DNA from: a virus
Lineage: Duplodnaviria > Caudoviricetes
DNA: 64,000 nt
Reading direction: 5' to 3' (one strand)
IMG/VR virus record: IMGVR_UViG_3300027566_000003
Shown here: piece by piece, positions 1 through 64,000 of the stretch
How positions within the stretch are numbered: the first letter of the stretch is position 1
How the letters are laid out: every line of letters begins with the position of its first letter
Notes under the pieces: model-generated
The model's database searches: none
The model's input: only the letters and a program-made list of their open reading frames with translations
Told to the model about the DNA's origin: nothing
Program-made: the position numbers and the translations under genes

Positions 1-1
1 A

Positions 2-1213
2 GATTCGTGTGTATTAATGGATCACCCAAAAGAAGTTTTTGAAGAGTTTGATCATATCTTCCTTAGTGGTTATGTTGCAGGAGAGATGGACAATTTAAGG
101 AAGAATGGAAAAACAGAAGAAACAAAATTTCAGGCCAGAAGAGCGTGTAGATATATAGATGCTAATGAGGACAAGATTACATATCTTATTAGTGAGACTG
201 ATTACGATCTTCCAGAAAACTTTGATAAAGATAATATGGATAATAAAATAATCTCTATTTTATATAAAATGTGGAAAAATGATAATAAATTTATTGCTTA
301 TAGTAATGACATATTGTTTAGGCAAAAATGTAAGGATTTAGGTATTCCTTATAGTAAATTTGAACCTACGGAATCTAATGGTGAAAAATACACAGGATAT
401 AAGACCATCCAAATGACAGAAAATGAACTTGCTAATTGGTATCAATCAGAAGCAAAATCAAATCTTTGGAATATGAATATCAATGAGTATTTATTAGTTC
501 AGGTTAATAATGAAATAGTTGATAAATATCGTTGGACATCAAATGGGTTTAAAAGTATTGTAAAAAAAGATTTTAAAAGTATGATGTTTGGAAATTTAAA
601 ACCAAAAGATATATACCAAGAGTTATGTATTGATAGTTTACATAATAATCAATTTACTGCTATTACAGGTAAACCAGGAAGTGGTAAATCACTTAGTAGT
701 CTTATGTATATTATGTGGGCATTACAAAACCAAAAATATGATTCCTGCGTAATAATGTATAATCCCACAAAAGTTCGTGGTGCAGTTGATATGGGTTATT
801 ACAGTGGCAACTCCATAGAAAAGGGAATGCAACAGTTTATCGGCAATATGCTTATTACTAAATTTGGTGATAAAAGTATTGTGAATAATTTAATTACACA
901 AGACAAGATTAGGTTGATTCCTATGGCAGATAGTAGAGGTATGGAGATAACTGATAATCAAATTCTTTATATAACTGAAGCTCAAAATACTACGCCTGAT
1001 TTAATGAAACTTGCATTATCAAGATGTAGTAAAGATGCGAAAATCATTATAGAAGGTGATCCATATCAACAGGTAGATAAAATAGATTATGTTGGAAGGA
1101 ATAATGGTCTTCTACGAGCTATTGAAGTTTTCAAAAATGAAGATATGTTCGGATGTGTACATTTACCTAATATTTGGAGAAGTAGAATGGCAGATATATC
1201 TGATAAGATGTAA
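2..1213 (+). CDS. phoH: PIN-PhoH family protein (N-terminus cut by window edge)
   Basis: The frame is open upstream of the ATG at 17 and reads DSCVLMDHP, a PIN-like first motif. Walker A GKPGSGKS, EAQN, IIIEGDPYQQVD and WRSRMA are PhoH motifs. Confidence 0.9.
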   Translation, partial: DSCVLMDHPKEVFEEFDHIFLSGYVAGEMDNLRKNGKTEETKFQARRACRYIDANEDKITYLISETDYDLPENFDKDNMDNKIISILYKMWKNDNKFIAYSNDILFRQKCKDLGIPYSKFEPTESNGEKYTGYKTIQMTENELANWYQSEAKSNLWNMNINEYLLVQVNNEIVDKYRWTSNGFKSIVKKDFKSMMFGNLKPKDIYQELCIDSLHNNQFTAITGKPGSGKSLSSLMYIMWALQNQKYDSCVIMYNPTKVRGAVDMGYYSGNSIEKGMQQFIGNMLITKFGDKSIVNNLITQDKIRLIPMADSRGMEITDNQILYITEAQNTTPDLMKLALSRCSKDAKIIIEGDPYQQVDKIDYVGRNNGLLRAIEVFKNEDMFGCVHLPNIWRSRMADISDKM

Positions 1214-1465
1214 GGATTATTAATTTTTGCTCCCTCAGTCTGTTTCACTGTACGGAGTAAGGGGACAGACTGTTCATCTGTCGCCTCTTTAATTAACTTT
1301 AAGGAGGGTAGTAACAATCGAATCACTGAAGAGAGGTCTTTATGCTTAATAAAAAAGTATAATGCACCATGATTAAAAACACATAGTCTGATACTCACAA
1401 GGTATACAGACTAAAATAACAAAAACAACAAAAACAAATTAAAATAAAAGGGGATAAAAATAAAC

Positions 1466-1744
1466 ATGAATAAAGAACAACTCGTAGCGGTAGTAGCCCA
1501 AAAAATTAATACAACGAAAAAAGCATCTGACGAAGCAGTAACGGCAGTATTACAAGCAATTGAAGAAGCACTTGTAAATAAAGAAAAGGTATCTCTAACT
1601 GGATTCGGAACATTTTCTGTAAAAGATCGCGCAGAACGCAATGGTCGGAATCCGGCTACAAAAGAACCTATGGTAATTCCTGCAACTGTTGCTCCGCACT
1701 GGAAGGCTGGTAAAGTCCTTAGTGATAAGGTTAAAGGGAAATAA
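1466..1744 (+). CDS. hup: HU family DNA-binding protein
   Basis: MNKEQLV start and GFGTFSVKDRAERNGRNPAT signature. Confidence 0.97.
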   Translation: MNKEQLVAVVAQKINTTKKASDEAVTAVLQAIEEALVNKEKVSLTGFGTFSVKDRAERNGRNPATKEPMVIPATVAPHWKAGKVLSDKVKGK

Positions 1745-1757
1745 AGTAATTTACAGT

Positions 1758-1832
1758 GCTGGATTAGCTCAGTGGTAGAGCAGTTGCCTTGTAAGCATCA
1801 TGTCATCCGTTCAAATAGGATATCCAGCTCCA
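1758..1832 (+). tRNA. tRNA-Thr(UGU)
   Basis: Acceptor stem GCTGGAT/ATCCAGC, D-arm TAGCTCAGTGGTAGAGC, anticodon loop CT-TGT-AA, TTCAAAT T-loop and encoded CCA. There is one mismatch each in the anticodon and T stems. Confidence 0.93.
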
Positions 1833-1896
1833 TATAAATTAGCATAAGGCAAACTAATAATAAAAAATTAAAAATAAAAGGTGGAATAAATAAACA

Positions 1897-2112
1897 ATGG
1901 CAAAATCAAAACTTACAGAAACTAAGAAAATTACTCATAAACTAGCAACTGAAGGTGAATTAACTATTGAAAATAATATAGCAGTAATTAACATTCCCGA
2001 CGAAGGTGTTAAAAATCTAATTGAGTTACTGAAAAATTTCTCAGGGAAATATGTTAAATTTTCTTTTACAGAAGAAGAAATTGAAGATGTAGTTGGTGAG
2101 GATAATGGATAA
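1897..2112 (+). CDS. YonK-like small phage protein
   Basis: 71 aa. The LIELLKNFSGKYVKFSFTEEE pattern and position resemble SPbeta YonK (from recall). Confidence 0.6.
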   Translation: MAKSKLTETKKITHKLATEGELTIENNIAVINIPDEGVKNLIELLKNFSGKYVKFSFTEEEIEDVVGEDNG

Positions 2113-2387
2113 GAAAAATCTGAATAATTAATCATACCTAACCACAATAAGGTTTGGAACAGGCATCCAACGCTCCAACATATGTTTTATATGAAGGATT
2201 AGAGATGTAGGAACTATATCAATAAGGATATAGAGTTTATAAAATAAACTGAGCGTCGCCCTACTATTGTGGTTTGATTCGTTTTTAGAGAGTTAGGATA
2301 AAGTTATCATAGTTAGTAATTATTCTCCTAACTCTCTAACCTACTAATAATTTATCAAAATTTAAAATTAAAGGGGACAAACAAAAC

Positions 2388-3029
2388 ATGACAACTGAAA
2401 CAATGACAATCCATAAAGCATTATCTGAACTCAAAGTAATTGGTGCTAAAATTGATAAAACTATTTCCCAAGGAGTATATTGTAAAGCAAATAAACATTC
2501 CAACGACAAAATCAATGGTGTATCAGTAGAAGAATTCAAGACGCAAATTCAAGCTAGTTGGAACAAAGCCAATGACTTAATCAGTCGCAGGAATGCCATT
2601 AAAAGAGCAACTGTTTTATCTAATGCTACTACAAAAGTAAAAATTGGCGATAATGAAATGACGGTAGCAGAAGCAATTGAGATGAAAAATAGTGGAATGG
2701 CATATAAGAAAACTTTAATGAACACAATGAACCAACATTATGTACATTCTATTCAAATTATAGATAAAGAAAATGGAGAAACATTAAATCAAAAAGCTGA
2801 AAATTATGTAATTGGATTATTTGGTTCAAAAGAAGGTAAGACAAATACTGATGAACTTGAAAAAGTTAGGAAAGAATTTATTCTTAATAATTCATTTGAA
2901 TTTGTAGATCCAATTAAAGTTAAGGAAAAAATTGATGAATTAGAGAAAGAAATTTCTGATTTTGAATCTGAGATCGATTCCACGCTGAGCACATCAAATG
3001 CTCTGACTGTAATAGAAATTGAATATTAA
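2388..3029 (+). CDS. Conserved coiled-coil hypothetical protein, possibly distantly DIP1984/DUF6847-like
   Basis: Good RBS. Motifs TIHKALSELK, SNATTKV, MTVAEAIEMK and C-terminal SNALTVIEI; the family assignment is inference. Confidence 0.75.
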   Translation: MTTETMTIHKALSELKVIGAKIDKTISQGVYCKANKHSNDKINGVSVEEFKTQIQASWNKANDLISRRNAIKRATVLSNATTKVKIGDNEMTVAEAIEMKNSGMAYKKTLMNTMNQHYVHSIQIIDKENGETLNQKAENYVIGLFGSKEGKTNTDELEKVRKEFILNNSFEFVDPIKVKEKIDELEKEISDFESEIDSTLSTSNALTVIEIEY

Positions 3030-3052
3030 TCCATAATCCTTAAGAAATAACT

Positions 3053-3401
3053 ACTTACTGTTTTCCGAAAACTTTAAACCATAATTGACAAGTCTTTTAT
3101 GTACTTAGACTGGTTTAATAAATATAAAGAAAGTACATATTATTTACATCTTTAACAGGATGTTTACTTTGAAAATTATATGATTTAATTAAAATCAAAT
3201 GATACAAAAGCAAAACAACAAAAATTCTGTAAAGATTAAAGTTTAAATCTAAACGCTTAAAGTTAAAAATTCAAAGTTTATTATAAGTGTAAAGTTTAAG
3301 GTTTAAATAGTAAATAATAAAGATTGATTAAATCCCTGATAAAACGGTTTGGGATGATTATGCTTGCCCAAAAGTATCCGCAGGGCTGGAAAGCAGTAAG
3401 T
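3053..3401 (+). ncRNA. Candidate structured ncRNA with pseudoknot and heptamer-repeat core
   Basis: A 14-bp closing helix (3053-3066 with 3388-3401), internal stems, a 9-bp loop pairing TATGTACTT/AAGTACATA, and no ORF. Confidence 0.7.
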
Positions 3402-3805
3402 TATTATATAAATTTTGATTTATTAAAAGGAATTACGCCGACTGAATTAATTAAGACTTAATAAGATGTTTGTGAATACACATCTTACACATGAGAATAA
3501 AAGTTGTGTTTGACTACGGTTAAAAATACAATCTCTCATGGATACATACTTGGGGTTTAATCAAGAGACTCTATCTCATATTTCGCCTTTATGGTGGTTA
3601 TAAAAGTCGTTTGTGCTTTAGGCACGTTATATGGAGGCGTATGTCTCCCATCTAATATGGAAGGAGTTTCATAAACTGCCTTCAATAACAGAGTATGGAG
3701 TGTAAAGAAATTGTGTGACACAGTTAACTTTTCATTCTGTACTCTTATTTAATTTATTATACCCTCTCCCCTATTCTCTTATAAGGAGATGAAATATAAT
3801 AAAAG

Positions 3806-3988
3806 ATGAAGACAAATAAAATAGTAGAACAGCCTATTGAAAATAAATTAAACAAATACAATAATTATGATATTGAAAATGCTGATACTAAATGTCCGGT
3901 GTGTGGTAAATTACGTTTCTGGCTTAAATTTTATTGTAACGAAACAATTCTAAGATGTGAAGATTGTGGACATTTTGAGAAAATTTAA
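3806..3988 (+). CDS. Small zinc-ribbon protein
   Basis: CPVC and CEDC motifs, with RBS AAGGAG. Confidence 0.65.
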   Translation: MKTNKIVEQPIENKLNKYNNYDIENADTKCPVCGKLRFWLKFYCNETILRCEDCGHFEKI

Positions 3989-4055
3989 TCCCCTATTGGT
4001 CGATTAGGGGATATTTTAATTTTGAAAATAAAATAACTTCTTTAGGAGAATTTAT

Positions 4056-5378
4056 TTGGAATATATACGAAAAGAAAATGAGTCATTTTTACAATTTGCT
4101 GATAGACTATTATCCAATAGAAAAGAATATGATTTAGACAAAGTTGAAGTTTATGAAATATTATACGGAGAACAAGTATCAGCAGATCATGCAAGAAAAT
4201 GTCTAACTAGTTTAGAAAAAACAATTGAACAAGATAAAGTATGCAAAGTTGATATGCAATCTGATGAAAAATGTCTAGAAGATAATTTGACTAAAAAATA
4301 TAAATCAACCACAGAAATTAATAAAGATGGAACATATTCTAGTGATAAATTATTAGTTATGTCTGAAGAAGAATCTAAAAATGTTAATTATCTTTTAAAA
4401 TCTCATGGTTTTGACAACTTATCATGGGAATTAGTATCAGCAAGAAACAATATTTGGAATGTTTATAGTAAACAAGATGGTGTTAAAACACTTTATTCAA
4501 GCAAAATAGTAACTAAACCTAAAGTAAATCAATTTAATATTAATTGGATTAAACAGGCATTAGAAGATTTAGACCTAGAAAGTCCAGTAGTAGATCAAAA
4601 GCCTTATCATGTTAAAGGAAAAACTTTAGAAATTAATTTGGCAGATGTTCATATTGATAAACTTTGCTGTATTGATGAAACAAGAAATAGTTATTCTACA
4701 GAAATTGGTATACAAAGATTATGGAATGTAATTAATGATATTATTGAAAAAGTAAATTTTTATAATATCAAGAAAATAATATTTCCATTTGGTCAAGATG
4801 TGGCGAATATTGATAATATTTTCAATTCCACAACAAAAAATACGCCACAAGACACAGACGTAAAATATGATGTAATGTATAAATTGTTACTCAAAAATAT
4901 AATTCAAATTATACATAAGCTTACTGATATTGCTCCAGTTCATGTAATATATGTCGGAGGAAATCATGATAAAGTAACATCGTTTACAATGACTGAAGCA
5001 ATGTATTGGCATTTTTTGAATAATGATAATGTAGAAGTTGATTCTGTATTTAATAATCGCAAATACATAATGATTGGGAAAAACCTTCTGGGATTAGCAC
5101 ACGGGGCAGATGAACGCAAAAACATAGTTTATTGTATGCAAAATGATGTTCCTGAATTATGGGGGAAAGCGAAATATAGAGAATTTCATTTATCTCATTT
5201 CCATAAAGAAAAAATGACAGATGAACAAAATGGCATTGTTTTTAGATGGATAAGTGCAATTTGTGGCAATGACGCTTGGACTTATAATAGTGGATATGTT
5301 GGTGCTCAAAAGAAAGCTCAATCTTTTATTTGGGATGACGATAAGGGTTTAGAAATGATTATTAATAGTTATGTTTAA
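4056..5378 (+). CDS. Calcineurin-like metallophosphoesterase (YonJ-like)
   Basis: DVHID, GQD, GGNHD, AHG and HLSHFH motifs. Confidence 0.85.
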   Translation: MEYIRKENESFLQFADRLLSNRKEYDLDKVEVYEILYGEQVSADHARKCLTSLEKTIEQDKVCKVDMQSDEKCLEDNLTKKYKSTTEINKDGTYSSDKLLVMSEEESKNVNYLLKSHGFDNLSWELVSARNNIWNVYSKQDGVKTLYSSKIVTKPKVNQFNINWIKQALEDLDLESPVVDQKPYHVKGKTLEINLADVHIDKLCCIDETRNSYSTEIGIQRLWNVINDIIEKVNFYNIKKIIFPFGQDVANIDNIFNSTTKNTPQDTDVKYDVMYKLLLKNIIQIIHKLTDIAPVHVIYVGGNHDKVTSFTMTEAMYWHFLNNDNVEVDSVFNNRKYIMIGKNLLGLAHGADERKNIVYCMQNDVPELWGKAKYREFHLSHFHKEKMTDEQNGIVFRWISAICGNDAWTYNSGYVGAQKKAQSFIWDDDKGLEMIINSYV

Positions 5379-5407
5379 AATAATTGAAAGACAAATGAGG
5401 TATTATT

Positions 5408-6046
5408 ATGGCATTTAAAAATTTTGATATTGACGACCTTTATGATAGTGAAGAAGTTAAAGAATTAGCAAAAGTTGTATTACCAGATCCTAGTTTATTA
5501 GATTTTTATAATCGATTGTCAAAACGAGAAATTTGGATTAATGATTTTATAGATGATACATGTGTTGATCACGCAAAGCAAATTATAGATTGGAATTTTC
5601 AGGATAGAAATATTTCTCTTGATGAAAGAGTAAAAATTAAAATATTCCTTCATACAGATGGTGGAGATACGACTGCTATGAATGCCCTAATAGATTCCAT
5701 TACCCTTTCTAAAACACCTTGTATGACTATTGCGATGGGTAAAATTTTTAGTGCAGGTGCTATGATTTTTCTTGCGGCAAAAGAAAGATTGCTATTTCCT
5801 ACATCTAGAGTAATGATTCATAAGGGGTCGAGTGGTATTATTTCTGATGTAAATAAAATTATTGACTACTCTAAGTTTCTTGAAAAAGACAATGAAGTAA
5901 CTAAAGAATTTATTCTTAAAAATACAAAAATTACCCCTAAGAAATATAAAGAAGTAGAAGATAAAGATTTATATTTATTTCCGAATGAATGTATTGAAAT
6001 GGGAATTGCCACTGGAATAGTAGGGGATATCGAAGAATTGTTTTAG
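5408..6046 (+). CDS. clpP: ClpP-like serine protease
   Basis: IKIFLHTDGGD, FSAGAMIF (catalytic Ser), VMIH (His), and ECIEMGIATGI. Confidence 0.9.
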   Translation: MAFKNFDIDDLYDSEEVKELAKVVLPDPSLLDFYNRLSKREIWINDFIDDTCVDHAKQIIDWNFQDRNISLDERVKIKIFLHTDGGDTTAMNALIDSITLSKTPCMTIAMGKIFSAGAMIFLAAKERLLFPTSRVMIHKGSSGIISDVNKIIDYSKFLEKDNEVTKEFILKNTKITPKKYKEVEDKDLYLFPNECIEMGIATGIVGDIEELF

Positions 6047-6077
6047 GTTTTAGTTTTAATTAACAAATAATAATTGA

Positions 6078-6467
6078 TTGGAGAATTATAATATGCGTGT
6101 ATTTAATGCAGAATCTGTTTGGGACAAAGAAGAACGTCAGTTGATTCAAATTCTAACTATCGATGGTCAGGAAGTTGATTTAGAAACATATGCTTCTGAA
6201 TTGGATAATGAAACTAATGAAAATGGAATAGTAGAAGAAGTACAAGAGGGTATTAATCATGGTGATGATTGTACATGCGAAGACTGTATTGAAAATAGGA
6301 AGAATATTTATTTAGCTGAAGCTGTAAAATATATGTTTGAAAATGAACTTTGTCCTAAACATGTATTCGAAATGCTTGGAGATGTCTATGATAGAGCAAA
6401 TTACGAAGGATATGAAGAGGGTTATGATGATGCCAAAGAAGATATGAAAGAGTGGTTGGAGGATTAG
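6078..6467 (+). CDS. Acidic hypothetical protein
   Basis: 129-aa ORF with CTCEDC motif. Confidence 0.7.
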   Translation: MENYNMRVFNAESVWDKEERQLIQILTIDGQEVDLETYASELDNETNENGIVEEVQEGINHGDDCTCEDCIENRKNIYLAEAVKYMFENELCPKHVFEMLGDVYDRANYEGYEEGYDDAKEDMKEWLED

Positions 6468-6653
6468 ACAATATAATATATTATTATAAATTCTAAGATT
6501 TAAAAGATGGATATAATTTAATATTTTTACAGTAGATAAGGCACATCATTAATTTGGTGTGTCTGGATGTATTGTAAAAATACAATACAAAATAAAATTA
6601 ACTGACTTTAATATTTAGAGTTTAGTCAGTACTCTAGAAAGGATGATTAAAAA

Positions 6654-7508
6654 ATGTATCAAGAAAAAATGGTGGTCTGTCTCAAGAACAATGGTAAGAT
6701 TCTCAGAGAAAAAGAGGGAGCAATTCAAATTCCATTTGGTTCGGAGTATTCTATTTATATCAAAAATCTTGAAAGCAGAAAAACAAAAGTCAAAATATCT
6801 ATTGATGGAACGGATGTACTTAATGGTCAATCATTATTAATTAATCCAAATGATACAACTGAATTAGAAGGATTTTTAAGTGATTGTGTTGCAAAAAATA
6901 AGTTCAAGTTTATTCCTAAGACAAAAGAAATTTCAGAATTTCGTGGAGATAAGATTGATGATAGTTTATTAAGAGTAGAATTTTGGTATGAACGATTGAA
7001 ACCAATTACACAGCAAATTAATCAAGTATATAATCCTTGGAATCCTTGGATTACGTATAAACAACCAACTTATGATTATAATCCTACTTGGATAACTAAT
7101 TTAAATTGTAATGTTAGCACTAATATAGTTAATAAGTCAATACAAATGGATTGTTTAAGATCATTTGATAATAATATTTGTCAAACAGGTTCCACATTAA
7201 ATAGTTGTGCTTCAGATATTACTGTTAATAATTTCTCTTCGTTAAATAATTCTGTAAGTGTTAAAAGTCTTGAAGATGGTATTACTGTGAAAGGAACTCC
7301 CATTGAACAACAATTTAAATATGGTGATATTGGTGAATTAGAAGATCAATCCCATGTCATTATTTTGCGTTTACAAGGTTATAATGATGTTGGTGAAACG
7401 GTTGAGAAAGTTATTGGGACTAAAGATAAGTTACAATGTAAAACTTGTGGAAAAATTAGTGGGTCTGGTAGTAAATTTTGTGATAGATGTGGTAGTTATT
7501 TAGAGTAG
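6654..7508 (+). CDS. Hypothetical phage protein with C-terminal zinc ribbon
   Basis: 284 aa, RBS GAAAGGA, C-terminal CKTC and CDRC motifs. Confidence 0.8.
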   Translation: MYQEKMVVCLKNNGKILREKEGAIQIPFGSEYSIYIKNLESRKTKVKISIDGTDVLNGQSLLINPNDTTELEGFLSDCVAKNKFKFIPKTKEISEFRGDKIDDSLLRVEFWYERLKPITQQINQVYNPWNPWITYKQPTYDYNPTWITNLNCNVSTNIVNKSIQMDCLRSFDNNICQTGSTLNSCASDITVNNFSSLNNSVSVKSLEDGITVKGTPIEQQFKYGDIGELEDQSHVIILRLQGYNDVGETVEKVIGTKDKLQCKTCGKISGSGSKFCDRCGSYLE

Positions 7509-7675
7509 GTTAAAATTTAATATTTTGCTATAGATAATATCTCTAACTATTAAATTATAGTTAGAGATATTTTTGTGTAACAAAATAAGTTGCACTAGGA
7601 TAGGTTGCTTTAAATTAAAGCACTGATAAGTATTACCCATACTTCCACTATAAAAATGGGTAAAGGAGGTTTGCA

Positions 7676-8449
7676 ATGTCAAATCAATTAGTAAAATTTA
7701 AGGAACTGGAATTAATGGAAGTGGATTTTAATAGCAATCTAATCATAGTCGTAAAAATGAAAGACACTGGTAAAAGTTATGTGGGCGTAAATTGGATTTG
7801 TAATGGGATAGGGTTATCAGAAGGACAATTAAAAAATGAGCGTAAGAAAATTCAAGAAGATATTGTCCTTTCTAAAGGGGGACGTAATTTAATCCTCCCT
7901 ACAAAAGGTGGTAATCAGCAGTCTTTATGTCTTGAGTTAGATTTTTTACCTTTATGGTTAGCGAAAATATCTATTACTAAAGATATGCAACAAAATAAAC
8001 CTGAAGTTATGGATAAACTTATTGATTATCAATTAAATGCGAAAGATGTATTATCTAAAGCATTTTTTGGAAAACAAGAAAAATGGGATTTGCAAAGAGA
8101 AGTTGGTAAAGTTGATAGAAAAAGAATGACTTCTAGTATCCAAACTTACATACCTAGTGCTAAACCTTTTACTTATGCTTCTTATACAGACATGACCTAT
8201 AAAATTTTGTTTAATATGACAGCAAAACAAATAAGAGAAAGTAGAAATATAAATAAAAAAGGTGATCTTACAAGAGATTATTTAACAGAAGCAGAATTAA
8301 AATTAGTTGATGAAGCAGAAACAATAGTTACTGCTTTGACGGCATTAGGATTTAAGCAAGATTATATAAAGCATCAGTTAGAAGTTAAGTATGGAAATAA
8401 AATGTTAGATGGTAATAAATTTTGTAAATTAGATAATAAAATAAAATAA
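7676..8449 (+). CDS. Antirepressor with P22 AR N-terminal domain
   Basis: ICNGIGLS and ILPTKGGNQQSLCLELDFLPLWLAKI. Confidence 0.85.
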   Translation: MSNQLVKFKELELMEVDFNSNLIIVVKMKDTGKSYVGVNWICNGIGLSEGQLKNERKKIQEDIVLSKGGRNLILPTKGGNQQSLCLELDFLPLWLAKISITKDMQQNKPEVMDKLIDYQLNAKDVLSKAFFGKQEKWDLQREVGKVDRKRMTSSIQTYIPSAKPFTYASYTDMTYKILFNMTAKQIRESRNINKKGDLTRDYLTEAELKLVDEAETIVTALTALGFKQDYIKHQLEVKYGNKMLDGNKFCKLDNKIK

Positions 8450-8719
8450 AATAAAATAACATCCCTAAATAACAAGACGCTTGAGTAATCAGGCGTTTTG
8501 TGTGCGTATGGAATGGTTGTTTTTGTTTGGATGTTTTGTGGATAAGTCGATATCTCAAGCAAAATGTTTGAGATATTTGTTATTCACTGAAATATGTGGA
8601 TCAAAGTTGAGAGGTAATTTGGGTTAGCTACCCATCTCTGTACGCCTCTCTTCTTTATATTTTTTTTATTTGGAAATTAGTACAGAGAAAATAAAAGTAC
8701 AGAAAGAAGGAATTTAGAG

Positions 8720-10507
8720 ATGTTGGTTAGCGAAGAAGTAGAAGTTACACTTCATCCATCAAATGTTAAACATTATGAAGATTTAGGTTATGAAATACCA
8801 AGAGAAAAAAATTAAAAAGAAACTTGTGATTCGTAAGGGTACAAAAATAAAGGTAAAAATAGAAGATCTTTTACCTGGAACTAATGTAAAGATTATGTAT
8901 AGATGTGATTATTGTGGAAAAGAAAAGTCAGTATTATATTGTGATTATACAAGGAGATCTTCAAAAAAAGACTGTTGTATTGATTGTTTACCTTTATATA
9001 ATTCTGAAATAAATAAATTAAAATGGGAAGAAAAATTTAAATCTGAAACGAAAACATGTAGTAAATGTAAAAGAGAATTTCCTAAAACGACTGAATATTT
9101 CTTTCGAAGCATAGATAGACCAGACAGTTTATCTTGTCAATGTAAAGAATGTGCTTGTGGAAAAGAAATATTCGGAATAGAAAAAGAAATTATCCCAGAG
9201 GGATTTAAAAAATGTTTAGATTGTAAAGAAGTTTTTGAAATAAATGAAACTAATTTTAATACTTATGTTAAATCTTCTGACGGTTTTTATAATATTTGTA
9301 TTAAATGTCAAATTAATAGAAGACATAAGGATTCTATAGATGGATATAAGAAGTGTAAAATTTGTAACAGAGAACTTGCTATCAATAGAGATTTTTATGA
9401 CGTAGATGATAGATGTTTAGATGGATATAGGGGTATTTGTCGTGAATGCAACGGCGAAGACTTTTATCCAGAATTTAAAGCAGATCCTTGGAGTCAAGAA
9501 GATATTGATATTATAATTGAAAATTATGAACATAAAACAATTAAAGATATATTACCTTTACTTACTTCCATAAGAACTGAAAAATCAGTAATGCACTTAG
9601 CACAAAATTAGATTTAAGAAAAATAGATAATCATATAAAATACTATAAGCAAATTCAGTATAAAATTATTGATAATAAATTACATAAATTATGTAAGTGT
9701 TGTGAGGAATACTTACCAGTAGATAGAGCATATTTTCCTGATGACCAAAAATGTACAGATAATTTAAGAAATGTATGCCGAGTTTGTAAAGGAGAGGAAT
9801 ATTTATTTGATTCAAATATTCATATTTGGACACAAGAAGAAACTACTATATTAATAAATAATTATTCTAGTATGACAAACAATGAAATAAGAAATAAATA
9901 CTTTCCGTTTCTAATAAATAGGCAAATAATGTGCAAAGGAAATAATTTAAATCTTTATAAAGCACAAGAAACGTTAGGTAGAATGTTTATTGAATTAGGT
10001 AAAATTACGTCAGATAGATTATTATCTTTAGATAAATGGAAAGGCGAAGATAATCCTCAATATGATAGTCAAAGATTTGGCAATCTAAATCCTAATTATA
10101 AAAATGGAATTAGTGCTTTGTCACAAGAATTAAGAAGAAATATAAAACAGTGGAAATTTGATAGTATGGATAATGCTAATTATAAATGTTTTATTTCAGG
10201 AAAGAATTTTGATGATATTCATCACTTATATAGTTTTGGAAGTATAGTTCAAGATACTTTAAATGAAACTGGAATACCATTATATGAGAATATCTCTTCA
10301 TATACACAAGAAGAATTACAACAATTAATTGATAAATGTTTGGAGATACATAATCGTTACCCGTTAGGGATATGCATGCAGAAAAAATATCATATCCAAT
10401 TTCATGTTGAGTTTAGGTATGGAAACAATACTCCTGAACAATTTTATCAATTCCTTGAAAATTATTATGATGGAAAATATAAATATTTGGAAGAAGTAAC
10501 TCAATAG
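8720..10507 (+). pseudogene. HNH-type homing endonuclease split by two homopolymer frameshifts
   Basis: ATG at 8720 follows GAAGGA. Removing one A from 8805-8811 joins it to ORF 8790; adding one A to 9604-9607 joins it through an open frame to ORF 9872. It has Cys-pair repeats and C-terminal DDIHHLYSF and HIQFH motifs. Confidence 0.8.
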
Positions 10508-10601
10508 TTCTGTTGACTATAAATGTATTATCTTTTTTTAGATAGTACATTTTTGTGTGACCAGAAATAAACAATTTAAGAATAAAAGGAAGTGAAACTT
10601 A

Positions 10602-11774
10602 GTGGCAAGACAAAAATCTGTGGCAACAAATTCGATTGTGCCACAAGTTAAAATTGAAAATAACACAATCACATGCCCTATGTGTGGAGAACCAAAATCT
10701 TCTATTAAAAGTGCTTTAAACTTTTATAAAAGTTTATCACCTTTGTATACAGGTATAAATCTAGAACGTGTTGACCAACCAATGATGGTATTTTGTAAAG
10801 AATGTGTATGGAATACTTATGATACATATTTCAATATTTTAAAAGATATTAAGAAATCAGTTCTTATTACTTGTATGAAGTTTGATATACCATTCAATGA
10901 AGGTGACTTTGATGGAGCAATGAAACAGTACGTAAATAAACCATCTGCTCATCCGTTTAAAATATATATGACAAAATTAAATTCATTGGGAAATTTCAAC
11001 AACGCTTTAACTGGTTTTGATCCAAAGTTCTTATTTGATAAAGAAACTGGAAAAGACCTTATTACTAATGCATTGGAACTTGAAGTAAAGGATTTAGATT
11101 ATAATGTTCAATTAAATGAACAGGATTTACAAGTTAAAGAAGATGTAATTAGACTTATAGGATATGATCCATTTGCTGGATATTCAAATTTTGACCAAAA
11201 GTTTTTATTTAATGAACTAATCACTTATCTTGACGAAGATACATTGGATGATGCTTTTAAATTAAGTCAGGTTTTACAATTAGTTAATAATAATAATCAG
11301 ATACGAAAAATAGATTTAGTAATTTCTACTCTTAGTAATGATGCTAAGACTTTAATTTCGAACCAAGGAGAAATAAAATCTTTATCTGCTACTAAAAGTC
11401 AAATAGTAGGTAGTACAGATAAGATTGCAAAAGAGAATTCTATTTCTGTAAAAAATCGTGGAGATAAATCAGCAGGAAAATCTACTCTCTCTAGTCTTAT
11501 GAAACAATATAGAGAACTTAATTTTGAAGATGCTGAACAAGATTATTATGATCAAAATAAAGCATATGGCATGAAAATGACAGCAGATATTTCAAATAAA
11601 AGTTTACTTGAACAATTACAGTTGGATGAAAATGATTATACTGATATGTTAAATACTCAAAGAGGATTGATCCAAGAGTATCAGTCTAGAATTGAAGATT
11701 TAGAAGAGGAAAATAGACAATTAAATGTATTGTTAGATAAAAATGAATCACCTTCTATTTTGGAAGGTGATTAA
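10602..11774 (+). CDS. Zn-finger protein upstream of terminase (YonG-like; possible small terminase role)
   Basis: CPMC and CKEC motifs; stop is 2 bp before terL. Confidence 0.7.
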   Translation: MARQKSVATNSIVPQVKIENNTITCPMCGEPKSSIKSALNFYKSLSPLYTGINLERVDQPMMVFCKECVWNTYDTYFNILKDIKKSVLITCMKFDIPFNEGDFDGAMKQYVNKPSAHPFKIYMTKLNSLGNFNNALTGFDPKFLFDKETGKDLITNALELEVKDLDYNVQLNEQDLQVKEDVIRLIGYDPFAGYSNFDQKFLFNELITYLDEDTLDDAFKLSQVLQLVNNNNQIRKIDLVISTLSNDAKTLISNQGEIKSLSATKSQIVGSTDKIAKENSISVKNRGDKSAGKSTLSSLMKQYRELNFEDAEQDYYDQNKAYGMKMTADISNKSLLEQLQLDENDYTDMLNTQRGLIQEYQSRIEDLEEENRQLNVLLDKNESPSILEGD

Positions 11775-11776
11775 TT

Positions 11777-13630
11777 TTGGCTAAAAAATCAAAAGATATT
11801 TTAAGCACAAGAAAAATAGAGTTATATCTTCAAAATGCAAAAATAATAAAATACCTTAGACGTAATCCAGTAATTGCTTGCGAAATATTATTGGGAATTA
11901 AACTCATGGATAGCCAAAAATATATTTTAGAACAGTCATGGAATACCCCTCATATAGTTTGGTGTTGTTCTCGAAACTTTGGAAAATCATTTTTAGGAGC
12001 AATATTAATAATATTAAAAGCAATTTTATATGAGAATCAAGCGATTTATATAATCTCATCTGTTGGTAGTCAAGCACAAGAAACTTTCACTAAAATTGAA
12101 GAAATATGTTTAAGAATAGGGAAAACTTCAAATTCAATAGCTTCGCTTAAAGATATTGCTATGAACGAGACTGTTAAATCACCTGCTTGTAAAACTGGAT
12201 TTAGTCATTCACAAACAGGATTTCATGTTGAGTTTTATAATGGTAGCGAAATATTTACATTAAATGGAAATCCAGATAATAACAGAAGTAAACGCGCAAC
12301 GATGGTGTTTTTTGACGAGGCAGGGTTCTCATCTGATGAATTAATTGCAGTATCAGAAGCATTTGCCACACAGGATTTAAACTTTATTACATCTATTGAT
12401 GAAGATTTTAATTTAAAAACATTAAGAAAAAAATGTCCAACTCAATTAGTTTATGCTTCTTCAGCAAGTGACGTTGATACTATATTTTATAGAAAGTATA
12501 AAGATTTTGCAAAAAAAATGTTTCTTGGAGATAAGAGATATTTTTGTTGTGATATTCCATGTGAAATACCTTTACATCCTTTAATGGATGGAAAAGAATA
12601 TCCTCCTCTTTTACAACAATCTAAAGTTGATAATGCAATGTCTGCGAATCGCGAAAAAGCATTACGTGAATATTTCAACAAGTTTAGTACAGACGGAGGA
12701 GAAAATCAAATTGTTAAATGGGGACAAATCAGGCGTAATGAAACATTTATATTGCCAGAACTCCATTTTGTTGATGGTGGAAAATACGCTATTGCTTTTG
12801 ACCCTGCAAGATCGGGGGATAATTCAATTATTACAGTTATGAAAATAATTGAAGATAAAAACATAGGTTATTATGGAGAAATTGTTAATTGTACTAATTT
12901 AGTAGACTTAGCTAGTAAAAAAGGGATAAAAATGGCTTCGCCAGACCAAATTAAAGCATTAAAAGATTATATATTAGCATATAATAGTAATTATCCTGAT
13001 TATGAAAATATAGAAGTTCTTCAAATTGATGCCGGAGCTGGTGGTGGAGGAATAAGTGCATACTCAGATAATTTGTTGGAAGATTGGATAGATCAAAAAG
13101 GTATTAAGCATAAAGGATTTTTAGATAAAAAGTATGAGTTATATGAAGGATATGAAAATAAATATCCTAATGCAAGTAATAAATTAAATCTATTATCACC
13201 TAATAAATATAGGACACAAATGTGCGATGAATTTATTGAGCTAATGCAATTGGATTTAATAAAGTTTCCAAAAGAATATGATGGAAAAGGATATGTTACT
13301 TTACAGAAACAAGTTGGCGAAGAAATAAAATTACAAACTAAATCACTAACAACAGAAGAAGAAATAGCTTTGTTAAATATGGATGTTTTAAAAAGTGAAA
13401 TAACCTCGATATATAAATTTGAAAATCCAGAAAAAACAAGTAAATCATATAGAATGTCAAAAGAAAAAGAAGGAAAAGTACATGATGATAGATTTTATAC
13501 AATTATCATGTTGTCTCATTATTTATATGATTTAAGAAGGAAGAATGTCACTAATAAAATAGATGACACCAATCTAGATGATCATTTTGTTCCCCCATCA
13601 TCTACTCCTTGGAATGATTTCAATAATTAA
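11777..13630 (+). CDS. terL: Terminase large subunit
   Basis: SRNFGKS Walker A, FFDEAGF Walker B, AFDPAR and HDDRF nuclease motifs. Confidence 0.95.
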   Translation: MAKKSKDILSTRKIELYLQNAKIIKYLRRNPVIACEILLGIKLMDSQKYILEQSWNTPHIVWCCSRNFGKSFLGAILIILKAILYENQAIYIISSVGSQAQETFTKIEEICLRIGKTSNSIASLKDIAMNETVKSPACKTGFSHSQTGFHVEFYNGSEIFTLNGNPDNNRSKRATMVFFDEAGFSSDELIAVSEAFATQDLNFITSIDEDFNLKTLRKKCPTQLVYASSASDVDTIFYRKYKDFAKKMFLGDKRYFCCDIPCEIPLHPLMDGKEYPPLLQQSKVDNAMSANREKALREYFNKFSTDGGENQIVKWGQIRRNETFILPELHFVDGGKYAIAFDPARSGDNSIITVMKIIEDKNIGYYGEIVNCTNLVDLASKKGIKMASPDQIKALKDYILAYNSNYPDYENIEVLQIDAGAGGGGISAYSDNLLEDWIDQKGIKHKGFLDKKYELYEGYENKYPNASNKLNLLSPNKYRTQMCDEFIELMQLDLIKFPKEYDGKGYVTLQKQVGEEIKLQTKSLTTEEEIALLNMDVLKSEITSIYKFENPEKTSKSYRMSKEKEGKVHDDRFYTIIMLSHYLYDLRRKNVTNKIDDTNLDDHFVPPSSTPWNDFNN

Positions 13631-13687
13631 AAAAACAAATAAAAATTACAAATACATAAATAATATTCACAGAAATGAGGTGAAATT

Positions 13688-15283
13688 TTGGCACGAAGAA
13701 AAAAACAACATCAATCAATACCAATTCAAAAAACAATAATTAATACTCCTTCCTCCTTACCTTCTTCTATAAACACAGAAACATCACCAGAACAATTTAT
13801 GCGTAATTATGCTAATACTCTTTTTTCTACATTACAACAAATTAGAGAAAATCCATATTATATACCAATGTATGCGAATAGTTTAATGAAAGATATAAAT
13901 ATTGCTCCTTATAAACCTTCATCATCAGATATTGAAAATTGGTTAATATACCCTCAACAATTTGAACAACAACTAAGTAGTTTATCACAATATCTTGAAG
14001 GGGTAGTGATGCAATATGAAAGAACGATTTATCATTTTGCAACATTATTAACGTTTAATTATTATATATATCCAGTAACTTCTATTCCAACAGATAAAAA
14101 AGATTTATCTTCTTTTAAAAAATCATATAGTAAGGCATTGACTTGGTTAAGAAAATTTAGAGTGAAAGAACAACTTCAAAATGTAATGTTAGGTATTATT
14201 AGAGAAGGTGGAAAGTATTATTATGTTAGAGAATCTTCCGATTTTATAGATTTACAGGAAATGCCACCTCAATGGTCTGTGATAGATGGTAAAACTAGTT
14301 TAGGATATACATTTTCTTTTAATATGACTTTTTTTCTAAGAACACCTCAAGCTTTAGCAGATTATGCTCCAGAATTTGTAGAATGGTTTGATGATTTTTA
14401 TGTAGATTATCAGACAAACAAAGGAATTCAATATTATAAACAAATGCCACCTGAAAAAAGTGTGGTATTTTTATTTGATGATACAAAAGCAGCAAGATTA
14501 AACCCTTTAAGGTCATTATTTAAAGATGCTTTGGATGTTCAAGAATATAAGAAATTATTAAAAACAAAAACATTACTTGACACATGGAAATTGATATATA
14601 TGAAATCTCCTTTAGATAAAGATGGTAAACCATCAATTGATTCTAAATTAATTGCAAATTGGGTTGCAACAGCTCAAGCATCTCTCCCTTATGGTGCGGT
14701 AGCATTTGGAAGTCCATTAGACGCACAAGAATTAAGAGTTTCAGATAATCAATTTATTAATATTCTTGGTTCTCAAACTAACGCAAAATTTTGGGAAAAT
14801 GCTGGAGTAAATGCCAATATAATGGGGAATAGCGATGCAAAAAGTGCGTCAGCTATAAAAGCAAGTTTAGAAACAGATGTTAATTTTGTTTCCCATCTTT
14901 ATCCGATTTTTGAAAGGTTTATAAATGCACAGTTAGCTCAAAAAACAGGAAAACATAAATTTGCTATAAAACTTTTTGGGGATAAATTTAGTATTAAGGA
15001 CACTCAAAAAGAATTAAAAGAAGCGATTCAATATGATGATAGTAACTATATTAAATGGATGGCATCTATGGATTATCAACCTTTTGAATTAGATGGTATG
15101 AATGGTATGATGGATGTTCTTGGTTTGAGAAAAAACATTAAACCACTTATGAGTAGTCATACTTTAAGTAGTAAAGATAATAAAGGAGGAAAACCAACTG
15201 CGGAAGAATCGGGAGTAAATTTAGGAGATGCTGGAGAGATAACTTTAGATGCTGGTTCGAATGAAAATAAAATTACAGATTAA
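13688..15283 (+). CDS. Portal protein
   Basis: 531 aa directly after terL, in SPbeta-like order. Confidence 0.8.
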   Translation: MARRKKQHQSIPIQKTIINTPSSLPSSINTETSPEQFMRNYANTLFSTLQQIRENPYYIPMYANSLMKDINIAPYKPSSSDIENWLIYPQQFEQQLSSLSQYLEGVVMQYERTIYHFATLLTFNYYIYPVTSIPTDKKDLSSFKKSYSKALTWLRKFRVKEQLQNVMLGIIREGGKYYYVRESSDFIDLQEMPPQWSVIDGKTSLGYTFSFNMTFFLRTPQALADYAPEFVEWFDDFYVDYQTNKGIQYYKQMPPEKSVVFLFDDTKAARLNPLRSLFKDALDVQEYKKLLKTKTLLDTWKLIYMKSPLDKDGKPSIDSKLIANWVATAQASLPYGAVAFGSPLDAQELRVSDNQFINILGSQTNAKFWENAGVNANIMGNSDAKSASAIKASLETDVNFVSHLYPIFERFINAQLAQKTGKHKFAIKLFGDKFSIKDTQKELKEAIQYDDSNYIKWMASMDYQPFELDGMNGMMDVLGLRKNIKPLMSSHTLSSKDNKGGKPTAEESGVNLGDAGEITLDAGSNENKITD

Positions 15284-15300
15284 AGGAAGGTGAATATTAT

Positions 15301-15846
15301 ATGTCAAAAAGTTTGTTGAGTCAAGGATTAATGGAAAATTTGAGATTAATTGTAAAATTTCTATTTGATGGAAATCGTATACTCGATAGAATTATGGATA
15401 ATCTAGCTGTTCCATTAGTTATGACAAAAACAGAAAAAATATTACATGTACCTTTGGATCATCAATATCCTCTTTTAGCAGATGAAGTTGTCGACTATAT
15501 GCACAGTAGAAATCAGATGAGTGGATATTTAGCAACAATTGAAGATATGACAGAGTATAATTCTCCATTAGAAGCTTTTAAAAGGTATTTAGATTATCAA
15601 TTAAAATTGGAAGAATTAATAAAAGATACTATAGAAATGGCATCAGATGAAGAAGATAAGATGACTAAGAAATTTTTAAATAATTTTTTATTTAAAATAG
15701 GTATTTACACAAACCAAGCTCTTTTATTAGTTGATAAAGCAGAAATGTATGGCGATGATAAATTTTCTTGGATGATGATGGATAATAATGCAGATAATCT
15801 TTTGATTCCTGATTTAATTTTAATTTCTGATAAAGAAGATGATTAA
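15301..15846 (+). CDS. Ferritin-like four-helix protein
   Basis: Helical pattern LADEVVDY, EYNSPLEAF, IEMASDEEDKMTKKFL. Confidence 0.6.
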   Translation: MSKSLLSQGLMENLRLIVKFLFDGNRILDRIMDNLAVPLVMTKTEKILHVPLDHQYPLLADEVVDYMHSRNQMSGYLATIEDMTEYNSPLEAFKRYLDYQLKLEELIKDTIEMASDEEDKMTKKFLNNFLFKIGIYTNQALLLVDKAEMYGDDKFSWMMMDNNADNLLIPDLILISDKEDD

Positions 15847-15848
15847 CT

Positions 15849-16046
15849 ATGTTTGTAAAAAATATAGAAGAAACTTTTGATGAAAATGAAATATTTTATT
15901 GTGATAATTATAAGTTAAAAGACCTTTTAATAAAAAAAGGAATTTATTCTATTAATAACGGTTATAAAAAAAATAAACCATATTGGATTTTTATAAAAAG
16001 TAATGATTTATTAATGTGGATTAAAGAATTTAATTTTTGTAATTAA
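15849..16046 (+). CDS. Small hypothetical protein (DUF5659-like)
   Basis: FYCDNYKLKDLLIKKGI and YWIF pattern. Confidence 0.55.
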   Translation: MFVKNIEETFDENEIFYCDNYKLKDLLIKKGIYSINNGYKKNKPYWIFIKSNDLLMWIKEFNFCN

Positions 16047-16079
16047 TTCTTTAAAAATATAAAAAAAGGAGGAATAATA

Positions 16080-16523
16080 ATGAGTTCAAATTATTACAAC
16101 GGTGATAGTGTAACAGAATTAAAAATTGATAGTTTAAAATTAGCAGATGGTGTTGCAATTACCGCGACTGGTGCTGAATTAAATATCCTCGATGGAGTGA
16201 CAAAAACAGCAGCACAAATTAATTTATTAACTACAGGTGTGGCAGCAGGATATAAGATTGCATATGGCACAGCAACTATAGATGCCGCTAGCAAAGATAT
16301 TGCTACTGGACTAACTACTGTTGCAGGTGTTGTTGTATCTTTAGTTGGTGACCCAAGTTTAACACATATGTATTCAACTGCTACTGTAGGTAATCAAACG
16401 AATGCACCAATAGCTGGTAGCATTAGAATTAAGTCTTGGAAACCGACTGCAGCAAATGATGCTACTCCTATAGCAGCGACTTCAACATTTGCTTCAGTTT
16501 CCTGGGTTGCGATTGGGACTTAA
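16080..16523 (+). CDS. Putative virion (head decoration/fibre) protein
   Basis: Ala/Thr-rich, TGAELNILDGVT fibre-like motif, located in the head module. Confidence 0.6.
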   Translation: MSSNYYNGDSVTELKIDSLKLADGVAITATGAELNILDGVTKTAAQINLLTTGVAAGYKIAYGTATIDAASKDIATGLTTVAGVVVSLVGDPSLTHMYSTATVGNQTNAPIAGSIRIKSWKPTAANDATPIAATSTFASVSWVAIGT

Positions 16524-16569
16524 ATTTATTAAGTTTAATTAAATTCATGAATAGAGAGGTGGTGAATAT

Positions 16570-18402
16570 GTGAATGAAATTGTAAAATTTAATTGTGATA
16601 GGTTTACTATTATAGAAGATGATCCAAGATTTATAACTTGTAAATTTTATTTTGGTTTAATCGGAGAAAACGCTAATGGTTCAGTTCTTTTAAAGGAAGA
16701 CTATGAAAACAATAAAGACACAATAGGATATACTCCTATTTGTGGGTATTTTAAAGGAAAAGATTTTGGAGAACATGACCCTAAAGAATATCCCATGGGT
16801 GGATTATTAAGTTTTGCTGATTGTGAATATTCTTATGAAGAATATGAAAATAAAATATATGCTGTTGCAAAAGGTATTATCCAAAAGGAATACTTAAACA
16901 AGGAAGCAGAAAACGTTCTGAAAAGCGAAACAAAAAAAATCAGCATAGAAATTGAAGTTTTAGAAAAAGAAAAACTTTCTAATGGTAAATTTAGATTTAA
17001 AAAATGGATATATCAGTGTATTACTATTTTAGGTGATAAATATACCCAAGGAATGGGACTTGCTCATCTTGAAGTTTTAAACAAACCAAGAGAAAAGTAT
17101 GCAATTTTTGTTAGTAAAACAATTGAAAGTTTTTCGGAAAAAGAAAATAACAATATTTATAGATTAAAAATAAACTTAACTAAAGAATCTACTGATTTTG
17201 ATACATCTTGGTCAGAAGTTGATAAAATTTCTTTAAGAGATAAGATTATGGGAGCAAGCAATTATAAAATATTAGTCAAAAAATGCTATTTAATGGTATT
17301 ACCAGGATACGAAGATGCCCCTAGTGAAAAACTTAAATATCCAATATGTATGATAAAAGATAATACGTTAATTTTATCAGTTAAAGGATGTGAATCGGCA
17401 TTATCTTATCTTGAGAAAAATACAGATGATCCTAATTATCAATCTGCAAAAAATAAATTGAGCAAATATTATAAGATTTTGGGATTATCAACAGAAAATT
17501 TTATAGAAAGTGAGGGTACAGATGTGGGATTTAATAAAACAGAATTCGCGCTATTAAATGGTATGACATCTAATCAAATTGAAGGTATTTTTGAAGATCA
17601 ATGCAAAAGTGCCGGATTAGATTGTTGGATATCCGATTGGTCTGATAAATATGTTTTTATCTATGATTATAAGTCAAGTATGCATAAAGCTATTCCTTAT
17701 ACTATGGAGGAAAATACATTTAAGCTTGATTTTGCAAATTACAAAAAGGCAATTTCTACTCAAGTATGGTTGGTTGACGGAGATGATGAGGGAGAAATTC
17801 CTGAAACAGATATGATTCAACAAATGGTTGCTTCTATCATGGATAAAATGGCATCCGAAAAATCTACAATGGAAGAAACTATGACATGTGACAAGGCAAA
17901 GATGGAAGAACAATATACCTTAAAAGTAAATGAGTTAACCGAAGCAAATGAAAAGTTTGCTATTGAGAAAAATGAATTTTCAGAAAAAATATCTCAAAAG
18001 GATGAATCTATTCTTAAAATTGGTCAAGAATTGGATGAACTTAAAGAGAAATATTCATTAAAAGAAACAGAAGTAGAAGCTTTAAAATCTGATATTACTA
18101 AGTTTGCAAAAGACAAAAAAGAGTCTGAGGCAGAAACTATTCTTGCAAAATATTCTAAGAAGATAAGCGAGGAAGAAAGAACAGAACTATTTTCTAAATT
18201 AGAAAAATTTTCCTCTGTGGAAGATTTTGAAAAAGAAGTTAAAGCTTTTGTATGTGATAAATATGAATCAGAAATTAAAGGGAAAGATATTTCTACATAT
18301 TCACGTTTAGGATTGCCACCTGTAACAAATGAAGAAGTAAAGACCAATAATGAACATTGGACTTCTTATATATCTGAGTATGTTCCTCAAGTACAAAAAT
18401 AA
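16570..18402 (+). CDS. Prohead protease/scaffold fusion (YonD-like)
   Basis: N-terminal FGEH, ISIEIEV and CITILG motifs; C-terminal acidic coiled coil; lies upstream of the capsid genes. Confidence 0.75.
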   Translation: MNEIVKFNCDRFTIIEDDPRFITCKFYFGLIGENANGSVLLKEDYENNKDTIGYTPICGYFKGKDFGEHDPKEYPMGGLLSFADCEYSYEEYENKIYAVAKGIIQKEYLNKEAENVLKSETKKISIEIEVLEKEKLSNGKFRFKKWIYQCITILGDKYTQGMGLAHLEVLNKPREKYAIFVSKTIESFSEKENNNIYRLKINLTKESTDFDTSWSEVDKISLRDKIMGASNYKILVKKCYLMVLPGYEDAPSEKLKYPICMIKDNTLILSVKGCESALSYLEKNTDDPNYQSAKNKLSKYYKILGLSTENFIESEGTDVGFNKTEFALLNGMTSNQIEGIFEDQCKSAGLDCWISDWSDKYVFIYDYKSSMHKAIPYTMEENTFKLDFANYKKAISTQVWLVDGDDEGEIPETDMIQQMVASIMDKMASEKSTMEETMTCDKAKMEEQYTLKVNELTEANEKFAIEKNEFSEKISQKDESILKIGQELDELKEKYSLKETEVEALKSDITKFAKDKKESEAETILAKYSKKISEEERTELFSKLEKFSSVEDFEKEVKAFVCDKYESEIKGKDISTYSRLGLPPVTNEEVKTNNEHWTSYISEYVPQVQK

Positions 18403-18430
18403 TTTTTAAAAAAGAAAGGATTGATTAATA

Positions 18431-18955
18431 ATGGCTTATAATATTGTTGAATTCATGAATGAGGCATCTTTTGATGCAGACGTTTTAAGTGTACAAAACG
18501 CAACTCTTCCGCTTGATGATGGTTATCTTGGAAAATTAACAGGTTTGGTAAGTGGAGAGAGAGATTTATATCTTATTGCTGTACCTGCTGCCGTAACAAC
18601 TGAAGAGGTAGTAATGGTTGTTGGAGCAGAGGTTTATGTTGATGCTAATGGAATGAGGGTTCCCTTGCACAACAAAGCAAGTTTTACTTATCCTGCCACC
18701 AGACCTGTTAGGGCATATCGCCTACGCGCTGGTATGAGATTTAAGGTTAATACTGCTGGAATTGATGGATCTCCTGTTGTTGGACAATATGTAATTCCAG
18801 TCAATGGAACATTCCAATATGCAGCCGCAGCAGATTTAACTGGTAATACAAGAGTTGCTTTTATTGTTGAAGAAACTGGAACTGCAACTTGTAATATTTT
18901 TACTGGTAAGACTATGGTAGACGCAACAATTATTCGTGTAGTTAAAGGCGTATAA
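18431..18955 (+). CDS. Capsid decoration/stabilising protein
   Basis: Position immediately before the major capsid gene; beta-rich. Confidence 0.65.
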   Translation: MAYNIVEFMNEASFDADVLSVQNATLPLDDGYLGKLTGLVSGERDLYLIAVPAAVTTEEVVMVVGAEVYVDANGMRVPLHNKASFTYPATRPVRAYRLRAGMRFKVNTAGIDGSPVVGQYVIPVNGTFQYAAAADLTGNTRVAFIVEETGTATCNIFTGKTMVDATIIRVVKGV

Positions 18956-18994
18956 AAATATTAAATAAAATAATGAAAGGAATGATAAATAATT

Positions 18995-20101
18995 ATGAAT
19001 AGAATTGCTAGATTTTCTAAGAAACAAGTAGCCGCAGTAGAATTGGGTGTGGAATTATATAAGCATCATCTTTATGAGAAAGAAAATGTGGGAGGTAGAA
19101 ATATTCATTATTCTACTTTTGCAAATACTAAAGATGCAAGTGGATATGTAATTCCATTAAAAGACAAAAATATTATGTTCGGTAATATGATGGCAGATGA
19201 AGCATATGAAATTTCTGGATTAGATAAAGAACGTTTCCCTTTAATTGAAGCATTTACTTTCCAAAATTTTGAACGTGCTTATTTTTCTGTTTTGGAAGAA
19301 ACATTAAATAAAATTAATGCAAAAACTGAAATTGAACAAGCTTTAAACTTCTGTGAGGTAAAATCGTTTGCAGACGGTGACTCGTACACCTTCCATATTC
19401 CAAGTAACCATTTATTGTCTGTTTCTACGGTTGCAAATGGTGTGAGAAGTGTACATTTTCAAACATTGTGGGAAGAAGATGTTACTCTTACTCCTAAAGT
19501 TAAGAAAGCTGGAGTTAAAATTGATATTTATCGTGTATCTTCTGGTATGTATGACTGGGGTTGGTTGATTAATCAAGTAGTTAAATCTTTCCGTACTAAA
19601 ATGCAACAAGAAGTTATTGACATTGTTTATGGTGGATACACTACCATTGGAACTAATTTTAAAGAATCTACTTTTGCACAAGATTCATATATTCAACTCG
19701 CGGAAAGAGTTTCTGGAGCAAACGGTTCTCCTTGTGTTACTATTGGTACTAAAACAGCATTAAATAAAATTTTGCCAACCTCAGATTTCATGAAAATGCA
19801 ACTTGGGCAAGAGTATGTTGATGTCGGATATATTCAAGCACCATTTGGGATTCCGACAATTCGTTTGGAGCAATCTATTAAACCAAATTCTGCTTATGAT
19901 TTCGCAATAGATAATAACTATATTGTTTTGATAAGTTCTGCTGTTGATAAAATCGCGAAGATGGCAATGGAAGGGAAAATGACCATTCGACAATCTCGTG
20001 ACTTTGAAAATAGTGACGATACTCGTTCTTATACTATTACAGACAAGTGGGAAATAAAATTAGCCTCTGCGTCATATTATGGCATGGTCAAAGTGTCGTA
20101 G
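18995..20101 (+). CDS. Major capsid protein
   Basis: 368 aa, position in the module, followed by a terminator. Confidence 0.85.
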   Translation: MNRIARFSKKQVAAVELGVELYKHHLYEKENVGGRNIHYSTFANTKDASGYVIPLKDKNIMFGNMMADEAYEISGLDKERFPLIEAFTFQNFERAYFSVLEETLNKINAKTEIEQALNFCEVKSFADGDSYTFHIPSNHLLSVSTVANGVRSVHFQTLWEEDVTLTPKVKKAGVKIDIYRVSSGMYDWGWLINQVVKSFRTKMQQEVIDIVYGGYTTIGTNFKESTFAQDSYIQLAERVSGANGSPCVTIGTKTALNKILPTSDFMKMQLGQEYVDVGYIQAPFGIPTIRLEQSIKPNSAYDFAIDNNYIVLISSAVDKIAKMAMEGKMTIRQSRDFENSDDTRSYTITDKWEIKLASASYYGMVKVS

Positions 20102-20113
20102 TATTTAAATTAT

Positions 20114-20145
20114 AAAAAGACACTTGTTTATTCAGGTGTCTTTTT
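20114..20145 (+). terminator. Intrinsic terminator after capsid gene
   Basis: AAAAAGACACTT-loop-AGGTGTCTTTTT. Confidence 0.8.
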
Positions 20146-20198
20146 ATATAAATATTTTAAATAAAATACATATAGCCAAAGGAGAATTAAATAAAAAT

Positions 20199-20933
20199 AT
20201 GGCAAAACAACCATCTAATGTTTCGAATACTACAACAGAGACTTCAATTGTTTCTGAAACATCTGCACATTCTCTTGAATCAGAATTAATTTTAAAGAAC
20301 AAAGAGTTGGAAAATAAAATAAATAATCTTACTCTTATGATGGAACAATTTCTATCTTCTCAAATAAAAAAAGAAGAAAAAACGAATGAAGAAATTATTG
20401 AATATGAAAAACAAATAGCGAAACCTCAAAAACAAGAAAAAGATAAAGGTTTTCAAGCGTATGTAAATATTGATCATACTAAAAGAATTTTATTAATGAA
20501 TATGATGCACGCTGGAGGAACTTTTACAACACATAGTAACAAACCAATTAGATTTAATCATTTTGGTCATATTCAACATGCTCGTTTTGAAGATGTCGAA
20601 AGTTTAGCATCAAAATACAGAAGTTATTTTGAAAAACTAGAAATAAGAATCTTAAATGACGATGATGCTGTAGAAGCTTTATATTTAAAAGAAAGTTATA
20701 ATAAGTACGATATCTCCAAAGAAGAACTTGAGAATATTATTGAATTGGATGCACAAAAAATTGTAGAGAAAATTAAATCTTTATCAGAACCGATGCAAGA
20801 ATCAGCTTTATCTTTGATTGTTTCCAATGTCTCTAAAAGTAATCCTAAATTTATGGACAAAAATAAATGGGAAATTATTAATAATGCATTTGGAATTAAT
20901 ATTCAAGAATTTGCTAATAAATACATTGGTTAA
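20199..20933 (+). CDS. Hypothetical head-module protein
   Basis: Start moved to ATG 20199 after AAGGAG. Confidence 0.75.
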   Translation: MAKQPSNVSNTTTETSIVSETSAHSLESELILKNKELENKINNLTLMMEQFLSSQIKKEEKTNEEIIEYEKQIAKPQKQEKDKGFQAYVNIDHTKRILLMNMMHAGGTFTTHSNKPIRFNHFGHIQHARFEDVESLASKYRSYFEKLEIRILNDDDAVEALYLKESYNKYDISKEELENIIELDAQKIVEKIKSLSEPMQESALSLIVSNVSKSNPKFMDKNKWEIINNAFGINIQEFANKYIG

Positions 20934-20959
20934 GATAAAAGAAAGGTGAGGATGATTCT

Positions 20960-21439
20960 ATGGCAACGCCTTTTGATGTTTTTTTTGAACAGTTCTTATT
21001 GATCATAGATGATTCAAGGTTTGTGACAAATTACACTCCAAATGAGCTTGCCATGGAATTATCAAAATATCTATATAGATCAATAGGAATATGTGGGGAC
21101 TACCTATATATAGATTTAAATAGTTATACACCAACTACGGTAGATGATAATGATATATTATCAATTGGTGAATTTGCAGATAGTTTTATTATGCAAGAAA
21201 TAACATTTGTTGCAAGAGGTATGGTTATTCCTTATCTTGAATTTCAATTACAAAAAAATAAACATCTTAATCAAATAGTTTATGGAAAAAATTATTTAGT
21301 TCACTCACAAGCAAATCATATAAAAGAGAATAGGGAAACAGTAAATAATGCAAAAAATAGTTTAATACAAGATATGATTATGTATACCTACCATAAAGAC
21401 CCTAATAATTTGCAAGGATCTAGTGGAGGTAGCATTTAA
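20960..21439 (+). CDS. Putative head-tail adaptor
   Basis: MATPFDVFFEQFLLIIDD pattern and position. Confidence 0.6.
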   Translation: MATPFDVFFEQFLLIIDDSRFVTNYTPNELAMELSKYLYRSIGICGDYLYIDLNSYTPTTVDDNDILSIGEFADSFIMQEITFVARGMVIPYLEFQLQKNKHLNQIVYGKNYLVHSQANHIKENRETVNNAKNSLIQDMIMYTYHKDPNNLQGSSGGSI

Positions 21440-21440
21440 A

Positions 21441-22715
21441 ATGGGTTTAAATGATTTAATTAGTAATTATAATAAAAGAATATCTTCAAATGGATTATCA
21501 ATCAAAGATGAATATGTAAACTCCTTACTAGACAACATCAACGATTCTTTCTACACTTCTCCATCCTATTATCAAATTACAAAAAATGAGGATTATATTA
21601 CAAAATTTGATGCATGGATAACTGACGAAAAAAGTTATGATGCAGATATTTCAAAAAAACAAATTAATATGAAACCAGGACAATTATTATCTCAAGGAGA
21701 AATAATCAATTGGGAAAATAAAAAATGGTTATGTACTAAGATTGATCAACAAGATACATATTGGAACAATGGTTTGATTGAATTTTGTAATTATGAGTTA
21801 AAATGGGTAAATCAAGATGGTTTAGTTGTAAGTGCTTGGGGAGTACTAGAAGATAGAAAATCTTTCACAGAGGGAATTCAAGAGAATAAATACATTATTG
21901 TTGGTGATTCAAATTATATTATTACATTACCTCGTAACGACAATACACTTGAAATTCGTAGAGATGATAAATTTTTAATTAGTAATAATTCTAATAATCC
22001 TATTGGATATAAAGTTATAAAAGTTAATGATAGTTATAAATATGGTTTAATTATCTTGAATCTTCAAGAATTAGGAGCAGAAATATCTCCAAATGATAAT
22101 GCAGAATTAATGATTGCAAATTATTATAATAGAATTGCTAGTTACTCCCTCCAAATCCTAAACACCCCAAATCTCCAACAAGATATTTCTACCGAACTTC
22201 AAATCCAAGTTCAAATAACACGCACAATAAACAATATCTCAACAGTCCTCTCCCCTAATCCATCACTATTATACGAATCAAGTAATACTTCAATCTGCAC
22301 AATTAATTCTACAGGATTATGTACATTTTTAAGTGAAGGGAATGTGGATATAACTGTTAAATTAGCAGATGATGAGGAAATTAGTGATTTGATAAGTATA
22401 GATGTGATTTCAGGTGTTGTGGATAATTATAGTTATAGCTTGGTGGGGAATGATTCTATTAAATTGAATCAAACTGCTATATATGTCGCAAAGAGATATA
22501 ATAATTCTGTTGAAATTGTTAGTGAGGAATTTGATTTCGAAGTGGTTGGGGATGTGCCTATAAACAAGTATTTGTTGACGATTATTAATGGAAGTGTAAA
22601 TTCTGTTAATTTGAAGTGTCTTGGATATCCGCATACGATTACTTTGAGGGCATATTTGAGGAGTAATCATGGAATCTTTGTTGAGAAAAATGTGGATTTG
22701 AAGGGGATTATTTAG
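21441..22715 (+). CDS. Putative head closure protein with Ig-like domains
   Basis: WLCT and CNYELKW motifs, Ig-like YESSNTSICTINSTG; ATG after GGAGG. Confidence 0.65.
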   Translation: MGLNDLISNYNKRISSNGLSIKDEYVNSLLDNINDSFYTSPSYYQITKNEDYITKFDAWITDEKSYDADISKKQINMKPGQLLSQGEIINWENKKWLCTKIDQQDTYWNNGLIEFCNYELKWVNQDGLVVSAWGVLEDRKSFTEGIQENKYIIVGDSNYIITLPRNDNTLEIRRDDKFLISNNSNNPIGYKVIKVNDSYKYGLIILNLQELGAEISPNDNAELMIANYYNRIASYSLQILNTPNLQQDISTELQIQVQITRTINNISTVLSPNPSLLYESSNTSICTINSTGLCTFLSEGNVDITVKLADDEEISDLISIDVISGVVDNYSYSLVGNDSIKLNQTAIYVAKRYNNSVEIVSEEFDFEVVGDVPINKYLLTIINGSVNSVNLKCLGYPHTITLRAYLRSNHGIFVEKNVDLKGII

Positions 22716-22772
22716 GTTGTGATTAATAATGGTTAATATAATAAATTTAATTTGTTAGGTTGGTGGTGATAG

Positions 22773-23297
22773 ATGTCAAATAAATTTGTTGATTATGTTG
22801 AACTTAATGGTGTGGAAAAAATAATCAATTATTTAACAAGCTATATTATACAAAATGATAATATATGCAAACTTTTAAAATACAACGATGAAAATGCTTT
22901 ATCTTATTCTTTAACAGATGAAGATAGATATATTTTAATAGACTCAAATCCAATAAATAAAGATAATCGTAGAATATACTTTCAACCATACATTAATAAA
23001 ACAATAATAAAAGAGCAAACAGAACTACGTATATATCCTGCAAGTTTTGATATTGAGACTAGGGTTTTGGGAAAAGTTTATTTAGCAATAGATATAATTT
23101 TACATAATGATTTATGGGATTTAGTTGATTCAAGAATTCGTCCTTTAGCATTGCTAAATGAACTTTTAATTTCACTTAATGGTACTAATGTTGAAGGCAT
23201 AGGTCTTCTTAATCTTGAAAAAGAAAGAATCTCATTAATTGCCTATAATGATTATATTTCTGGTTATCGAATCATCTTGTGTACTAGGGTAGTTTAG
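22773..23297 (+). CDS. Putative tail terminator/completion protein
   Basis: Position and IDIILHNDLW and RPLALL pattern. Confidence 0.55.
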   Translation: MSNKFVDYVELNGVEKIINYLTSYIIQNDNICKLLKYNDENALSYSLTDEDRYILIDSNPINKDNRRIYFQPYINKTIIKEQTELRIYPASFDIETRVLGKVYLAIDIILHNDLWDLVDSRIRPLALLNELLISLNGTNVEGIGLLNLEKERISLIAYNDYISGYRIILCTRVV

Positions 23298-23298
23298 T

Positions 23299-24213
23299 AT
23301 GGATATGTCGCAGTATGAACAATATTTAATCTATAATAAACCCATCCCTTATATGTCAGAAAAATCATTAAAAAGAAGACAAGAAATTGAAAATGAAATT
23401 ATTAAATTAAATAACAATAAGACATTTAATGAAAACAATGATGAAGAAATAAAATCTAAATTATCTCAACTACAAGAAGAATATGAAAAACTAATATTAT
23501 TAATCTATCCAGTAAAAATGATTGATTATCTTCGTTTTTACACGTCTGTTAATTGTTTATCCTTTGATAAAAATAAAATTCCTGACCCAAAAGTAATATC
23601 TATGAGTTATTTAGATTTTATTTTTCATTTAATAGAAAATGATCCCAATGGAAAATATTATGCATTGATGTTGTGTGACGTTTTAAATTTATGTTGCAAA
23701 ATTGAAATTAATAAAATTAGTTATCGAAAAAGCGAAACCGGAAAAATCAATTTAATTATTGAAAAAGATGAAAATGAAGAAGTAATTAATGCAAACGATT
23801 TTGAAAATATTAAAAATATAATATTAAAACAGAATATTCCTGATTATGATGACTCATATATTGATCCAAAAATAGAAGAAGTTCTAAAAGAAACTGAGGA
23901 ATTTTTAAATAGACATAAAAAGAAAATGGCTTCCTTAGAAGATCAAATAATTTGTGTGATGTTGGCATTACATGAAACAAATGAAGAAAAAATACATAAT
24001 CTTACCATACGAAAATTTTCAAAAATACTTCAAAGATATGACTTTAAACTTCATTATGAAATTTATAAAACTGCTGAAATGGGTGGCATGGTAACATTTA
24101 AACAAGAAATTGATCATTGGATGAGCGAAATTTCAAATAAGAAATATTCTAGTTTTGATAATACTATCGTAGAATATGATGCACTAAAAAGTAAAATAGA
24201 AAGTGCTACATAG
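23299..24213 (+). CDS. Hypothetical tail-module protein
   Basis: 304-aa ORF between the terminator and major tail genes. Confidence 0.7.
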   Translation: MDMSQYEQYLIYNKPIPYMSEKSLKRRQEIENEIIKLNNNKTFNENNDEEIKSKLSQLQEEYEKLILLIYPVKMIDYLRFYTSVNCLSFDKNKIPDPKVISMSYLDFIFHLIENDPNGKYYALMLCDVLNLCCKIEINKISYRKSETGKINLIIEKDENEEVINANDFENIKNIILKQNIPDYDDSYIDPKIEEVLKETEEFLNRHKKKMASLEDQIICVMLALHETNEEKIHNLTIRKFSKILQRYDFKLHYEIYKTAEMGGMVTFKQEIDHWMSEISNKKYSSFDNTIVEYDALKSKIESAT

Positions 24214-24246
24214 GTATATAAATAATATTAAGGAGGAATGTTAATT

Positions 24247-25284
24247 ATGGCAATTAATAAAAAGTTTATTGCTGGAGTGGGAAGAACTTTTAACTATGAT
24301 GCAAACGATAATCTTTTATGGGTAGGAAAAACATTATTAAATAGCGCAATTGATATTACATCATCCCAACAAGAGTTAAGGGCTGGCATTGGAAATTCTT
24401 TACAAATGGTGTATTTTCATTCTGGTAAGTTAGAATTAACACAAGAGGAACAACAATTTAACTTAACAATGATTGCTAATTCTATTGGATCGACTATCAC
24501 AACTGGAGGTTCAGTTTGGGTAGAAGAAACAGTAACGGTTACTGGAGGTGCTGGATCGGTATTAGGCACTCCTATAGCCACATCAACGGGGACAGTGTAT
24601 GGGTGGGTCGAACAAAGCGATGGAACAACTCAAAGAATTACCTTTTCAACCAAGTCATTTTCTGGAATTACTCAACAAACAGGCAATGTTTGTGTAAGAT
24701 ATTATGCAACAAATTCAGCAGCCAGAGTTATTAATGTTAATGCAAATATTATTCCTAATGTTGTTAGGACTGTAATAGAGGCACAAATGTTTTCTGGTGA
24801 TACTAATAATGCAAGCACATCAACTTTAGTTGGTAAAGTCCTTGTAGAAGTTCCAAGACTTCAACTAGACGGAAGTGCTAAATTAAATTTAACAAGTACA
24901 GGTGTTTCTAGTACACCAATTAAAGGTACTGCACTAGCATCTACTGTTGCAGGATGTAGTTCTTCTGGAATTTATGCAACAATTACTGAAGTTTTAGATT
25001 CGGCTAACTGGTATGATGACGTTTTTGCATTGGCTTTGACTGTAGACCCTATTACTTTAACCACCGCTATATCCCCTCTGACAGTAGATTTAAGAGCAAT
25101 TCCCACAAATGGACTTGCGTTTAAACCACCATATGGAGATATTACATGGGCAACATCTGATGCAACTAAATTTACTGTTTCTAATGGAGTTTTAACAAAA
25201 GTTGCCGCCGGAAGTGCAAACTTAAATTATACAATCACCGGGAAAACTTCTATTACAGGTCAAACGGTTGTGACGGTTTCTTAA
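24247..25284 (+). CDS. Major tail tube protein with C-terminal Ig-like domain
   Basis: Thr/Ser/Gly-rich, ITWATSDATKFTVSNG Ig motif, followed by a terminator. Confidence 0.8.
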   Translation: MAINKKFIAGVGRTFNYDANDNLLWVGKTLLNSAIDITSSQQELRAGIGNSLQMVYFHSGKLELTQEEQQFNLTMIANSIGSTITTGGSVWVEETVTVTGGAGSVLGTPIATSTGTVYGWVEQSDGTTQRITFSTKSFSGITQQTGNVCVRYYATNSAARVINVNANIIPNVVRTVIEAQMFSGDTNNASTSTLVGKVLVEVPRLQLDGSAKLNLTSTGVSSTPIKGTALASTVAGCSSSGIYATITEVLDSANWYDDVFALALTVDPITLTTAISPLTVDLRAIPTNGLAFKPPYGDITWATSDATKFTVSNGVLTKVAAGSANLNYTITGKTSITGQTVVTVS

Positions 25285-25343
25285 TTAAATAAATAAAATA
25301 TAAATAATAGAGTTTAACATCCTCTATTATTTATATTGTTTAG

Positions 25344-25766
25344 GTGAATTTTATGAATATATGTGAACACGGAACAATAAAAATAGATAGTATAAATCAA
25401 AGTATATTTTGTAATATATTAAAAGAAAATTGTTGTTTTGTAAGATGGTGTATTATTGAACAGTGTATTTTAAATACAAATAATTATATTAATTGTAAGG
25501 TAAGGATTAACAATATGGTAAAAATAAAAAATAATATAGAAAAAGATAATAACATTAATTTAAATATTATTAATGATTCAAATGAAGAATATTGCAAAGT
25601 GCTTTGGTTAAGAGATAATACATTCGCCATTGACTTTAAAGGGTATGGGATTTCTATTCAAATAGAAAATTTACTTAATAGGGGAAAAATTAAAGAATAT
25701 ATAAAAGTAAAATACGAAAGCGAAATTGGAAAAGAAGATTTTAAAATATTTCCAATTTATGAATAG
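25344..25766 (+). CDS. Hypothetical protein, Cys-rich N-terminus
   Basis: 140-aa ORF. Confidence 0.6.
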   Translation: MNFMNICEHGTIKIDSINQSIFCNILKENCCFVRWCIIEQCILNTNNYINCKVRINNMVKIKNNIEKDNNINLNIINDSNEEYCKVLWLRDNTFAIDFKGYGISIQIENLLNRGKIKEYIKVKYESEIGKEDFKIFPIYE

Positions 25767-25790
25767 TATTTTAGATTTAACAAACTAAAA

Positions 25791-25898
25791 AATGGTTTCT
25801 TATAAATTTGCGCAAATTTATAAGTGTAATTAAGAAGACTATATTATCCGAGATATAGTCTTCTTTCCCATTCTCTGATTCGGGAAGGAGAAAATAAT
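25791..25898 (+). promoter_or_regulatory. Leader RNA motif copy (palindromic hairpin plus RBS-adjacent pseudoknot)
   Basis: AATGG/CCATT closing stem, 26-bp palindrome at 25799-25824, 13-bp hairpin whose loop TCCGAG pairs with TTCGGG before GAAGGAG. Confidence 0.75.
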
Positions 25899-26909
25899 AT
25901 GTTAGAAACTAAAGAGTTAAATATAAAACTTTCATCAAAAAATATTAATTATTATGAACAATTGGGATATAACATTCCAAAATATAAAGACACTAGTGGT
26001 AAACAAAGAGTCAAAAAAGGAACTGAAATAAAAATTAAGATAGAACATTTACCATTACAATCACATAATAAAGTAGATGTTAAATGTGATTATTGTGAAA
26101 AAGTATTTCCAAAACCTTATTATTCTTACATTAATAGCAAAAATACATATGTAGTTAATAAAGATGCTTGTAATGATTGTAAATATATTAAGATAAAAGA
26201 ATGTAATTTAATTAATTATGGATATGAAAATACTTCACAAATACCTGAATATAGAGAACATCTTAGATTATTAAAACGAAATGATTTTGAGAAGGTAAAA
26301 CGAGATTTTGAGAATATGAATTTTACACTTTTGACAACAGAAGATGAATATATTAATTCAAGACAATCTATGAAATGTATATGCAATAATCATCCAAATA
26401 TTATTCAAGAAAAAGAGCATTTCCATACCACAAAAGACGTAGGTTGTAAATATTGTCGGGCAGAAAATATTTCTGGAGAAGGAAATTGGAATTATCAAGG
26501 TGGAATTACTCCACTTCACAACTATCTTAGACAACATATATTGCAATGGAAAAAAGATTCAATATTATTTTATAATGGAAAGTGTGTTTTGACTAATAAT
26601 ACAACGACTATAGTACATCATTTATATTCATTTAATTTAATATTGCAAGAATTAATTCAAGAATTAAAATTAGATATGGATTTTACTAAAATTAAAGTGG
26701 AAGATTTACCGGATGATCAATTAAAGTTATTAAAAGACAGATGTTTAGAATTACATTATAAATACGGGTTAGGTGTCTGTTTGTCCGATAATGTCCACAA
26801 ACTTTTTCACTCACTTTATTCTTATGGCAATAACATTCCAGAACAATTCACAGAATTCCAACAACGTTATAACAATGGAGAATTCACATCTCTCCTATTA
26901 GCAAAATGA
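25899..26909 (+). CDS. HNH-type homing endonuclease
   Basis: CVLT, VHHLYSF, VHKLFHSLYSYGNN; paralogous to 9872-10507 and 56156-56980. Confidence 0.85.
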   Translation: MLETKELNIKLSSKNINYYEQLGYNIPKYKDTSGKQRVKKGTEIKIKIEHLPLQSHNKVDVKCDYCEKVFPKPYYSYINSKNTYVVNKDACNDCKYIKIKECNLINYGYENTSQIPEYREHLRLLKRNDFEKVKRDFENMNFTLLTTEDEYINSRQSMKCICNNHPNIIQEKEHFHTTKDVGCKYCRAENISGEGNWNYQGGITPLHNYLRQHILQWKKDSILFYNGKCVLTNNTTTIVHHLYSFNLILQELIQELKLDMDFTKIKVEDLPDDQLKLLKDRCLELHYKYGLGVCLSDNVHKLFHSLYSYGNNIPEQFTEFQQRYNNGEFTSLLLAK

Positions 26910-27164
26910 AAATATTAATAAATAAACTCACAAATAAATAATTATAGATAATGTACAAATCTATAATTATTACCAACAAACAAAAAAACAACTCACAAAA
27001 CCAACAACAAAACATCAAAATATAAGGGGAGGTGGAATGGACATAAAAATCCATCTTACCTCCCCTTATTTTTTATTTTTCAATAAATCTATATTCCAAA
27101 CAATAATCTCAAAATCCAAAGAATCTAATAATCTAAGAATCAAAAAAGAAAGGGTGAAAATACT

Positions 27165-27521
27165 ATGTCAGTAAGAGCACATTGGGTTTTTCATAATGTT
27201 GCTACAGAAGCAGGTAATGGAGATGAATACAAAATTGCTAATGTTGGATCAAACACAATATTAGTTTTAGCATTGCAAACTATACCAACAGTCGAATCAA
27301 CACCAGTAACCTACACTATACATTTTGAAGCAAAAGGATTAATCGGTGATTATGTTTCTATACCAGTTTGGGATGAAACAAAAATGGATTTAGTCCTTAG
27401 TGCTACAGAAACAAGTGGTAAATTGTTTACAATCGATTTAACAGGGAAATCAAGTTTCCGTGTGAATCTTGTTTCTATAGATGGTGGGAGTTTAAGTGTT
27501 CAAGGGAAGGTGATTGAGTAG
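27165..27521 (+). CDS. Small beta-sandwich virion-associated protein
   Basis: Similar pattern to the N-terminal domain of 36189 (FHN/MHT, DG, SVQG/TVTG). Confidence 0.6.
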   Translation: MSVRAHWVFHNVATEAGNGDEYKIANVGSNTILVLALQTIPTVESTPVTYTIHFEAKGLIGDYVSIPVWDETKMDLVLSATETSGKLFTIDLTGKSSFRVNLVSIDGGSLSVQGKVIE

Positions 27522-30500
27522 ATGGTAGATTTAATTGCTCGTGGTTTATCAAAAACAAATGCTATAAAATATGGCACCATAGGCATAGACACAGTTCAAT
27601 CTATACCAGACACAAGTATCATTAGATTCAACTTAGTCAATGGAATGTTTTTTGATTGGGATTTATCATCTACAGACACAATGTTTAGATCAACTTATGA
27701 TACAAATAATAATGGTATAGTTGACAAATCAGAAAAACTAAAAAATAGTACAGATTCTACATTTAATGATGGAAATTATTATTTAGATCGTACTAATCAT
27801 ACAGGATTCGATACAGCAAATAAAATAACAGTTAATAAAACTAATCTTATTGAAAATCTTGCAACGTTTACAGGCACTACATTACAAGATTTAATAGATT
27901 TTATAGATTCTCTTGATACATTTAAAAATGGTGAATTAAATCTTGGAACAAAAAATGCAGTGAATTCATGGAAAATTATAAAAGAAGATGATGATTTATC
28001 ATTTTATAGATATGATGAATATAATTCTCAATATAATTTAATTACTAGTTTTGGAGCATCCGTAAAATCCGATAAATTCATATTGACGGAATGGCAAGGG
28101 AGTATCCAAGGTTTAAAAGGAGATGGAACTTCAAGAACTTTATTGAAAACATCAGTTGATGATAATGGAGTTTTAATTGGAAATTATTATGGTCGTGCTG
28201 GTTTAATTAGTAATGGATTATATTTTTCTATGTATCCAACTGGCGTTGATTCTACATTTGTTTTAAATTCATGTACTGATTCTGAAGGAACTTCTAATGC
28301 TCAATCAATAACAAAGTTCACAACAAGATATCAGCCATTAGTACATGGTTTTTATACTGGAATTAGTGGACTTGATTTAATATCTGTTCCAAGTGGTACA
28401 ACTGTTCGTGTATGGGTTGAGTCAGATGACCAAGACGACATAATGTTTGAAACTATAAATTATATAAATTTTAAAAAGGGATTAGGCTTATCAGTATCTA
28501 TTGGTGTAAATAACATTGTTTTTTATGAACCATTCCCAATTGATAAAGATACTCCCTTTTATTTAAATATAGAATTTAGCAATGCCGTAACAATTAAAGG
28601 GTCTATTACTAACAATAATCAAGTTGGAGATCCGAAATTTTATCCTATGGGCAGTATTATCAGAGAAACTGCTGCATTTGAAAAATTAGCGACTCAAGAT
28701 TGGGTTACTGAGAATACAAAGAAAACTGACAGTATGACAACAGATAGTAGTATATTATATGCTTCTGCAAAATCAGTATCTTCATTATCTAAGGTTGTAT
28801 CTGCTATTTCTGGTGGTGCATCTCCATTGGTTCCGATTTCTTGTGAAGACTTTTCATTGCTACAAACTGGCACAAATGGACAGCATTATATTTTTACCAA
28901 TGATGGGATAATAAATACTCAAATAATAAGTAAACGTGATCATTGCTATGTAGTTGAAACTTTTGATTATACGGAAATTTTACCGACTCAATATATACAA
29001 GAAGAAGATTATGTTGTAATTTCAAATGAAGTTGTTTCAAATGGTGCAATTTTTATTACAAATATTACACCTAACACTTTAGGTAAAAATGTAAGTAAAA
29101 CTATGAACGATTATCCTAATGAAGCAACAATAAATAGTATTGCATCCGATGATGATACATGGACAGTTACAGTAATTTGGGATAGAGGGTCAGAAGAATA
29201 TTGTGGTCAACCTAAAGTTAATGGTATTGATGTAATAAATATTACAAATGTTGGTGGAGGAACTTTTACCGGAACAGTGATAGTTACAACTAGCGAAATT
29301 ACTGATAATGCAATAACCGCAACTTTTGGAACAGCAAGTTATAGAGTAGGTGTAGTTGTAGAAACTCCTCCAATAATTACAACATTAACACTAAATAATA
29401 CTCCAACTGATTATCCCATATCTTCATGGTCTGTTCAACAAACAGAGGTTAAAGTTGGAGACATTATGACATTTGATATCATATCGGATAAAGATATTGT
29501 TGCTGTGGAGGTAGCATCTTATGGTGCAGGATCATCTAAAATTATAAATGTAACACAAGGTGCGACATTTACTGATTTAACATTTACGGTAGCATCTACT
29601 GGTTTAGTATCATCTAGTAAAACAATTAAAGTACGTGTGAAAAGTCCTACTGGGTCTTGGTCTGATTATGTAGAAAGTTCAAATAGTATTATATGCAATG
29701 ACTTAACTCCTACAATTAGTGTGAATACAATAACATATCCATCAACTCAAACTGCATTAAAAAATAGCGAAACTGCAAGTGTTACATTTAATACTTCAAA
29801 TCAAACAAGTGTAATTGTGACTGCTATTGGTTCAGATATTTCAATAAGTGGAGTTAATTCTACTACTGGTGCTTTTACAGCAACTAGAATTGGTGGAAGT
29901 TATGTTGATAATATTGATAATTTTACTGGTGTTGCTAGAAAAGATAGTAACGGTTCAAGTGTAAGTGTAAATGGATGTATTTTTATTGCAAATATCGCTC
30001 CTGTATTGTCTTCACAAAGTTTATTAACTTATAATGTAATGTCGGGCGTTGGCACTGTTACAAATACCCTTACTTTTAGTCAAAAGGTAAAAATTAAAAG
30101 TATTTCAGCATTAACTGCCGGAACACTGGTAACTGGAACAACTTCGACTTATACAACAACATATGGATTAGGTATATCGGCACAATCCTCAGATACACAT
30201 TCTAATACAGCAAATACAACAAATTTAGTAGTTACAGGACTTAGTGGAATTGATTCTGTAAGTATTCCAATCAACTATTATATTAGAGGATTTGCTAATA
30301 TTGTTTTGAATTTTACTTACTCTGAATTATCAAAAGTAATTGGAACTATGGTTACAGATGTTACTAAGTGTGTAGTATCAGGAAAAATATTAAGTACGCC
30401 AATATTCGAAATTGCTAAAGAATATATTACTTATTCCAGTGTGGTTTTAGCTACTGCTGATAAATGGAGTATAAGTGCAGATGGTTTGAATTTCTTAATT

Positions 30501-30572
30501 CCAGATGCAGTAAAATCATTCGGATATACAACGGGAGTTGATTGTGAGATTAACATATCTGAAATTTATTAA
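27522..30572 (+). CDS. Large tail fibre/receptor-binding-like protein
   Basis: 1016 aa, Thr/Ser-rich, STYDTNNNGIVD and YYLDRTNHTG fibre-type motifs. Confidence 0.65.
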   Translation: MVDLIARGLSKTNAIKYGTIGIDTVQSIPDTSIIRFNLVNGMFFDWDLSSTDTMFRSTYDTNNNGIVDKSEKLKNSTDSTFNDGNYYLDRTNHTGFDTANKITVNKTNLIENLATFTGTTLQDLIDFIDSLDTFKNGELNLGTKNAVNSWKIIKEDDDLSFYRYDEYNSQYNLITSFGASVKSDKFILTEWQGSIQGLKGDGTSRTLLKTSVDDNGVLIGNYYGRAGLISNGLYFSMYPTGVDSTFVLNSCTDSEGTSNAQSITKFTTRYQPLVHGFYTGISGLDLISVPSGTTVRVWVESDDQDDIMFETINYINFKKGLGLSVSIGVNNIVFYEPFPIDKDTPFYLNIEFSNAVTIKGSITNNNQVGDPKFYPMGSIIRETAAFEKLATQDWVTENTKKTDSMTTDSSILYASAKSVSSLSKVVSAISGGASPLVPISCEDFSLLQTGTNGQHYIFTNDGIINTQIISKRDHCYVVETFDYTEILPTQYIQEEDYVVISNEVVSNGAIFITNITPNTLGKNVSKTMNDYPNEATINSIASDDDTWTVTVIWDRGSEEYCGQPKVNGIDVINITNVGGGTFTGTVIVTTSEITDNAITATFGTASYRVGVVVETPPIITTLTLNNTPTDYPISSWSVQQTEVKVGDIMTFDIISDKDIVAVEVASYGAGSSKIINVTQGATFTDLTFTVASTGLVSSSKTIKVRVKSPTGSWSDYVESSNSIICNDLTPTISVNTITYPSTQTALKNSETASVTFNTSNQTSVIVTAIGSDISISGVNSTTGAFTATRIGGSYVDNIDNFTGVARKDSNGSSVSVNGCIFIANIAPVLSSQSLLTYNVMSGVGTVTNTLTFSQKVKIKSISALTAGTLVTGTTSTYTTTYGLGISAQSSDTHSNTANTTNLVVTGLSGIDSVSIPINYYIRGFANIVLNFTYSELSKVIGTMVTDVTKCVVSGKILSTPIFEIAKEYITYSSVVLATADKWSISADGLNFLIPDAVKSFGYTTGVDCEINISEIY

Positions 30573-30584
30573 TTTGTAATAAAA

Positions 30585-30688
30585 ATGGTTGTCTAATAAG
30601 GTTGCAAATTTATTAGACGTAAAACAAGAGTCATGCTGTCACATGACTCTTTTCCATGTAAAACTTTTTGACAGAAAAGGAGAAATAA
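30585..30688 (+). promoter_or_regulatory. Leader RNA motif copy
   Basis: ATGG/CCAT closing stem, hairpin with TTGCAA loop, 10-bp hairpin whose loop CTGTCA pairs with TGACAG before AAAAGGAG. Confidence 0.8.
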
Positions 30689-32161
30689 ATGAAAAAAGAT
30701 TTATATAAACATATAGATTTAACTAATATACCAAAAAATAAAAGCAGATATAATTGGTTAAATTCTATCGGTAAAGAATGTAAATTTATATATGATGATA
30801 TTTCTGGTTATGTTACAATAGTTGATTATAATTATAAGAAGCATAAATTGTATATTAAATATCTCGATAATGAGATTTTTGAAATTAATACTGATAATTT
30901 TTCTGATTGTGCTTTTGGTAAATTGTTAGGAAAAATAACTAGTGAATTTAAAATTAAATTAGGCAAAACTATAAAAAACAAAAAACAAGATTTTATTATT
31001 ATAGACAGGGAAAAACATATAAGTGCGAATAATAAGTGTTTTGATAAGATATATAAATATCATTGTAATAAATGTGGACATGAAGATTGGTTAATAGAAC
31101 ATAATTTATTAAAAGGAATTGGATGCTCCTGTTGCGGTATAACTCCTAAAAAAGTTATTGAAGGAATTAATGATATCCCAACAACTGCCCTTTGGATGGT
31201 TAAGTATTTTCAAGGTGGATACGATGAAGCAAAACTATATACAAAATCAAGCAGTAAAACAATTTTCCCGATTTGTCCTGATTGCGGAAGAATAAAGAAT
31301 AGACCTATGTCTATTAATTCAATTTATACAAATAAAACAATAAGGTGTACTTGTAAAGACGGTAGGAGTTATCCAGAAAAAATAATGTTTAATATATTGG
31401 AACAATTACATATTGATTTTTTAAGTGAATATTCTCCAGATTGGATTAAACCATTAAGATATGATTTTTATTTTGAATTAGGTAATAAAAAATATATTGT
31501 CGAAATGGATGGTGGTATTGGTCACGGAAATAAAGTAGTATATAATAATTCAATATATACCGTAGAATATGCACTAAACATTGATAATTATAAAGATAAC
31601 CTAGCAAATATTAATAATATAGATATTATTAGAATTGACTGTAAAATTTCTGATATAGATTATATAAAAACTAATATATTTAATACAAAATTGTTAAATA
31701 TATTAGAACTTTCAAGCATTGATTGGATAAAATGTGATGAATTTGCTTTAAGTAATTTAGTAAAAAAAGCTTGTGAAATAAAAAAAGAAAACGAAAATTT
31801 ATCAACATCTGATATCGGTTTATTATTACATTTAAATCGTAGTACAATATGTAAATATTTAAAAGAAGGAAGTAAATTTGGTTGGTGTAATTATAATCCA
31901 AATAATGAGAGAATGAAATCGTTAGGTCATAAAGTAAATATTAGGAAAGTTGAGGTATTTAAGAATGATACATCTTTAGGAATTTTTGAAAGCACAAATG
32001 ATATAGAAAGAAAAAGTGAAGCTTGCTTTGGAGTAAAATTATTACAGTCTTGTATATCTCTAGTTTGTAATGGTAAACAAAAATCACACAAAGGATTTAT
32101 TTTCAAGTATATAAATAACGAAAACCAAGAAGTGGTTAATAATTTATCCACTTCTTTTTAA
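30689..32161 (+). CDS. Putative homing endonuclease (Zn ribbons, DUF559/Vsr-like nuclease, NUMOD1)
   Basis: RYDFYF and IVEMDGGIGH motifs, CNKC and CPDC, C-terminal NUMOD1-like GIFESTNDIER and SHKGFIFKY. Confidence 0.8.
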   Translation: MKKDLYKHIDLTNIPKNKSRYNWLNSIGKECKFIYDDISGYVTIVDYNYKKHKLYIKYLDNEIFEINTDNFSDCAFGKLLGKITSEFKIKLGKTIKNKKQDFIIIDREKHISANNKCFDKIYKYHCNKCGHEDWLIEHNLLKGIGCSCCGITPKKVIEGINDIPTTALWMVKYFQGGYDEAKLYTKSSSKTIFPICPDCGRIKNRPMSINSIYTNKTIRCTCKDGRSYPEKIMFNILEQLHIDFLSEYSPDWIKPLRYDFYFELGNKKYIVEMDGGIGHGNKVVYNNSIYTVEYALNIDNYKDNLANINNIDIIRIDCKISDIDYIKTNIFNTKLLNILELSSIDWIKCDEFALSNLVKKACEIKKENENLSTSDIGLLLHLNRSTICKYLKEGSKFGWCNYNPNNERMKSLGHKVNIRKVEVFKNDTSLGIFESTNDIERKSEACFGVKLLQSCISLVCNGKQKSHKGFIFKYINNENQEVVNNLSTSF

Positions 32162-32186
32162 TGTAAAAATAAAGGAGGTTAAAGTA

Positions 32187-34742
32187 ATGTCAATGACTAG
32201 TGACCAAATTTATGATTGGATTGTAGCCAATTGGACTTCAAAATCAAATTATAGAGAAAGTGCTGATGTTGGTATTCCAACAGATACACCATCTCATTTT
32301 TTAATACATAACGATATTACAACTAAAAAAATATATACATGGGATGGAAATACGTGGTCTGCTGGATTAGGTGGAGGATCTGGTTCATTGACTGTTCAAA
32401 ATGTAGCATCTGCAACAAATATAATAACTGCATTTAACAAGTTAATTTTAGTTGATGCATCATTGAATAATGTCACAGTAATTCTACCATCTTCTACATC
32501 ACTAACTATTGGACAGAGTTTATGCGTAAAAAGAACTGATAACTCAAATTATACATTAAGAATAATTGCTAATGGAACTGAAATAATTGATGGTAGTACA
32601 AATTCTATCTATTTATACGGGCAAAATGATTGTGTGACTTTAACTAGCACAGCAGTTGGTAAAATACATATTAGTGCTGATAATCGTAATAGTACAGGGT
32701 CAAGTGCAAGTTATTTAAAAGTAACTAGAGGAACAACAGTTGCAATTGCAGATAATACAAATATAAAATTTCCTACTGTCGAGGATTCCCAAGGTACTGA
32801 TATTTCATATGATACATCTACAGGAATTGTTAAATTAAAAGCAAATATTAAATATAGACTTAGATGTGCAATTAATATGATGACATTTTCATCTGATAAT
32901 GCTTATGCAGAGTTAAAATTTTATAACATAACAGCATCACAATTTGTTGGAATTTCTGGTTCCGCAAATCCAATCACAAGAAATACTAATGAAGCTAAAA
33001 TTTTAGAAACAGAATATACTTTTACTCCAATTGTTGAAACTCAAATATCTCCTAGATTAACAGTTTCTTCTAATATTTCTAGTATTACAACAGCTTGGTT
33101 AGAAGTTGAAGAAATAAGTCACCAAGCTACAGTAATTCAAACTGTAGACTATTGTTTTGCAAGAGTTACTTCTAATGTTACTACTGCAAATACTATTATT
33201 CCAGTTTCTCTAGTAGTTGGAAATATTGAAGTATCAAATAATATGTTTTACCTGAAAGTAGGTAGCACATATGAGTTAGAAGCATTTATAGAGTTTAATG
33301 GGAATACTGGTTCTGTTTGGGCAGAATATGTTTGGACTGATTCTGTTGGAACTTATTTACCAACTAGTACTACAGGTTTATCTGTTCCTGTACAAAGTGC
33401 GTCAGCAGATTCTAGTTTACCAACAAAAGCTATTATTACTCCTACTCAAAATATGTCAGTAAAAGTAATGACAACAGGTACTGTTGCAGGTATTACTGGT
33501 ATAGCACTTACTAGGTCATATTTTAAAATTACGCAAATTGGATCAACGGCATGTACAGATAGTATTACCTTAAATACCATTAACTCAACTTCTTCATCAG
33601 GACTAAATGTTCATACTAAAAATACTATTACACCGACAAAATTAGGTGTAACAAATGAATTTGTTGGACAAAATGGTTCTGGTTCTGATTATGAAATTAG
33701 TGCGCTTAATTTAGGAAATGATATGTTTTATGCTTCTGTTTCAACAAAAATACCAGTTGGTGCATGGGGTGATGGTTGCAGAATGGATTTTAGTACACCT
33801 GCTGGTTCGAATAGTAATGTTCAGATTCCTAGAATGAGTATATTGCCGTTTTCAGGGAATGTGGGAATTGGTACAACCGAACCAAATATTAATGATAAAG
33901 TAACCATTAAAGGTACGACTACTGATGGAACAACTAATATTATCAATGGGTTAGATAACAATGATATATCTGTATTTAAAGTAGATACTAACGGAAAATT
34001 AACAACCAATGATGTTGTTACTAATATAGTCAGTACGGCTGATGGAACTAATGGTTATGTAACAATGAATTCTGGTGGTACTAGGACGGGTTTTTTTGAG
34101 TGGAAAAAACCAGATGATACAAGATTAGGGTTTATGGGAGACGGAGAATTTGATATAAATCTAGCATTAGAAAATGATGCTAATTTTAAGATTGTTAGTA
34201 CTACTGGTGGATTTCTTGTACCAAAGATGACGAGAGCACAAAAAGATGCGATTATTTCTCCTATTTCTGGACTTGAGGTGTATGTGACAGATGAAAGTTC
34301 TGGTAAGTATATTTATAACGGCACAAGATGGGATAAAGTTAGCAACCTTGCATATCTAAAAGCAAGTAATATAGTGGCAGTTAATCCAGCAGCTAATATA
34401 TTACTTAACTTCAGTTCAGGTGTTGTGTCAAATGGGATTAAAACCAATCATGGTAATGGACAGTATACACTGTATCCCGGGGTTTATGAATTAATGGGGG
34501 TACAACTCTTGAATGAAAATGATGCTGGAATAAGTTATCAATTTTATAACTACACAACATCTAGTTATACAGGTGAACAAGGTAATAATGCCGATGTTGC
34601 AGGGTCAGCAGGAACAGGAAGTCCTGCATTTGCTATATTGGAATGTACAGTTGACACACAGATCGGACTTAGATGCACAAACGATAGCGCGACAGTTACG
34701 GCCTCATTGGGTAACTGGTTGAAGATTAGACAGATATCATAG
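32187..34742 (+). CDS. Tail fibre-like protein with repeated C1q/BclA-like domains
   Basis: VTVILPSS and IIDGS fibre motif, GNVGIGTTEP, three jelly-roll-like repeats. Confidence 0.65.
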   Translation: MSMTSDQIYDWIVANWTSKSNYRESADVGIPTDTPSHFLIHNDITTKKIYTWDGNTWSAGLGGGSGSLTVQNVASATNIITAFNKLILVDASLNNVTVILPSSTSLTIGQSLCVKRTDNSNYTLRIIANGTEIIDGSTNSIYLYGQNDCVTLTSTAVGKIHISADNRNSTGSSASYLKVTRGTTVAIADNTNIKFPTVEDSQGTDISYDTSTGIVKLKANIKYRLRCAINMMTFSSDNAYAELKFYNITASQFVGISGSANPITRNTNEAKILETEYTFTPIVETQISPRLTVSSNISSITTAWLEVEEISHQATVIQTVDYCFARVTSNVTTANTIIPVSLVVGNIEVSNNMFYLKVGSTYELEAFIEFNGNTGSVWAEYVWTDSVGTYLPTSTTGLSVPVQSASADSSLPTKAIITPTQNMSVKVMTTGTVAGITGIALTRSYFKITQIGSTACTDSITLNTINSTSSSGLNVHTKNTITPTKLGVTNEFVGQNGSGSDYEISALNLGNDMFYASVSTKIPVGAWGDGCRMDFSTPAGSNSNVQIPRMSILPFSGNVGIGTTEPNINDKVTIKGTTTDGTTNIINGLDNNDISVFKVDTNGKLTTNDVVTNIVSTADGTNGYVTMNSGGTRTGFFEWKKPDDTRLGFMGDGEFDINLALENDANFKIVSTTGGFLVPKMTRAQKDAIISPISGLEVYVTDESSGKYIYNGTRWDKVSNLAYLKASNIVAVNPAANILLNFSSGVVSNGIKTNHGNGQYTLYPGVYELMGVQLLNENDAGISYQFYNYTTSSYTGEQGNNADVAGSAGTGSPAFAILECTVDTQIGLRCTNDSATVTASLGNWLKIRQIS

Positions 34743-34767
34743 TAATTAACAAAATAATAAATTAAAT

Positions 34768-34875
34768 ATGGTTACTTAATAAGAGTCGACGCTTATTAAG
34801 TGTAAAACGAGAGACTATGCCGTTACATAGTCTCTTTTCCATTATATTTAATCTCAATGACGGAAGGAGAATAAA
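34768..34875 (+). promoter_or_regulatory. Leader RNA motif copy
   Basis: ATGG/CCAT closing stem, hairpin with GTCGAC loop, 10-bp hairpin whose loop CCGTTA pairs with TGACGG before AAGGAG. Confidence 0.8.
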
Positions 34876-35796
34876 ATGGGGAGAAAACTAACTAATGAGT
34901 TTATTAAAATAGGTGTCGAAAAATTAGGTTATAAATTAGCAAGTACATATGTTGGTCAATTAACAAAAATAACCATATATGATGAATTAGGATATTATTA
35001 TGTTGTTGGAGCAAAATCATTATTAAAAAATCATATTCCAGATAAATTTCATTTATTCAATCCTTACACAATACAAAATATAAAATTATGGGCAAAATTA
35101 AATAATAAACCTTTTGAATTATTGAGTGATACATATGAAGGAAGTGACAAATATCTTCGATGGAAATGTTTAAAGGAAGATTGCAGAGAAGAATTTGATG
35201 CAACTTGGAATAATATTATTAATAATAAAGGTTGCCCCTACTGTTCTGGGCATAAAGTAGGATTATCTAACTGTCTAGCAACTAAAAATCCAGAACTTAT
35301 AAAAGAATGGAATTTAATTAGAAATGGTAGTTTAACTCCTTTTGACGTAACTTGGTGTAGCGGAAAAGAAGTTTGGTGGAAATGTAAGAAATGTAATCAT
35401 GAGTGGAAAGCGAGAATAAGTAATAGAACTAGCACTAATAAAACAGGTTGCCCAGAGTGTAAAGAACCAAAAGGTGAAAAAGAATGTAAACGAGTTTTTG
35501 ACTTAAAAAATGTTTATTATATACCTCAAAAAGAGTTTGATGGTTTAATTGGATTAAGAGGTGGTTTATTATCTTATGATTTTTATTTACCTAAATACAA
35601 TTTATTGATTGAGTATCAAGGAGAATATCATGAATTTCAACAAAGCCATGTAAGTGAAAATAAATTTAAAACTCAACAAGAACACGACAGAAGAAAAAGA
35701 GAATATGCAAAAGACAATAATATTAAACTTCTAGAAATATGGTACTGGGATATAGATAAGATTGAAAAAATTCTTGAAAAAGAATTGTTTATATAA
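34876..35796 (+). CDS. Putative homing endonuclease (DUF4379-like Zn ribbon plus DUF559-like nuclease)
   Basis: NCLATKNPELIKEW and VWWKC motifs; YDFYLPKYNLLIEYQGEYH. Confidence 0.85.
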   Translation: MGRKLTNEFIKIGVEKLGYKLASTYVGQLTKITIYDELGYYYVVGAKSLLKNHIPDKFHLFNPYTIQNIKLWAKLNNKPFELLSDTYEGSDKYLRWKCLKEDCREEFDATWNNIINNKGCPYCSGHKVGLSNCLATKNPELIKEWNLIRNGSLTPFDVTWCSGKEVWWKCKKCNHEWKARISNRTSTNKTGCPECKEPKGEKECKRVFDLKNVYYIPQKEFDGLIGLRGGLLSYDFYLPKYNLLIEYQGEYHEFQQSHVSENKFKTQQEHDRRKREYAKDNNIKLLEIWYWDIDKIEKILEKELFI

Positions 35797-35819
35797 TCAA
35801 CATTAATTATAAGAAAGGA

Positions 35820-36128
35820 ATGATAAAAATGCGTAACTATAAAAGTAACTTCTTCGGCGACAAAGGTACATCAAGCTCTAACCTCGAAGTAATCCAAAAG
35901 TGGAAAGAAGTGCAAACCAACAATAATATTTCTGCTGTATCTTTTAATTTTATACCATCACAAGATTGTACAATCATAATCAATGGTTCACATCCTATAC
36001 CATTTTTAGCAAACCAACCATTTGTCATTGATACATCAGGTGCAAATCCTACACATAAACCGATTTGGCAATTTCAAATTGTCGAAGCTGGAATTGATTA
36101 TTGGTATATGGGAATATTAAAAGATTAG
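35820..36128 (+). CDS. Small hypothetical virion-associated protein
   Basis: 102 aa, RBS GAAAGGA. Confidence 0.65.
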   Translation: MIKMRNYKSNFFGDKGTSSSNLEVIQKWKEVQTNNNISAVSFNFIPSQDCTIIINGSHPIPFLANQPFVIDTSGANPTHKPIWQFQIVEAGIDYWYMGILKD

Positions 36129-36188
36129 TTTAGTGAGTAATTAATTATAACAAAATTATAAAAATAAAGAGTAAAGGAGTGATAAATA

Positions 36189-37871
36189 ATGAGTAATGGG
36201 CTTTTTCAAAATTCAGGAATAATACAAACTACTTTTCCAAGTGCTCAACCAGTTGCGATTGTTGGAAATTTAGCGGATGTTGCAGTAGATGAAAATGGAG
36301 CCATAGCTGTTTCAGGAATAACAGTAGATTCGCTGTCTATTGGTGATGTAGGGTTAAAACCGAGTTTACCATCTGCAAATTTTACAATGCATACTGGTAC
36401 AACGGCTATCAGTGATGGTATTGATCTAAATGTAGATGGTTATACAACAGCTATCATTCGTGTTTCTGGTACATTTAAGGCTACAATTAATTTTTTGGGA
36501 ACAAGTGATAATATATATTATAATCCAGTAATGGCATATAACTCGGTTACCGAATTACCCTCTACTAAAGCACAAGTAAGTGGAATTTACTACATTAATT
36601 GTGTCGGAATTAAAAAAATACGAGTAAGGGTAGATGTATATTATTCAGGCACAGTAACAGTAACTGGAATTGCGTCAGTTAACGCACCAAAAACTCAAAC
36701 TGCAAGGATTGTTAATACATCTTCTGTTCCTGCGATAACCCGTAAAACTTTATCAGCATACCCTAAAAAACCTCTAGATTACTCCGTTATTAATTCCTCC
36801 ACATATGGAACCGTAATACATGTGTCTAGTATTGGATTTGATGGTTCTTTATATGGCTATTCATCTTTAAAAAAAATATTTAGAACAGCAGATGCTTTTG
36901 CTACGGCATTGGATTATGGACAAGATTTTTCCGGATTAATACCATCTACATCTAGTTTGTTACATGTGTTTCAAACTCATGCAGGATATGTTGTTATAGA
37001 AACCGACTCTACAACAAAACGTGGTGGTATATGGTTTTCAACAACTTTTACAAGTGGTTTTACAAAAATAGTTGAAATGGATAGAGGATATCCTATTAAA
37101 TTAAACACAAGTATATACAATGCTGGTGTAAATCAAACGGTAATTTTATGTGGAGAATATGTAATAACGTCTCCAAATCCAGCATCAGGTGGATTGAGAC
37201 TATTTGGTAGTTTTGATGGTGGTGCAACATGGGTTTCACTTAAAGAAACAGTATTGGTAGATAGTGTATATAATAGCCATTGGCACGCATCAACTTATGA
37301 TCCTTATGCTGGCAGGATTTATGCACAAACTGGTGATGCTACTAATGCAATGCTTTATTATTCTGAAGATTTAGGACAAAATTGGAATGAGATAAGAGCA
37401 ACAGATGAAAACGGAGTTCTCCCCCAACCAACTACATTAATATCTTTTCCTGATATTATCACCGCGCTTCCAGATAGAGGATATCCTCCTTGTGTTTTAT
37501 CAATTAAAAAAGATACAAATTATAAAGATATAAATGGAGAAAAGTTCTTATTTTCATTGGATTATTCTATATATCCAGCATTTGGAACTGGTGCTGGAAA
37601 ATATACTGGTAGGCCAATTGCTCAAGATGGCATCGAAGCGTATTTTCAAGTACCTACTGTAACGGGACATCAACAAATATTTGTTGTTGGGACAGCAGAC
37701 GGTGGGCAAACTTGGCACACCGTATTAGTATTGAATTTATCTAGATATGCAAGTGGTAATGCTAATGAAGGGATAGTGGGACCTGATAAAAATGGGTTTC
37801 TTTATATGTATTATAATGACAACGGGGCAAAAATAGCAAAAATTACTAAGCAAAATTGGATATATAGTTAA
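36189..37871 (+). CDS. Asp-box (BNR) beta-propeller protein, sialidase/glycanase-like
   Basis: SFDGGATW, SEDLGQNW and TADGGQTW Asp-boxes. Confidence 0.8.
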   Translation: MSNGLFQNSGIIQTTFPSAQPVAIVGNLADVAVDENGAIAVSGITVDSLSIGDVGLKPSLPSANFTMHTGTTAISDGIDLNVDGYTTAIIRVSGTFKATINFLGTSDNIYYNPVMAYNSVTELPSTKAQVSGIYYINCVGIKKIRVRVDVYYSGTVTVTGIASVNAPKTQTARIVNTSSVPAITRKTLSAYPKKPLDYSVINSSTYGTVIHVSSIGFDGSLYGYSSLKKIFRTADAFATALDYGQDFSGLIPSTSSLLHVFQTHAGYVVIETDSTTKRGGIWFSTTFTSGFTKIVEMDRGYPIKLNTSIYNAGVNQTVILCGEYVITSPNPASGGLRLFGSFDGGATWVSLKETVLVDSVYNSHWHASTYDPYAGRIYAQTGDATNAMLYYSEDLGQNWNEIRATDENGVLPQPTTLISFPDIITALPDRGYPPCVLSIKKDTNYKDINGEKFLFSLDYSIYPAFGTGAGKYTGRPIAQDGIEAYFQVPTVTGHQQIFVVGTADGGQTWHTVLVLNLSRYASGNANEGIVGPDKNGFLYMYYNDNGAKIAKITKQNWIYS

Positions 37872-37954
37872 TAAACAAATTAATTGATTTTATTACAAAG
37901 GCATGACTTATTTGGTTGTGCCTTTGTTTGATATTTGATGATATGGAGTGAAAT

Positions 37955-38491
37955 GTGATAAAGAATCAACAAAAGTACATACACGCATACGATTTATCTA
38001 TGGAATCAACAGGATTTTGTATATTTGATAAAGATATGATTCCTGTATTAATCGATTCTATCCCTACTAAAAAAAACCAATCTCATGGGAAAAGATTAAA
38101 AGTAATTTATGATAAGTTAATGGAATTAAGAGATAAATATCCACCTGAAGTCGTCGTGATCGAAAGAGGATTTAGTAGGTTTAATATGGCAACTCAGGTG
38201 ATATACAGGGTTCATGGAATTTGTCAATTGGCTTATCATGATATAGAGACCGTCTACTACCCTCCCAAAACCGTTAAAGAAGCAATTTTAAGTGGTAATG
38301 CAACAAAGAAACAAGTGCAAGAGGAAATTAAGAAAAGATATCCTGATTTAGTTTTTAAGAATGAGGATGAATCAGATGCTTACGCTGTAAGTTTAACATA
38401 TTTTATTAAAACAGGTAAATTGGAATGGGAAAAAGATATTATTTTGAAAGAAAAGAAAATTAGAAAGAAAAAGGTTGTTGAGGATAGATAA
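37955..38491 (+). CDS. ruvC: RuvC Holliday junction resolvase
   Basis: AYDLSMESTG, VVIER and DESDAYAV catalytic motifs. Confidence 0.9.
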   Translation: MIKNQQKYIHAYDLSMESTGFCIFDKDMIPVLIDSIPTKKNQSHGKRLKVIYDKLMELRDKYPPEVVVIERGFSRFNMATQVIYRVHGICQLAYHDIETVYYPPKTVKEAILSGNATKKQVQEEIKKRYPDLVFKNEDESDAYAVSLTYFIKTGKLEWEKDIILKEKKIRKKKVVEDR

Positions 38492-38677
38492 TTTAATTTG
38501 TTGTAGAACTTTAGACACTTTAGATAAGTGTCTTTTATTGTGCGACAAATTAGTTGTACGTAAACAGACTAGGGAGAGCTACCCGAAAGACACAACGCCT
38601 TAGTGTTTGTCTGTTTATTATCTTTTTGAGAAGAAATTTTAAGGTTAATAAAACAATATGAAAGGCGGTTGTTGGAG

Positions 38678-40245
38678 ATGTTAGAAACAAAAGAAGTAGA
38701 AGTAGTTTGGTCTAATTGGGGAAAAGAATATTATATTCTAAAAGGTTATTGTTTTACTAGAATAGGCGACGCATTTATAGTTAAAATTGAAGATGTGCAT
38801 CCTAATTCAAATATAACCATCGAATATGAATGTGATTATTGTAAAACACCCCAAAAAATATACTTTAGAGATTATAACAAACAAAAAAGAGATATTATAA
38901 ATAGAGATTGTTGCAGTAAATGTGCTCATTTTAAAGTTGCTGAAATAAAGAAAAAGAAAGCAGAGTTAGGAATATTAAATAAAACGATTCTGGTTATTGG
39001 AAGTTTTATCCCAATAGATTAAAAGAATTACATATATTTTTAAAAAATAATAAATTTGAAGATATCTTTAATATTGGTTATTCACAATTAAAAGAATCTT
39101 TTTATCAAAATAAAGATAATGTAATTGATATGATATTTGAATTAAAATTAAATATTTTTGAAGTATGCAATAATTTACATAAGTTATATTTCTACATTAA
39201 TGAAAATAACATACAAAATATTATAAATATTTTTATTGAAAGGCATAAATACTTTCCTTCCCTATTAGAAATGTCAAATAATTTACAAATTTCTTATTCA
39301 ATTTTAGCTAAATGTGGTGGTTATTATTATATAAAGAATAGTATGGGATATTATGATAATGACATTGGTAGTAAATTATTAGATACAAAAAATAGTATGG
39401 AGAATTTTGAAAAATATAAAAATGTTAGTGGTATTTATAAGATAACTAATATTAAAAATGCAAAAGTGTATATTGGGCAAGCAATAGATTTGTGGCATAG
39501 AATTAGTTCTGGATATATTTATACATTGCCTAAAGGAAAATGTCACAATGTTCACCTTCAAAGAGCGTGGGATAAAGACGGAGGAGAAAGTTTTTATATA
39601 GAAGTTATTGAAGTTTGTGATGTTGAATTTTTAACGAAAAGAGAACAATTTTGGATTGATCAAACTCAATGTTTTAACAACAAATTTGGTTATAATGTTT
39701 TGGAATTTGCCGAAAGTAATAGAGGTGCTAAAATATCTGAAGAAACAAGGAAAAAGATGAGTGATGCTTCTAAATTAAAATTCGGGTGGAATCATACACA
39801 AGAAACAAAAACTATTTTATCAGAAAAACATTCTAAATCTATTATTCAATTAAATTTAGATGGTATTTATATTAAAGAGTGGAAAAACTCCAATGATGCG
39901 TCAATTACATTAACTGGTAAAAATACAAGTGCTAATAATATAAGAGATTGTGCAAATGGGCGAGGTGCTTCAGCTTGTGGTTACATATGGATATATAAAG
40001 ATAAGTATAATGAATTAACTTTTGACAAAATGGATTATGAAAATAGAGATACAACTAAACGAAGGGTTATTCAATTAAGTTTAAGTAATGAATATATAAA
40101 AACATTTAGGACAATAACTGAGGCAAAAAATACAACAAAAGCAAGTAATATAAGTGCATGTTTAAATGGTTTACAACATAAAAGTGGTGGATTCAAATGG
40201 ATGTATGAAGAAGATTATTTAAATAAAATAAAGGAAGTGAATTAA
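38678..40245 (+). pseudogene. GIY-YIG homing endonuclease (NUMOD3 plus 2x NUMOD1) with one frameshift
   Basis: Adding one A at 38981-38984 gives a continuous frame into ATG 39130. Motifs SGIYKITN, VYIGQA and EETRKKMS. Confidence 0.8.
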
Positions 40246-40249
40246 ACTA

Positions 40250-41311
40250 ATGGCAAACAAAGGTCGTGGAAGAGTATATAACCCAATCTATACAAAGCAA
40301 GAATGGGAATTAGTAAATCCCAAAAACAAAGAAGCAATGAATGACTTTCTTGAAGAATATAAGCAAAGAAAAAAGAAGAAGTCAACTATTGATGCTTACT
40401 TTCAGGATTTGAGAATTATTCTACTTTATGTTAAAAGATTTTGTGATAATAAATGTATATTTGATTTAGGTAAAAAGGATTTTAGGAGAATTAGCATTTG
40501 GTTTAGTGATGATTTAAAACTATCTAATGCAAGAGCAAATAGATTAATGAGTGCGGTTAGGTCTATGCTTTCATATGCAGAAGATGATGACGAAACAGAA
40601 TATGACAATAATGTTGCTCGTAAGGTGAAAGGTTTACCGAAAGAACCAGTTAAAACAAATGAAGACGATTTCTTTATGACATTTGATCAAGTATGGAGAG
40701 TTAGAGAAGAATTATTAAAACGTGGTAAATTACAGCTTGCAGTTTTACATATGCTTCTATTCGATTCTGGTGGACGAAGGAATGAAGTATATCAGATTAA
40801 AAAACAAGATGCTCAAGAAGGAAATAAGACAAATATAGTTGTTGGTAAAAGAGGAAAATCATTTCCTTTAGTATTTTTAAATGACACTAGAGAATTAGTA
40901 AGACAGTTTATATCAGAACGTGGCGAAGACAATTTAGATGCTGTATGGATAACTGGTAAGGGTGAAAATAAAAGAGAAGTAACGTACGGAGCTTTATATG
41001 ATAGAGTTGTTGCTATTTCTGCTATATTGAGTGAATTAGAAGGAAAAGAATTAAATATTTTTCCGCATTCATATCGCCACAGTCGCGCAGAATGTCTCTT
41101 ACAGGGGCAAGATCCACGTATCATTGATCCGTCTACGGGATTGCCTAAGAAGTTTACTTTAGAGGAAGTCCAGCTATTTCTTCATCATTCAGATCCGAAA
41201 ACAACCCAAGATTACGCGAAAGATCATAGTGAAGAAATGATTGATACCATGTTTAATTTTGATGGTGAAGTTAAAGTTAAGAAACCGGAAGAAATCACAC
41301 CAACAACATAA
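40250..41311 (+). CDS. Tyrosine recombinase/integrase
   Basis: SGGRRNE, HSYRH and LHHSDPKTTQDY; the catalytic residues are present. Confidence 0.93.
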   Translation: MANKGRGRVYNPIYTKQEWELVNPKNKEAMNDFLEEYKQRKKKKSTIDAYFQDLRIILLYVKRFCDNKCIFDLGKKDFRRISIWFSDDLKLSNARANRLMSAVRSMLSYAEDDDETEYDNNVARKVKGLPKEPVKTNEDDFFMTFDQVWRVREELLKRGKLQLAVLHMLLFDSGGRRNEVYQIKKQDAQEGNKTNIVVGKRGKSFPLVFLNDTRELVRQFISERGEDNLDAVWITGKGENKREVTYGALYDRVVAISAILSELEGKELNIFPHSYRHSRAECLLQGQDPRIIDPSTGLPKKFTLEEVQLFLHHSDPKTTQDYAKDHSEEMIDTMFNFDGEVKVKKPEEITPTT

Positions 41312-41411
41312 AAAACACATTTCATTCCAATACACCATTTTTAAGACCCTTTAATATCAATGGTTTCAGAGAATCGCCAACCTTGGCGATTTAAATATTT
41401 ACACCAGATTG

Positions 41412-41443
41412 AAATCCTCTCTATTTTTAGAAGAGGATTTTTA
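41412..41443 (+). terminator. Intrinsic terminator after recombinase
   Basis: AAATCCTCT/AGAGGATTT stem plus T tail. Confidence 0.7.
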
Positions 41444-41563
41444 TGTGCTGTAAATCGCACTAAACACTAGCAGGAGTAATGGCTTAATTACCCATTATCA
41501 AAGGGTACTCTCCCCTATCCTGCTAGTCAATATCTTTTAGTGAGAGTAAAATAAGAAAGAGAG

Positions 41564-43537
41564 ATGATATTAATAATGATTAATTACAAAGAATTTCTAG
41601 AGCAAATGGAACTTGAAACAAAGAAAAATCATGTAATAGAAGCAGTAAACTTGACAATTAAGGACTTGGCAGAATATAATGTAATTGTACCAGAAGATAG
41701 TGAATATTACAAAGGATTAAGCCAATTACTTTATTATATAATGTTTTACCCGTTACCTAATAAGAAAGCAATTATTAACTTTCCTACGGGTTGTGGTAAA
41801 TCAACTGCTATGAATGCAGGAATTTCCTATATGTTAAGAAATAAAATATTACAACCATACGCAGGAACAATAATATTAAAACTTACAAAAGATGATTGTA
41901 ATGAAACAGTTAGAGAAATCAATAAGAAAGCAAAATTAGATTTAGCATATGCATATCACTCTGGATTTGATAAACTAAACAATAGAAAAAGAAGTGATAT
42001 TTCTAATGATGAACTAAAAGAATATCCAGTAATTGTATTAACTCATAGTGGATATTTACAACTTATTGACAAAGATGATATAAATAAACTATGTGAATGG
42101 TCTGATAAAAGAATTAATACAAAGCGTGGAAAATATAATACATATTATAGGGAGAGATTAATTGTGGATGAAGCAATTAATAATGTTCAATTTATGACAG
42201 TTACAATGAAGTCAATTTCTGATATGGAAAATGCAATCATGAATATGGGAAACGAAGATATTTATGATAGATTTAATGGATTCGTGACCAAAATCAAGAA
42301 AGAATTTTTGAAATCGTATGACACGAAGAAGAACAGTGTATTCTTTTGCGAGTTCGACAATATCGAAGTACCAGATGGGTTAGATGAGTTATTTTTCTCT
42401 TGTAAAGATAAACAAGCCAAAGACTCATATATGGCAATAAGAACAATGTTAGCAACTGGTGGTTATGTAAATATTCATGAGGATATTAAGTATAAATCAA
42501 TCATCACCTACAAGTACATAGATATTAATAATCCATATTTCCATAAAGTAACATTAGATGCTACATCAGGAATTAATTATCTATATGAAATTGATAGCAA
42601 TTCAGAAGTAAGAGATTTGCCGCAAATAAAATCTTATAAGAATATGCATCTAAATATATTTAATGGAGTCACCGGATCATCTGCTTCAATGAAAAAAGGA
42701 TTAGAAGATGGATTGTTAGATGCAATCATTGAAGATATTAAGAGTAAGATTATTGGGGAAGAGAAAGTTTTGATTGTAACTAATAGTGAAGAACGAGATA
42801 AAATGATTATTGAAGCATTAAAGGGATATGAAAAATTAGACCAAATTGATGTCACCCACTATGGACGTACAGTAGGGAGTAATAAATGGAGTGATTTTGA
42901 CAAAATATTTGTATTAGGGATTCAATTGTTACCAGATGCAATATATCCTTTAATGTATTTCACTAGTTCTGTAAAAGAAGAAGAATTAACAGCAGAGAAA
43001 TTTAATTCATTAGATACTACTCTTGTTCCAATAAAAGGCAATAGAAAATACAAACAAAAAGAATTTGAGAAAGTTAAAGTGTCTACTATTTCTGCAATGG
43101 TTGTGCAAACTTTAAACAGAATCAAATGTAGAGGTTATGCAGATGGAGAAATTCCTGAGACCCACGCCTATTTCATAAATCGTGATAAAGAGATAGATGC
43201 TCTCATTGCCCAAGCGATGCCAGATATTCAAATTACGTATAATTGGGGAATTGAATATAAGTCAAGAAAAAGTGGAAAAACAGTAGAGAACAAGAAGGAT
43301 GTTGTTGAGACATTAATTGAATTCTATGAGAAATTTAGACTTGACGAAAATTATAGAAATAAATTATTTGTCGATGAAATTTTTACTGAAAAAGGATTAA
43401 GTAAAGCAAAAATAAAAGAATTATTAGATATTAAGACAAATACTTTTAATATTTCTATGAGTAAACCTTTGATGTTGCAATATGTAAAAGATTATAATAT
43501 TGATTTAATCTCTAATAATAGATATGTAAAATTTTAA
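41564..43537 (+). CDS. SF2 helicase-like protein, candidate replication initiator
   Basis: PTGCGKST, IVDEA, LDATS, HYGRTVGSN and QTLNRIKCR motifs. Confidence 0.75.
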   Translation: MILIMINYKEFLEQMELETKKNHVIEAVNLTIKDLAEYNVIVPEDSEYYKGLSQLLYYIMFYPLPNKKAIINFPTGCGKSTAMNAGISYMLRNKILQPYAGTIILKLTKDDCNETVREINKKAKLDLAYAYHSGFDKLNNRKRSDISNDELKEYPVIVLTHSGYLQLIDKDDINKLCEWSDKRINTKRGKYNTYYRERLIVDEAINNVQFMTVTMKSISDMENAIMNMGNEDIYDRFNGFVTKIKKEFLKSYDTKKNSVFFCEFDNIEVPDGLDELFFSCKDKQAKDSYMAIRTMLATGGYVNIHEDIKYKSIITYKYIDINNPYFHKVTLDATSGINYLYEIDSNSEVRDLPQIKSYKNMHLNIFNGVTGSSASMKKGLEDGLLDAIIEDIKSKIIGEEKVLIVTNSEERDKMIIEALKGYEKLDQIDVTHYGRTVGSNKWSDFDKIFVLGIQLLPDAIYPLMYFTSSVKEEELTAEKFNSLDTTLVPIKGNRKYKQKEFEKVKVSTISAMVVQTLNRIKCRGYADGEIPETHAYFINRDKEIDALIAQAMPDIQITYNWGIEYKSRKSGKTVENKKDVVETLIEFYEKFRLDENYRNKLFVDEIFTEKGLSKAKIKELLDIKTNTFNISMSKPLMLQYVKDYNIDLISNNRYVKF

Positions 43538-43936
43538 TCAGACTGAAAAGTGTGGTTATTCTATTTATATATACAGTGAACCACACTTTTCAGTTATATG
43601 ATTTAGTAAAAATAACCAATAACAATATAAATAAATTAAAATAACATATCCATGAAGTAATTTTGGTGACAACCAAAATTGCGTAATGAAAAGCTCCGCA
43701 GGATACTAAGCAAAATAAATTAACAAAAATCTTAACATAAATATAATTAAAATAATTTCCAGACATTCGTCAAAGGGGAACGAATGGTCATTCGCAAGCT
43801 CATTCCCTCCCAAATTTTCGCTATCGCTCAATTTGGGGTATATTATTTGATTTATTTATTCTATCTTGATATTTCCTCCTTCACCTCTCTCCATTTATCG
43901 CCTATTCAAAAGACTAATAGAAAAGGAGCTAAAAAT

Positions 43937-44155
43937 ATGACATTTGAAGAATGTTGTACAATATCTATTGATAATGAAGAATTAATACAAGAATTTAATA
44001 GACTAACAGGACATAAATTAGGAATGTCAAGAACTCCAATTCAAAAACTAATTGATGATTCATGTAATTACAATCCAGATAAAGAAGCTATTCCAGATTT
44101 TTGTCGCTTTGTTTTTAAGTCAATTTGGACACCTTTGGTAGATATGGATAATTAG
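43937..44155 (+). CDS. Small hypothetical protein
   Basis: ATG 43937 after AAAGGAG. Confidence 0.7.
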   Translation: MTFEECCTISIDNEELIQEFNRLTGHKLGMSRTPIQKLIDDSCNYNPDKEAIPDFCRFVFKSIWTPLVDMDN

Positions 44156-44173
44156 GATTTTTATAATAAAAAA

Positions 44174-44199
44174 AGAGACTCTATCCCACTAGAGTCTCT
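44174..44199. terminator. Terminator between convergent genes
   Basis: AGAGACTCTA/TAGAGTCTCT 10-bp stem. Confidence 0.7.
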
Positions 44200-44255
44200 A
44201 AAAACTAATATTTTATTTATCTATTTATTATATCCCACTTTATCTTCACCTTATA

Positions 44256-45068
44256 TCACCCAAACACAACCAAACCATTCTCCCTCCTATCCAACAACAA
44301 ATCATAAATATAATCAATCCCAATAGTCTTGACTCTTGTTTGCTCATTATCAATATCATCTCTATTGTCAACACTTTCATGATTAATATTAAAATAATTT
44401 TCAAATCCTACATTTGGCAAATTCCTATATCTGCCATTGGTTTTATTTTTACTAAGAATTCCACAATCTCTAAGAATACTTGTTAATGATTTCTTATTAA
44501 CTTTGATTCTACTTCCCTTCTCTTCGCTTCTAGTACTTATCATTTTAGAAACTTGTTCAAATGTATAGGTACCTTCAGCGTCAAGAAACACTCCATATTT
44601 GTCTAATTTTGGTTGTGCTTCTTGCAATTGTTGTTCTACGATTAACCGTTTTTGCCTCTCATCTTTGAGCTGTGTGGCTAACTGGATTATAAAGTCGGGA
44701 TCATTTAATGTTTTTTCAATTACTTCCTCTGACATATAAGTACCATGTTTACGAATTGTAGGTAATACAATATCAAATACCCATGATTCAAATTTTTCTG
44801 CTTCTGGCAAAATACTTCCTGCTATAAGTCTATAAATATCTCCTTCTGGTATAAGATTTATTTCAATTCCATTAACTTTTAACCCGTTACATTTTGTAAC
44901 GCCTTTGCATTTTCTTGATAATGTAGTTCTCCATCCACCTTCAGAATACCCTAAAGCTTTTAAGACATCATTGGCTACTGTGTATGGTTTACCATCTATT
45001 TCGGTTACTCTTAATTGTCCAAATTGTTCGCTCATAAATACTTGTAATTCATTTGTCATTGTTAACAT
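44256..45068 (-). CDS. BRO-N/ANT antirepressor
   Basis: FGQLRVTEIDGKPY, AEKFESWVFDIVLPTIRKHGTY and QPKLDKY. Confidence 0.92.
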   Translation of the reverse strand: MLTMTNELQVFMSEQFGQLRVTEIDGKPYTVANDVLKALGYSEGGWRTTLSRKCKGVTKCNGLKVNGIEINLIPEGDIYRLIAGSILPEAEKFESWVFDIVLPTIRKHGTYMSEEVIEKTLNDPDFIIQLATQLKDERQKRLIVEQQLQEAQPKLDKYGVFLDAEGTYTFEQVSKMISTRSEEKGSRIKVNKKSLTSILRDCGILSKNKTNGRYRNLPNVGFENYFNINHESVDNRDDIDNEQTRVKTIGIDYIYDLLLDRRENGLVVFG

Positions 45069-45264
45069 ATTATTTATTACCTCTTTCTTTTAATTAATTA
45101 TTTTTGTATTTATTGATTATGATTATGATAATTTTATGATCATGTTTTATCACATATGTAAAATCCACATTCAAGTATCATCTCTGATTTTGTTAGAACA
45201 TCTAAAGTTTTTATTTTTATCTATAATCATATCCATTATAATCCCACTCCTCCTTCCCTAAGTA

Positions 45265-45293
45265 AGTATATAATAAAATTTTCCATATGTCAA
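45265..45293 (-). promoter_or_regulatory. SigA-type promoter (leftward)
   Basis: TTGACA-17 bp-TATACT on the minus strand. Confidence 0.8.
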
Positions 45294-45313
45294 TAAGAGC
45301 AAAAATAAAATAT

Positions 45314-45342
45314 TTGACATATGTGGCACTAAAGTGTAATAT
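45314..45342 (+). promoter_or_regulatory. SigA-type promoter (rightward)
   Basis: TTGACA-17 bp-TAATAT. Confidence 0.65.
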
Positions 45343-45482
45343 AATATTGTTGGTGGTAGGATTATTTGTTTATTATTATTCCTTCTCCTGATTTGATTCT
45401 GTTGTAGATACATATGTTTGAAGTTTTGATGAGCATATGAGGGTTGTGGTATAATGGTAGTAGGATAAGGAGTGGTTGGGAT

Positions 45483-45767
45483 ATGGATAAAAGTGTAGAC
45501 AATTTAAATCATAAAGATTTAAAAGTTTATTGTAATAGAGGGCAAATCAATAAAAAAATGGACGGAAGAAGAATTCAATGGTTAGTTGAAAAGTTAAAAA
45601 ATTATGGAATAATTATAGAATACAAAGCTCTTGTTCAATTACTTAATAATCGTAGTGAATGGAAATTAATATATGCTATCGGGCTGTGCTATGTTTTTCA
45701 ATCAAAAATTGGTGACTTATTTTTTTTGGATAGTGAAGGGGAAATTATAGATATTGATTTTGTATAA
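45483..45767 (+). CDS. Putative HTH (Cro/CI-like) regulator
   Basis: LVQLLNNRSEWKLIYAIGLCYVFQSKIGDLF resembles the end of an XRE HTH domain; start uncertain. Confidence 0.55.
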   Translation: MDKSVDNLNHKDLKVYCNRGQINKKMDGRRIQWLVEKLKNYGIIIEYKALVQLLNNRSEWKLIYAIGLCYVFQSKIGDLFFLDSEGEIIDIDFV

Positions 45768-45774
45768 TTGGATA

Positions 45775-45803
45775 TTGACAATATCCATGTACTCCTGTAT
45801 ACT
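45775..45803 (+). promoter_or_regulatory. SigA-type promoter
   Basis: TTGACA-17 bp-TATACT. Confidence 0.8.
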
Positions 45804-45857
45804 ATTATTAAGTTAAGGTAAACAAATCAATCATCCTTAACAAATTAGTATAGAGGA

Positions 45858-46505
45858 GTGTTTGTGATGAGAAAACAACCTAAAGAATTATCCTACGACG
45901 ATAAAATGGAATTAGATTTACTTGAAAATTTAGAATTCAGAACATGTCATTTGTGTAATGAGATTAGACTCAATGGAGATATTCATATTTCTTGGGCAGA
46001 TTTGTGTAGTATCCTTTCTCCTTCCGATCCAAGCAAAATAGCTGATAAGATTTTTGCTCATATCAACAAAATGAAAATGTTTAATAGTGATTTATATCAT
46101 GAAATTTATGACGCAATTTATGATATTGGGAATGTCGAGAAAGACGGAGATAAATTTTATAATTGCGATGTGTTGTGGATTAGTTCTATAAGTCATATTA
46201 TTTATGAGAATTTTAGAGAACAATGGAAGATTATTATTAAGATAATGCATGAGATACATAGAGAATATGGTGGGAGTTTTGATTTAGGTTTCTTGTTTAG
46301 AGAAACTATTTTAACCATGAGAGAAAAATGTTTGATTGGTGATGATTTGTTTACTTGTGAATATGAGTATAAGAAGTGTAAGGGTGATGGTGAGGATAAT
46401 AAGGATGAAATAGATAAGGTTTATGAGGATTATTATGGGGAGGAAGAATATGATTGTGGGTTTGAAGATTTAGAATTTGTGAGTGATAAGAGGATTTTGC
46501 ATTAA
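45858..46505 (+). CDS. Hypothetical protein
   Basis: 215-aa ORF downstream of the promoter. Confidence 0.7.
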   Translation: MFVMRKQPKELSYDDKMELDLLENLEFRTCHLCNEIRLNGDIHISWADLCSILSPSDPSKIADKIFAHINKMKMFNSDLYHEIYDAIYDIGNVEKDGDKFYNCDVLWISSISHIIYENFREQWKIIIKIMHEIHREYGGSFDLGFLFRETILTMREKCLIGDDLFTCEYEYKKCKGDGEDNKDEIDKVYEDYYGEEEYDCGFEDLEFVSDKRILH

Positions 46506-46584
46506 TGGGTAGATTGTGATTATTCTGGCTTGATATTATGGGGAGTTTATTCTCCCCTCAAATTAAATGAAAGGTGGTGAATAT

Positions 46585-48027
46585 ATGTCAAACTTTGTTT
46601 TAACTCTACCATTAAAAACCGAAACATATCAAGAAGATATTTTAAGTAAGCGTTTTGAAATTGGGAGAAAAATGTATAATGCTTGTTTAAATGAATTATA
46701 TAAGCGTTACAATACATTAAGACAATCAAAAGAGTACCAAAAAGTTTGTAAAATGACAAAAGGTAAAGAACGGAATAAGCAGTTTCAAGCATTAAACAAC
46801 AAATACGGTTTGACAGAATATTCACTACATGATTTTGTTAAACCTATGCAACATAAATACAAGAAAAACATTGATGCATTTACTTCGCAAAAAGTAGCTA
46901 CAAGATGTTTCTCGGCATTTCAAGGCTTAATGTTTCATACAGCTAAAAAAGTTGGTTATAAATCTTATAATGATTTAGATTCTTTAGAAGGAAAATCAAA
47001 TGGTACTGGAATAAGATTTATAGACAATGTGCTATTGTGGAATGGATTAAAAATATCTGTAGTAATTAAAAAGAATGATACTTATGCTAAAATGTCTTTA
47101 GAAAATAAAATAAAGTATTGTCGTATTGTACGTAAAATGATAAAAGGGAAAAATCATTATTATATTCAGTTGATTTTAGATGGTATTCCTCCAATGAAGA
47201 TAACTAAACAAGGTGAAATTAAAGGGAGTATAGGCAAGGGTAATGTAGGAATTGATATTGGAACGCAAACAATTGCTTATAGTAGTCAATATCAAGTCAA
47301 ACTTCTAGAACTAGCACCAAACATCAATAAAATTGATAGAGAAGTTAAATTACTCCAGCGTAAAATGGACAGATCGAGAAGAGCAACAAATCTTAATAAA
47401 TTCAATGATAATGGTACTATAATTAAAGGCAATAAAGATAAATGGGTTTATAGTAACCATTACATTAAAATTAAGAACGCTAGAAAAGAATTATTTAGGA
47501 AACAATCTGCACTTAGAAAGCAGTCTCACAATATTTTAGCAAATGAGATCATTAATTTAGGCGATAAATTCTATGTTGAAAATATGAGTTATTCTGGATT
47601 GCAGAAAAGAAGTAAAAAAACTACTAATAAGAAAAATGGAAAGTTTAATAAGAAGAAGAGATTTGGTAAATCATTAGCGAATAAAGCACCTTCAATGTTC
47701 TTAACAATCTTGGACAATAAACTTAAATGGAATGACACCCAATTGTATAAAATTGATACAGTAAAAATTAAAGCAAGTCAATATAATCATATTGATGATG
47801 TTTATGTCAAAAAGGACTTGTCAGAAAGATGGAATGATTTTAGTGAATTTAAGATTCAAAGGGATTTATATTCAGCATTTCTGATAATGAGTGTGAATAA
47901 TGATATGGAAACAATTAATAGAGATTCGTGTTTTGAGAAGTTTAATGAGTTTAAAGTGTTGCACGATATTGAGGTTGAAAGATTAAGAAGTTTGGATTTA
48001 AGTAAAGCATTAAGAAATGTAATCTAA
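46585..48027 (+). CDS. tnpB: TnpB-family RNA-guided nuclease (long, no Cys zinc finger)
   Basis: RuvC residues GIDIG, YVEN and QRDLYSA are present; start at ATG after GAAAGGTGG. Confidence 0.88.
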   Translation: MSNFVLTLPLKTETYQEDILSKRFEIGRKMYNACLNELYKRYNTLRQSKEYQKVCKMTKGKERNKQFQALNNKYGLTEYSLHDFVKPMQHKYKKNIDAFTSQKVATRCFSAFQGLMFHTAKKVGYKSYNDLDSLEGKSNGTGIRFIDNVLLWNGLKISVVIKKNDTYAKMSLENKIKYCRIVRKMIKGKNHYYIQLILDGIPPMKITKQGEIKGSIGKGNVGIDIGTQTIAYSSQYQVKLLELAPNINKIDREVKLLQRKMDRSRRATNLNKFNDNGTIIKGNKDKWVYSNHYIKIKNARKELFRKQSALRKQSHNILANEIINLGDKFYVENMSYSGLQKRSKKTTNKKNGKFNKKKRFGKSLANKAPSMFLTILDNKLKWNDTQLYKIDTVKIKASQYNHIDDVYVKKDLSERWNDFSEFKIQRDLYSAFLIMSVNNDMETINRDSCFEKFNEFKVLHDIEVERLRSLDLSKALRNVI

Positions 48028-48248
48028 CAATTAAATAACGGTTTAGAAACGAGCCGTATGCTATCGTTAATTTGACCAATGGGTTGATTGATAGTGAAAT
48101 TCTTATGGAAAATGATTAGTGTTTATATGTTGTAAAATACAGATGAAATGTAATGCCTGTAAATGAGAGTATTAAAGAAAATTATTTAGTACATAAGAAC
48201 CCCATGCCTTTAGGCGTGGGAGTTTCAGATCTAGAGGCCAAGATTATA
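48028..48248 (+). ncRNA. omegaRNA scaffold, IS200/IS605-type right end and guide
   Basis: Hairpin ACGGTT/AGCCGT, then CCCATGCC-TTTA-GGCGTGGG (48201-48220) followed by TTCA(G). Confidence 0.7.
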
Positions 48249-48370
48249 TATTTAAACGGTTAGAAAAACTCAAAAAGAAAGACTTGCAATTACAGCAAGC
48301 CAATTAAGAATTCATGCAAATTAAGTATATCACAGATTCATAAAGTAATCTATAAAAGGAGGAAATTTAT

Positions 48371-48499
48371 ATGGACGATAAAGAAAATTTTTTATCTGAA
48401 ATTAAAATGATGATTGAGTTGGATGAGATGTTAAGATTTAATCAGATATTCTTTAACAGTGTTAAAGAACAAATATTAATATCAAATTTAATGTCGTGA
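48371..48499 (+). CDS. 42-aa ORF upstream of vapD
   Basis: AAAGGAGG RBS, ATG to TGA; not in the supplied ORF track. Confidence 0.5.
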   Translation: MDDKENFLSEIKMMIELDEMLRFNQIFFNSVKEQILISNLMS

Positions 48500-48584
48500 G
48501 TATTTTGATTTTAAATTGGAAATACTGTTGATATATGGAAAGGAAGGTGATATGATGTTTAAAAAGATTAAGGGAGGAAAATCA

Positions 48585-48881
48585 ATGTATGCTATTGCTT
48601 TTGATTTAGATACACAAATTTTAAGTGAAAACTATGATAAACAACATTATAACAACGCATACAACGAGATTAAGCTTTATTTGTCAAGTAAAGGTTTTGA
48701 CCGACAGCAAGGTAGTGTTTATTTTGGTAATGAATCAATTGATGCCGTAAAAACTGTTTTAGTTGTTCAAGGTTTGGCAAGGAAATATCCATGGTTCGCT
48801 CCATCTGTAAAAGATATTCAGATGTTGAGAATTGAAGAGAATGGTGATTTGTTACCAGCTATTTTAGGAGCTAATGATTAG
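48585..48881 (+). CDS. vapD: VapD (Cas2-like fold) nuclease
   Basis: MYAIAFDLD, GFDRQQGSVY, WFAPSVKDIQMLRIEE. Confidence 0.92.
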   Translation: MYAIAFDLDTQILSENYDKQHYNNAYNEIKLYLSSKGFDRQQGSVYFGNESIDAVKTVLVVQGLARKYPWFAPSVKDIQMLRIEENGDLLPAILGAND

Positions 48882-48913
48882 ATTAGAGGTTAATAATTTA
48901 ATAGTTTGTTTTT

Positions 48914-48941
48914 AAAAGAACCTAGATTTCTAGGTTCTTTT
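48914..48941 (+). terminator. Intrinsic terminator after vapD
   Basis: AAAAGAACCTAG/CTAGGTTCTTTT. Confidence 0.8.
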
Positions 48942-49148
48942 ATTATGCCCAAATTTAATATTGATAGTTTTAGCAGACCTTTGGACGCTCTGGTTTGCTA
49001 TTAAATAAGCAACAATCTGCAATTGCAATGCAGTAGAAGGGAATACACTCCTCCCTTCTTTTTTTTGTTGCCTTTTTATATGGAATTGTTTGGAGTGTGG
49101 GTTTAGTAATGAGTAAGAATATAAAATTTGAAGGAGTGCTGGAATTAT

Positions 49149-50760
49149 ATGAGAATTAAATGGTCAAAAGAAGAAACGAATTTTTTAAAAGATAATTACA
49201 TGGTCATGACAGATGAAGAATTGGCGGGAAAACTAGGAAAAACAACGATACAAATAAAAGATAAGAGAAATCATGAGCATTTAGTAAGGATAACAATTTT
49301 TTCCAAAGAATTTTTAATATCTGAATTTTGGCGTTTCTTTAATGAAAATGAAAGATATCCTTTAAAAAAAGAATTAAAACCAGCAATTGGTTATCCATCA
49401 GGAGTTAATTATGAACGTAAATGGGGAAGTTGGAATAGTTTTTTAAAAGAAATTGATGTATTAGGTGACAGTGGGTGGTATAAATGTGATGAACAAGTTT
49501 TGATTGATTATTATACTAATAGTTCCATCGAAGAGATTAATGATAGATTAATGATTAAACGTAATAAAGAAATAATAATGAAAAAGGCAAACAATTTAGG
49601 ATTATACATAAAAAAAAGAAGTAGTGAAGAATATCAATTAATTATCCAAGATTATTTAAATGGAACAAATTGTCAAGAAATAGCTAAGAAATATGGATAT
49701 AGTGATGGAGCTTCAATATATTATGTTCTTAAAAAATACAACATTGAATTAAATAGAAATGATATATGGTCTGAAGAACAAATAGAAAATCTTAAAATAT
49801 ATTACCCCTACAACAGAATGGGAGGAATTGTTAGAATTATTAAAACCATTTGATAAAGATGGAATTATACATAAGGCATCAGATTTGAATATAAAAAGAT
49901 TGCTAAATTCAGAATGGTCAGAAGAAGATATTAATATTTTGAAAGAATATTACGGAGAAAAATCTACAAAACAATTAGCAATATTATTGCCATATCGTAC
50001 AGAATCATCAATAGTTACAAAAGGATATAAATTAGGATTAGAGTCAAGAATAAGATGGTCTGATGAAGATATAGAAATATTTATCAAAGAATACCCAATT
50101 AAAACAAATAAAGAGTTAGCAAACATATTTAATAGGACACCTACTGCAATCATGGGAGAGGCGTTAAAATTAGGATTAAAGAAAGATATTGAAGAACATT
50201 TATATATTATATATGATGAAGAAAAATTAATACGTGAATTAAAGGAGTATGCTCAAATTTTAGGAAGAACACCTCTTTCATACGAAGTAAATGAAAATAA
50301 AAATATGGCACATTCCAATACATATAGACGTTGTTTTGATGGTTATGTTGATGCTTGTCAAAAGGCAGGTTTAGAACCAAATTATGAAGGAAATATATTT
50401 TCTCCAAGGACATATAGATCAAAAAATAATGATTTGTGTCTTTCGCAGCCAGAATTAATTATTACTAATTTATTTATAGATAATGTTTTAGAGTACGAGA
50501 AAGAAGTATATTATTCGTCTTTTTCAGACGATCCTAGGTGTGGTTATAAGAGATGTGATTGGTTTTTAGTAGATGGTATAATTGTAGAATATTTTGGTAT
50601 GGAAAGGAGAGAATCTTATCAAAAAAGAATGTTAGAAAAACAAGCTATATGTTCAGATAATAATTTAATATTAATAGAACTTTATCCAAAGGATATGAGA
50701 AAAGGGCTAGAAGGTTTAATAAATAAATTTAAAGAGTATGGTATTGAATTAAGTCAATAA
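49149..50760 (+). pseudogene. Putative homing endonuclease with tandem W-x-x-E-E HTH repeats and one frameshift
   Basis: Removing one C from 49805-49808 gives YYPTTEWEELLELLKP, fusing the two ORFs. C-terminal RCDWFL and IVEYFG nuclease-like motifs. Confidence 0.75.
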
Positions 50761-50910
50761 TTTTAATTATTAAATAAAAATAACCAAATGAATGGCGTGA
50801 TTGATGCTCAACAATCAACCATTAACATAAATTCCAATTACATGTTGCATACCTCTTACATTTTAGAATATAATGTAAATAACTATAAAAAAGTAGGAGG
50901 TATACAAAAT

Positions 50911-51117
50911 ATGAAACTTTTTATTCAAAGTTTAGGTGTATGTTCAACTATTTTATTTTTACTAGCAGGATTTAAGTTATTATTAATAAATTCCATATCA
51001 GGTGATTCAATTGTAGAAAGTTATTATCATTGTATAGGAGTTATGTCATTTGGTTTTGCCTTATTATCTGGTGGTTTACTCATCTCACTAGCAGAAAAGA
51101 TTGAGGTGAGTAAATGA
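50911..51117 (+). CDS. Small two-TM membrane protein
   Basis: ATG after AGGAGG; two hydrophobic stretches. Confidence 0.65.
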   Translation: MKLFIQSLGVCSTILFLLAGFKLLLINSISGDSIVESYYHCIGVMSFGFALLSGGLLISLAEKIEVSK

Positions 51118-51536
51118 AAAACAGTAAGATCATTATAGTTTTTATTATGATAATAATAACTTCAATTAGTGGATTTTTTGTTTATAATCATAATAAGAAA
51201 GTTAGTTTGGCAAGGTATTACTATGACATAGGTGAATATCAAAAAGCCTCGGACTTAAAAATTGGAGAGATTTCTGATAAAGCAAGAATACTTAATTTAG
51301 CAAAAAATTGGAGAGATAATATAGAGTATGGAGACAATCAGGGTATTTATATTACCGTAATGTTAATATCTAGTGATATTAATAAATATGATAAAACAGA
51401 CAATGATTATGTTAATAAATTGGGGTTATATTATCAAAATATTGCTAACTATTATAATATCTCAAAAAACAAACTAGATGAAATAGCGAACATGGATTTT
51501 GCGAAAGGTACTTCAGAAATAGAAAATCTTAAATAG
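51114..51536 (+). CDS. Membrane-anchored/secreted protein
   Basis: N-terminal hydrophobic helix; overlaps the previous stop codon. Confidence 0.7.
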   Translation: MKNSKIIIVFIMIIITSISGFFVYNHNKKVSLARYYYDIGEYQKASDLKIGEISDKARILNLAKNWRDNIEYGDNQGIYITVMLISSDINKYDKTDNDYVNKLGLYYQNIANYYNISKNKLDEIANMDFAKGTSEIENLK

Positions 51537-51620
51537 TATATTTATGTGGAAAACATCCTACGTATTACGCAGGATGTTTTTAATTGGTAAAAATAAGGAA
51601 TATAAAAGGAGGAATAAATT

Positions 51621-52166
51621 ATGAAATTAACAATTGATAAAATTAGAGAAAAAGGTTATAAAATTGAACGATGTGAAGATTTAAATATTAAAAAATATCT
51701 TTCTATAAATTTTAAAAAAATATTAATTAGAAGAATATTAGATTTATGCATTATTGATGAAGATATTAAAAGAATTGATTTTACTTTAAAAGAATTTGCG
51801 TACGAATATATTATGTTAAATGAATATTCAAATATAAACTTTGATACAGAAGAAATAGCAGAATTGTATGATGAGTTAAAAGAATATGGTATTATAGATA
51901 CGATTTTAAAATTAATTCCTAAATCAGAGATTGAATTTATTAACAATATCTTGCAAAAAGAAATCGAACAAATTCAATTGGTTGATAATAGTATGATAAA
52001 TATTGTTAATCAAGTTTTGAATAAATTAGTTGATAAAATTCCTGATCAAAAAGGATTAATTAAATTAATAAAAGAACTTCCAAAACAATTTAATAAAGTA
52101 TCTCCAGATTCGCTTAAACATTTAGGTAAAGCAATGGGGTTAAATTTAGGAGAAAAAGATGCCTGA
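51621..52166 (+). CDS. Putative tail assembly chaperone
   Basis: Position upstream of the tape measure gene; strong RBS. Confidence 0.55.
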   Translation: MKLTIDKIREKGYKIERCEDLNIKKYLSINFKKILIRRILDLCIIDEDIKRIDFTLKEFAYEYIMLNEYSNINFDTEEIAELYDELKEYGIIDTILKLIPKSEIEFINNILQKEIEQIQLVDNSMINIVNQVLNKLVDKIPDQKGLIKLIKELPKQFNKVSPDSLKHLGKAMGLNLGEKDA

Positions 52167-52641
52167 TTTTAAAGATATTCGTTCGTTATTAAATTATACA
52201 AAAATACAAGTAGCAAAAGCAATGCAAGATGATGTTGCTAGACATGTAAGAGATACTGTTCAAAAGTATCTCTTATCTACTGTTTACGCTAATGAACAAT
52301 CAATGTATGAACGCAGTTTTGAGGTTTTACGAGCATTGACCATAGGGAAAGTAACAATAGTTGGAGATGAAATTTCTGTAAAGATTTATATAGATGCTGA
52401 TAAAATTATTCCTAGAGATGGCAAAGAAGGGATGTGGGGGATACATCAATCTTTTGATGGGAGTCCATATAATCAAGAATTACCATTTTTATTAGAATAT
52501 GGCAATCAAAAATACAATCCTTACTATAATACTCCATCATTTGAGTATATGCAATTATCAAGGGAAGAATTAGAACAAACTAGAGGTCATATGATTAAAT
52601 TAATCGGATATTTAAAAACAAAAGGAATAACAACACGATAA
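52159..52641 (+). CDS. HK97 gp10-like tail completion protein
   Basis: VYANEQSMYERSF and LLEYG pattern. Confidence 0.55.
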   Translation: MPDFKDIRSLLNYTKIQVAKAMQDDVARHVRDTVQKYLLSTVYANEQSMYERSFEVLRALTIGKVTIVGDEISVKIYIDADKIIPRDGKEGMWGIHQSFDGSPYNQELPFLLEYGNQKYNPYYNTPSFEYMQLSREELEQTRGHMIKLIGYLKTKGITTR

Positions 52642-52706
52642 CCAATAAAATAACTAGAATCAACTCCCTACTCTTTAAGGGTAAGGTATTTTTTATTAGA
52701 GAGAAG

Positions 52707-53897
52707 ATGAGGAAATTGATCAAAGGAATCAAGATAATGCTTGTACCGAATAATAAACAAAACACATTAATGTTTCAAAATGCTGGAACTGCAAGATGGG
52801 CATTTAATTGGGCATTAGGTAGAGAAAAAGAAAACTATGCTTCATGTGGTAAATTTATTTCAGATAATGATTTAAGAAAAGAATTGACTCAATTGAAGAA
52901 AACAGATGAGTTTAGTTGGTTGAATAGTGTTTCTAACAATGTTCCAAAACAGGCAATTAAAGACGCTTGTATTGCTTATCAGCGATTTTTTAAAGGGCAA
53001 GCTAAATTTCCTCAATTTAAAACTAAAAAGAAATCATCTCCTAAATTTTATCAGGATAACGGGAATATTCAATTTACTTCTACTCATGTTAAATTTGAAG
53101 GTTTTACTAAAAGCAAAAAGAAGAACAAGCAACAATTGAATTGGGTAAAATTAGCTGAGCACAATAGAGTGCCGTTCGGCAAGGGTATTAAATATATGAA
53201 TCCTAGAATATCGTATAATGGATTAAATTGGTTTATTAGCATTAGTATAGAATATCCTGATAGTCTTGATACTCCTTTAAATGAAGGAATTGGAATTGAT
53301 TTAGGAATTAAAGATTTAGCGATATGTTCAAATGGTAAAACTTATGGTAATATCAATAAGACCAAAAAGATGAAACGATTAGAAAAGCAAAAGAAACGAT
53401 TACAGAGACAGGTTTCTAGAAAATATGAGTCTAATCTTGATGGTTTAAAATATATTAAAACTAAAAATATTCTTAAATTAGAACTTAAGATAAAATCAGT
53501 TCAACATAAATTAAATGGTGTTAGAAAGAATTATATTCAACAAACAACTTCTGAGATAGTATGTCGAAAACCAAGTTATATTACTATTGAAGATTTAAAT
53601 ATTTCAGGTATGATGAAAAACAAACATTTATCTAAAGCAATTCAGCAACAAAGTCTCTATGAATTTGGAAGACAATTAAAATACAAGGGATTATGGAATC
53701 ATATTGAGATTAGAATTGCTGATAGATGGTATCCAAGTTCTAAGACATGTCACGAATGTGGCAATGTGAATAAGTTATTAACTCTTAATGATAGAGAATG
53801 GATTTGTACTGGTTGTGGTAGTGTTTTAGATAGAGATTTAAATGCGTCATTAAATCTAAGAGATACTGAAAATTATAAGATATTTAAAGTTAGTTAA
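52707..53897 (+). CDS. tnpB: TnpB (IS607-like, HTH plus RuvC plus Zn ribbon)
   Basis: GTARWAFNWAL, GIDLGIKDL, ITIEDL, SSKTCHECG and DRDLNAS. Confidence 0.95.
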   Translation: MRKLIKGIKIMLVPNNKQNTLMFQNAGTARWAFNWALGREKENYASCGKFISDNDLRKELTQLKKTDEFSWLNSVSNNVPKQAIKDACIAYQRFFKGQAKFPQFKTKKKSSPKFYQDNGNIQFTSTHVKFEGFTKSKKKNKQQLNWVKLAEHNRVPFGKGIKYMNPRISYNGLNWFISISIEYPDSLDTPLNEGIGIDLGIKDLAICSNGKTYGNINKTKKMKRLEKQKKRLQRQVSRKYESNLDGLKYIKTKNILKLELKIKSVQHKLNGVRKNYIQQTTSEIVCRKPSYITIEDLNISGMMKNKHLSKAIQQQSLYEFGRQLKYKGLWNHIEIRIADRWYPSSKTCHECGNVNKLLTLNDREWICTGCGSVLDRDLNASLNLRDTENYKIFKVS

Positions 53898-54093
53898 TGC
53901 AATTATAGATATTATGTACCCATGCGTTAGTGGGGAATTTAAGCCTTTAGAGTGTTAAAAAACTTTAGTAGTATTAGAAATAATATGAAAAAGAACACGA
54001 TGAATAAGGAATGAAACATAAAGTTATAAATTATGTATTTATTTTATAATTTCTTATAAGTTTTCAGTAACGGTATTTTTATGCCCTAATATA
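53898..54093 (+). ncRNA. omegaRNA scaffold and IS607-like right end plus guide
   Basis: GTACCCATGCGTTAGTGGGGAATTTAAGCCT scaffold ending TTTCAGTAACGG (GG at 54072-54073). Confidence 0.65.
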
Positions 54094-54114
54094 TAAAAGA
54101 GAGGTGAATTAATT

Positions 54115-57100
54115 TTGGATGATTTAAATATATTAATTAAAGCAAAAATATCAACATTGCCATCAGAAATAGATGCACAAATAAATTCTCTAAACGCGAA
54201 GATAAAATCAGTAATTTCAGTAAAATTAAATGTTGATGCATCAAGTATTGACGTAATTACTAAAAAAATAAATGAAAAAATCAAAACCCAAACAAACATG
54301 AAAAGTTCTCAATTTATTAATACGACTGTAGAAAATCAAGCATTTAATCAAATTTCAAGTCGTATTAGAGAAATTAGAAAAAATGTTGATGAATTAGCTA
54401 AAGTAAATATAAACACAAATAGTAAAGGCCAAATGACATCTGCTACATTGACTTATTATAATCAAGAACTTGGGCAAACTATTAAAGAAACGATGGGATG
54501 GTCAGAAGCTCAAAAAAAAGTCAATGGTGAATTAACTAAAATTAAAACTTTTGGCACTACTGGTTTTAATTACTCAGATGATATGGCAAAAACTAATTCA
54601 AATATACAAAAAAATCTTGATAAGTTACAATTGTATGAAAATAAAATTACTAAATTAAAGGCAGGATTTACTTCACCTGCTACTGGGATAACTGATAGTA
54701 TTAATTTATCAAATTTAAATACACAATATGATAAAATATTATCGACCATAAATCAAGTAAGAAATGGCAGTATAAATCTATCTAATGAGCAAAGACGAGG
54801 AATAATTCAAAATATAAGTAATTTAGAAATTGAAATTGCTAGATATAAAGATTTACAACGTATAACTGCAACAACAAATACTAGAAGTTTAAGTACTAAT
54901 GATATTTCATTGTACCAAGCAAATATGGCAAATAGATTAGCAAGCTTACAAGTCGGGAAAGAAACTGTCTTTGCGAGACCTGAAATTCAAGCAGAAATGA
55001 ATAATTTGATATCGGCAGTTGCGAAATTTGGGACTGTTGGAGGAAAGTCAGCAAAAGAATTAAATTTACAATTTGCCCAATTAACTACATCAGTTAGAGC
55101 CGCAACAAATGAAATTACAAGAATAAATGGAGCTGCCGATAGTTTTTTAACGACACTCAGTAAAAATTTTGTTAAGATGATCGCTTGGGCGGCAGTAGCG
55201 ACAGCCCTATACGCGCCTCTTAGGTCACTACAGGCCGGACTGGTTACATTAAAAGAATTAGATAGTTTAATGGTAAATATTGCAAAAGTAACTAATCTTA
55301 GTGCTGAAGCTATGGATAATTTAAAAAATAGTGCTTTTGAAGCTGCTAATGCTTTTGGAAGAACTGCACAAGATTATTTAAAATCAATTGGTGAATTTAG
55401 TCGTGCAGGATATGAAGGAAAAGCAGAAGATTTAGCAAAAGTTTCTCTGTTGTCTCAAAACGTTGGTGAACTTACCGCAGAACAAGCTAATGGATTTTTG
55501 CTTGCTACTGATGCTGCTTATAAATACAAAGGTAGTCAAGAAGAATTGATGAAAGTTCTTGATGGTGCAAATATTATTGACAACAAATATGCAACATCAA
55601 TTTCTAAAATAAGCGAAGGAATCACAGTTGCGGGATCTATAGCCTCAAATGCTTCAGTTGGGGTTAATGAGCTTTCTGCTGCCATTGGGGTTATGACAGC
55701 AGTTACACAACGGTCTGGAAATGAAGCTGGACGGGCATTTCGTGGAATTCTGATGAACATTAGGCAAATAAAAGGAGAAACTGAAGACGGAGAAATAATA
55801 GATGATGAAGCACTTTCAAAATCGGCAGCGGCGTTAAACAGTGTTGGAATTAAAGTTCATGAAATGCGAAATGGAATTGAAGAGCTTAGAAATCCCATGG
55901 ACGTGCTTCAAAATTTATCGGATATTTGGGGGTCACTTAGCTCTATGCAGACTGCCCCCATTATTGAGGCTCTTGGTGGAAAATATAGAGGTAACGAACA
56001 AATATTGTTGACAGCCTCCTCTGTACAGAAATGTGCATAGAGCGATAGATATGTAATTTATCTATCCAAAATCTCTTTAACTGCTGGAAACCCATAAAGC
56101 TGATTAAACCACAACGTAATAATCAATAGTTTTTGTATAAAACATTTTTAAGGAGATGATTTTTATACAAAGATGGACTGATAATGATATCAAGATTCTA
56201 AAGAGTAATTATACATTCGGTAATGTAAATAATATTTGTGATTTATTAGATAATAAATTTTCTTATAGTGCAATTGTATCGAAAGCTAGTAAATTAAAAA
56301 TATCAAGTAGGAATTACTGGTCTGAAGATGATATTGACATAATGAAAAAATATTATCCTATTAAAACTCCAATTGAAATGTTAGAATTTCTTCCAAATAG
56401 AAATATAAAAACTATTACTATGAAAGCATGTGAACTAAATATAAAAAACATAGTGTCTCTAAACTTATGGTTCACAATAGAAGATATAGATTTTATAAAA
56501 AATAATTGGAAAGAGATGACAGATGAAGAAATTGGGGTAATTATAAGTAGAAAAGCTCATGCTATATGCGACAAGCGATGTCAATTAGGATTATTAAGGC
56601 AAGCAGAAGAAAGTTCATATGAAAATCTTTCAGAATTTGTAAGACGCAATAATGCAGAATGGAAAAAGAAATCAATGCAGAATTGCAATTATAAATGTGT
56701 AATTACTGGAGAAAGATTTGATGATATACATCACACATATGGATTGAATTTAATCCTTAATGATGTATTATTACATTTACATATTGAAATAAAAGGCAAA
56801 ATAGACGATTATTCTGATGATGAATTATCGTCTATTTTATATGTCTTTAGGGAATTTCAAAACAAATATCCTTTGGGTGTTTGCTTAAAGAAAGAAATAC
56901 ACAATAAATTTCATTCTTTGTATGGGTTTGGTAATAATACAATAGAACAATGGCATGAGTTCAAAATAAATTATGAGTAAGAATAAGATAAGAGAATCTA
57001 CAAAATCTATTGATTATAAGCGTGATGGTGACGAAAGTAGAAAAAATTAATCAGATGGCATATGGTTAAATCCTAAGTGCTATAACAATTGGCAATCAGC

Positions 57101-60100
57101 AACCAAGACCGTAAGGTAAGGTTCAACGACTAGGCGAAAGCCGTACACTCAAGTGAGTGGAAATGGGAGACATCCTTAGTAGGATGGTGATATAGTCTAT
57201 TCTTGTATGAAAATATAAGAAGTTCATATTAAACAAATTATAATTTGTTTAATTGAGAACTGGCAAGGATTAACGAACCTTGTTGAATACAAAGCAATCA
57301 ATTAGTAGCCTTAGTTGAAAATTTTGACATGTACAAAAGTATGCTTGAAGATTATTCTAATGCTAGTGGATCGGCGATGGCAGAAAATGAAGTAAGAATG
57401 GGCAGTTGGGAAACCAAAATTAATCAGCTAAGAAATGCAATAAATAATTTTTGGAATAACACGATAGATACTGGTTTAGTGAAAAGTATGATTGGTGGTA
57501 TAACTCTATTAATTAATAACTTTGGTAATCTTAGAACTATTTTGGGATTGGTATTTACTTTGCTTGCGGTAAATAAAGGTGCTGTTTTTTTAAAGTTTTT
57601 AAAGGATTTTTCTTTATCTACTATATTATTAAATTCAAGCTTAGTTCAAACACAAGCTAGATTGGCTGGAATGTCTTTTGCTCAAATCGGATTGATGGGC
57701 ACAACTACTGCATTAAATTTTGCAATTAAAGGTTTATGGGCTACTATGCTTGCTAATCCAATTGGTTTAGTTGTAGGTGCTGTTACTGCTGTCATAGTGG
57801 CATTTGATTTTATGGGGGCAAGAGCTGAAAGGTCTGCTCAAAAACAAAAAGAAGTATTCGATGAATTAAATAGAAGTATTAATTCACTTAAACAACAAAC
57901 ATCGGAAGCAAAAAATCTAGCAAGTCAATATGAATCTTTATCTGCAATATCATCTCGTACAATAAACGAGGAGACAAAATTAGAAGAAATTCGATCTCGA
58001 TTAATAACACAATTTCCTGATTTAATTGATGGTTATGATGCAGAGGGAAAAGCAATCCTTGGGTCTTCTGAATCAATTCAACAAGCAATTAAAGACAACG
58101 AAGAATTATTAAAAGTTAAACAAGAACAAATGGCTATAACTTTTACTACTGATGGGAAAAATGATTTCTCGCAATTACAAAAAGACCAAGAAAGACTAGA
58201 CTTATTAATAAAACATAAAGACGAATATTTAAAAACAATTGAAGATATAAACAGCGGAAGTCAAAATAAAATTGATGAGTATGGTAATAATTCACTAGAA
58301 ATTGCTAAGAATAATTTAAAAGGCATTAAAGATGAATTATCTACACTTAGCGCAAAAGTTCTTGAAAGTAGAAAAGATTTATCTATTTTGGCTGAAGCTT
58401 TTTTACAAAGTAGCGATTCTGCTAAATCACTAGGCAAAGAAGCAGTAACTAAACTAATTTATGATTTGAGTAAGCTTAAAGATGAAAGTAAAATCACAGG
58501 GGAAGAATTCACTAAAATATTTGACGGTCTTAAAAGTTCTGATTTTTCTTCTGAATTAAATAAAGCAAAAATAGTTTTAGAAGAATTAGCAAAAAGTGGA
58601 GCAAATAAAGATATAATTGGAAATACTTATGAAAAAGCAATTTCTGACATGTCTCCATATTTAATAGCATTAGGAATTAGTGCTGAAGAAACAAATAAAA
58701 TTTTAAAAGACATGTTTAATATTCCAAATGTTCAACTAGCAAAAGAAAAAATAAATGATTTCTCATCTTCCCTCACCACTCTCCAAAAAACTTTATCAGA
58801 TGCATCGTCTTCTATTTCAGAAATCCAAACAGCATTAAAAGAATATAACGATAATGGGAAGTTTAATATTGATACAATAATTAAACTTTCAGAAAAACAT
58901 AAAGAACTTATTCCTCTTCTTGGAGATGAGAAAGGATTACATCAAGAACTTACTAATATTATTCATCAAGAACAAGAAGCGTCTCGCCAAGCTTATGCTA
59001 ATATGCTTATGGATAGTGCCGAGTATTATCAAAAGAATATTGAAGGAGTAAATTCTTTAGTTAAAGGTTTAAATTTAGGATACAACAAGGATCTTGAAAA
59101 CTTCAAATCACTTGCTGATGCAAAATTTAAAGTAGATCAAGCATTAATACAAAAATTAGCTTCAGAATGGTCTAATTTTTATAAAGCTGGGAAATTGGTA
59201 GCACAACCTTTGGATGCTGGAAGGACTCTTGTTGACGCTAATGGTAGGGCAAGTGGTAATGGATATGGCATATCTCCTGAAATGAAAGCTAATACAGATG
59301 GATTAAAAGATTATATAAATCAAATGAGTGCTTTTTCGTCTGCATTGGATGATATTGCTATGAAAGGTACTTCAAGCATAGATTTCTCAGGCATCGGTAT
59401 GTCTGGTGGTAAAGAGAAAGAAAAGAAACCTCAAGAACCCTCCTACACAGATCCAATTCAAGCCATCATAAACGAAATAAATTTAGAATCTAAACTTACA
59501 GCTGAAAAAAACAAAGCAATCCAAGCAGACCTAGACCTTGCCACTTCTAACAAAAACTACTCCCTTCAACTCCAAAAAACAACTGAACTCCTTAAAGGAC
59601 AAACAGATGAAATAAATCAACTTCAACAAGCCAATTATAAATTAATGTCTGAAGGAGATAAAGTTGGAGCCTGGAATTATATTGACGAAAACGGTGAAGC
59701 GACGAAGCAATATTACGACACATTTAATTCCTCATCTGCTGAAGCGCAAAAACTAATGCAGGATGAGCTATCAAAATTATCCACAATTAAGAAAGCAATA
59801 AATGAAAATACTCAAGCTATATTAGACACAAGATCAGCACAAGTTAAACTTAACCAATCTCTCCAAGAGTTTCAAAATTCCCAAGCAGACGAAGCAATCT
59901 CTGCATTAAAAGAATTTTATCAAAATCAGAAAGAATTAGATGATAAAGCATATCAAGAAAAAGTTGACAAATTAGAAAAATCTCATCAGAAAATACTTGA
60001 TAATCTCGAAAAAGAAGAAAAAGCAGCAGAGGAATCCATAAATGCACAAATAGAGGCAATAGATCGTCTTGCAGATGCTCAAAACTATAATAAGAACCTC

Positions 60101-61096
60101 AATACTGCACAATCTGAAAGACAGGATATTCAGAATCAAATCAATGCGATACAAAATGATACATCACCAGAAGGTCGCGCTAGACTCGCCGAACTCCAGA
60201 AACAAATTGCAGAGAAGAATAGTTCAATTGAAGATATGCAACAAACTCACACCAATGATCTTCGCAAACAAAATCTTCAGGATTCTCTCGAAGCAATAAA
60301 AAAGAACCTTGAAGCAGAAAAAGAAGCTGAAAATTCTATTTACAATGCCAAAAAAGAGAGAATGGAAGCAGAGAAGCAATTAGCAGAAGATAATTATAAT
60401 GCAAGAATGGCAGATGAGACATATTGGGCAGATTTAAGAAAAGCAATTTTAGAAGGTAATATTACTGACATAAATGATGCTTTGACTAACTTTTCTGACG
60501 GATTTACTAAAGATTTAACTGAGAAGGCAAAAGAGATTGATAGTGCATTTAAGAATATTATCAGCACCATTAATGAAATTAAATCTGCTTCAAGTAGTAT
60601 TCCTCAATACGCATCAGGCACCCCCAACCATCCTGGAGGACTCGCAAAAACATCAGAAAAAGGTTCAGAATTAATAATTCCTCCAAATAGACCACCATTC
60701 CTTAGTGGCAATAATGGCCCAGAAATAATGAACTTAGAAAAAGGAACAAAAATCCTCCCCCATAACGAAACAGAAGCATTACTTAACAAATCTACCCCAT
60801 CTACATTATCATCTATTCCCTCATATGCAGATGGAGTTGGTGTTTCTGACATATTAAAAAATATTTCCCTATCATCATTACTCCAAACAATTCCATCACT
60901 TATATCATTGCCATCGTTTTCTACACCACAGTTTACTCCAAATAATACATCATCATCATCGAATATAACTATTCCTAATATGAATTTTAATGTGAATGCA
61001 ACTGATGGGAAAATACCAAATAGTGAACTTGAAAGAGCAGCTAAATATACAGTCAAATATATTGAGAAGTTACAGATCATCAGAGGAAGAAATTAA
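54115..61096 (+). CDS. Tape measure protein, split by a group I intron (exon 1 to ~55991, exon 2 from ~57295)
   Basis: TP901-type TMP core motifs in exon 1. The frame resumes NQLVALVENFDMY upstream of ATG 57329. C-terminal YASGT motif. Confidence 0.9.
55992..57294 (+). mobile_element. Group I intron (IA-like) carrying an HNH ORF; boundaries uncertain by up to 5 nt
   Basis: P AACTGCTGGAAA at 56079, Q AATCAGCAA at 57094, R GTTCAACGACTA at 57121, S GATATAGTCT at 57189, plus P7.1/P7.2 and P8 hairpins. Confidence 0.9.
56156..56980 (+). CDS. Intron-encoded HNH homing endonuclease
   Basis: CVITGERFDDIHH, IHNKFHSLYGFGNN, N-terminal W-x-x-D-D repeats. Confidence 0.88.
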   Translation: MIFIQRWTDNDIKILKSNYTFGNVNNICDLLDNKFSYSAIVSKASKLKISSRNYWSEDDIDIMKKYYPIKTPIEMLEFLPNRNIKTITMKACELNIKNIVSLNLWFTIEDIDFIKNNWKEMTDEEIGVIISRKAHAICDKRCQLGLLRQAEESSYENLSEFVRRNNAEWKKKSMQNCNYKCVITGERFDDIHHTYGLNLILNDVLLHLHIEIKGKIDDYSDDELSSILYVFREFQNKYPLGVCLKKEIHNKFHSLYGFGNNTIEQWHEFKINYE

Positions 61097-61348
61097 TTTA
61101 TTGATTATCTTCCTCTTTTCCTATTGCCAATTAACAAAATAAAAATTATTTATTAAAACTACTTAGAGAGTAGTAAAAACTATTCTAACCACTTCTTTCA
61201 TTCTTATTATTAGTAAGAAAACTGCGAAGAGATGGGTTAGGATTATGTTCTGACTCTTCTCTAAGTAGTTTTATATGTTCAAAAATAATATCGCAGTATT
61301 ATCTCGAACTTAAAATTGCTAATAAAAAAGAAAGAAGTGATAAAAATT

Positions 61349-62500
61349 ATGGAAAAGAAAAATGAATTATCAGAATTTGCAAAAGAATTTGGTTTAATGG
61401 TTAACGAAGAAGGTAATGTAGCAGTTAGTAGCAGAACAATTGCAGAAAAGTATGGTAAAGAGCATAAACATGTCTTGAGAGATATTAGGAATTTAATTGA
61501 CGATGTTCCAGAAGCACAGTCCAATTTTGGACTATGTAATTATATCAATGAAAACAATAGAGAAATGCCTGAATATTTAATTGATAGACAGGGATTTAGT
61601 ATGTTAGTATTAGGATTTAGTGGGAAAGATGCTAGAATATTTACATATAAATACACCAAAGCATTTGAAGATATGACTGAAGAATTAAAATATAGGCGCG
61701 AACAGAGCACAGAAGTAATTAAAGCTCTAAACGAAAAGGATGATAAAATTGCTCGTAAGAAAATGCTTGAATCACATTTTGGAAAACGCAAAACAGTTTC
61801 TACTTTTAAATATTGTGATTATGAACAATTTCAAGGATTAATTATATTATTTGAAGAATATATAGATACAATTAGAGATACAGAAATAAAAAGAAAAGAA
61901 TATAGTAGATTGGTTGATGGATTGACAAAAAATAGAAATGGTCTAAATCCTAACGACAAGATGTATATGCCTAAAACGACCACTTATTCCTACTATATAC
62001 ACGAATACGTTAAGAAGAAAGGTTCTAGTGAGAATAAATCATATGGTCAAAGATTAAGATATAAAGATGAGATTATTAAGGATATGGACAATAAACTATC
62101 TATATTAAATCCTTCTATTGATGAGTATATGTGTATTCCGATTCATGGAATGTCTAATAATTCTCTATATGAAACAGTAAGAAATGATTACACAGGAAAA
62201 GATATAGTGGTAAAAACATATCAATATAAAAAATGGTTAGACGAATTCCCTACTGACAAATTAATACCAAAAGAAGAATTAAATGTTGATTGGGATAAAC
62301 CTATAGTGCTATTCTATAAGTTTGATTGTAAAAAGTCTATAGATGTAAATAATTTAGAAAAATCTGCCACAGATACCATATTAACAAAATTTTACGGAGA
62401 AAATGATAATATTGTAGATAAAACAATTATTGAGCGTAATTTAGATGTTGATAATTACACAGATGGTAAAATTTATATTTGCATTAGAAATATAGACTAA
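61349..62500 (+). CDS. Rha-family regulator fused to a RusA-like C-terminal domain
   Basis: VSSRTIAEKYGKEHKHVLRDI and GFSMLVLGFSG (Rha); C-terminal DVNNLEKSATD and ENDNIV. Confidence 0.85.
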   Translation: MEKKNELSEFAKEFGLMVNEEGNVAVSSRTIAEKYGKEHKHVLRDIRNLIDDVPEAQSNFGLCNYINENNREMPEYLIDRQGFSMLVLGFSGKDARIFTYKYTKAFEDMTEELKYRREQSTEVIKALNEKDDKIARKKMLESHFGKRKTVSTFKYCDYEQFQGLIILFEEYIDTIRDTEIKRKEYSRLVDGLTKNRNGLNPNDKMYMPKTTTYSYYIHEYVKKKGSSENKSYGQRLRYKDEIIKDMDNKLSILNPSIDEYMCIPIHGMSNNSLYETVRNDYTGKDIVVKTYQYKKWLDEFPTDKLIPKEELNVDWDKPIVLFYKFDCKKSIDVNNLEKSATDTILTKFYGENDNIVDKTIIERNLDVDNYTDGKIYICIRNID

Positions 62501-62570
62501 TATATAAAATAATGCTTATTATATGATGTGTAGTTGCTGCTGTTCGGCAACTCCATTAAATTAACAGGAG

Positions 62571-63392
62571 GTGAAAAAATCAATGCCAATACTTCAATCA
62601 CTATCATTTCTATATGACAATATAAACTCACAAGATTTAGGAGTCATTAACTGTCAAGTTGGTAGCAACGGACTTTACGAGGAATTTTTTTTACCTGAGA
62701 GAGAACTTAAGGAAATAACCACAAGATATAATGATAAACCAAGTTTTATACAAATAAAAACATTACCAAGATCATTTACTTTAACATTAGCATTTAATGA
62801 AGAATTTAATGAAGACAATTTAAGAGAAATTAAACGTTTATTTAGTTCTTCTAGCTACAAATCAATGATTTTTGAATCGTTACCGGATTATGTTTATTAT
62901 TGTATTCTCGTAGATTCTACTCCATTGTCACATAATGGAATACATGGTTATGCCATTTTTAATTTCAGATGTTCTGATCCTTATGTCTACTCTTCCGTTT
63001 ATCTTGATGATGAAATAGATCTTTCCACAAACCCAATATATGGGACATCTATTATTTTTACTAATAAAGGAGACTTGCCTTGCCAACCTCAAATATCCCT
63101 TCTCAAAGTAAATGATGGAGATATTAGTATAATAAATAATTCAGATGGAGGAAAAGAATTTAAATTATCAACTATATTAGATTCTGATGGTAATACATTA
63201 TTTGAATCATTAAAAGATGGAGAAGATTTATTTATAGATAATGAACAAGAAGAGATTACCTCCTCACTTCCAAATACATATCGTATAAACAATTTAACTG
63301 GTGATTTTCTTAGTTTAAATAGGGGTGTAAATAACTTAGTTATCAAAGGCACATGTAAAATACAATTTAGATATCAGTTTAAATTATATTAA
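62571..63392 (+). CDS. Distal tail protein (Dit)
   Basis: Follows the TMP gene; FRCSDPYVYS, NKGDLPCQP and LNRGVNNL motifs. Confidence 0.85.
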   Translation: MKKSMPILQSLSFLYDNINSQDLGVINCQVGSNGLYEEFFLPERELKEITTRYNDKPSFIQIKTLPRSFTLTLAFNEEFNEDNLREIKRLFSSSSYKSMIFESLPDYVYYCILVDSTPLSHNGIHGYAIFNFRCSDPYVYSSVYLDDEIDLSTNPIYGTSIIFTNKGDLPCQPQISLLKVNDGDISIINNSDGGKEFKLSTILDSDGNTLFESLKDGEDLFIDNEQEEITSSLPNTYRINNLTGDFLSLNRGVNNLVIKGTCKIQFRYQFKLY

Positions 63393-63460
63393 ACTATATT
63401 AAAAAATAAATAATAAATAAATAATAAATAAATAAAATCATATTAAGGATGTGAATTAAT

Positions 63461-64000
63461 TTGTTCATAGATATAGATTTATCAAAAACTCCACAGAAAC
63501 CAAAACTCTATCTTTGTAAACCAAATAAAACAATTATAGCATCATTAAAAGAATATTTTGGAGCGACTTTAAAATTATCACTAACAACATTAAATGAATT
63601 GGTTTTTAAATTACCTTATCAGCTAGAAATTGATCATCAATTACAATATAATACTCATTGTGAAATATTAAAAAATAGATACTTAATTAAATTAGTTTTG
63701 GGTTCTGTAATTTCATATTATGTCATAGACAATCCTGCTCCGAGTGCTGACGATGATGCTGATTTTTTAGAGGTAAATTGTTACTCTCTTGAATATGAAC
63801 TTAAAAATAAAAATTTAAGAAGTTACAAAGTTGATGGAGTATTATTGCCAGAAATCATGAATGGATTTTCAAGGGATATAACCACTATTGACCCCAACAC
63901 AGGATTATCAACTACAACTACAGAAAATACAGAAGGAATTCTAAAGGACACCTCATGGACACTTGGAACATATTCAGAAATTTTAAATTCTACATATAGG
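63461..64000 (+). CDS. Tail hub/spike (Tal-like) protein, truncated by window end
   Basis: TTG start after AAGGATGTG; open to the edge (MFIDIDLSKTPQKPKLYLCKPNKTII and VNCYSLEYEL); absent from the supplied track. Confidence 0.75.
   Translation, partial: MFIDIDLSKTPQKPKLYLCKPNKTIIASLKEYFGATLKLSLTTLNELVFKLPYQLEIDHQLQYNTHCEILKNRYLIKLVLGSVISYYVIDNPAPSADDDADFLEVNCYSLEYELKNKNLRSYKVDGVLLPEIMNGFSRDITTIDPNTGLSTTTTENTEGILKDTSWTLGTYSEILNSTYR

What the first reader, a model, noticed from the sequence alone, without database searches (positions are those of the whole stretch)
3053..3401. ~350-nt closed RNA with a pseudoknot and heptamer-repeat core behind an unknown coiled-coil gene
Seen: ACTTACTGTTTTCC (3053) pairs with GGAAAGCAGTAAGT (3388). 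The 5' domain has TTAAACCA/TGGTTTAA enclosing AGTCT/AGACT, whose loop TATGTACTT pairs perfectly with AAGTACATA (3131). The 3' domain has nested CCCTG/CAGGG, CGG/CCG and TTTGGG/CCCAAA stems. Between them (~3229-3335) lie about a dozen degenerate ~7-nt units (GTAAAGA TTAAAGT TTAAATC, TTAAAGT, TCAAAGT, GTAAAGT TTAAGGT) that cannot pair with each other. It starts ~25 nt after the stop of gene 2388-3029. Inference: this is a protein-plus-RNA module in which the repeats are multivalent binding sites (sponge or scaffold for an oligomer of the upstream protein) or a template. I do not recognise it as a named family.
Basis: partly seen in the sequence, partly recalled or inferred. Interest (0 to 1): 0.82.

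Follow-up and report, generated by a model that had tools for sequence, protein, structure and literature searches.

The report
Heptad-repeat RNA partnered with phage protein
The 350 bases after this phage gene encode a real, knotted non-coding RNA with a 7-base repeat array that follows the same uncharacterised protein gene in phages (including T5 relatives) and in tRNA gene arrays of several bacterial phyla; public catalogues hold only its first 86 bases, and its function is unknown.

Summary
Window 3053-3401 (+) is a conserved structured RNA. Its ends pair in a 14-bp stem, its 5' domain is a pseudoknot, and it carries about 12 heptads (TRF: period 7, 11.6 copies).

Comparison of 167 copies (56 non-redundant) adds two covarying long-range helices, P2 and P3. 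They tie the 5' strand to the 3' hairpin, giving a double-pseudoknot core that closes the ~100-nt heptad array into a loop.

The 5' 86 nt is a divergent copy of Rfam RAGATH-27 (59 bits; gathering score 76.1; relatives score 93-97). The rest of the RNA, and the T5-type and cyanobacterial forms, match no Rfam family.

Gene and RNA are linked both ways:
- RNA to gene: 25 of 25 loci.
- Gene to RNA: 74 of 74 viral loci and 75 of 75 assessable genome loci.

The protein has no Pfam family and is predicted to form a homodimer. The module sits in tRNA supply and repair islands, often with a tRNA nested in its linker, as in GOLLD.

My best reading is a protein-RNA particle acting in tRNA or translation conflicts. 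Binding has not been shown, and the protein is acidic.

Earlier notes of this scan describe what looks like the same family on other DNA (e1-268811, e1-5355777).

The parts
2388..3029 (+). Partner gene: 213-aa, mostly helical, acidic protein of unknown function. PHROG 1491, annotated 'tail fiber' without visible basis.
   Evidence: PHROG E = 1.5e-54; no Pfam family above its cut-off. 2084 homologous clusters, none carrying an informative name (two carry an automatic 'predicted RNA-binding protein with TRAM domain' label). 743 cultured phage records. AF2 pLDDT 85.5. Homodimer score 0.67 against best control 0.00.
3053..3066 (+). P1, 5' strand of the closing stem
   Evidence: Pairs with 3388-3401. 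RNAalifold finds compensatory changes at most positions. Cognate duplex -16.8 against non-cognate -7.2 kcal/mol over 56 representatives.
3067..3071 (+). GAAAA junction, near-invariant across phyla
   Evidence: G15, A16 and A17 are invariant and A18-C20 nearly so in alignment A1. GAAAA or GAAAG follows P1 in genome loci.
3071..3075 (+). P2, 5' strand (ACTTT), a long-range helix
   Evidence: Pairs with AAAGT 3371-3375. Covaries, for example AAAACGAC/GUCGUUUU, CCCCUG/CAGGGG, AAAUCUC/GAGAUUU. Cognate -6.7 against non-cognate -3.4 kcal/mol.
3080..3086 (+). P3, 5' strand (CATAATT), a long-range helix to the apical loop of the 3' hairpin
   Evidence: Pairs with GATTATG 3356-3362. Predicted by RNAalifold, with up to 10 of 21 sequences changed on both sides per pair. 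Cognate -7.7 against non-cognate -3.6 kcal/mol.
3091..3139 (+). 5' pseudoknot domain: hairpin AGTCT/AGACT, whose loop 3098-3106 pairs with 3131-3139. With 3054-3090 this is the RAGATH-27 part.
   Evidence: Rfam RF03100 matches 3054-3139, model positions 1-86, 59.0 bits. The hairpin and the loop pairing covary in Firmicute and Bacteroidota copies.
3140..3228 (+). Variable linker. It holds no tRNA here; many relatives have a same-strand tRNA or tRNA-like insert at this place.
   Evidence: Poorly aligned in A1. 80 of 141 loci found through the protein have a nested tRNA (Rfam tRNA hits inside elements).
3229..3333 (+). Heptad array, about 14 units of YUAAAGN, in two sub-arrays separated by GUUUAUUAU
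   Evidence: TRF period 7, 11.6 copies. Identity 0.47 at lag 7 and 0.42 at lag 14, against 0.20-0.26 off-phase, in 56 representatives. Array length is 98-105 nt in 26 of 31 measured copies. The A positions are invariant and show no covariation.
3334..3385 (+). 3' hairpin domain: P5 CCCTG/CAGGG, P6 CGG/CCG and P7 GGG/CCC. Its apical loop carries the P3 3' strand (3356-3362) and its 3' internal loop carries the P2 3' strand (3371-3375).
   Evidence: RNAalifold on 32 copies: P5 pair types UA 15, AU 9, GC 4, CG 3; P7 pair types GC 15, AU 6, CG 6, UA 2.
3388..3401 (+). P1, 3' strand. Conservation among 93-96% relatives ends about 14 nt later.
   Evidence: Alignment A3 diverges after window position about 3415.

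Best explanation
Window 3053-3401 is the gene for a discrete non-coding RNA, read on the + strand. It is the full-length form of a class that Rfam knows only by its 5' fragment, RAGATH-27.

Shown: three nested long-range helices (P1, P2, P3) clamp the first 35 nt onto a 3' three-stem hairpin. This double-pseudoknot core closes a loop that holds a variable linker and a length-constrained array (about 100 nt) of about 14 single-stranded YUAAAGN heptads. The linker often carries a tRNA in relatives.

Inferred: the RNA is made together with the upstream 213-aa protein and works with it as a ribonucleoprotein. The heptad array would offer many equivalent binding sites for protein dimers, or for a host factor that the pair recruits.

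Inferred from context: the particle belongs to the tRNA supply and repair islands that phages and mobile bacterial tRNA arrays carry against attacks on translation. It would act as a scaffold or decoy there.
For: RNA nature and strand:
- P1, P2, P3, P5, P7, the 5' hairpin and its pseudoknot all covary.
- P1 keeps tandem G-U/U-G pairs in most copies (UG 16 and GU 18 of 21 at two positions). On the other strand these would be mismatches.
- The + strand folds at z = -5.7.

Linkage to the protein gene:
- 25 of 25 loci found by an RNA pattern alone have the gene 20-25 nt upstream.
- 74 of 74 viral loci found through the protein have the RNA.
- 75 of 80 genome loci have it; the other five end within 356 nt of the gene.
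- The pairing holds down to 30% protein identity, across Firmicutes, Bacteroidota, a gammaproteobacterial MAG, cyanobacteria and T5-like phages.

Heptads under selection as sequence rather than as pairs:
- Invariant A positions, 7-nt phase and constant array length.

Protein oligomerisation:
- Homodimer score 0.67, best of 3 controls 0.00.
- That mark was reached by 20 of 30 proteins solved as pairs of one chain and by 1 of 23 solved as single chains. My own alignment was used, so these counts hold only roughly.
- The runs agree in at least 97% of contacts; partner pLDDT is at least 87.

Context:
- 131 of 141 loci found through the protein hold tRNAs, up to 31 in 8.6 kb.
- Neighbours include microbial PARG, RNA ligases, EF-Tu, NADAR, peptidyl-tRNA hydrolase, Thg1, RNase T and PIN.
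- Phage tRNA repair is established knowledge (PMC9503650). Long tRNA arrays with embedded hypothetical genes are described in PMC8421152.

Weak hint of a discrete transcript:
- Whole contigs of 212 and 213 nt from two metatranscriptome studies lie exactly within the element of L261, at 3972-4185 of 3959-4199.
Against: - No binding test was possible.
- The protein is acidic (pI 5.0-5.7 in 14 of 15 members) and has no recognisable RNA-binding domain. It has only an unnamed structural neighbour, 3kdq (Z = 11.4, which is within the range seen for unrelated helical bundles).
- In L127 and L194 another ORF lies between the gene and the RNA, so strict adjacency is not required.
- The window's own phage shows only one tRNA nearby.
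- The RNA-library contigs could come from carried-over DNA.
Confidence: 0.45

Rival explanations
1. An RNA-only machine of the GOLLD/ROOL kind. The RNA folds, and perhaps self-assembles, on its own. The heptads, many of which contain UUAA, UUUAAA or AGCU palindromes, would make tertiary or intermolecular RNA contacts. The neighbouring protein acts in the same pathway without binding the RNA.
For: It has the same genomic habits as GOLLD and ROOL: it occurs in phages and prophages, near tRNA islands, with a tRNA in a variable linker and a universally conserved 3' part beside a variable 5' part (10.1101/2024.12.08.627333). The protein is acidic.
Against: GOLLD and ROOL have no dedicated partner gene, whereas here the linkage is essentially complete in both directions. 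There is no Rfam match to GOLLD or ROOL. The palindromes are not kept in cyanobacterial units such as UCAAAGC or UCAACCC.
Confidence: 0.22
2. A decoy or sponge. The array of YUAAAG units titrates a host RNA-binding factor or nuclease that acts on tRNA or mRNA, for example an anticodon nuclease or a single-strand AU-specific RNase. This would protect the phage's or array's tRNAs.
For: It is embedded in tRNA supply and repair islands. It offers about 14 near-identical single-stranded sites on a nuclease-resistant closed scaffold. Some units read like U33-N34-A35-A36-A37 anticodon loops; that reading is my inference only.
Against: No target is identified. The motif is conserved across hosts as far apart as Clostridia, cyanobacteria and enterobacteria, which argues for a universal or self-encoded ligand. 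This idea also does not explain the obligate protein gene.
Confidence: 0.18
3. A cis-acting element of the transcript: a 3' UTR stabiliser or regulator of the upstream gene, or a processing or antitermination element of the tRNA operon.
For: It starts 23 nt after the stop codon on the same strand. No terminator-like site lies between or after. It lies inside tRNA operons in many genomes.
Against: The size and complexity (seven covarying helices, two long-range pseudoknots) and the phased array go far beyond known 3' stabilisers. The RNA persists when an ORF separates it from the gene (L127, L194). It is present where no tRNA follows, as in the window and the L011 clade, which has 0 tRNAs in 25 loci.
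Confidence: 0.1
4. A DNA-level element, with the heptads acting as iterons, an origin, a packaging site or a promoter array.
For: It contains AT-rich phased 7-bp repeats. An earlier scan note links CTTAAAG heptamers to T7-type origins in another genome (e1-021153).
Against: The flanking helices covary and use strand-specific G-U pairs. Orientation relative to the gene is fixed in all roughly 170 copies. The element is found inside chromosomal tRNA arrays of cyanobacteria.
Confidence: 0.03

Closest known systems
RAGATH-27 RNA motif (Rfam RF03100; candidate motif from the 2017 survey PMC5737381; function unknown)
   Same: Window 3054-3139 aligns to all 86 model positions. Relatives with the same full architecture score 93-97 bits.
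   Different: The window copy is below the gathering score (59.0 against 76.1). The Rfam model covers only the 5' quarter and marks positions 1-46 as unpaired. Here those bases form P1, P2 and P3 with sequence 250-400 nt downstream. The heptad array, the 3' domain, the partner gene and the T5-type and cyanobacterial forms are absent from Rfam.
GOLLD and ROOL (large ornate phage and prophage RNAs; RF01998, RF03087)
   Same: All are large multi-pseudoknot RNAs of unknown function in phages and prophages, near tRNA islands. GOLLD likewise has a conserved 3' part, a variable 5' part and tRNAs in its linker (10.1101/2024.12.08.627333).
   Different: There is no sequence or model match. This RNA is smaller (230-490 nt), carries a 7-nt periodic array and has an obligate partner protein gene. 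No partner is known for GOLLD or ROOL.
Bacterial and phage Ro60 (Rsr) with Y RNA
   Same: A protein gene sits next to an ncRNA whose ends form a closing stem and which can carry a tRNA-like module. Both are found in RNA-repair contexts and in phages (PMC4201824, PMC7790460).
   Different: The protein is not a Ro60/TROVE protein; it has no Pfam family and a helical-bundle model. The RNA core is a double pseudoknot with a heptad array, which Y RNAs lack.
TRAP and HutP with their repeated-triplet RNAs
   Same: An oligomeric protein would read many evenly spaced short purine-rich words; HutP reads NAG triplets at 7-nt spacing.
   Different: There is no homology to TRAP or HutP. Those RNAs are short leader segments, not closed 350-nt RNAs. 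Binding here is untested.

Membership tests
RAGATH-27 (RF03100) | Covariance-model score at or above the curated gathering score of 76.1 bits | tested here: not met
   The window scores 59.0 bits, E = 3.3e-7, and gives no hit at gathering threshold. Homologues L093, L015, L091, L078 and L196 score 92.9-97.4 bits.
RAGATH-27 (RF03100) | Full-length match with the conserved 5' sequence and the annotated 7-bp hairpin | tested here: met
   Model positions 1-86 are aligned. The hairpin strands UAUGUAC/GUACAUA are paired and posterior probabilities are high. The window aligns end to end with L093, which passes the gathering score.
GOLLD / ROOL | Match to RF01998 or RF03087 | tested here: not met
   No hit at gathering threshold over the window and none at E <= 10 over 2900-3900.
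GOLLD / ROOL (habit only) | Phage or prophage location, next to tRNA islands, tRNA nested in a variable linker | tested here: met
   Met for the family: 131 of 141 loci found through the protein hold tRNAs and 80 have a nested tRNA. The window copy has one tRNA 1.2 kb upstream and none nested.
Ro60-Y RNA | Adjacent Ro60/TROVE-domain protein | tested here: not met
   The partner protein has no Pfam family above cut-off. The fold searches returned no Ro60-like ring.
tmRNA / tRNA | Detected by ARAGORN or the Rfam tRNA/tmRNA models | tested here: not met
   The only tRNA in the window is tRNA-Thr at 1758-1832.
[quoted passage not shown] | Embedded in, or directly flanking, arrays of many co-oriented tRNA genes | tested here: met
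   Met for the cyanobacterial copies: Rfam lists 23 tRNA hits in L217 and 30 in L237, each 8.6 kb; across the 48 cyanobacterial and other loci the median is 15 tRNAs. Not met in the window's own phage.
HutP / TRAP-type RNA-protein pairs | Partner protein of the HutP or TRAP family | tested here: not met
   No such Pfam hit.

The most novel reading that the evidence does not exclude
This protein-RNA pair is a universal, undescribed ribonucleoprotein of phage and bacterial tRNA islands, comparable in standing to Ro-Y RNA. Dimers of the acidic helical protein would load onto two phased heptad sub-arrays held in a loop by a double-pseudoknot clamp. The particle would protect or service the tRNA pool during phage-host conflict, for example as a decoy for anticodon nucleases or as a platform for tRNA repair enzymes. 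Because T5-like phages carry it, this is directly testable. It could also show what the other tRNA-island RNAs (GOLLD, ROOL) are for.
Probability: 0.25. Interest if true: 0.9.

Novelty: new variant of a known kind. Interest (0 to 1): 0.78.

Why it matters
Large structured RNAs next to phage tRNA islands (GOLLD, ROOL) are a standing puzzle: their structures are solved but their function is unknown.

This RNA shares their habits and has three things they lack:
- a dedicated, universally linked protein gene;
- a phased single-stranded repeat array that looks like a binding platform;
- presence in cultured, genetically tractable phages (T5 relatives, Lactococcus 949 group, Bacillus, Vibrio and Pseudomonas phages), and in the long tRNA arrays of filamentous cyanobacteria that respond to translational stress.

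It also shows that a catalogued motif, RAGATH-27, is only the 5' quarter of a much larger RNA. In addition, 743 phage records carry the partner gene, which many of the listed records annotate as 'tail fiber protein' (and others as 'hypothetical protein'), with an unannotated RNA gene behind it wherever I looked.

Tried and rejected
Expression
- No RNA holder is listed for the window's own sequence; the only full holder is a groundwater DNA run that may be the source.
- Metatranscriptome contigs laid on the Limnospira locus cover the element, but DNA carry-over cannot be excluded.

Protein function
- Foldseek against PDB: nothing at E <= 0.001.
- Profile search of PDB sequences: only coiled-coil noise.
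- AFDB clusters, BFVD and the protein Atlas: only uncharacterised relatives.
- VIA: 3kdq, of unknown function, Z = 11.4, within the range of unspecific helical matches.
- Exact-sequence look-up of the Calothrix protein: not on record.

Literature
- 'RAGATH-27' appears in no held full text, and the supplements of the 2017 survey are not held.
- Searches for a T5 stable or non-coding RNA at this locus found nothing relevant.
- A 2026 preprint on tRNA mimics does not mention it.

Other
- No terminator-like site and no excess of promoter-like sites around the locus.
- blastn against cultured phages finds only one distant gene match.
- My automatic hairpin finder chose inconsistent stems in the 5' domain, so the loop-pseudoknot test was weak overall (cognate -8.6, non-cognate -7.4 kcal/mol). 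The covariation is clear only case by case.
- I did not run the count of structure pairs or build a full-length covariance model.
- The template / reverse-transcription reading was rejected: none of the neighbouring genes I annotated in eight loci has a polymerase or reverse-transcriptase domain.

Full report
**The observation**

The window is part of a 122-kb viral record. Its only full holder among the listed sequencing runs is a groundwater metagenome. ORF 2388-3029 (213 aa) is followed by about 775 nt without a credible ORF.

Tandem Repeats Finder reports a period-7 array at 3230-3307 with 11.6 copies and consensus TAAAGTT. The + strand folds at -82.3 kcal/mol, z = -5.7 against dinucleotide shuffles; the - strand gives z = -4.0.

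**Is it catalogued?**

At gathering thresholds the window yields only a tRNA and a RAGATH-18 elsewhere. A permissive scan of 2900-3900 aligns 3054-3139 with all 86 positions of RAGATH-27 (RF03100) at 59.0 bits, E = 3.3e-7, below the gathering score of 76.1.

Rfam's first 46 positions are marked unpaired.

**Relatives**

- A 15-nt pattern taken from the RNA alone found 25 true copies in IMG/VR. All have the 213-aa gene just upstream.
- A search with the protein found 74 viral loci at 36-96% identity. All carry the RNA.
- A profile search of one genome per species found 80 loci. They come from Clostridia, Bacteroidota, a gammaproteobacterial MAG and about 55 filamentous cyanobacteria, at about 30% protein identity.
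- An nhmmer profile of the RNA's 3' block hits downstream of the gene in 75 of those 80. The other five contigs end within 356 nt of the gene.
- tblastn finds the protein in 743 cultured phage records, including T5-like, Vibrio, Pseudomonas, Klebsiella, Bacillus, Erwinia and Lactococcus phages.
- In phage T5_ev219 the 440-nt unannotated gap after the gene contains the same architecture.
- Firmicute gut-phage copies pass the RAGATH-27 threshold at 93-97 bits. The T5 and Calothrix copies match nothing in Rfam even at E <= 1.

**Architecture**

RNAalifold on 21 cluster representatives recovers the closing stem P1 with many compensatory pairs. It also finds a new long-range helix, P3, between the 5' strand (window 3080-3086) and the apical loop of the 3' hairpin (3356-3362).

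Inspection revealed a second long-range helix, P2 (3071-3075 with 3371-3375).

I tested the helices on 56 non-redundant copies, using sequence-only MAFFT alignments of the 5' and 3' blocks. Cognate strand pairs form far better duplexes than non-cognate ones:

| Helix | Cognate (kcal/mol) | Non-cognate (kcal/mol) |
|---|---|---|
| P1 | -16.8 | -7.2 |
| P2 | -6.7 | -3.4 |
| P3 | -7.7 | -3.6 |
| P5 | -7.6 | -3.4 |

There are dozens of distinct helix sequences. P3, for example, reads CAUAAUU/GAUUAUG, UAUAGCCAA/UUGGCUAUA, UCGUAACC/GGUUGCGA and UUUAUGG/CCAUAAA in different copies.

RNAalifold on 32 copies of the 3' domain confirms P5 and the apical P7. The 5' hairpin and its loop pseudoknot covary in the non-cyanobacterial clades.

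Its bases belong to P2 and P3.

P1 keeps tandem G-U/U-G pairs in most copies, so the + strand is the folded one.

The resulting order is: 5'-P1-GAAAA-P2-AAAC-P3-[pseudoknot domain, linker with or without tRNA]-[heptad array]-P5-P6-P7(P3')-P7'-(P2')-P6'-P5'-P1'-3'.

**The heptads**

Across the 56 copies, base identity is 0.47 at lag 7 and 0.42 at lag 14, against 0.20-0.26 off phase. The unit is YUAAAGN in Firmicute phages and UCAAMSC-like in cyanobacteria. The A positions are invariant and nothing covaries.

The distance from the first G(G/U)AAAG to AAAAUCC is 98-105 nt in 26 of 31 measured copies. The array is split into two sub-arrays by a GUUUA-containing spacer.

So the array is conserved as phased, probably single-stranded sequence of fixed length.

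**Boundaries and expression**

Among relatives with 93-96% protein identity, similarity stops about 14 nt after P1. The unit is therefore the gene plus the RNA.

The window sequence has no RNA run. For the Limnospira copy (L261, element 3959-4199), two metatranscriptome studies each hold a whole contig lying exactly inside the element. One is 212 nt at 3972-4183 with no differences; the other is 213 nt at 3973-4185 with 3 differences. This is a weak hint of a discrete, abundant RNA, because DNA carry-over is not excluded.

**Context**

131 of 141 loci found through the protein contain tRNAs. The 25 loci found by the RNA pattern alone (the L011 clade and L093) contain none. Cyanobacterial loci are long tRNA arrays (median 15 tRNAs, up to 31 in 8.6 kb), of the kind described as L-arrays with embedded hypothetical genes (PMC8421152). 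In 80 loci a same-strand tRNA or tRNA-like sequence lies inside the RNA's linker, often with an odd anticodon.

Neighbouring genes include microbial PARG, two kinds of RNA ligase, EF-Tu, NADAR, peptidyl-tRNA hydrolase, Thg1, RNase T, PIN and HNH. This matches the phage toolkit for replacing and repairing cleaved tRNAs (PMC9503650).

GOLLD and ROOL share these habits: they occur in phages and near tRNA islands, and GOLLD has tRNAs in its linker (10.1101/2024.12.08.627333).

**The protein**

- It has no Pfam family, and 2084 homologous clusters carry no informative name (two carry an automatic 'predicted RNA-binding protein with TRAM domain' label).
- The 'tail fiber' label comes from PHROG 1491 and copied annotations.
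- The AF2 model (pLDDT 85.5) is a helical bundle with a small sheet and two SNAxT motifs.
- The only structural neighbour that stands out is 3kdq, of unknown function (Z = 11.4, rmsd 6.5, 151 residues aligned). That Z is within the range of unspecific helical matches.
- A homodimer is predicted: score 0.67 against best control 0.00. That mark was reached by 20 of 30 proteins solved as pairs of one chain and by 1 of 23 solved as single chains. The runs agree in at least 97% of contacts and partner pLDDT is at least 87. My own alignment was used, so the counts hold only roughly.
- The protein is acidic. This weighs against a simple RNA-binding role.

**Verdict**

The element is real and its RNA nature is well supported. 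The protein-RNA module is supported by near-perfect two-way linkage across phyla.

That the heptads bind the protein is a reasonable inference but untested. RNA-only, decoy and cis-acting readings remain open.

By homology the window copy belongs with RAGATH-27, but it fails the curated score. The class as a whole is much larger and wider than the catalogued motif.

Earlier notes of this scan (e1-268811 on a T5-like phage, e1-5355777 on a Bacillus phage) describe what looks like the same family. I confirmed independently that a T5 relative carries it.

Noticed in passing
window 53944-54011 (+): RAGATH-18 RNA (RF03064, 56.5 bits, above its gathering score). RAGATH-18-derived RNAs are reported as guide RNAs of IS607-family TnpB nucleases (PMC11061315), so a TnpB gene may lie just upstream.
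   Followed up: no
window 17-1213 (+) and 1758-1832 (+): A PIN + PhoH-like ATPase gene (PF13638, PF02562) and a tRNA-Thr(UGU) lie just upstream of the module. This is the only tRNA in the 64-kb window.
   Followed up: partly
window 3416-3805: About 390 nt after the RNA contain no credible ORF and are not conserved even among relatives with 93-96% protein identity. The Rfam hits there are at chance level.
   Followed up: partly
L130 3821-3891; L223 4685-4754; L237 4669-4741 and 77 other loci: tRNAs or tRNA-like sequences are nested in the RNA's linker, always on the same strand. Many have unusual anticodon calls (for example 'ata', a 2-nt anticodon, 'atc', 'acc'). They may be tRNA-like modules rather than decoding tRNAs. 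If RNase P and RNase Z excise them, the RNA would become two pieces held together by P1-P3.
   Followed up: partly
L214 about 2740-2850 (gammaproteobacterial MAG): Inside the linker a T-arm-like segment comes before a D-arm-like segment. This looks like a permuted tRNA or two partial tRNAs.
   Followed up: no
L217 4903-8617 (Calothrix sp. PCC 7716): Inside a chromosomal array with 23 Rfam tRNA hits in this 8.6-kb locus, the module is followed by microbial PARG, an RNA ligase (PF09414) and an EF-Tu gene. L237 has RLIG1 and PARG; L223 has NADAR and an IS605 TnpB.
   Followed up: partly
L223 about 4925-5100 (Moorena): Tandem GGGAATC and GGGAGCA heptamer runs lie directly downstream of the RNA. 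They appear to be cyanobacterial short tandem repeats unrelated to the element's own heptads.
   Followed up: no
743 phage records (e.g. NC_134263.1 43543-44181): The partner protein is widely annotated 'tail fiber protein'. I found no evidence for that label. The RNA gene after it is unannotated in the one record whose feature table I examined (T5_ev219).
   Followed up: partly

Follow-up and report, generated by a model that had tools for sequence, protein, structure and literature searches.

Leader sites in the window

The analysed DNA (the window, 64,000 nucleotides) is a section of the 122-kb genome of an AT-rich groundwater phage. Among the sequencing runs listed, no RNA data set contained the window, and the only run that did was a groundwater metagenome, possibly its source. 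Leaders located 5' of free-standing homing endonuclease genes, and elsewhere ahead of an integrase gene, form three-way-junction RNAs with an outer stem P1 and two hairpins, P2 and P3. These sites are best explained as copies of a modular int-alpA-like leader RNA that stands on the + strand ahead of selfish genes. The initial annotation had treated eight palindromic words as loops of one set of leaders. All eight words were recovered at their coordinates, and seven of them lie in the loop of the first hairpin as described, whereas the eighth (site H) belongs to no such leader. The grouping combined two leader classes with this non-leader.

Class I comprises leaders A, B and C. Leader A (25790..25873, + strand), supported by a fold z-score of -5.5, the alignment, covariation and PHROG, contains a P2 (25799-25824) forming a perfect palindrome of 26 nt with TGCGCA (25809-25814) in the middle, a P3 at 25832-25865 and the P3-loop partner TTCGGG (25879-25884), followed by a homing endonuclease gene (25899-26909). 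Leader B (30583..30660, + strand) shows the loop G-TTGCAA-A (30602-30607) on P2 (30590-30619), and its P3 (30626-30651) precedes the loop partner TGACAG (30669-30674) and an endonuclease gene (30689-32161). The same order is found for leader C (34766..34845, + strand), with P2 at 34773-34802, the loop A-GTCGAC-G (34785-34790), P3 at 34809-34836, the P3-loop partner TGACGG (34858-34863) and an HNH endonuclease gene (34876-35796).

Leader D (38562..38631, + strand) is a member of the int-alpA family. Its P2 (GGG/CCC) carries the loop AG-AGCT-A with AGCT at 38577-38580, and the P3 loop CGCCTT can pair with AAGGCG (38662-38667) at the ribosome-binding site. Behind it follow an endonuclease fragment (38669-39022), a GIY-YIG endonuclease (39130-40245) and a tyrosine integrase (40250-41311). 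Leader E (41467..41531, + strand, z-score -4.4) has the int-alpA architecture and no Rfam match; its P2 loop CT-TAATTA-C (41485-41490) was also found in L193 and L248, and the P3 loop TACTCTC can pair with GAGAGTA around 41542, ahead of a gene for 657 amino acids (41564-43537). In leader F (49009..49077, + strand, z-score -3.7), P2 (CTGCA/TGCAG) shows the loop A-TTGCAA (49023-49028), a T run follows P3, and the P3 loop ACACTCC can pair with GGAGTGT around 49092; the two genes behind it (49128-49853 and 49828-50760) contain homing-endonuclease-associated repeats.

Site G (8609..8658, + strand) is a decayed copy in which P1 and P2 with the loop T-TAGCTA (8625-8630) are kept and P3 is missing. 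A frameshift interrupts the endonuclease gene that follows (start at 8720, stop after 31 codons, resumption from 8790). Site H (7590..7660, + strand), with AATT at 7613-7616, lies 5' of an antirepressor gene (7676-8449, Pfam P22_AR_N). It was rejected as a leader of this family, as its fold was no better than shuffles (z-score +0.49) and AATT is mostly contained in a short stem.

Fold, family and genomic context

The minimum-free-energy folds of A to F showed the three-way junction, with P1 around two hairpins and a U-rich tail, at z-scores of -1.8 to -5.6 compared to shuffles. Only D passed the covariance model of Rfam int-alpA (RF02996), with 39.5 bits compared to the gathering score of 35.8, and even with E-values up to 10 allowed, the scan gave no int-alpA match for A, B, C, E, F and G. 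Related leaders above the gathering score were L112 (48.4 bits), L100 (44.6 bits) and L087 (38.3 bits). A genome scan for three-way junctions with fixed windows recovered A, C, E and F, which is a lower bound, and an earlier permissive scan returned mostly noise. The first DNA pattern for leaders gave 83 matches, two of them real, and a second pattern yielded the same two. In the leader alignment, which was selected by pattern, P1 is invariant.

A sigma-70 consensus promoter (12/12) ends 5 nt before a junction in L063 (L063:3562-3590), which indicates that this leader begins its transcript. Apart from this site and one in L123 (10/12), promoter-like sites occurred at the level expected by chance in this AT-rich DNA. 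The terminator scan flagged P3 in L063, but not in the class I copies of the window.

The search for related phages via the tail sheath protein found none, and blastn with two leaders, aimed at finding a cultured phage, gave nothing or chance matches. With the nuclease behind leader C, tblastn identified relatives in Herelleviridae and in Lactococcus phage AM1. Three of the five loci examined for these relatives sit between split terminase genes, and four have structured spacers resembling group I introns, an assignment that is putative. A three-way-junction leader was found at none of the five.

Possible partners of the two loops within the transcript

Each of the 29 leaders examined has a complement of its P3 loop, 6-11 nt in length, at a distance of 4-50 nt upstream of the start codon. 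The mean length of these complements, 6.8 nt, exceeds the 4.9 nt obtained with shuffled sequences. The P3 loop appears to pair in cis with a sequence that adjoins or covers the ribosome-binding site of the following gene, and the resulting pseudoknot would be a means of translation control. For the P2 loop, the corresponding length before the start codon was 4.7 nt compared to 5.1 nt for shuffled sequences, and no cis partner was found there. A second copy of the hexamer within 300 nt was present in only 4 of 24 leaders, and TGCGCA of leader A occurs only once in the 64 kb.

Palindromes in the P2 loop

The initial annotation had proposed to count palindromic loops among homologues against shuffled controls, and this count was carried out on related leaders from IMG/VR in two independent samples; the second sample was retrieved blind to the loop. 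A 6-nt palindrome was found in 23 of 27 P2 loops of the first sample (2.6 expected from shuffles) and in 24 of 28 of the second (2.4 expected), together 47 of 55 compared to about 5 expected, an enrichment of about ten-fold. The outcome named initially as speaking against the proposal, a lack of palindrome enrichment in homologues, thus did not occur. Since the samples hold related sequences, these counts are not fully independent; restricted to distinct P2 loops, the palindrome was present in 14 of 19 and 14 of 18, respectively. The palindromes comprise 11 different hexamers with nine different 4-nt cores, and 8 of the 11 have the form U-NNNN-A. The short canonical int-alpA forms L087, L112, L107 and L249 carry a GACG tetraloop without palindrome, so that the P2 palindrome is not universal in the family, and L110 is a long-P2 leader that lacks it.

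Every hairpin stems from an inverted repeat, and leader A is a perfect palindrome, so the words could be a functionless by-product, left either by template-switch "correction" of inverted repeats or by extension of the stem. Correction would lengthen the stem from its base, and a perfect centre would not be left with a mismatch or asymmetric flanks beside it. Likewise, stem extension cannot give a palindrome axis that is offset from the stem. Furthermore, the P3 hairpins of the same leaders showed no 6-nt palindrome (0/25 and 0/22, together 0/47), and among 269 strong hairpins genome-wide 9 had one in the loop, compared to 11.9 from shuffles, the genome-wide rate for hairpin loops being about 4%. 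This explanation is strongly disfavoured. Instead, it is nearly certain that selection keeps the P2 word self-complementary while its sequence drifts.

RNA or DNA

In the class I hexamer, all three symmetric pairs show double changes with 100% complementarity. The class II hexamer is 95.9% complementary, with AU, CG and GC at the second pair and AU and GC at the centre. The stems vary in the same manner: across the class I alignment, the two partners can pair at 99.4% of the paired positions counted, covariation is seen in 20 of 25 pairs and some pairs are G-U, and in class II the P2-closing pair is G-U in 14 of 25 sequences. In addition, loops of 7 nt and 9 nt, as well as 8-nt loops of the form AG-N6, have a palindrome axis that is offset from the stem axis by at least half a base. 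The G-U pairs, the covariation of the stems and the off-centre symmetry axis all favour RNA, and the structure in all probability works as such.

These data bear on the alternative raised in the initial annotation, namely that the P2 inverted repeat is a DNA operator, or a recombination site, for a dimeric DNA-binding protein such as the downstream product, which would then regulate itself. The leaders are indeed followed by genes whose products bind DNA, and the class I hexamer has the same dyad axis as its stem, A being a perfect 26-bp palindrome. The G-U pairs are confined to this strand and would be A-C mismatches on the other, the axis of an operator should not be offset, and its arms should be conserved, whereas the stem arms vary by compensation. 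The hexamer is also not tied to a protein family, as UAAUUA precedes a helicase-like gene as well as HNH genes, and phrog_559 nucleases are found with six hexamers. Finally, P2 is embedded in a larger RNA fold whose other loop can pair with the ribosome-binding site. A DNA operator is therefore very unlikely.

Loop format and pairing strength

The likeness to the loop of the retroviral dimerisation initiation site (DIS) pointed out initially was borne out by the compensatory change at all three symmetric pairs and by mostly purine flanks. Of 23 distinct loops, 22 have a base 5' of the palindrome, which is a purine in 16 of them, and 16 have a base 3' of it, which is a purine in 14; the exceptions are the CU-N6-C and AU-N6-C loops. 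In HIV-1, the purines flanking the DIS are required for dimerisation (PMC7357161). A mismatched purine pair beside the palindrome, described as frequent, was confirmed for B (G/A) and C (A/G), whereas elsewhere the flanks are asymmetric, as in the nine-nucleotide loops of the form AG-N6-A.

The palindromic words of A to F have predicted unpaired probabilities of 0.73-0.97. In leader A the hexamer continues the perfect 26-nt palindrome, so that only GCGC is predicted to be open; as the hexamer is predicted to be largely or partly stem, this copy counts against pairing. For hexamers containing G or C, predicted duplex energies range from -4.1 to -7.5 kcal/mol, by nearest-neighbour rules that do not model kissing complexes. 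Applied to isolated duplexes, these rules give -10.3 and -6.5 kcal/mol for the 8-nt palindromes of A and F, respectively, and only -0.4 and -0.6 kcal/mol for UAAUUA and UUAUAA. Since such A/U-only loops, which make up about a third of the P2 loops, are weak, their pairing would need Mg2+, stacking or a protein.

The weakness of the A/U-only hexamers when unaided could also mean that the P2 loop is the site of a two-fold symmetric protein or the substrate of a structure-specific RNase, provided by host or phage. Such a factor would read the hairpin tip or a transient duplex, the self-complementarity would mirror the symmetry of the protein instead of an RNA-only dimer, and the U-NNNN-A form common to most hexamers might be the recognised feature. 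With 11 hexamers and nine cores, the protein would have to ignore the sequence and yet sense self-complementarity. Moreover, a single-stranded loop becomes two-fold symmetric only when paired with a second copy, which is dimerisation again. We consider a protein site unlikely.

Proposed mode of action

Both apical loops of the leader would accordingly serve base pairing, P3 in cis as described above. P2 would present a self-complementary word of 6 nt, sometimes 4 nt, mostly between unpaired purines. Since the only possible partner of such a word is another copy, kissing between two molecules of the same leader is the most likely event. From the enrichment, the P3 control, the missing cis partner of P2 and the evidence for RNA, we infer that the kissing dimer is the best reading, and we estimate the probability that the leaders engage in homotypic loop-loop pairing at roughly 55%, as judged from sequence comparison. 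Pairing might join two mRNAs, or the full-length mRNA and a short leader RNA that arises by termination or processing, and the nuclease gene would then be controlled according to how much of its own leader RNA is present. That dose sensing is the purpose of the pairing is speculation with the odds clearly against it. Tentatively, and with somewhat better prospects though still on the doubtful side, leaders of homing endonuclease and integrase genes may be natural RNA homodimers joined by a DIS-like kissing loop with a cassette-specific six-letter address, the translation of the nuclease tracking the level of its RNA.

Few functional homodimers of RNA exist in nature (PMC7357161), and we found no description of one in mRNA leaders of phages or bacteria. 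Within this leader class, the self-complementary loop appears to be new, and its comparative signal is unusually clean. For int-alpA, an orphan motif since 2017, both loops now have a concrete and testable pairing partner. If the proposed pairing holds true, the leaders would represent the first regulatory element of phage or bacterial mRNAs that dimerises with itself through a kissing loop, and selfish nucleases in phage genomes would be restrained by a further layer that consists of RNA only and depends on dose. In that case, nature would already supply no fewer than 11 dimerisation loops that are orthogonal to one another and usable as ready-made tags.

Comparison with known systems

The int-alpA motif (Rfam RF02996) was described by Weinberg et al. 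in 2017 as a candidate structured RNA of unknown function (PMC5737381); the main text of that paper does not discuss it, and elsewhere in the literature searched we found it only as an annotation. The leaders resemble it in the three-way junction of P1 and two hairpins, the U-rich 3' tail and the adjoining mobile-element genes. Compared to the int-alpA junctions UA / GAAAA / CU, D shows UA / GAAAG / UU and many relatives UA / GA(A,U,C)AA, whereas E, F and the class I leaders A to C differ. The int-alpA consensus has a short P2 with a 5-nt GACGU loop, whereas most leaders here have a long P2 with a loop of 7-10 nt containing a 6-nt palindrome, and even the loop of D comprises 7 nt (AGAGCUA).

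In T-even phages, a leader hairpin sequesters the ribosome-binding site of homing endonuclease genes (I-TevI, segB, Aeh1 mobE). The structure of these leaders is a simple hairpin whose effect is lifted by an internal late promoter, and we know of no three-way junction or self-complementary loop in them. Common to both systems is a selfish nuclease gene amid essential phage genes, which would be restrained by pairing of its leader RNA with the ribosome-binding region. The c4 antisense RNA of the P1/P7 immI operon is a compact multi-stem RNA in the leader of the operon that it controls. Its loops pair with ribosome-binding-site regions downstream, and matched substitutions in loop and target change the specificity. 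The pairing of the P3 loop with a ribosome-binding region further along the transcript would resemble c4, in which both loops have mRNA targets and neither is known to be self-complementary. The Rfam C4 model gave no match in the window at E-values up to 10.

The phi29 prohead RNA is likewise a phage three-way-junction RNA that oligomerises by intermolecular loop-loop pairing, but it joins two different loops hand in hand and is part of a packaging motor instead of an mRNA leader (PMC7357161). The P2 loop resembles the HIV-1 DIS (SL1) and the dimerisation loop of the oskar 3'UTR, which share the apical 6-nt palindrome, the flanking unpaired purines and the compensatory variation (PMC7357161). 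Those loops are GC-rich and their dimers were demonstrated experimentally, whereas the present loops comprise 7-10 nt and many are A/U-only; compared to the DIS, they belong to the mRNA leaders of a DNA phage and not to genome packaging. In HIV-1, the dimer state is coupled to the occlusion of the start site, and the pairing between the P3 loop and the ribosome-binding site might be coupled likewise in the leaders described here.

Leader RNAs preceding the selfish genes

On a 122,175-bp IMG/VR virus contig (29% G+C), the window corresponds to bases 2261-66260, read from the minus strand, and it is contained in just one public run, a groundwater metagenome. Tail and other virion genes are interspersed with many selfish genes, among them several families of free-standing homing endonuclease genes (PHROG, Pfam). 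A GIY-YIG endonuclease (39130-40245) is followed by a tyrosine integrase (40250-41311). Further downstream, a TnpB of 396 aa with OrfB_IS605 and Cas12f1-like TNB domains (52707-53897) precedes by 47 nt a RAGATH-18 RNA (53944-54011, 56.5 bits), an order described for RNA-guided IS607 TnpB nucleases (PMC11061315); this pair (52707-54011) is situated within the phage tail region.

The initial annotation had considered eight sites with self-complementary words, here A to H, as leader copies. Folding of the eight spacers showed one common fold for A (25.8 kb), B (30.6 kb), C (34.8 kb), D (38.6 kb), E (41.5 kb) and F (49.0 kb), with z-scores of -1.8 to -5.6, so that the assignment stands for these six. 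The fold comprises an outer stem P1 around the two hairpins P2 and P3, followed by a U-rich tail, a spacer of 20-75 nt and a Shine-Dalgarno sequence, and each leader is placed in the spacer preceding one selfish gene. Class I (A, B and C) is set apart by the conserved segments AAUGGUU, GUAAAAC and UUUCCAU. With 39.5 bits compared to a curated threshold of 35.8, D is a member of the Rfam family int-alpA (RF02996), while the remaining leaders have the same architecture but fail the Rfam model. At G (8.6 kb), P1 and P2 are present, P3 is absent, and the nuclease gene behind it (8720-9611) is frameshifted, since the frame from 8720 ends after 31 codons and the rest lies in another frame from 8790. 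Accordingly, G is a decayed copy. The fold at H (7.6 kb) was no better than that of shuffled sequence (z +0.49), and H was ruled out as a leader of this family.

Other structured regions were observed as well. In the phage's own genome, a further closed three-way junction lies outside the window (window coordinates -3115 to -3052); its first hairpin loop shows only CAUG, and the 6-nt palindrome UAAUUA is located in the second. A strongly folding stretch of 1 kb without long ORFs (3030-4055) contains a RAGATH-27 match below threshold (3054-3139, 59 bits compared to a gathering score of 76.1). Strong folding (-80.6 kcal/mol) is likewise seen for the 348-nt spacer that separates an endonuclease-like gene from a 1255-aa gene (56981-57328); no Rfam match was found for it at E-values up to 10.

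Self-complementarity of the P2 loop

Related leaders were gathered from IMG/VR in two independent ways. For sample 1, a nuclease-protein profile yielded 56 loci. Their upstream regions comprise 45 distinct sequences, and a three-way-junction leader is present in about 27 of these. Sample 2 was based on the junction-sequence pattern AGGGATAG … GAHAAG … YYCCCT, which is independent of the nuclease and blind to the P2 loop; from 79 distinct matches, 36 fold as closed three-way junctions, and ten genes behind these leaders comprise nine homing endonucleases and one integrase. Additionally, a DNA pattern search revealed a class I copy preceding an HNH endonuclease gene in two contigs (L062 and L063).

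The expectation that homologous loops are enriched for palindromes over shuffled controls was clearly borne out. In sample 1, a 6-nt palindrome is present in 23 of the 27 P2 loops that are 6 nt or longer (2.6 expected), and none of 20,000 shuffles exceeded 10; counting distinct loops only, the values were 14 of 19 and 1.4. Sample 2 showed almost the same picture with 24 of 28 compared to 2.4 expected (distinct loops 14/18). In neither sample did a P3 loop of these leaders contain a 6-nt palindrome (0/25 and 0/22). As background, hairpins whose stems reach 8 bp or more and whose loops span 6-10 nt were counted across the entire phage, on the strand of the window. Here, 9 of 269 loops held a 6-nt palindrome compared to 11.9 expected from shuffled loops, a base rate of about 4%, which indicates no palindrome excess in hairpins generally.

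Eleven hexamers were found: UGCGCA, UUGCAA, GUCGAC, UAGCUA, UAAUUA, UCAUGA, UGAUCA, UUAUAA, UUCGAA, AUCGAU and UCGCGA. When the three symmetric positions were scored as pairs, the class I hexamer was 100% complementary with a double change in every pair, and that of class II 95.9% complementary (second pair AU:12, CG:8, GC:3; central pair AU:17, GC:6). These compensatory changes indicate that the hexamer sequence drifts while its self-complementarity is kept. The palindrome is absent from the small canonical int-alpA forms, which have a GACG tetraloop, and from one long-P2 leader (L110).

Action as RNA or DNA

A palindrome in DNA can also be read as an operator for the protein encoded downstream, which had been proposed as the alternative. 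P2 and P3 covary strongly. In class I, the stems show double changes in 20 of 25 pairs, and 99.4% of the counted paired positions across the alignment pair, a level reached by none of 500 shuffles. G-U pairs occur on the window's strand (in class II, 14 of 25 sequences close P2 with a G-U pair), and the same positions read on the opposite strand are A-C mismatches. In AG-N6-A, C-N6 and AG-N6 loops the palindrome axis is half or a full base off the stem axis, so that a single DNA dyad cannot serve both. The hexamer identity is, moreover, independent of the encoded protein. Together, G-U pairs, offset axes and hexamers that do not follow the protein speak against the operator. At L063:3562-3590, a perfect TTGACA-17-TATAAT sigma-70 promoter ends 5 nt before the leader, and thus the HNH cassette there has its own strong promoter. 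Altogether, these observations point to a folded element with which the nuclease message begins, and it is very likely that the leader acts as RNA.

Pairing partners of the two loops

Every one of 29 leaders contains a contiguous 6-11-nt complement to its P3 loop between junction and start codon, often adjoining or overlapping the Shine-Dalgarno sequence. Loop and site covary (CUGUCA-UGACAG; CCGUUA-UGACGG or UAACGG; CCUAUA-UAUAGG; ACACUCC-GGAGUGU; UACUCUC-GAGAGUA), with a mean match of 6.8 nt compared to 4.9 nt for shuffled loops. In the window, the partner sites lie by or over the ribosome-binding site at 25879-25884, 30669-30674, 34858-34863, 38662-38667, ~41542 and ~49092. This predicted pseudoknot probably gates translation.

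For the P2 loop, no comparable partner was found between junction and start codon (4.7 nt, shuffled 5.1 nt). Since the complement of a palindrome is the palindrome itself, second copies of the hexamer were sought: TGCGCA is unique within the 64 kb, GTCGAC occurs twice, and only 4 of 24 sample 2 leaders have a second copy within 300 nt. As the loop words are also predicted to be open (unpaired probability 0.73-0.97), the sole available partner is the same loop of another molecule. We regard the P2 loop as a putative kissing-loop element for homotypic pairing, with a probability of about 0.55. A weak point is that hexamers made up solely of A and U are predicted to be barely stable as isolated duplexes (-0.4 to -0.6 kcal/mol). 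The hexamers mostly differ among the leaders of this phage; the exceptions are UUGCAA, common to B and F, and AGCU, common to D and G, which makes pairing across these cassettes possible.

Such a dimer might stabilise or free the pseudoknot and could thereby cause dose-dependent translation. Alternatively, a short leader RNA might dock onto the full-length message, for which the P1 c4 RNA is a precedent, or the dimer might form a long coaxial helix cleavable by RNase III.

Comparison with known systems

That leader structures control homing endonuclease genes in phages is already known, and so are kissing loops; the novelty would lie in the self-complementary loop in such leaders, which our literature search did not find described for int-alpA or any phage or bacterial mRNA leader. 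The kissing-loop principle is established for retroviruses and oskar mRNA (PMC7357161). The P2 loop is built like the HIV-1 dimerisation initiation site, with a 6-nt palindrome and flanking purines, which in HIV-1 are needed for dimerisation (PMC7357161).

Follow-up and report, generated by a model that had tools for sequence, protein, structure and literature searches.

A family of structured leader RNAs in phage homing-endonuclease cassettes that may limit endonuclease translation

Three leader copies and their endonuclease genes

Three genes within a 64,000-nt stretch of phage DNA (the window) lack significant pairwise BLASTP similarity to one another, and each is preceded by a copy of the same leader. 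This arrangement raises the questions of (i) whether the leader is a distinct structured RNA; (ii) whether it travels with homing endonucleases; and (iii) what it does at the ribosome site that it adjoins. The features, all on the + strand, are as follows.

25773–25791, +: A/T-only box 5' of copy 1 (family consensus AATAAATAATTACAT)
25792–25898, +: leader copy 1, whole; P1-P2-P3 core 25792–25872, then linker, partner and Shine–Dalgarno sequence (SD)
25799–25824, +: copy 1 P2 hairpin; apex GCGC at 25810–25813, the entire arm a perfect palindrome
25826–25831, +: copy 1 junction word GTAATT (J2/3)
25832–25865, +: copy 1 P3 hairpin, 13 bp; loop TATCCGAG at 25845–25852
25871–25876, +: copy 1 CU-rich anti-SD, TTCTCT
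25879–25884, +: copy 1 P3-loop partner TTCGGG, adjoining SD AAGGAGA at 25885–25891
25899–26909, +: endonuclease gene 1, 336 aa; phrog_12131 'homing endonuclease', phrog_5104
26937–26971, +: 3' module of cassette 1, hairpin with 9-nt loop AA-TGTACA-A, its hexamer self-complementary
27021–27080, +: 3' module of cassette 1, strong hairpin then T run, terminator-like by eye
30585–30688, +: leader copy 2, whole
30591–30618, +: copy 2 P2 hairpin; apex G[TTGCAA]A, palindrome 30602–30607
30619–30625, +: copy 2 junction word GTAAAAC
30626–30651, +: copy 2 P3 hairpin, 10 bp; 6-nt loop CTGTCA at 30636–30641
30664–30679, +: copy 2 P4 hairpin CTTTT/AAAAG, from minimum-energy folds
30689–32161, +: endonuclease gene 2, 490 aa; phrog_4538, phrog_9084 'homing endonuclease'
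34768–34875, +: leader copy 3, whole
34774–34801, +: copy 3 P2 hairpin; apex A[GTCGAC]G, palindrome 34785–34790
34802–34808, +: copy 3 junction word GTAAAAC
34809–34836, +: copy 3 P3 hairpin, 11 bp; 6-nt loop CCGTTA at 34820–34825
34852–34855, +: copy 3 anti-SD, TCTC
34858–34863, +: copy 3 partner TGACGG, adjoining SD AAGGAGA at 34864–34870
34876–35796, +: endonuclease gene 3, 306 aa; Pfam DUF4379 treble-clef zinc finger, phrog_559, phrog_9084

The preliminary description had proposed three leaders with common words and one fold, and these were recovered, with ATGGTT, TTTCC(C)AT and AAGGAGA in every copy, GTAATT in copy 1 and GTAAAAC in the other two. The three P3 loop/partner pairs that it listed are likewise exact (TCCGAG, 25847–25852, with TTCGGG; CTGTCA with TGACAG; CCGTTA with TGACGG). 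The pattern ATGGTT..GTAA..TTTCC occurs three times in the window against 0.18 expected, a number that none of 100 shuffles attained. Covariance models R1, R2 and R3 scored copy 1 at 82.1, 79.3 and 53.3 bits, copy 2 at 81.6, 71.6 and 107.2 bits, and copy 3 at 94.8, 80.7 and 99.4 bits, respectively. Upstream, the similarity between leaders ends at the A/T box, whose first position, 25773, is also where blastn similarity between copy 1 and the locus L222 begins; positions −15 to −1 are weakly conserved among 24 leaders, and the box shows no enrichment elsewhere in the window. The leader-bearing sequence was present only in a groundwater DNA run.

The downstream genes had been called unrelated, one HNH and two DUF559-like. 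While the absence of BLASTP similarity agrees with the first statement, genes 2 and 3 share PHROG profiles 9084, 4538 and 7140; the domain assignments did not hold, as no Pfam HNH or DUF559 match was obtained at E<=0.01 in any of the three endonucleases. Cassettes 2 and 3 lie between structural genes, with spacers of 25–32 nt. In cassette 1, C/A-rich spacers flank the hairpin at 27021–27080 on either side, and this hairpin with its T run is kept in L222–L226 and L328. The AA-palindrome-A hairpin before it belongs to a family of which leader-bearing loci (387 kb) have 17 members on the strand of the leader and control loci (1.3 Mb) none; some cassettes have such a hairpin at their 3' end.

A conserved RNA class with covarying helices

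The three covariance models collected 97 matches from uncultured phage and metagenome contigs, 66 of them distinct; most come from a few sample series, and the counts given here are of non-independent events. The leader is about 110 bases long, with a 4-bp closing stem P1 (AUGG/CCAU) around two hairpins, P2 (about 10 bp) and P3 (10–14 bp), which are joined by a conserved junction, GUAAAAC or GUAAUUAA, whose GUAA is invariant in the leader alignments. P1 is followed, after 8–20 nt, by a CU-rich tract, a 6–8-nt complement of the P3 loop and, directly, the SD. The junction words (UGGUU, GUAA, UUCC(C)AU) are nearly invariant, while the helices vary. In P2 and P3 together, 97.4% of cells are paired, against 38–52% when the partner columns are slid, and all 21 of the 21 pairs show changes on both sides. 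Since G-U pairs far exceed A-C pairs (27:2 in P2, 21:0 in P3), the fold is strand-specific. P1 is nearly invariant, so that its comparative support is thin; of the closing stem drawn previously for all three copies, the single-sequence minimum-energy fold retains it in copy 2 but not in copies 1 and 3.

The P3 loop can form a duplex of at least 6 bp with the bases before the SD in 53 of 64 copies, compared with 11% for swapped loops, and 41 different loop/partner duplex types were seen. The partner comprises the 6–8 nt just 5' of the SD and ends 0–2 nt short of it in 47 of 64. When pairing was counted a second time, on an alignment not fitted to this interaction, 71% of cells were paired, against 60.7 +/- 1.6 in shuffled sets (none of 500 reached the observed value) and 25–38% when slid, and 60 cells were changed on both sides versus 29 +/- 4.7. 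Thus 66 distinct copies and covariation of P2, P3 and the loop/pre-SD pairing support the leader as a distinct, conserved class of structured RNA, as had been proposed from three copies.

The pairing had been described as a pseudoknot. It is real, but that description lacked a further element: in local folds of most copies, anti-SD and SD pair as a short hairpin, P4, whose loop contains the partner. What had been called a pseudoknot is, as modelled, a kissing interaction within one molecule that covers the ribosome site, with the partner usually in the P4 loop. Copy 2 illustrates the arrangement, its 6-nt P4 loop TGACAG (30669–30674) being the exact complement of the P3 loop and its SD AAGGAGA (30677–30683) overlapping the 3' arm of P4. 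On an alignment fitted to P4, 79% of cells are paired, with CG, UA and UG variants. P4 has 4–7 bp, worth −3 to −8 kcal/mol alone, with the kiss outside the energy model, and its mean length of 5.5 bp is not clearly higher than the 4.7 bp of composition-preserving shuffles. The SD core is unpaired at 0.33, against 0.45–0.54 in 41 control genes (p = 0.02 and 2e-5). In the CUUUU/AAAAG class, P4 reaches only the 5' edge of the SD, leaving the core GGAG outside.

The P2 apex is a self-complementary 4–6-mer with a GC or CG centre and mostly unpaired purine flanks. A palindrome of at least 4 nt is found in 61–63 of 64 leaders, depending on which of two counting methods is used, and a hexamer in 43, of which 38 have non-pairing flanks (G..A 25, A..G 9, G..G 2, A..C 2). 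The apex types are TTGCAA (25), TTCGAA (19), GCGC/TGCGCA (11), GTCGAC (2), TAGCTA (2) and GGCC (2), while P3 apexes are palindromic over only 2–4 nt.

Association with mobile endonucleases

An ORF of at least 100 aa follows the leader in 57 of 64 cases, and the leading profile families of these ORFs are all of homing-endonuclease types (GIY-YIG, HNH/EndoVII, phrog_559/9084, phrog_12131). At least four nuclease groups are preceded by the leader, nearly all leaders adjoin an ORF of this kind, and the leader is also found in phages without homologues of the present phage's sheath gene. Furthermore, the relative L328 carries an empty allele between its sheath gene and the next gene, with neither endonuclease nor leader, and therefore the leader arrived together with the gene. 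The suggestion that the leader travels with homing-endonuclease cassettes is borne out by these observations. L328 also has a solo core that is intact but lacks gene and partner; in L276, the second solo copy, decay has set in, with the P2 apex gone and the P3 loop inverted.

We found no match to the leader in GenBank phages or in the literature. Rfam 15, in which the preliminary description could name no family, gave none at the leaders at gathering thresholds, at E<=10 over 25500–35200 or, for 11 further loci that carry the leader, at E<=1.

Translational control and its alternatives

Our preferred explanation, drawn from the leader's anatomy and considered moderately probable, is that the leader is a cis-acting mRNA element of free-standing homing-endonuclease cassettes that limits translation of the endonuclease. 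With the partner modelled in the P4 loop, between anti-SD and SD, the geometry favours repression over activation. The CU-rich tract and the SD would pair as P4, and a kiss between the P4 and P3 loops would lock this weak hairpin into a compact fold on or against the SD. Access of the 30S subunit would then be rare, even when the gene lies on abundant polycistronic transcripts of structural genes. Release might come from simple leakiness, from a shorter transcript or from a factor acting at the conserved junction or the P2 loop. Several points count against such a brake: a plain one gives no role to the conserved junction or to the self-complementary P2 loop; a pseudoknot beside an SD can also activate, as in IncI/IncB repZ; the solo core of L328 is intact without a gene; and P4 is short, covering the SD only at its 5' edge in the CUUUU/AAAAG class.

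A regulated switch or sensor is another reading, in which a protein, a small molecule or a second RNA copy would bind at the three-way junction or the P2 loop and so set whether the P3–P4 kiss forms. The near-invariance of the junction words amid variable helices fits this proposal, as does the P2 self-complementarity, which is kept across six sequences and would dimerise the leader at high RNA concentration; AA-palindrome-A hairpins also recur after genes on the same strand. However, the conserved nucleotides are few for a metabolite pocket, and template-switch mutation in inverted repeats could partly account for palindromic centres, and we regard a switch as unlikely.

Loop–loop kissing complexes include HIV-1 DIS (with an AA-GCGCGC-A loop), TAR–TAR* and ColE1 RNA I/RNA II. 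The P2 loops (a self-complementary hexamer between unpaired purines) and the 3' hairpins (AA-hexamer palindrome-A, 17 family members) match the DIS format, and leaders of the copy 2 type resemble TAR–TAR* in that their 6-nt loops are fully complementary to one another; the P3–P4 kiss differs from all of these in that it would be intramolecular and beside a ribosome site. That P2 might dimerise is suggested by its sequence pattern alone. Pairing between transcripts through the P2 loop and the 3' hairpin, or action of the P1–P3 core in trans through its P3 loop, or both, is a tentative and rather unlikely extension. If true, transcript pairing would amount to concentration-sensing control of a selfish gene. 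Action in trans would let a phage that has lost the nuclease but has an intact solo core, as L328 does, shut down the corresponding endonuclease of a phage infecting the same cell, a form of RNA-based immunity against homing.

The IncI-alpha/IncB plasmids suggest the opposite sign of control, namely that translation depends on the P3 loop/pre-SD pairing, which would open the ribosome site or present it. In their repZ/repA genes a pseudoknot activates, in a system that relies on translation of a leader peptide and on an antisense RNA against the same loop; the present leader is not known to have an antisense RNA. The analogy drawn previously stands as far as geometry is concerned, a hairpin loop pairing with the bases directly 5' of the regulated gene's SD, and the GGAG core is free of P4 in the CUUUU/AAAAG class. 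It fails at the defining leader peptide: the frame from the first AUG, UUG or GUG ends after 2–13 codons, within P2 or J2/3, and is not conserved, so a conserved peptide to open the SD hairpin is absent, and the upstream genes already end 12–25 nt before P1. Moreover, the partner lies in the P4 loop and not in its stem, and the pairing is therefore possible without P4 opening. An activator of this type seems quite improbable.

P3 is a 10–14-bp hairpin followed by UUUU, and might thus be a terminator or attenuator, or the 3' end of a small RNA formed by the core, with the loop/pre-SD pairing used only in read-through or in trans. The intact solo core of L328 is in keeping with this, and a solo core could work in trans where its loop matches partners belonging to other leaders; the second solo copy, however, is decaying. 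A simple terminator scan of 23000–38000, which looked for a G+C-containing stem with 5 or more T among the 8 bases of its tail, listed none of the three P3 hairpins on the + strand: in their tail, TTTTCC(C)AT, just four U come before the conserved CC(C)AU. With cassettes 2 and 3 amid structural genes an efficient terminator would be polar on them. We judge this decidedly improbable.

Self-cleavage or RNase processing that frees the endonuclease mRNA from a polycistronic transcript could account for a compact pseudoknotted fold with conserved junction nucleotides, in which P3, kiss and P4 stacked would give a quasi-continuous helix of more than 20 bp. The Rfam search also found a RAGATH-18 RNA in the window, a member of a set of families discovered through association with genes near twister and hammerhead ribozymes. 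Yet no Rfam ribozyme model matched at E<=10 in the window or at E<=1 in the 11 other loci, the leader bears no mark of a cleavage site, and we hold processing to be very improbable. Finally, although the P2 arms form a near-perfect inverted repeat about a palindromic centre and hairpins stand at either end of cassettes, a DNA-level element (for recombination, nuclease recognition or single-stranded hairpins) is extremely improbable given stem G-U to A-C pairs of 48:2, the AA...A loop asymmetry on the coding strand every time, covarying pairing tied to the downstream gene's SD, and palindromes that vary between copies and hence offer no single conserved protein site.

A leader that limits endonuclease translation would have its closest counterparts in T-even phages, where RBS-sequestering hairpins on long late transcripts limit translation of endonuclease genes (PMC2988022). 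There too (I-TevI, I-TevII, I-TevIII, segB, Aeh1 mobE) an RNA structure involving the SD lies directly 5' of a phage homing-endonuclease gene on a long late transcript, and the presumed purpose is less translation (PMC2988022). In the T-even genes the SD is enclosed in a very stable hairpin. Those structures, however, are single gene-specific hairpins with an embedded late promoter that yields a shorter, open transcript, from which the 5' half of the inhibitory structure is missing, whereas the present leader is one modular RNA for many nuclease families, with a three-way junction, a covarying loop–loop contact and a self-complementary apical loop. No embedded promoter of this kind was identified in the leader. 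Similarly, a stem-loop in the IS200 tnpA 5' UTR hides the SD (PMC4513863), and there, as proposed here, a selfish mobile element uses mRNA structure at the SD to curb the nuclease or transposase that it encodes. The IS200 system, a simple stem-loop with a cis-encoded antisense sRNA, is unrelated to the leader in sequence and architecture.

Leader copies in the window and the search for relatives

The three leader copies each end at the start codon of an ORF, and the endonuclease genes that they precede sit among virion genes.

Leaders and neighbouring virion genes in the window
25792-25898 (+): leader copy 1, 3' end at an ORF start codon
30585-30688 (+): leader copy 2, 3' end at an ORF start codon
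34768-34875 (+): leader copy 3, 3' end at an ORF start codon
24238-25284: virion-protein-like gene (PHROG profile match)
27522-30572: tail-sheath-like gene (PHROG profile match)

The words that these leaders had been said to share, taken as the pattern ATGGTT..GTAA..TTTCC, occur three times in the window versus 0.18 expected by chance, and the three loop/partner pairs quoted in the preliminary description match the sequence exactly. Its proposal of one fold for all copies holds in part: single-sequence folds (z-scores -3.3 to -5.0 for the three leaders) contain the two hairpins in all three copies, but the closing stem appears only in the minimum-energy fold of copy 2. All three ORFs behind the leaders hit PHROG families with a homing endonuclease annotation, as had been suggested; that they are unrelated is only partly correct, since they have no significant pairwise BLASTP similarity, but genes 2 and 3 have three PHROG profiles in common. 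The window belongs to a 122-kb IMG/VR contig (completeness estimate 66%), for which a groundwater metagenome (DNA) is the only sequencing run listed, and covariance models find just three leader copies in the whole 122-kb record. The window also carries a tRNA gene (1758-1829 (+), Rfam tRNA, 55.9 bits) and a RAGATH-18 RNA (Rfam RF03064, 53944-54011 (+), 56.5 bits versus a gathering score of 44.9).

The first covariance model, R1, describes the leader core, i.e., the closing stem P1 around the hairpins P2 and P3. Further copies came via the loci of endonuclease-protein relatives and whole-record scans of their contigs, and every copy from such a locus has an endonuclease-like ORF immediately downstream. 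Narrow exact-word scans, two on viral and one on metagenome contigs, were then filtered with a later model, R2. In total, covariance models gave 97 leader hits in viral and metagenome contigs, 66 of them distinct. A wide-gap exact-word scan of viral contigs returned chance matches only, none confirmed by covariance model, and a related-locus search with the sheath protein returned nothing. One exact pattern found 42 loci in 185,579 representative prokaryote genomes, none confirmed by R2; as the pattern was limited to the GTAATTAA/TTTCCCAT subtype, this null is not evidence of absence. Among GenBank phages, the region has no megablast match, and leaders 1 and 3 have no blastn match except one 34-nt chance hit. 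Consistent with the view that the leader is unnamed, no Rfam family matches it at gathering thresholds, at E<=10 across the region, or, in eleven further loci with leaders, at E<=1, and such a leader was not described in the literature that we searched.

Helices, loop pairing and possible Shine-Dalgarno occlusion

The covariation anticipated in homologues is present: P2 and P3 are 96-98.5% paired in 25 distinct sequences, with both-side changes in all 21 base pairs, although this alignment was fitted to the model and is therefore biased toward the structure. Pairing falls to 38-52% once the 3' partner columns are slid. Such model-based alignments were used instead of a MAFFT alignment of full leaders (A6), which was too badly registered to annotate. 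G-U pairs outnumber A-C pairs by 27:2 in P2 and 21:0 in P3, which argues that the fold belongs to the endonuclease-coding strand, as expected of RNA.

P1 (AUGG/CCAU) hardly varies: the three GUGG copies start it with a G-U pair and two of the four UUGG copies with U-A, and a P1 stem is plausible, if thinly supported. Its first base is A in 56 copies, U in 4, G in 3 and C in none, so that every leader opens with a codon that could start translation (AUG, UUG or GUG). A conserved mini-ORF from this codon was rejected, as the frame closes after a varying number of codons (2-13). The junction words UGGU(U), GUAA (as GUAAUUAA or GUAAAAC) and UUCC(C)AU are the most conserved parts of the leader.

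The P3 loop and the bases before the Shine-Dalgarno sequence (SD) had been claimed to differ among copies yet always pair, and a covarying pairing is indeed found. The contiguous duplex measures 6-10 bp in 24 of the first 25 leaders and 5 bp in the remaining one. Across a set of 64 copies with 41 different loop/partner duplexes (CCGAUA/UAUCGG, CCAAUA/UAUUGG, CUGUCA/UGACAG, CUGACA/UGUCAG and CUUACU/AGUAAG, for example), it reaches at least 6 bp in 53, versus 11% for loops swapped between leaders without any common 4-mer, and the partner ends 0-2 nt 5' of the SD in 47. The eleven short-duplex cases include several in which no gene follows the leader or the automatic SD call is wrong. The pairing was also assessed in A10, an alignment of 67 hits to a full-length model (R3) that contains P2, P3 and P4 only and was not fitted to the loop/pre-SD pairing. 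Here, the six pseudoknot pairs are 71% paired, versus 60.7 +/- 1.6 in shuffles (0 of 500 reach it) and 25-38% with slid columns. Both-side changes occur in 60 cells versus 29 +/- 4.7, a conservative count because longer loops are mis-registered in A10. Judged by these comparisons, the loop/pre-SD pairing is real and is kept by compensatory change.

In a hairpin scan of all intergenic regions of the window, just A/T-rich loop/RBS duplexes of chance quality were found outside the endonuclease leaders. Other intergenic hairpins (6614-6638, 51543-51564, 54021-54052 and more) have loops with a 6-9-nt complement upstream of the next start codon; mostly A/T-rich and chance-like, they are placed outside the leader family by the covariance models.

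Between P3 and the partner, the linker contains a CU-rich tract (UCUCU, CUUUU or UCCUUU) 0-3 nt before the partner. In folds, a short hairpin, P4, can form between this tract and the SD or the 5' edge of the SD; the partner then sits in the P4 loop, so that the 'pseudoknot' would be an intramolecular loop-loop kiss. In the copy 2 type, P4 is CUUUU/AAAAG, and its 6-nt loop is exactly complementary to the 6-nt P3 loop. The evidence for P4 is of moderate strength: pairing reaches 79%, with CG/UA/UG variation, in an alignment fitted to P4, and the hairpin's length hardly exceeds that in composition-preserving shuffles (5.5 versus 4.7 bp). Compared with 41 other window genes, the leaders leave the SD core less accessible (unpaired 0.33 versus 0.45-0.54; p = 0.02 and 2e-5).

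Nearly every P2 apex is self-complementary (UUGCAA in 25, UUCGAA in 19, GCGC/UGCGCA in 11; GUCGAC, UAGCUA and GGCC in 2 each), a property that an intramolecular hairpin does not require. All of these palindromes have a GC or CG centre, though the genome is otherwise A/T-rich, and 38 of the 43 hexamers have non-pairing flanks, mostly purines; palindromes at the P3 apex are just 2-4 nt. The P2 apex shares its format with dimerising kissing loops, which would point to possible RNA dimerisation in a bacterial virus mRNA. Reading the UUCGAA loops as T-loops does not extend to UUGCAA, GUCGAC, GCGC or GGCC, and was dropped because self-complementarity fits every apex type.

A putative brake on endonuclease translation

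Among the selfish genes of large phages, those for homing endonucleases are the most common, and, to our knowledge, how they stay harmless to their carrier is largely unknown outside the T-even phages. The best-supported reading of the sequences analyzed here is that the leader would act in cis as a brake on endonuclease translation: the SD would be held in P4, and P4 would be locked by the kiss with P3. Cassettes 2 and 3 lie inside the structural-gene row, with 25-32-nt spacers, and the braked transcripts would therefore probably be abundant.

The endonuclease genes of T-even phages have RBS-sequestering hairpins (PMC2988022), and the proposed brake would work alike; however, the leader is not a member of that set, as its architecture differs and it has no known embedded promoter. 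The same pairing of a loop with pre-SD bases is found in activator pseudoknots of the IncI/IncB type, in which case the leader would promote translation, but the leader peptide of those systems is not shared. P3 as a terminator fails a simple terminator test, and a ribozyme is disfavored by the lack of any match to ribozyme models (E<=10 in the region, E<=1 in the eleven other loci).

Every copy of one contig has a different P3-loop/partner pair and P2 palindrome, both in the window (GCGC, UUGCAA and GUCGAC) and in three other contigs (L300, L351 and L388), which suggests that the copies are mutually orthogonal. If the leader is a translational brake, a specificity-bearing loop pair reprogrammed in every copy (41 versions, all different within one genome) would constitute a naturally occurring collection of mutually orthogonal translational controllers based on kissing loops, a kind designed by synthetic biologists.

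Leader mobility and flanking elements

By blastn between loci, the leader is one shared block that starts ~19 nt 5' of P1 and stops ~17 nt inside the ORF, with different gene bodies behind it. That it travels with homing endonuclease cassettes, as proposed in the preliminary description, agrees with its position before several nuclease groups (GIY-YIG/NUMOD, HNH/EndoVII-like, phrog_559/9084/DUF4379 and phrog_12131/DUF7487) and with its absence, together with the endonuclease, from one site in a relative contig, L328 (sheath protein 44% identical). There, the sheath-to-next-gene spacer is 17 nt and holds neither endonuclease nor leader; leader 2 therefore arrived with gene 2. As an RNA module, the leader is portable and strongly supported by sequence comparison; nuclease genes with unrelated catalytic folds have it in common, which points to a common regulatory need and to the exchange of regulatory parts between cassettes. 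No homologue of the window phage's sheath or neighbouring gene was found in five carrier contigs. Among the ORFs behind 57 leaders (alignment A11) are one with a match to Pfam OrfB_IS605 (TnpB-type, E = 1.8e-10) and two with matches to HypA-type zinc-ribbon profiles.

Solo cores and flanking elements
L328:4842-4920 (-), L276:4529-4606 (+), L356:2665-2746 (-), L357:71-147 (+): solo cores without SD, partner or endonuclease
window 26937-27164: conserved 3' module of cassette 1, kept behind several endonuclease cassettes
L222 2990-3340, L223 4490-4660, L224 4520-4650, and L328 (reverse complement) after the solo core: 3' module elsewhere
window 25777-25791, 34753-34767: A/T box examples

At the site in L328 equivalent to that of cassette 1, an intact P1-P3 core runs straight into the 3' module, and P4, SD and gene are all missing. 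The junction recurs in L276, where the P2 apex is decayed and the P3 loop is inverted (TATTAGG instead of CCTAATA). We read these two solo cores as probable remnants of gene loss; the intact one in L328 makes a trans-acting role for the core possible.

An A/T-only box (consensus AATAAATAATTACAT) occupies the 15 nt before each leader and is weakly conserved at this position across unrelated contexts. A -10-like AATAAT within it lies ~5 nt 5' of where P1 begins, and the leader may therefore start its own transcript. The box was rejected as a general phage promoter, not being enriched in the window (26 matches versus 19.8 +/- 5 expected).

The 3' module opens with a palindrome-loop hairpin; a C/A-rich spacer separates this from a strong terminator-like hairpin (27021-27080), and another spacer leads to the SD of the next gene (AAAGAAAGG). 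The 9-nt loop of its first hairpin, AA-palindrome-A (TGTACA, TTGCAA, TAGCTA or TACGTA), has the format of the HIV-1 dimerisation hairpin. The loci that bear leaders (387 kb) contain 17 members of this hairpin family, each on the same strand as the leader, and 1.3 Mb of control loci contain none.

Follow-up and report, generated by a model that had tools for sequence, protein, structure and literature searches.

Positions 61149-61348 of the window (the whole 64,000-nt stretch of DNA analysed here, part of a 122-kb IMG/VR phage record) probably form the 5' leader RNA of an inserted Rha-RusA gene and belong to a conserved family of leaders that lock the ribosome-binding site (RBS) of the gene behind them. 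We infer that the leader fold represses translation in cis. In the proposed mechanism, an outer stem (H1) would close a junction containing hairpins H2, D and K/I, a downstream hairpin (L) would dock by its loop onto a junction strand (PK1), and the strand 3' of L would zip onto the inner domain as two 10-bp helices. Because the second of these helices would bury the Shine-Dalgarno sequence (SD), ribosomes should rarely initiate on the finished RNA, and a DNA-binding, nuclease-like protein would be kept at a very low level despite heavy transcription of the tail operon. The leader thus most likely holds a potentially harmful selfish gene at very low expression.

Pairing pattern of the leader and its conservation

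The features are collected in Table 1. The earlier note had described a 15-bp outer stem (61155-69/61258-72), which is present and is in fact a perfect stem of 16 bp (61154-69/61258-73). Its proposed pairing at the SD region is confirmed as a 10-bp helix between CACTTCTTTC (61190-99) and GAAAGAAGTG (61330-39), which covers the SD and stops 9 nt short of the ATG at 61349, and the 7-bp pairing that it had seen between ACTGCGA (61221-27) and TCGCAGT (61291-97), here PK1, is likewise real, as this pairing covaries in relatives. Absent from its list was a further 10-bp long-range helix, 61207-16/61316-25, that belongs with these pairings; it and the SD helix are both used in the minimum-energy fold of the window leader. 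In 2000 dinucleotide shuffles of 61097-61360, in which perfect stems were listed mechanically, stems of at least 15 bp never arose (0/2000), at least one stem of at least 10 bp arose in 18% and two such stems in 1.85%, and perfect 7-bp stems averaged 6.4 per shuffle; because 7-bp stems are this common, the 7-mer pairing would be meaningless in the window alone and is convincing only through its covariation in relatives. The + strand of 61097-61360 folds with an energy of -66.6 kcal/mol (z = -6.8), and the segment 61150-61280 alone with -43.4 kcal/mol (z = -6.6).

Table 1. Features of the leader, the cassette and the flanking tail genes in the window
Feature	Position	Strand	Remark
TMP stop-codon hairpin (AGAGGAAGA ... 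TCTTCCTCT)	61082..61116	+	same hairpin after TMP in L008, L009, L010, L006
Inserted cassette	61125..62582	+	AT-rich spacer, leader, Rha-RusA gene, 3' tail
Leader of Rha-RusA gene	61149-61348	+	region assigned as 5' leader RNA
H1 5' arm, outer-stem core	61155..61164	+	pairs with 61263-72; extendable to 61154-61169
Hairpin H2 (AGAGUAGU / ACUAUUCU)	61167..61186	+	in 13/13 copies
Anti-SD strand (CACUUCUUUC)	61190..61199	+	10 bp with 61330-39
Apical hairpin D	61201..61219	+	overlaps 61207-16, 5' strand of second long-range helix
PK1 5' strand (ACUGCGA)	61221..61227	+	junction strand within H1-closed domain; pairs with 61291-97
Hairpin K/I, 14 bp (61228-41/61249-62)	61228..61262	+	purine-rich 5' arm; predicted by RNAalifold
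H1 3' arm	61263..61272	+	U-rich run after it in all copies
Hairpin L	61277..61309	+	apical loop holds PK1 3' strand (UCGCAGU, 61291-97)
Second long-range helix, 3' strand	61316..61325	+	pairs with 61207-16
SD (GAAAGAAGUGA) and start codon ATG 61349	61330..61351	+	SD paired in minimum-energy folds
Cargo gene, 383 aa	61349..62500	+	N-terminal Rha DNA-binding domain, C-terminal RusA-fold domain
Dit (distal tail protein) gene	62583..63392	+	PHROG 33 Dit E = 4e-29; Pfam DUF6558_C, SPP1_Dit

Thirteen distinct leader copies of ~200 nt, the window's included, were identified on related large phage contigs. The H2 region common to them supplied an exact pattern that matched 13 viral contigs, and a second, independent pattern from a different part of the leader yielded L045 in addition; distinct copies were counted from the pattern matches, two metagenome loci (L012 and L016, whose 5' domains are 71-72% identical to the window's) and the window itself, whereas two further matches of the second pattern (L046, L047) lie inside coding sequence and were discarded as chance. 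The leaders are 59-74% identical to the window's, and the genes that they precede, their cargo, are unrelated between some of these phages. A covariance model of the 5' domain (R1) found exactly one copy per record in six phage records, the window's and five others, two of them complete genomes of 227 and 230 kb; its scores were 115-124 bits for the + strand and 38-52 bits for the - strand. Within the window's 122-kb record, window included, 61149-61351 was the sole match of R1 (E up to 1) and of a full-length model, R2 (E up to 0.01). A cmscan of 59000-64000 against Rfam 15 (E up to 1) returned nothing in 61000-61400, blastn of the leader against phage GenBank records gave no match, and the exact family pattern, which detects near-identical copies only, did not occur in 185,579 species genomes; the records holding L003, L005, L008, L009 and L010, which are fragments, carry no leader copy. 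On this comparative evidence the leader appears to be a conserved folded RNA family that was not previously catalogued and has no Rfam entry. Because its 13 copies, drawn from a few related metagenomes, fall into about eight lineages, each helix is backed by only 2-5 independent compensatory events.

The leaders were aligned with MAFFT (A1), in alignments A2 and A3, and with a model-based alignment of the 13 copies (A7). With H1 written as a pseudoknot, 98.6% of the cells of the pairing pattern were paired in A1, compared to 40-53% in slid controls, and 10 pairs were changed on both sides; in A7 the corresponding values were 93.7%, 43-53% in slid controls, and 15 pairs. Compensatory pairs are present in each of H1, PK1, 61207-16/61316-25 and K/I. 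Three of the ten pairs of H1 (61155-64/61263-72) are changed on both sides, its variants including CUAC/GUAG, UCAU/AUGA, UAAU/AUUA and UCAC/GUGG, and its G·U pairs occur on the + strand only. The L032 lineage has one mismatch in H1: at L032:4678-4692/4781-4795, and equally in L034 and L037, the 5' arm is of the window type (CUAC) and the 3' arm of the L045 type (GUGA), which, judged from these letters, resembles a recombinant of two compensated states or an intermediate between them. The search patterns predetermined H2 and parts of K/I, and H2 is otherwise invariant; loop insertions lengthen its stem, and in the independently found L045 its G·U pair is replaced by A-U. K/I is paired in 99% of cells; A-U and G·U often replace each other in it, and 1-2 of its pairs are changed on both sides. 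Because the window copy contains four G·U pairs, K/I exists on the + strand only. At the site of hairpin D, local hairpins of 5-8 bp form in 12/13 single-domain folds, the pairing in L032 being shorter. The helix 61207-16/61316-25 has 2-3 pairs changed on both sides and comes in four variants, one wholly rewritten (L038), and PK1 comes in three compensated variants (CUGCG/CGCAG, CGGCG/CGCCG, UUGCG/CGCAA). In all 13 copies hairpin L has a stem of 9-16 bp, built from unrelated stem sequences, and leaves 3-5 of the 5 CGCAR letters in its loop unpaired.

There are two sets of crossings, H1 with the three long-range helices and PK1 with the L stem, which makes the conserved pattern a double pseudoknot; the earlier note had used this term, a fair description of crossing helices that are kept by compensatory changes in homologues. 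We further infer that all crossing helices co-exist. The nested energy model is unable to score H1 jointly with the long-range helices, but the H1 duplex is worth about -6 to -9 kcal/mol in most copies (weaker in L032 and L038), and when it is added to a locked fold whose H1 arms are kept unpaired, the total comes close to the nested optimum; by this crude energy sum the pseudoknot is energetically possible, although a long helix is sterically demanding when one of its strands is enclosed in a loop. It is the + strand RNA that functions, given the G·U pairs and the model scores.

Several other candidates were discarded. For the enclosed CTAACC/GGTTAG of the earlier note, the complementarity exists (61185-90 with 61235-40), but the helix does not stand: it shows no covariation, is invariant with flanks unpaired in most copies, overlaps H2 and K/I, and competes with the better-supported hairpins 61167-74/61179-86 and 61228-41/61249-62, the latter of 14 bp. 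The helix 61218-25/61265-72 of the single-sequence fold is disrupted in several copies, and as for a conserved upstream ORF within the leader, short ATG frames vary among copies and are without an SD.

The SD helix and competing readings

In 12/12 copies analysed, the inner ~30 nt form a duplex of -20 to -26 kcal/mol with the 3' region, SD included, and this duplex ends 4-10 nt upstream of the AUG. Hairpins D, K/I and L separate the anti-SD from the SD, 130 nt further downstream, and the anti-SD tracks five SD variants (GAAAGAAGUG, GAAGGAAA, GGAUGUGU, AAGGAGG and AAAGGAG): cognate anti-SD/SD duplexes have a mean of -12.3 kcal/mol compared to -9.0 for non-cognate ones, and the cognate SD is the best or near-best partner for most anti-SD strands, a signal that is in part cheap because pyrimidine-rich anti-SD and purine-rich SD pair easily. 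The SD-paired fold is the minimum-energy fold of 12/12 leaders folded, the window's among them; forcing H1 while the SD stays free costs 1-17 kcal/mol. The SD helix is paired in 69% of A7 cells, an underestimate because the helix is misregistered in the AAAGGAG copies and in L033; it was judged from per-sequence duplexes in place of A7. The covarying anti-SD and SD of the relatives thus bear out the claim of a structured leader that pairs with the SD region.

A secondary consideration is timing. The first 125 nt would fold alone as a rod that ties up the anti-SD, and freshly made RNA may be briefly open before locking, because the early rod holds the anti-SD. In the isolated 5' domain, the rod forms in 12/13 copies at -37 to -50 kcal/mol, the anti-SD being paired to the K/I 5' arm, which is rich in purines; in the window the rod is computed to be optimal for all lengths of the growing transcript from 61268 up to the point at which the SD is complete (~61334-61340), and the computed direct-path barrier from rod to locked fold is 13-40 kcal/mol across copies. 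We raise it as a tentative and rather doubtful extension that the leader is a portable programmed-folding device that passes from an early open rod through loop docking to zipping into a pseudoknotted lock. Such a device would grant each transcript a brief window of translation or be unlocked by a shared phage or host factor, and would move between phages ahead of interchangeable selfish-gene cargo (nuclease, methylase, helicase).

The same two folds could also serve a two-state riboregulator, in which a trans factor chooses between the locked form and the rod, where a purine-rich decoy inside the leader holds the anti-SD and leaves the SD free. The factor might be a small RNA, a ligand, a protein of phage or host, or RNase III, which would cut the long helices. 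Every copy can adopt both folds, the energy gap to the rod with a free SD can be as small as 1 kcal/mol (and as large as 17), the rod is the best fold of the growing transcript and is separated from the locked form by the barrier given above, the large conserved 5' domain exceeds the needs of simple SD masking, and some copies offer a near-continuous duplex of ~25 bp, a length sufficient for an RNase III substrate. We nevertheless consider a riboregulator unlikely, as no candidate factor or ligand pocket was identified, the inner pairs of the rod are promiscuous purine-pyrimidine tracts with no covariation specific to the rod, and its defining helix, CUAAC/GUUAG, is invariant with flanks unpaired in most copies; autoregulation by the cargo is unlikely because the cargo proteins differ. 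More improbable still is a transcription attenuator, in which closure of H1 or K/I before the U-rich run at 61269-61276 would halt transcription and release a ~125-nt RNA, so that only read-through RNA reaches the gene. Four to six U followed by further U-rich sequence do stand after the H1 3' arm in all copies, and a consensus scan marks K/I and its tail as terminator-like in L032 and L039, there too with 6 nt between stem and U-run, but the terminator scan flags none in the window copy, where the U-run lies 6 nt from the K/I stem and has four of its U paired within H1. A stem around a ~90-nt structured insert is moreover atypical of intrinsic terminators, a stop here would cut the window's tail operon ahead of Dit, and the covarying SD, 61207-16/61316-25 and PK1 pairings 3' of the supposed stop would be left unexplained.

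The reading that departs furthest from an RNA function, a DNA-level palindrome at which recombination or cassette exchange would take place, or which would form the inverted termini of a small mobile element, with incidental RNA pairings, is disfavoured and highly improbable. It would account for the perfect 16-bp inverted repeat around ~90 bp and for the good folding of the - strand (z = -5.05), and leaders that retain 59-74% identity before unrelated cargo, at the left edge of swapped genes, could supply homology for exchange. However, a cruciform, or the opposite strand, would have A·C mismatches in place of the G·U pairs of H1 and K/I, the window's model score is 116 bits on the + strand compared to 52 on the - strand, each record holds a single copy with no second one, inverted or direct, and pairings that reach the SD and track its variants make sense only in mRNA. 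An RBS-locking leader RNA is the reading we prefer.

The inserted cassette and its cargo

The ORF upstream of the cassette encodes the tape-measure protein (TMP) according to PHROG and Pfam, and Dit, whose true start is the ATG at 62583, lies 3' of the insert. Among five related contigs fetched via Dit (L006-L010), L008 and L009 have TMP with its conserved stop-codon hairpin and then the Dit RBS directly, with no insert; because TMP abuts Dit in these two, 61125-62582 is an insertion whose DNA includes the leader, which bears out the earlier note in placing an insertion between TMP and Dit. In the other three the same junction is occupied by other genes: a 628-aa primase-like gene (L006:1383-3469), a 413-aa zinc-ribbon nuclease-like gene behind a small three-way-junction leader (L010:2620-4000) and a helicase-like gene (L007:1-1741). 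The left insertion edge lies at ~61124/61125, just past the TMP-stop hairpin, where similarity to the window ceases after CCT(T)AT; the hairpin is part of the resident TMP gene, outside the insert, and the 3' tail of the cassette supplies the SD now used by Dit. From these comparisons, the TMP-Dit junction of these phages is a hot spot for cassette insertion. The stop of the inserted gene overlaps or abuts the Dit start in L006, L010 and L007. A CUUUCC-type tract follows the TMP-stop hairpin (window 61082-61121; L008:3942-3975; L009:3931-3965); in the insert-free relatives it could pair with the Dit SD (GAAAGGAAGG), and in the window it is complementary to 61351-58, past the Rha start codon, over 8 bp, a length common by chance.

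The cargo of the window matches Pfam Phage_pRha (E = 1.2e-24) and the PHROG category Rha-like / anti-repressor. Its last 135 aa were modelled by AlphaFold2 with a pLDDT of 81, and the top seven Foldseek matches in the PDB are all RusA (E = 5.7e-5, TM 0.63-0.71); a cargo-family profile gave no match among PDB sequences, and the RusA fold comes from structure comparison only. The cargo alignment keeps a D-x-[DNQ]-N-x-x-K-x-x-x-D motif. Other leader copies precede genes in which Bro-N is joined to the C-terminal domain of the window's cargo, or a shared N-terminal domain to DUF559 or HNH, as well as a DNA methylase gene and a primase/helicase-like gene of 877 aa, and some copies combine the same upstream flank with different cargo. 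Cargo of the Rha/Bro-N plus RusA-fold, HNH and DUF559 types would plausibly need restraint, whereas the methylase and the primase/helicase-like protein are not obviously toxic. Between the window (61349-61372) and L033:10176-10199, whose cargo are Rha and Bro-N, respectively, the first eight codons (MEKKNELS / MENKNELS) are near-identical in DNA, and because these codons match, the conserved leader block extends into the ORF and the exchange point lies inside it. The leader thus forms a conserved front end with exchangeable genes behind it. In L043 (5138-5245 onward) an intact leader precedes a primase/helicase-like cargo that is stopped after 36 codons and followed by further ORFs, which may be a decayed or interrupted gene.

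A search upstream of Rha homologues, the check that the earlier note had suggested, recovered the leader only at L012, L016 and L041, most homologues being without it; the leader precedes unrelated genes, and a Rha-homologue search alone would have misled. Most Rha-RusA homologues have upstream, in place of a leader, a small conserved ORF of either of two types (~55 or 70 aa) that has a strong SD of its own (L004:1303-1520, L005:2480-2695, L011, L014, L015, L017, L029-L031), which may be a different control or a partner gene, and some Rha homologues without the leader have a promoter-like region upstream. 40-100 nt 5' of each leader stands a variable G+C-rich hairpin with a T-run (for example, L032:4620-4660 and L039:440-497), after which TTTTAYTATGT or GATGTGTC often comes, then a small hairpin and a tract resembling CAAATTTAAT; the window has a similar module at 62524-62569, between the Rha stop and the Dit SD. 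The module could be a terminator plus promoter or a gene-swap joint. The motif CAAATTTAAW, which recurs 5' of the leaders, is not enriched in the window (68 matches compared to 86 expected) and is not taken for a promoter. An antisense promoter-like site at 61373-61346 was discarded, because its -10 is ATTATG reversed and the other copies do not conserve it.

Comparison with known systems

To our knowledge, the mechanism by which selfish nuclease genes reside harmlessly inside essential phage operons is largely unknown outside the T-even phages. There, RBS-sequestering structures control T4 homing endonuclease genes, the T-even examples comprising I-TevI, I-TevII, I-TevIII, segB and Aeh1 mobE (reviewed in PMC2988022). 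They are single local hairpins, opened by a late promoter placed within the hairpin, which yields a shorter RNA whose RBS is free, and long transcripts are poorly translated as the SD is buried (PMC2988022). Common to both systems is a stable RNA that buries the SD of a selfish, nuclease-type gene lodged among essential phage genes. The present leader, which has no sequence relationship to those hairpins, is by contrast ~200 nt long, with four hairpins, three long-range helices and crossing pairings; no internal sigma-70-like promoter was seen in it (+ strand, 61200 to 61340), a consensus from which this phage's own promoters may differ, and it also precedes a methylase and a primase/helicase-like gene. 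Compared to the T-even homing endonucleases, the window's cargo joins a DNA-binding domain to a RusA fold, making it a candidate nuclease, and is absent from the same junction of relatives.

In the 5' UTR of the Levivirus (MS2) maturation gene, long-distance SD pairing across a cloverleaf is combined with delayed folding, which restricts synthesis of the maturation protein to nascent RNA (PMC4615214). As in MS2, an upstream strand just past a 5' hairpin pairs with the SD across intervening hairpins, and an early fold ties up that strand, the present rod being computed only, whereas the MS2 kinetics are proven. MS2 is a single-stranded RNA phage with an SD helix of 7 bp, and its leader, unlike the present one, is without an outer clamp stem, a loop-docking hairpin and a second 10-bp helix.

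Closer in setting are the small three-way-junction leaders of ~110 nt (L010), found in the same phage group ahead of nuclease-type accessory genes, which likewise have an outer stem closing a multi-hairpin junction, a U-run after it and an inner element that pairs at or near the RBS. The present leader is twice their size, with three inner hairpins and an external docking hairpin; its SD partner is a junction strand, whereas theirs is a hairpin loop, and its long-range loop is that of the external hairpin L, which binds a junction strand, rather than a second inner hairpin beside the RBS. The earlier note had taken it for a larger relative of this RBS-sequestering family: the likeness of design holds, but common descent is not supported because R1 and R2 match no other site in the window. 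By these models the window leader appears to be a family of its own, separate from the ~110-nt leaders. In type I toxin mRNAs (hok of plasmid R1 and aapA1 of Helicobacter), long-range pairings and metastable early hairpins close the RBS of a harmful gene, which is opened by 3' processing and countered by an antisense RNA; in the present leader, neither an antisense partner nor a processing site is evident.

The leader adds to these systems a new covariation-supported RNA, absent from Rfam, of unusual crossing-helix design, and it is reused ahead of at least four unrelated cargo types. If the proposed function is true, it would provide a DNA-phage candidate for programmed, delayed mRNA folding as in MS2 and a compact natural part with which translation could be tightly controlled in low-GC Gram-positive bacteria, and the T4 rule to hide the RBS of the invader would extend to large phages of spore-forming bacteria. 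The best-supported reading is that the leader would lock translation in cis of an inserted, mostly nuclease-type gene, a purpose analogous to that of the RBS hairpins of T4 homing endonuclease genes but achieved by a different construction.
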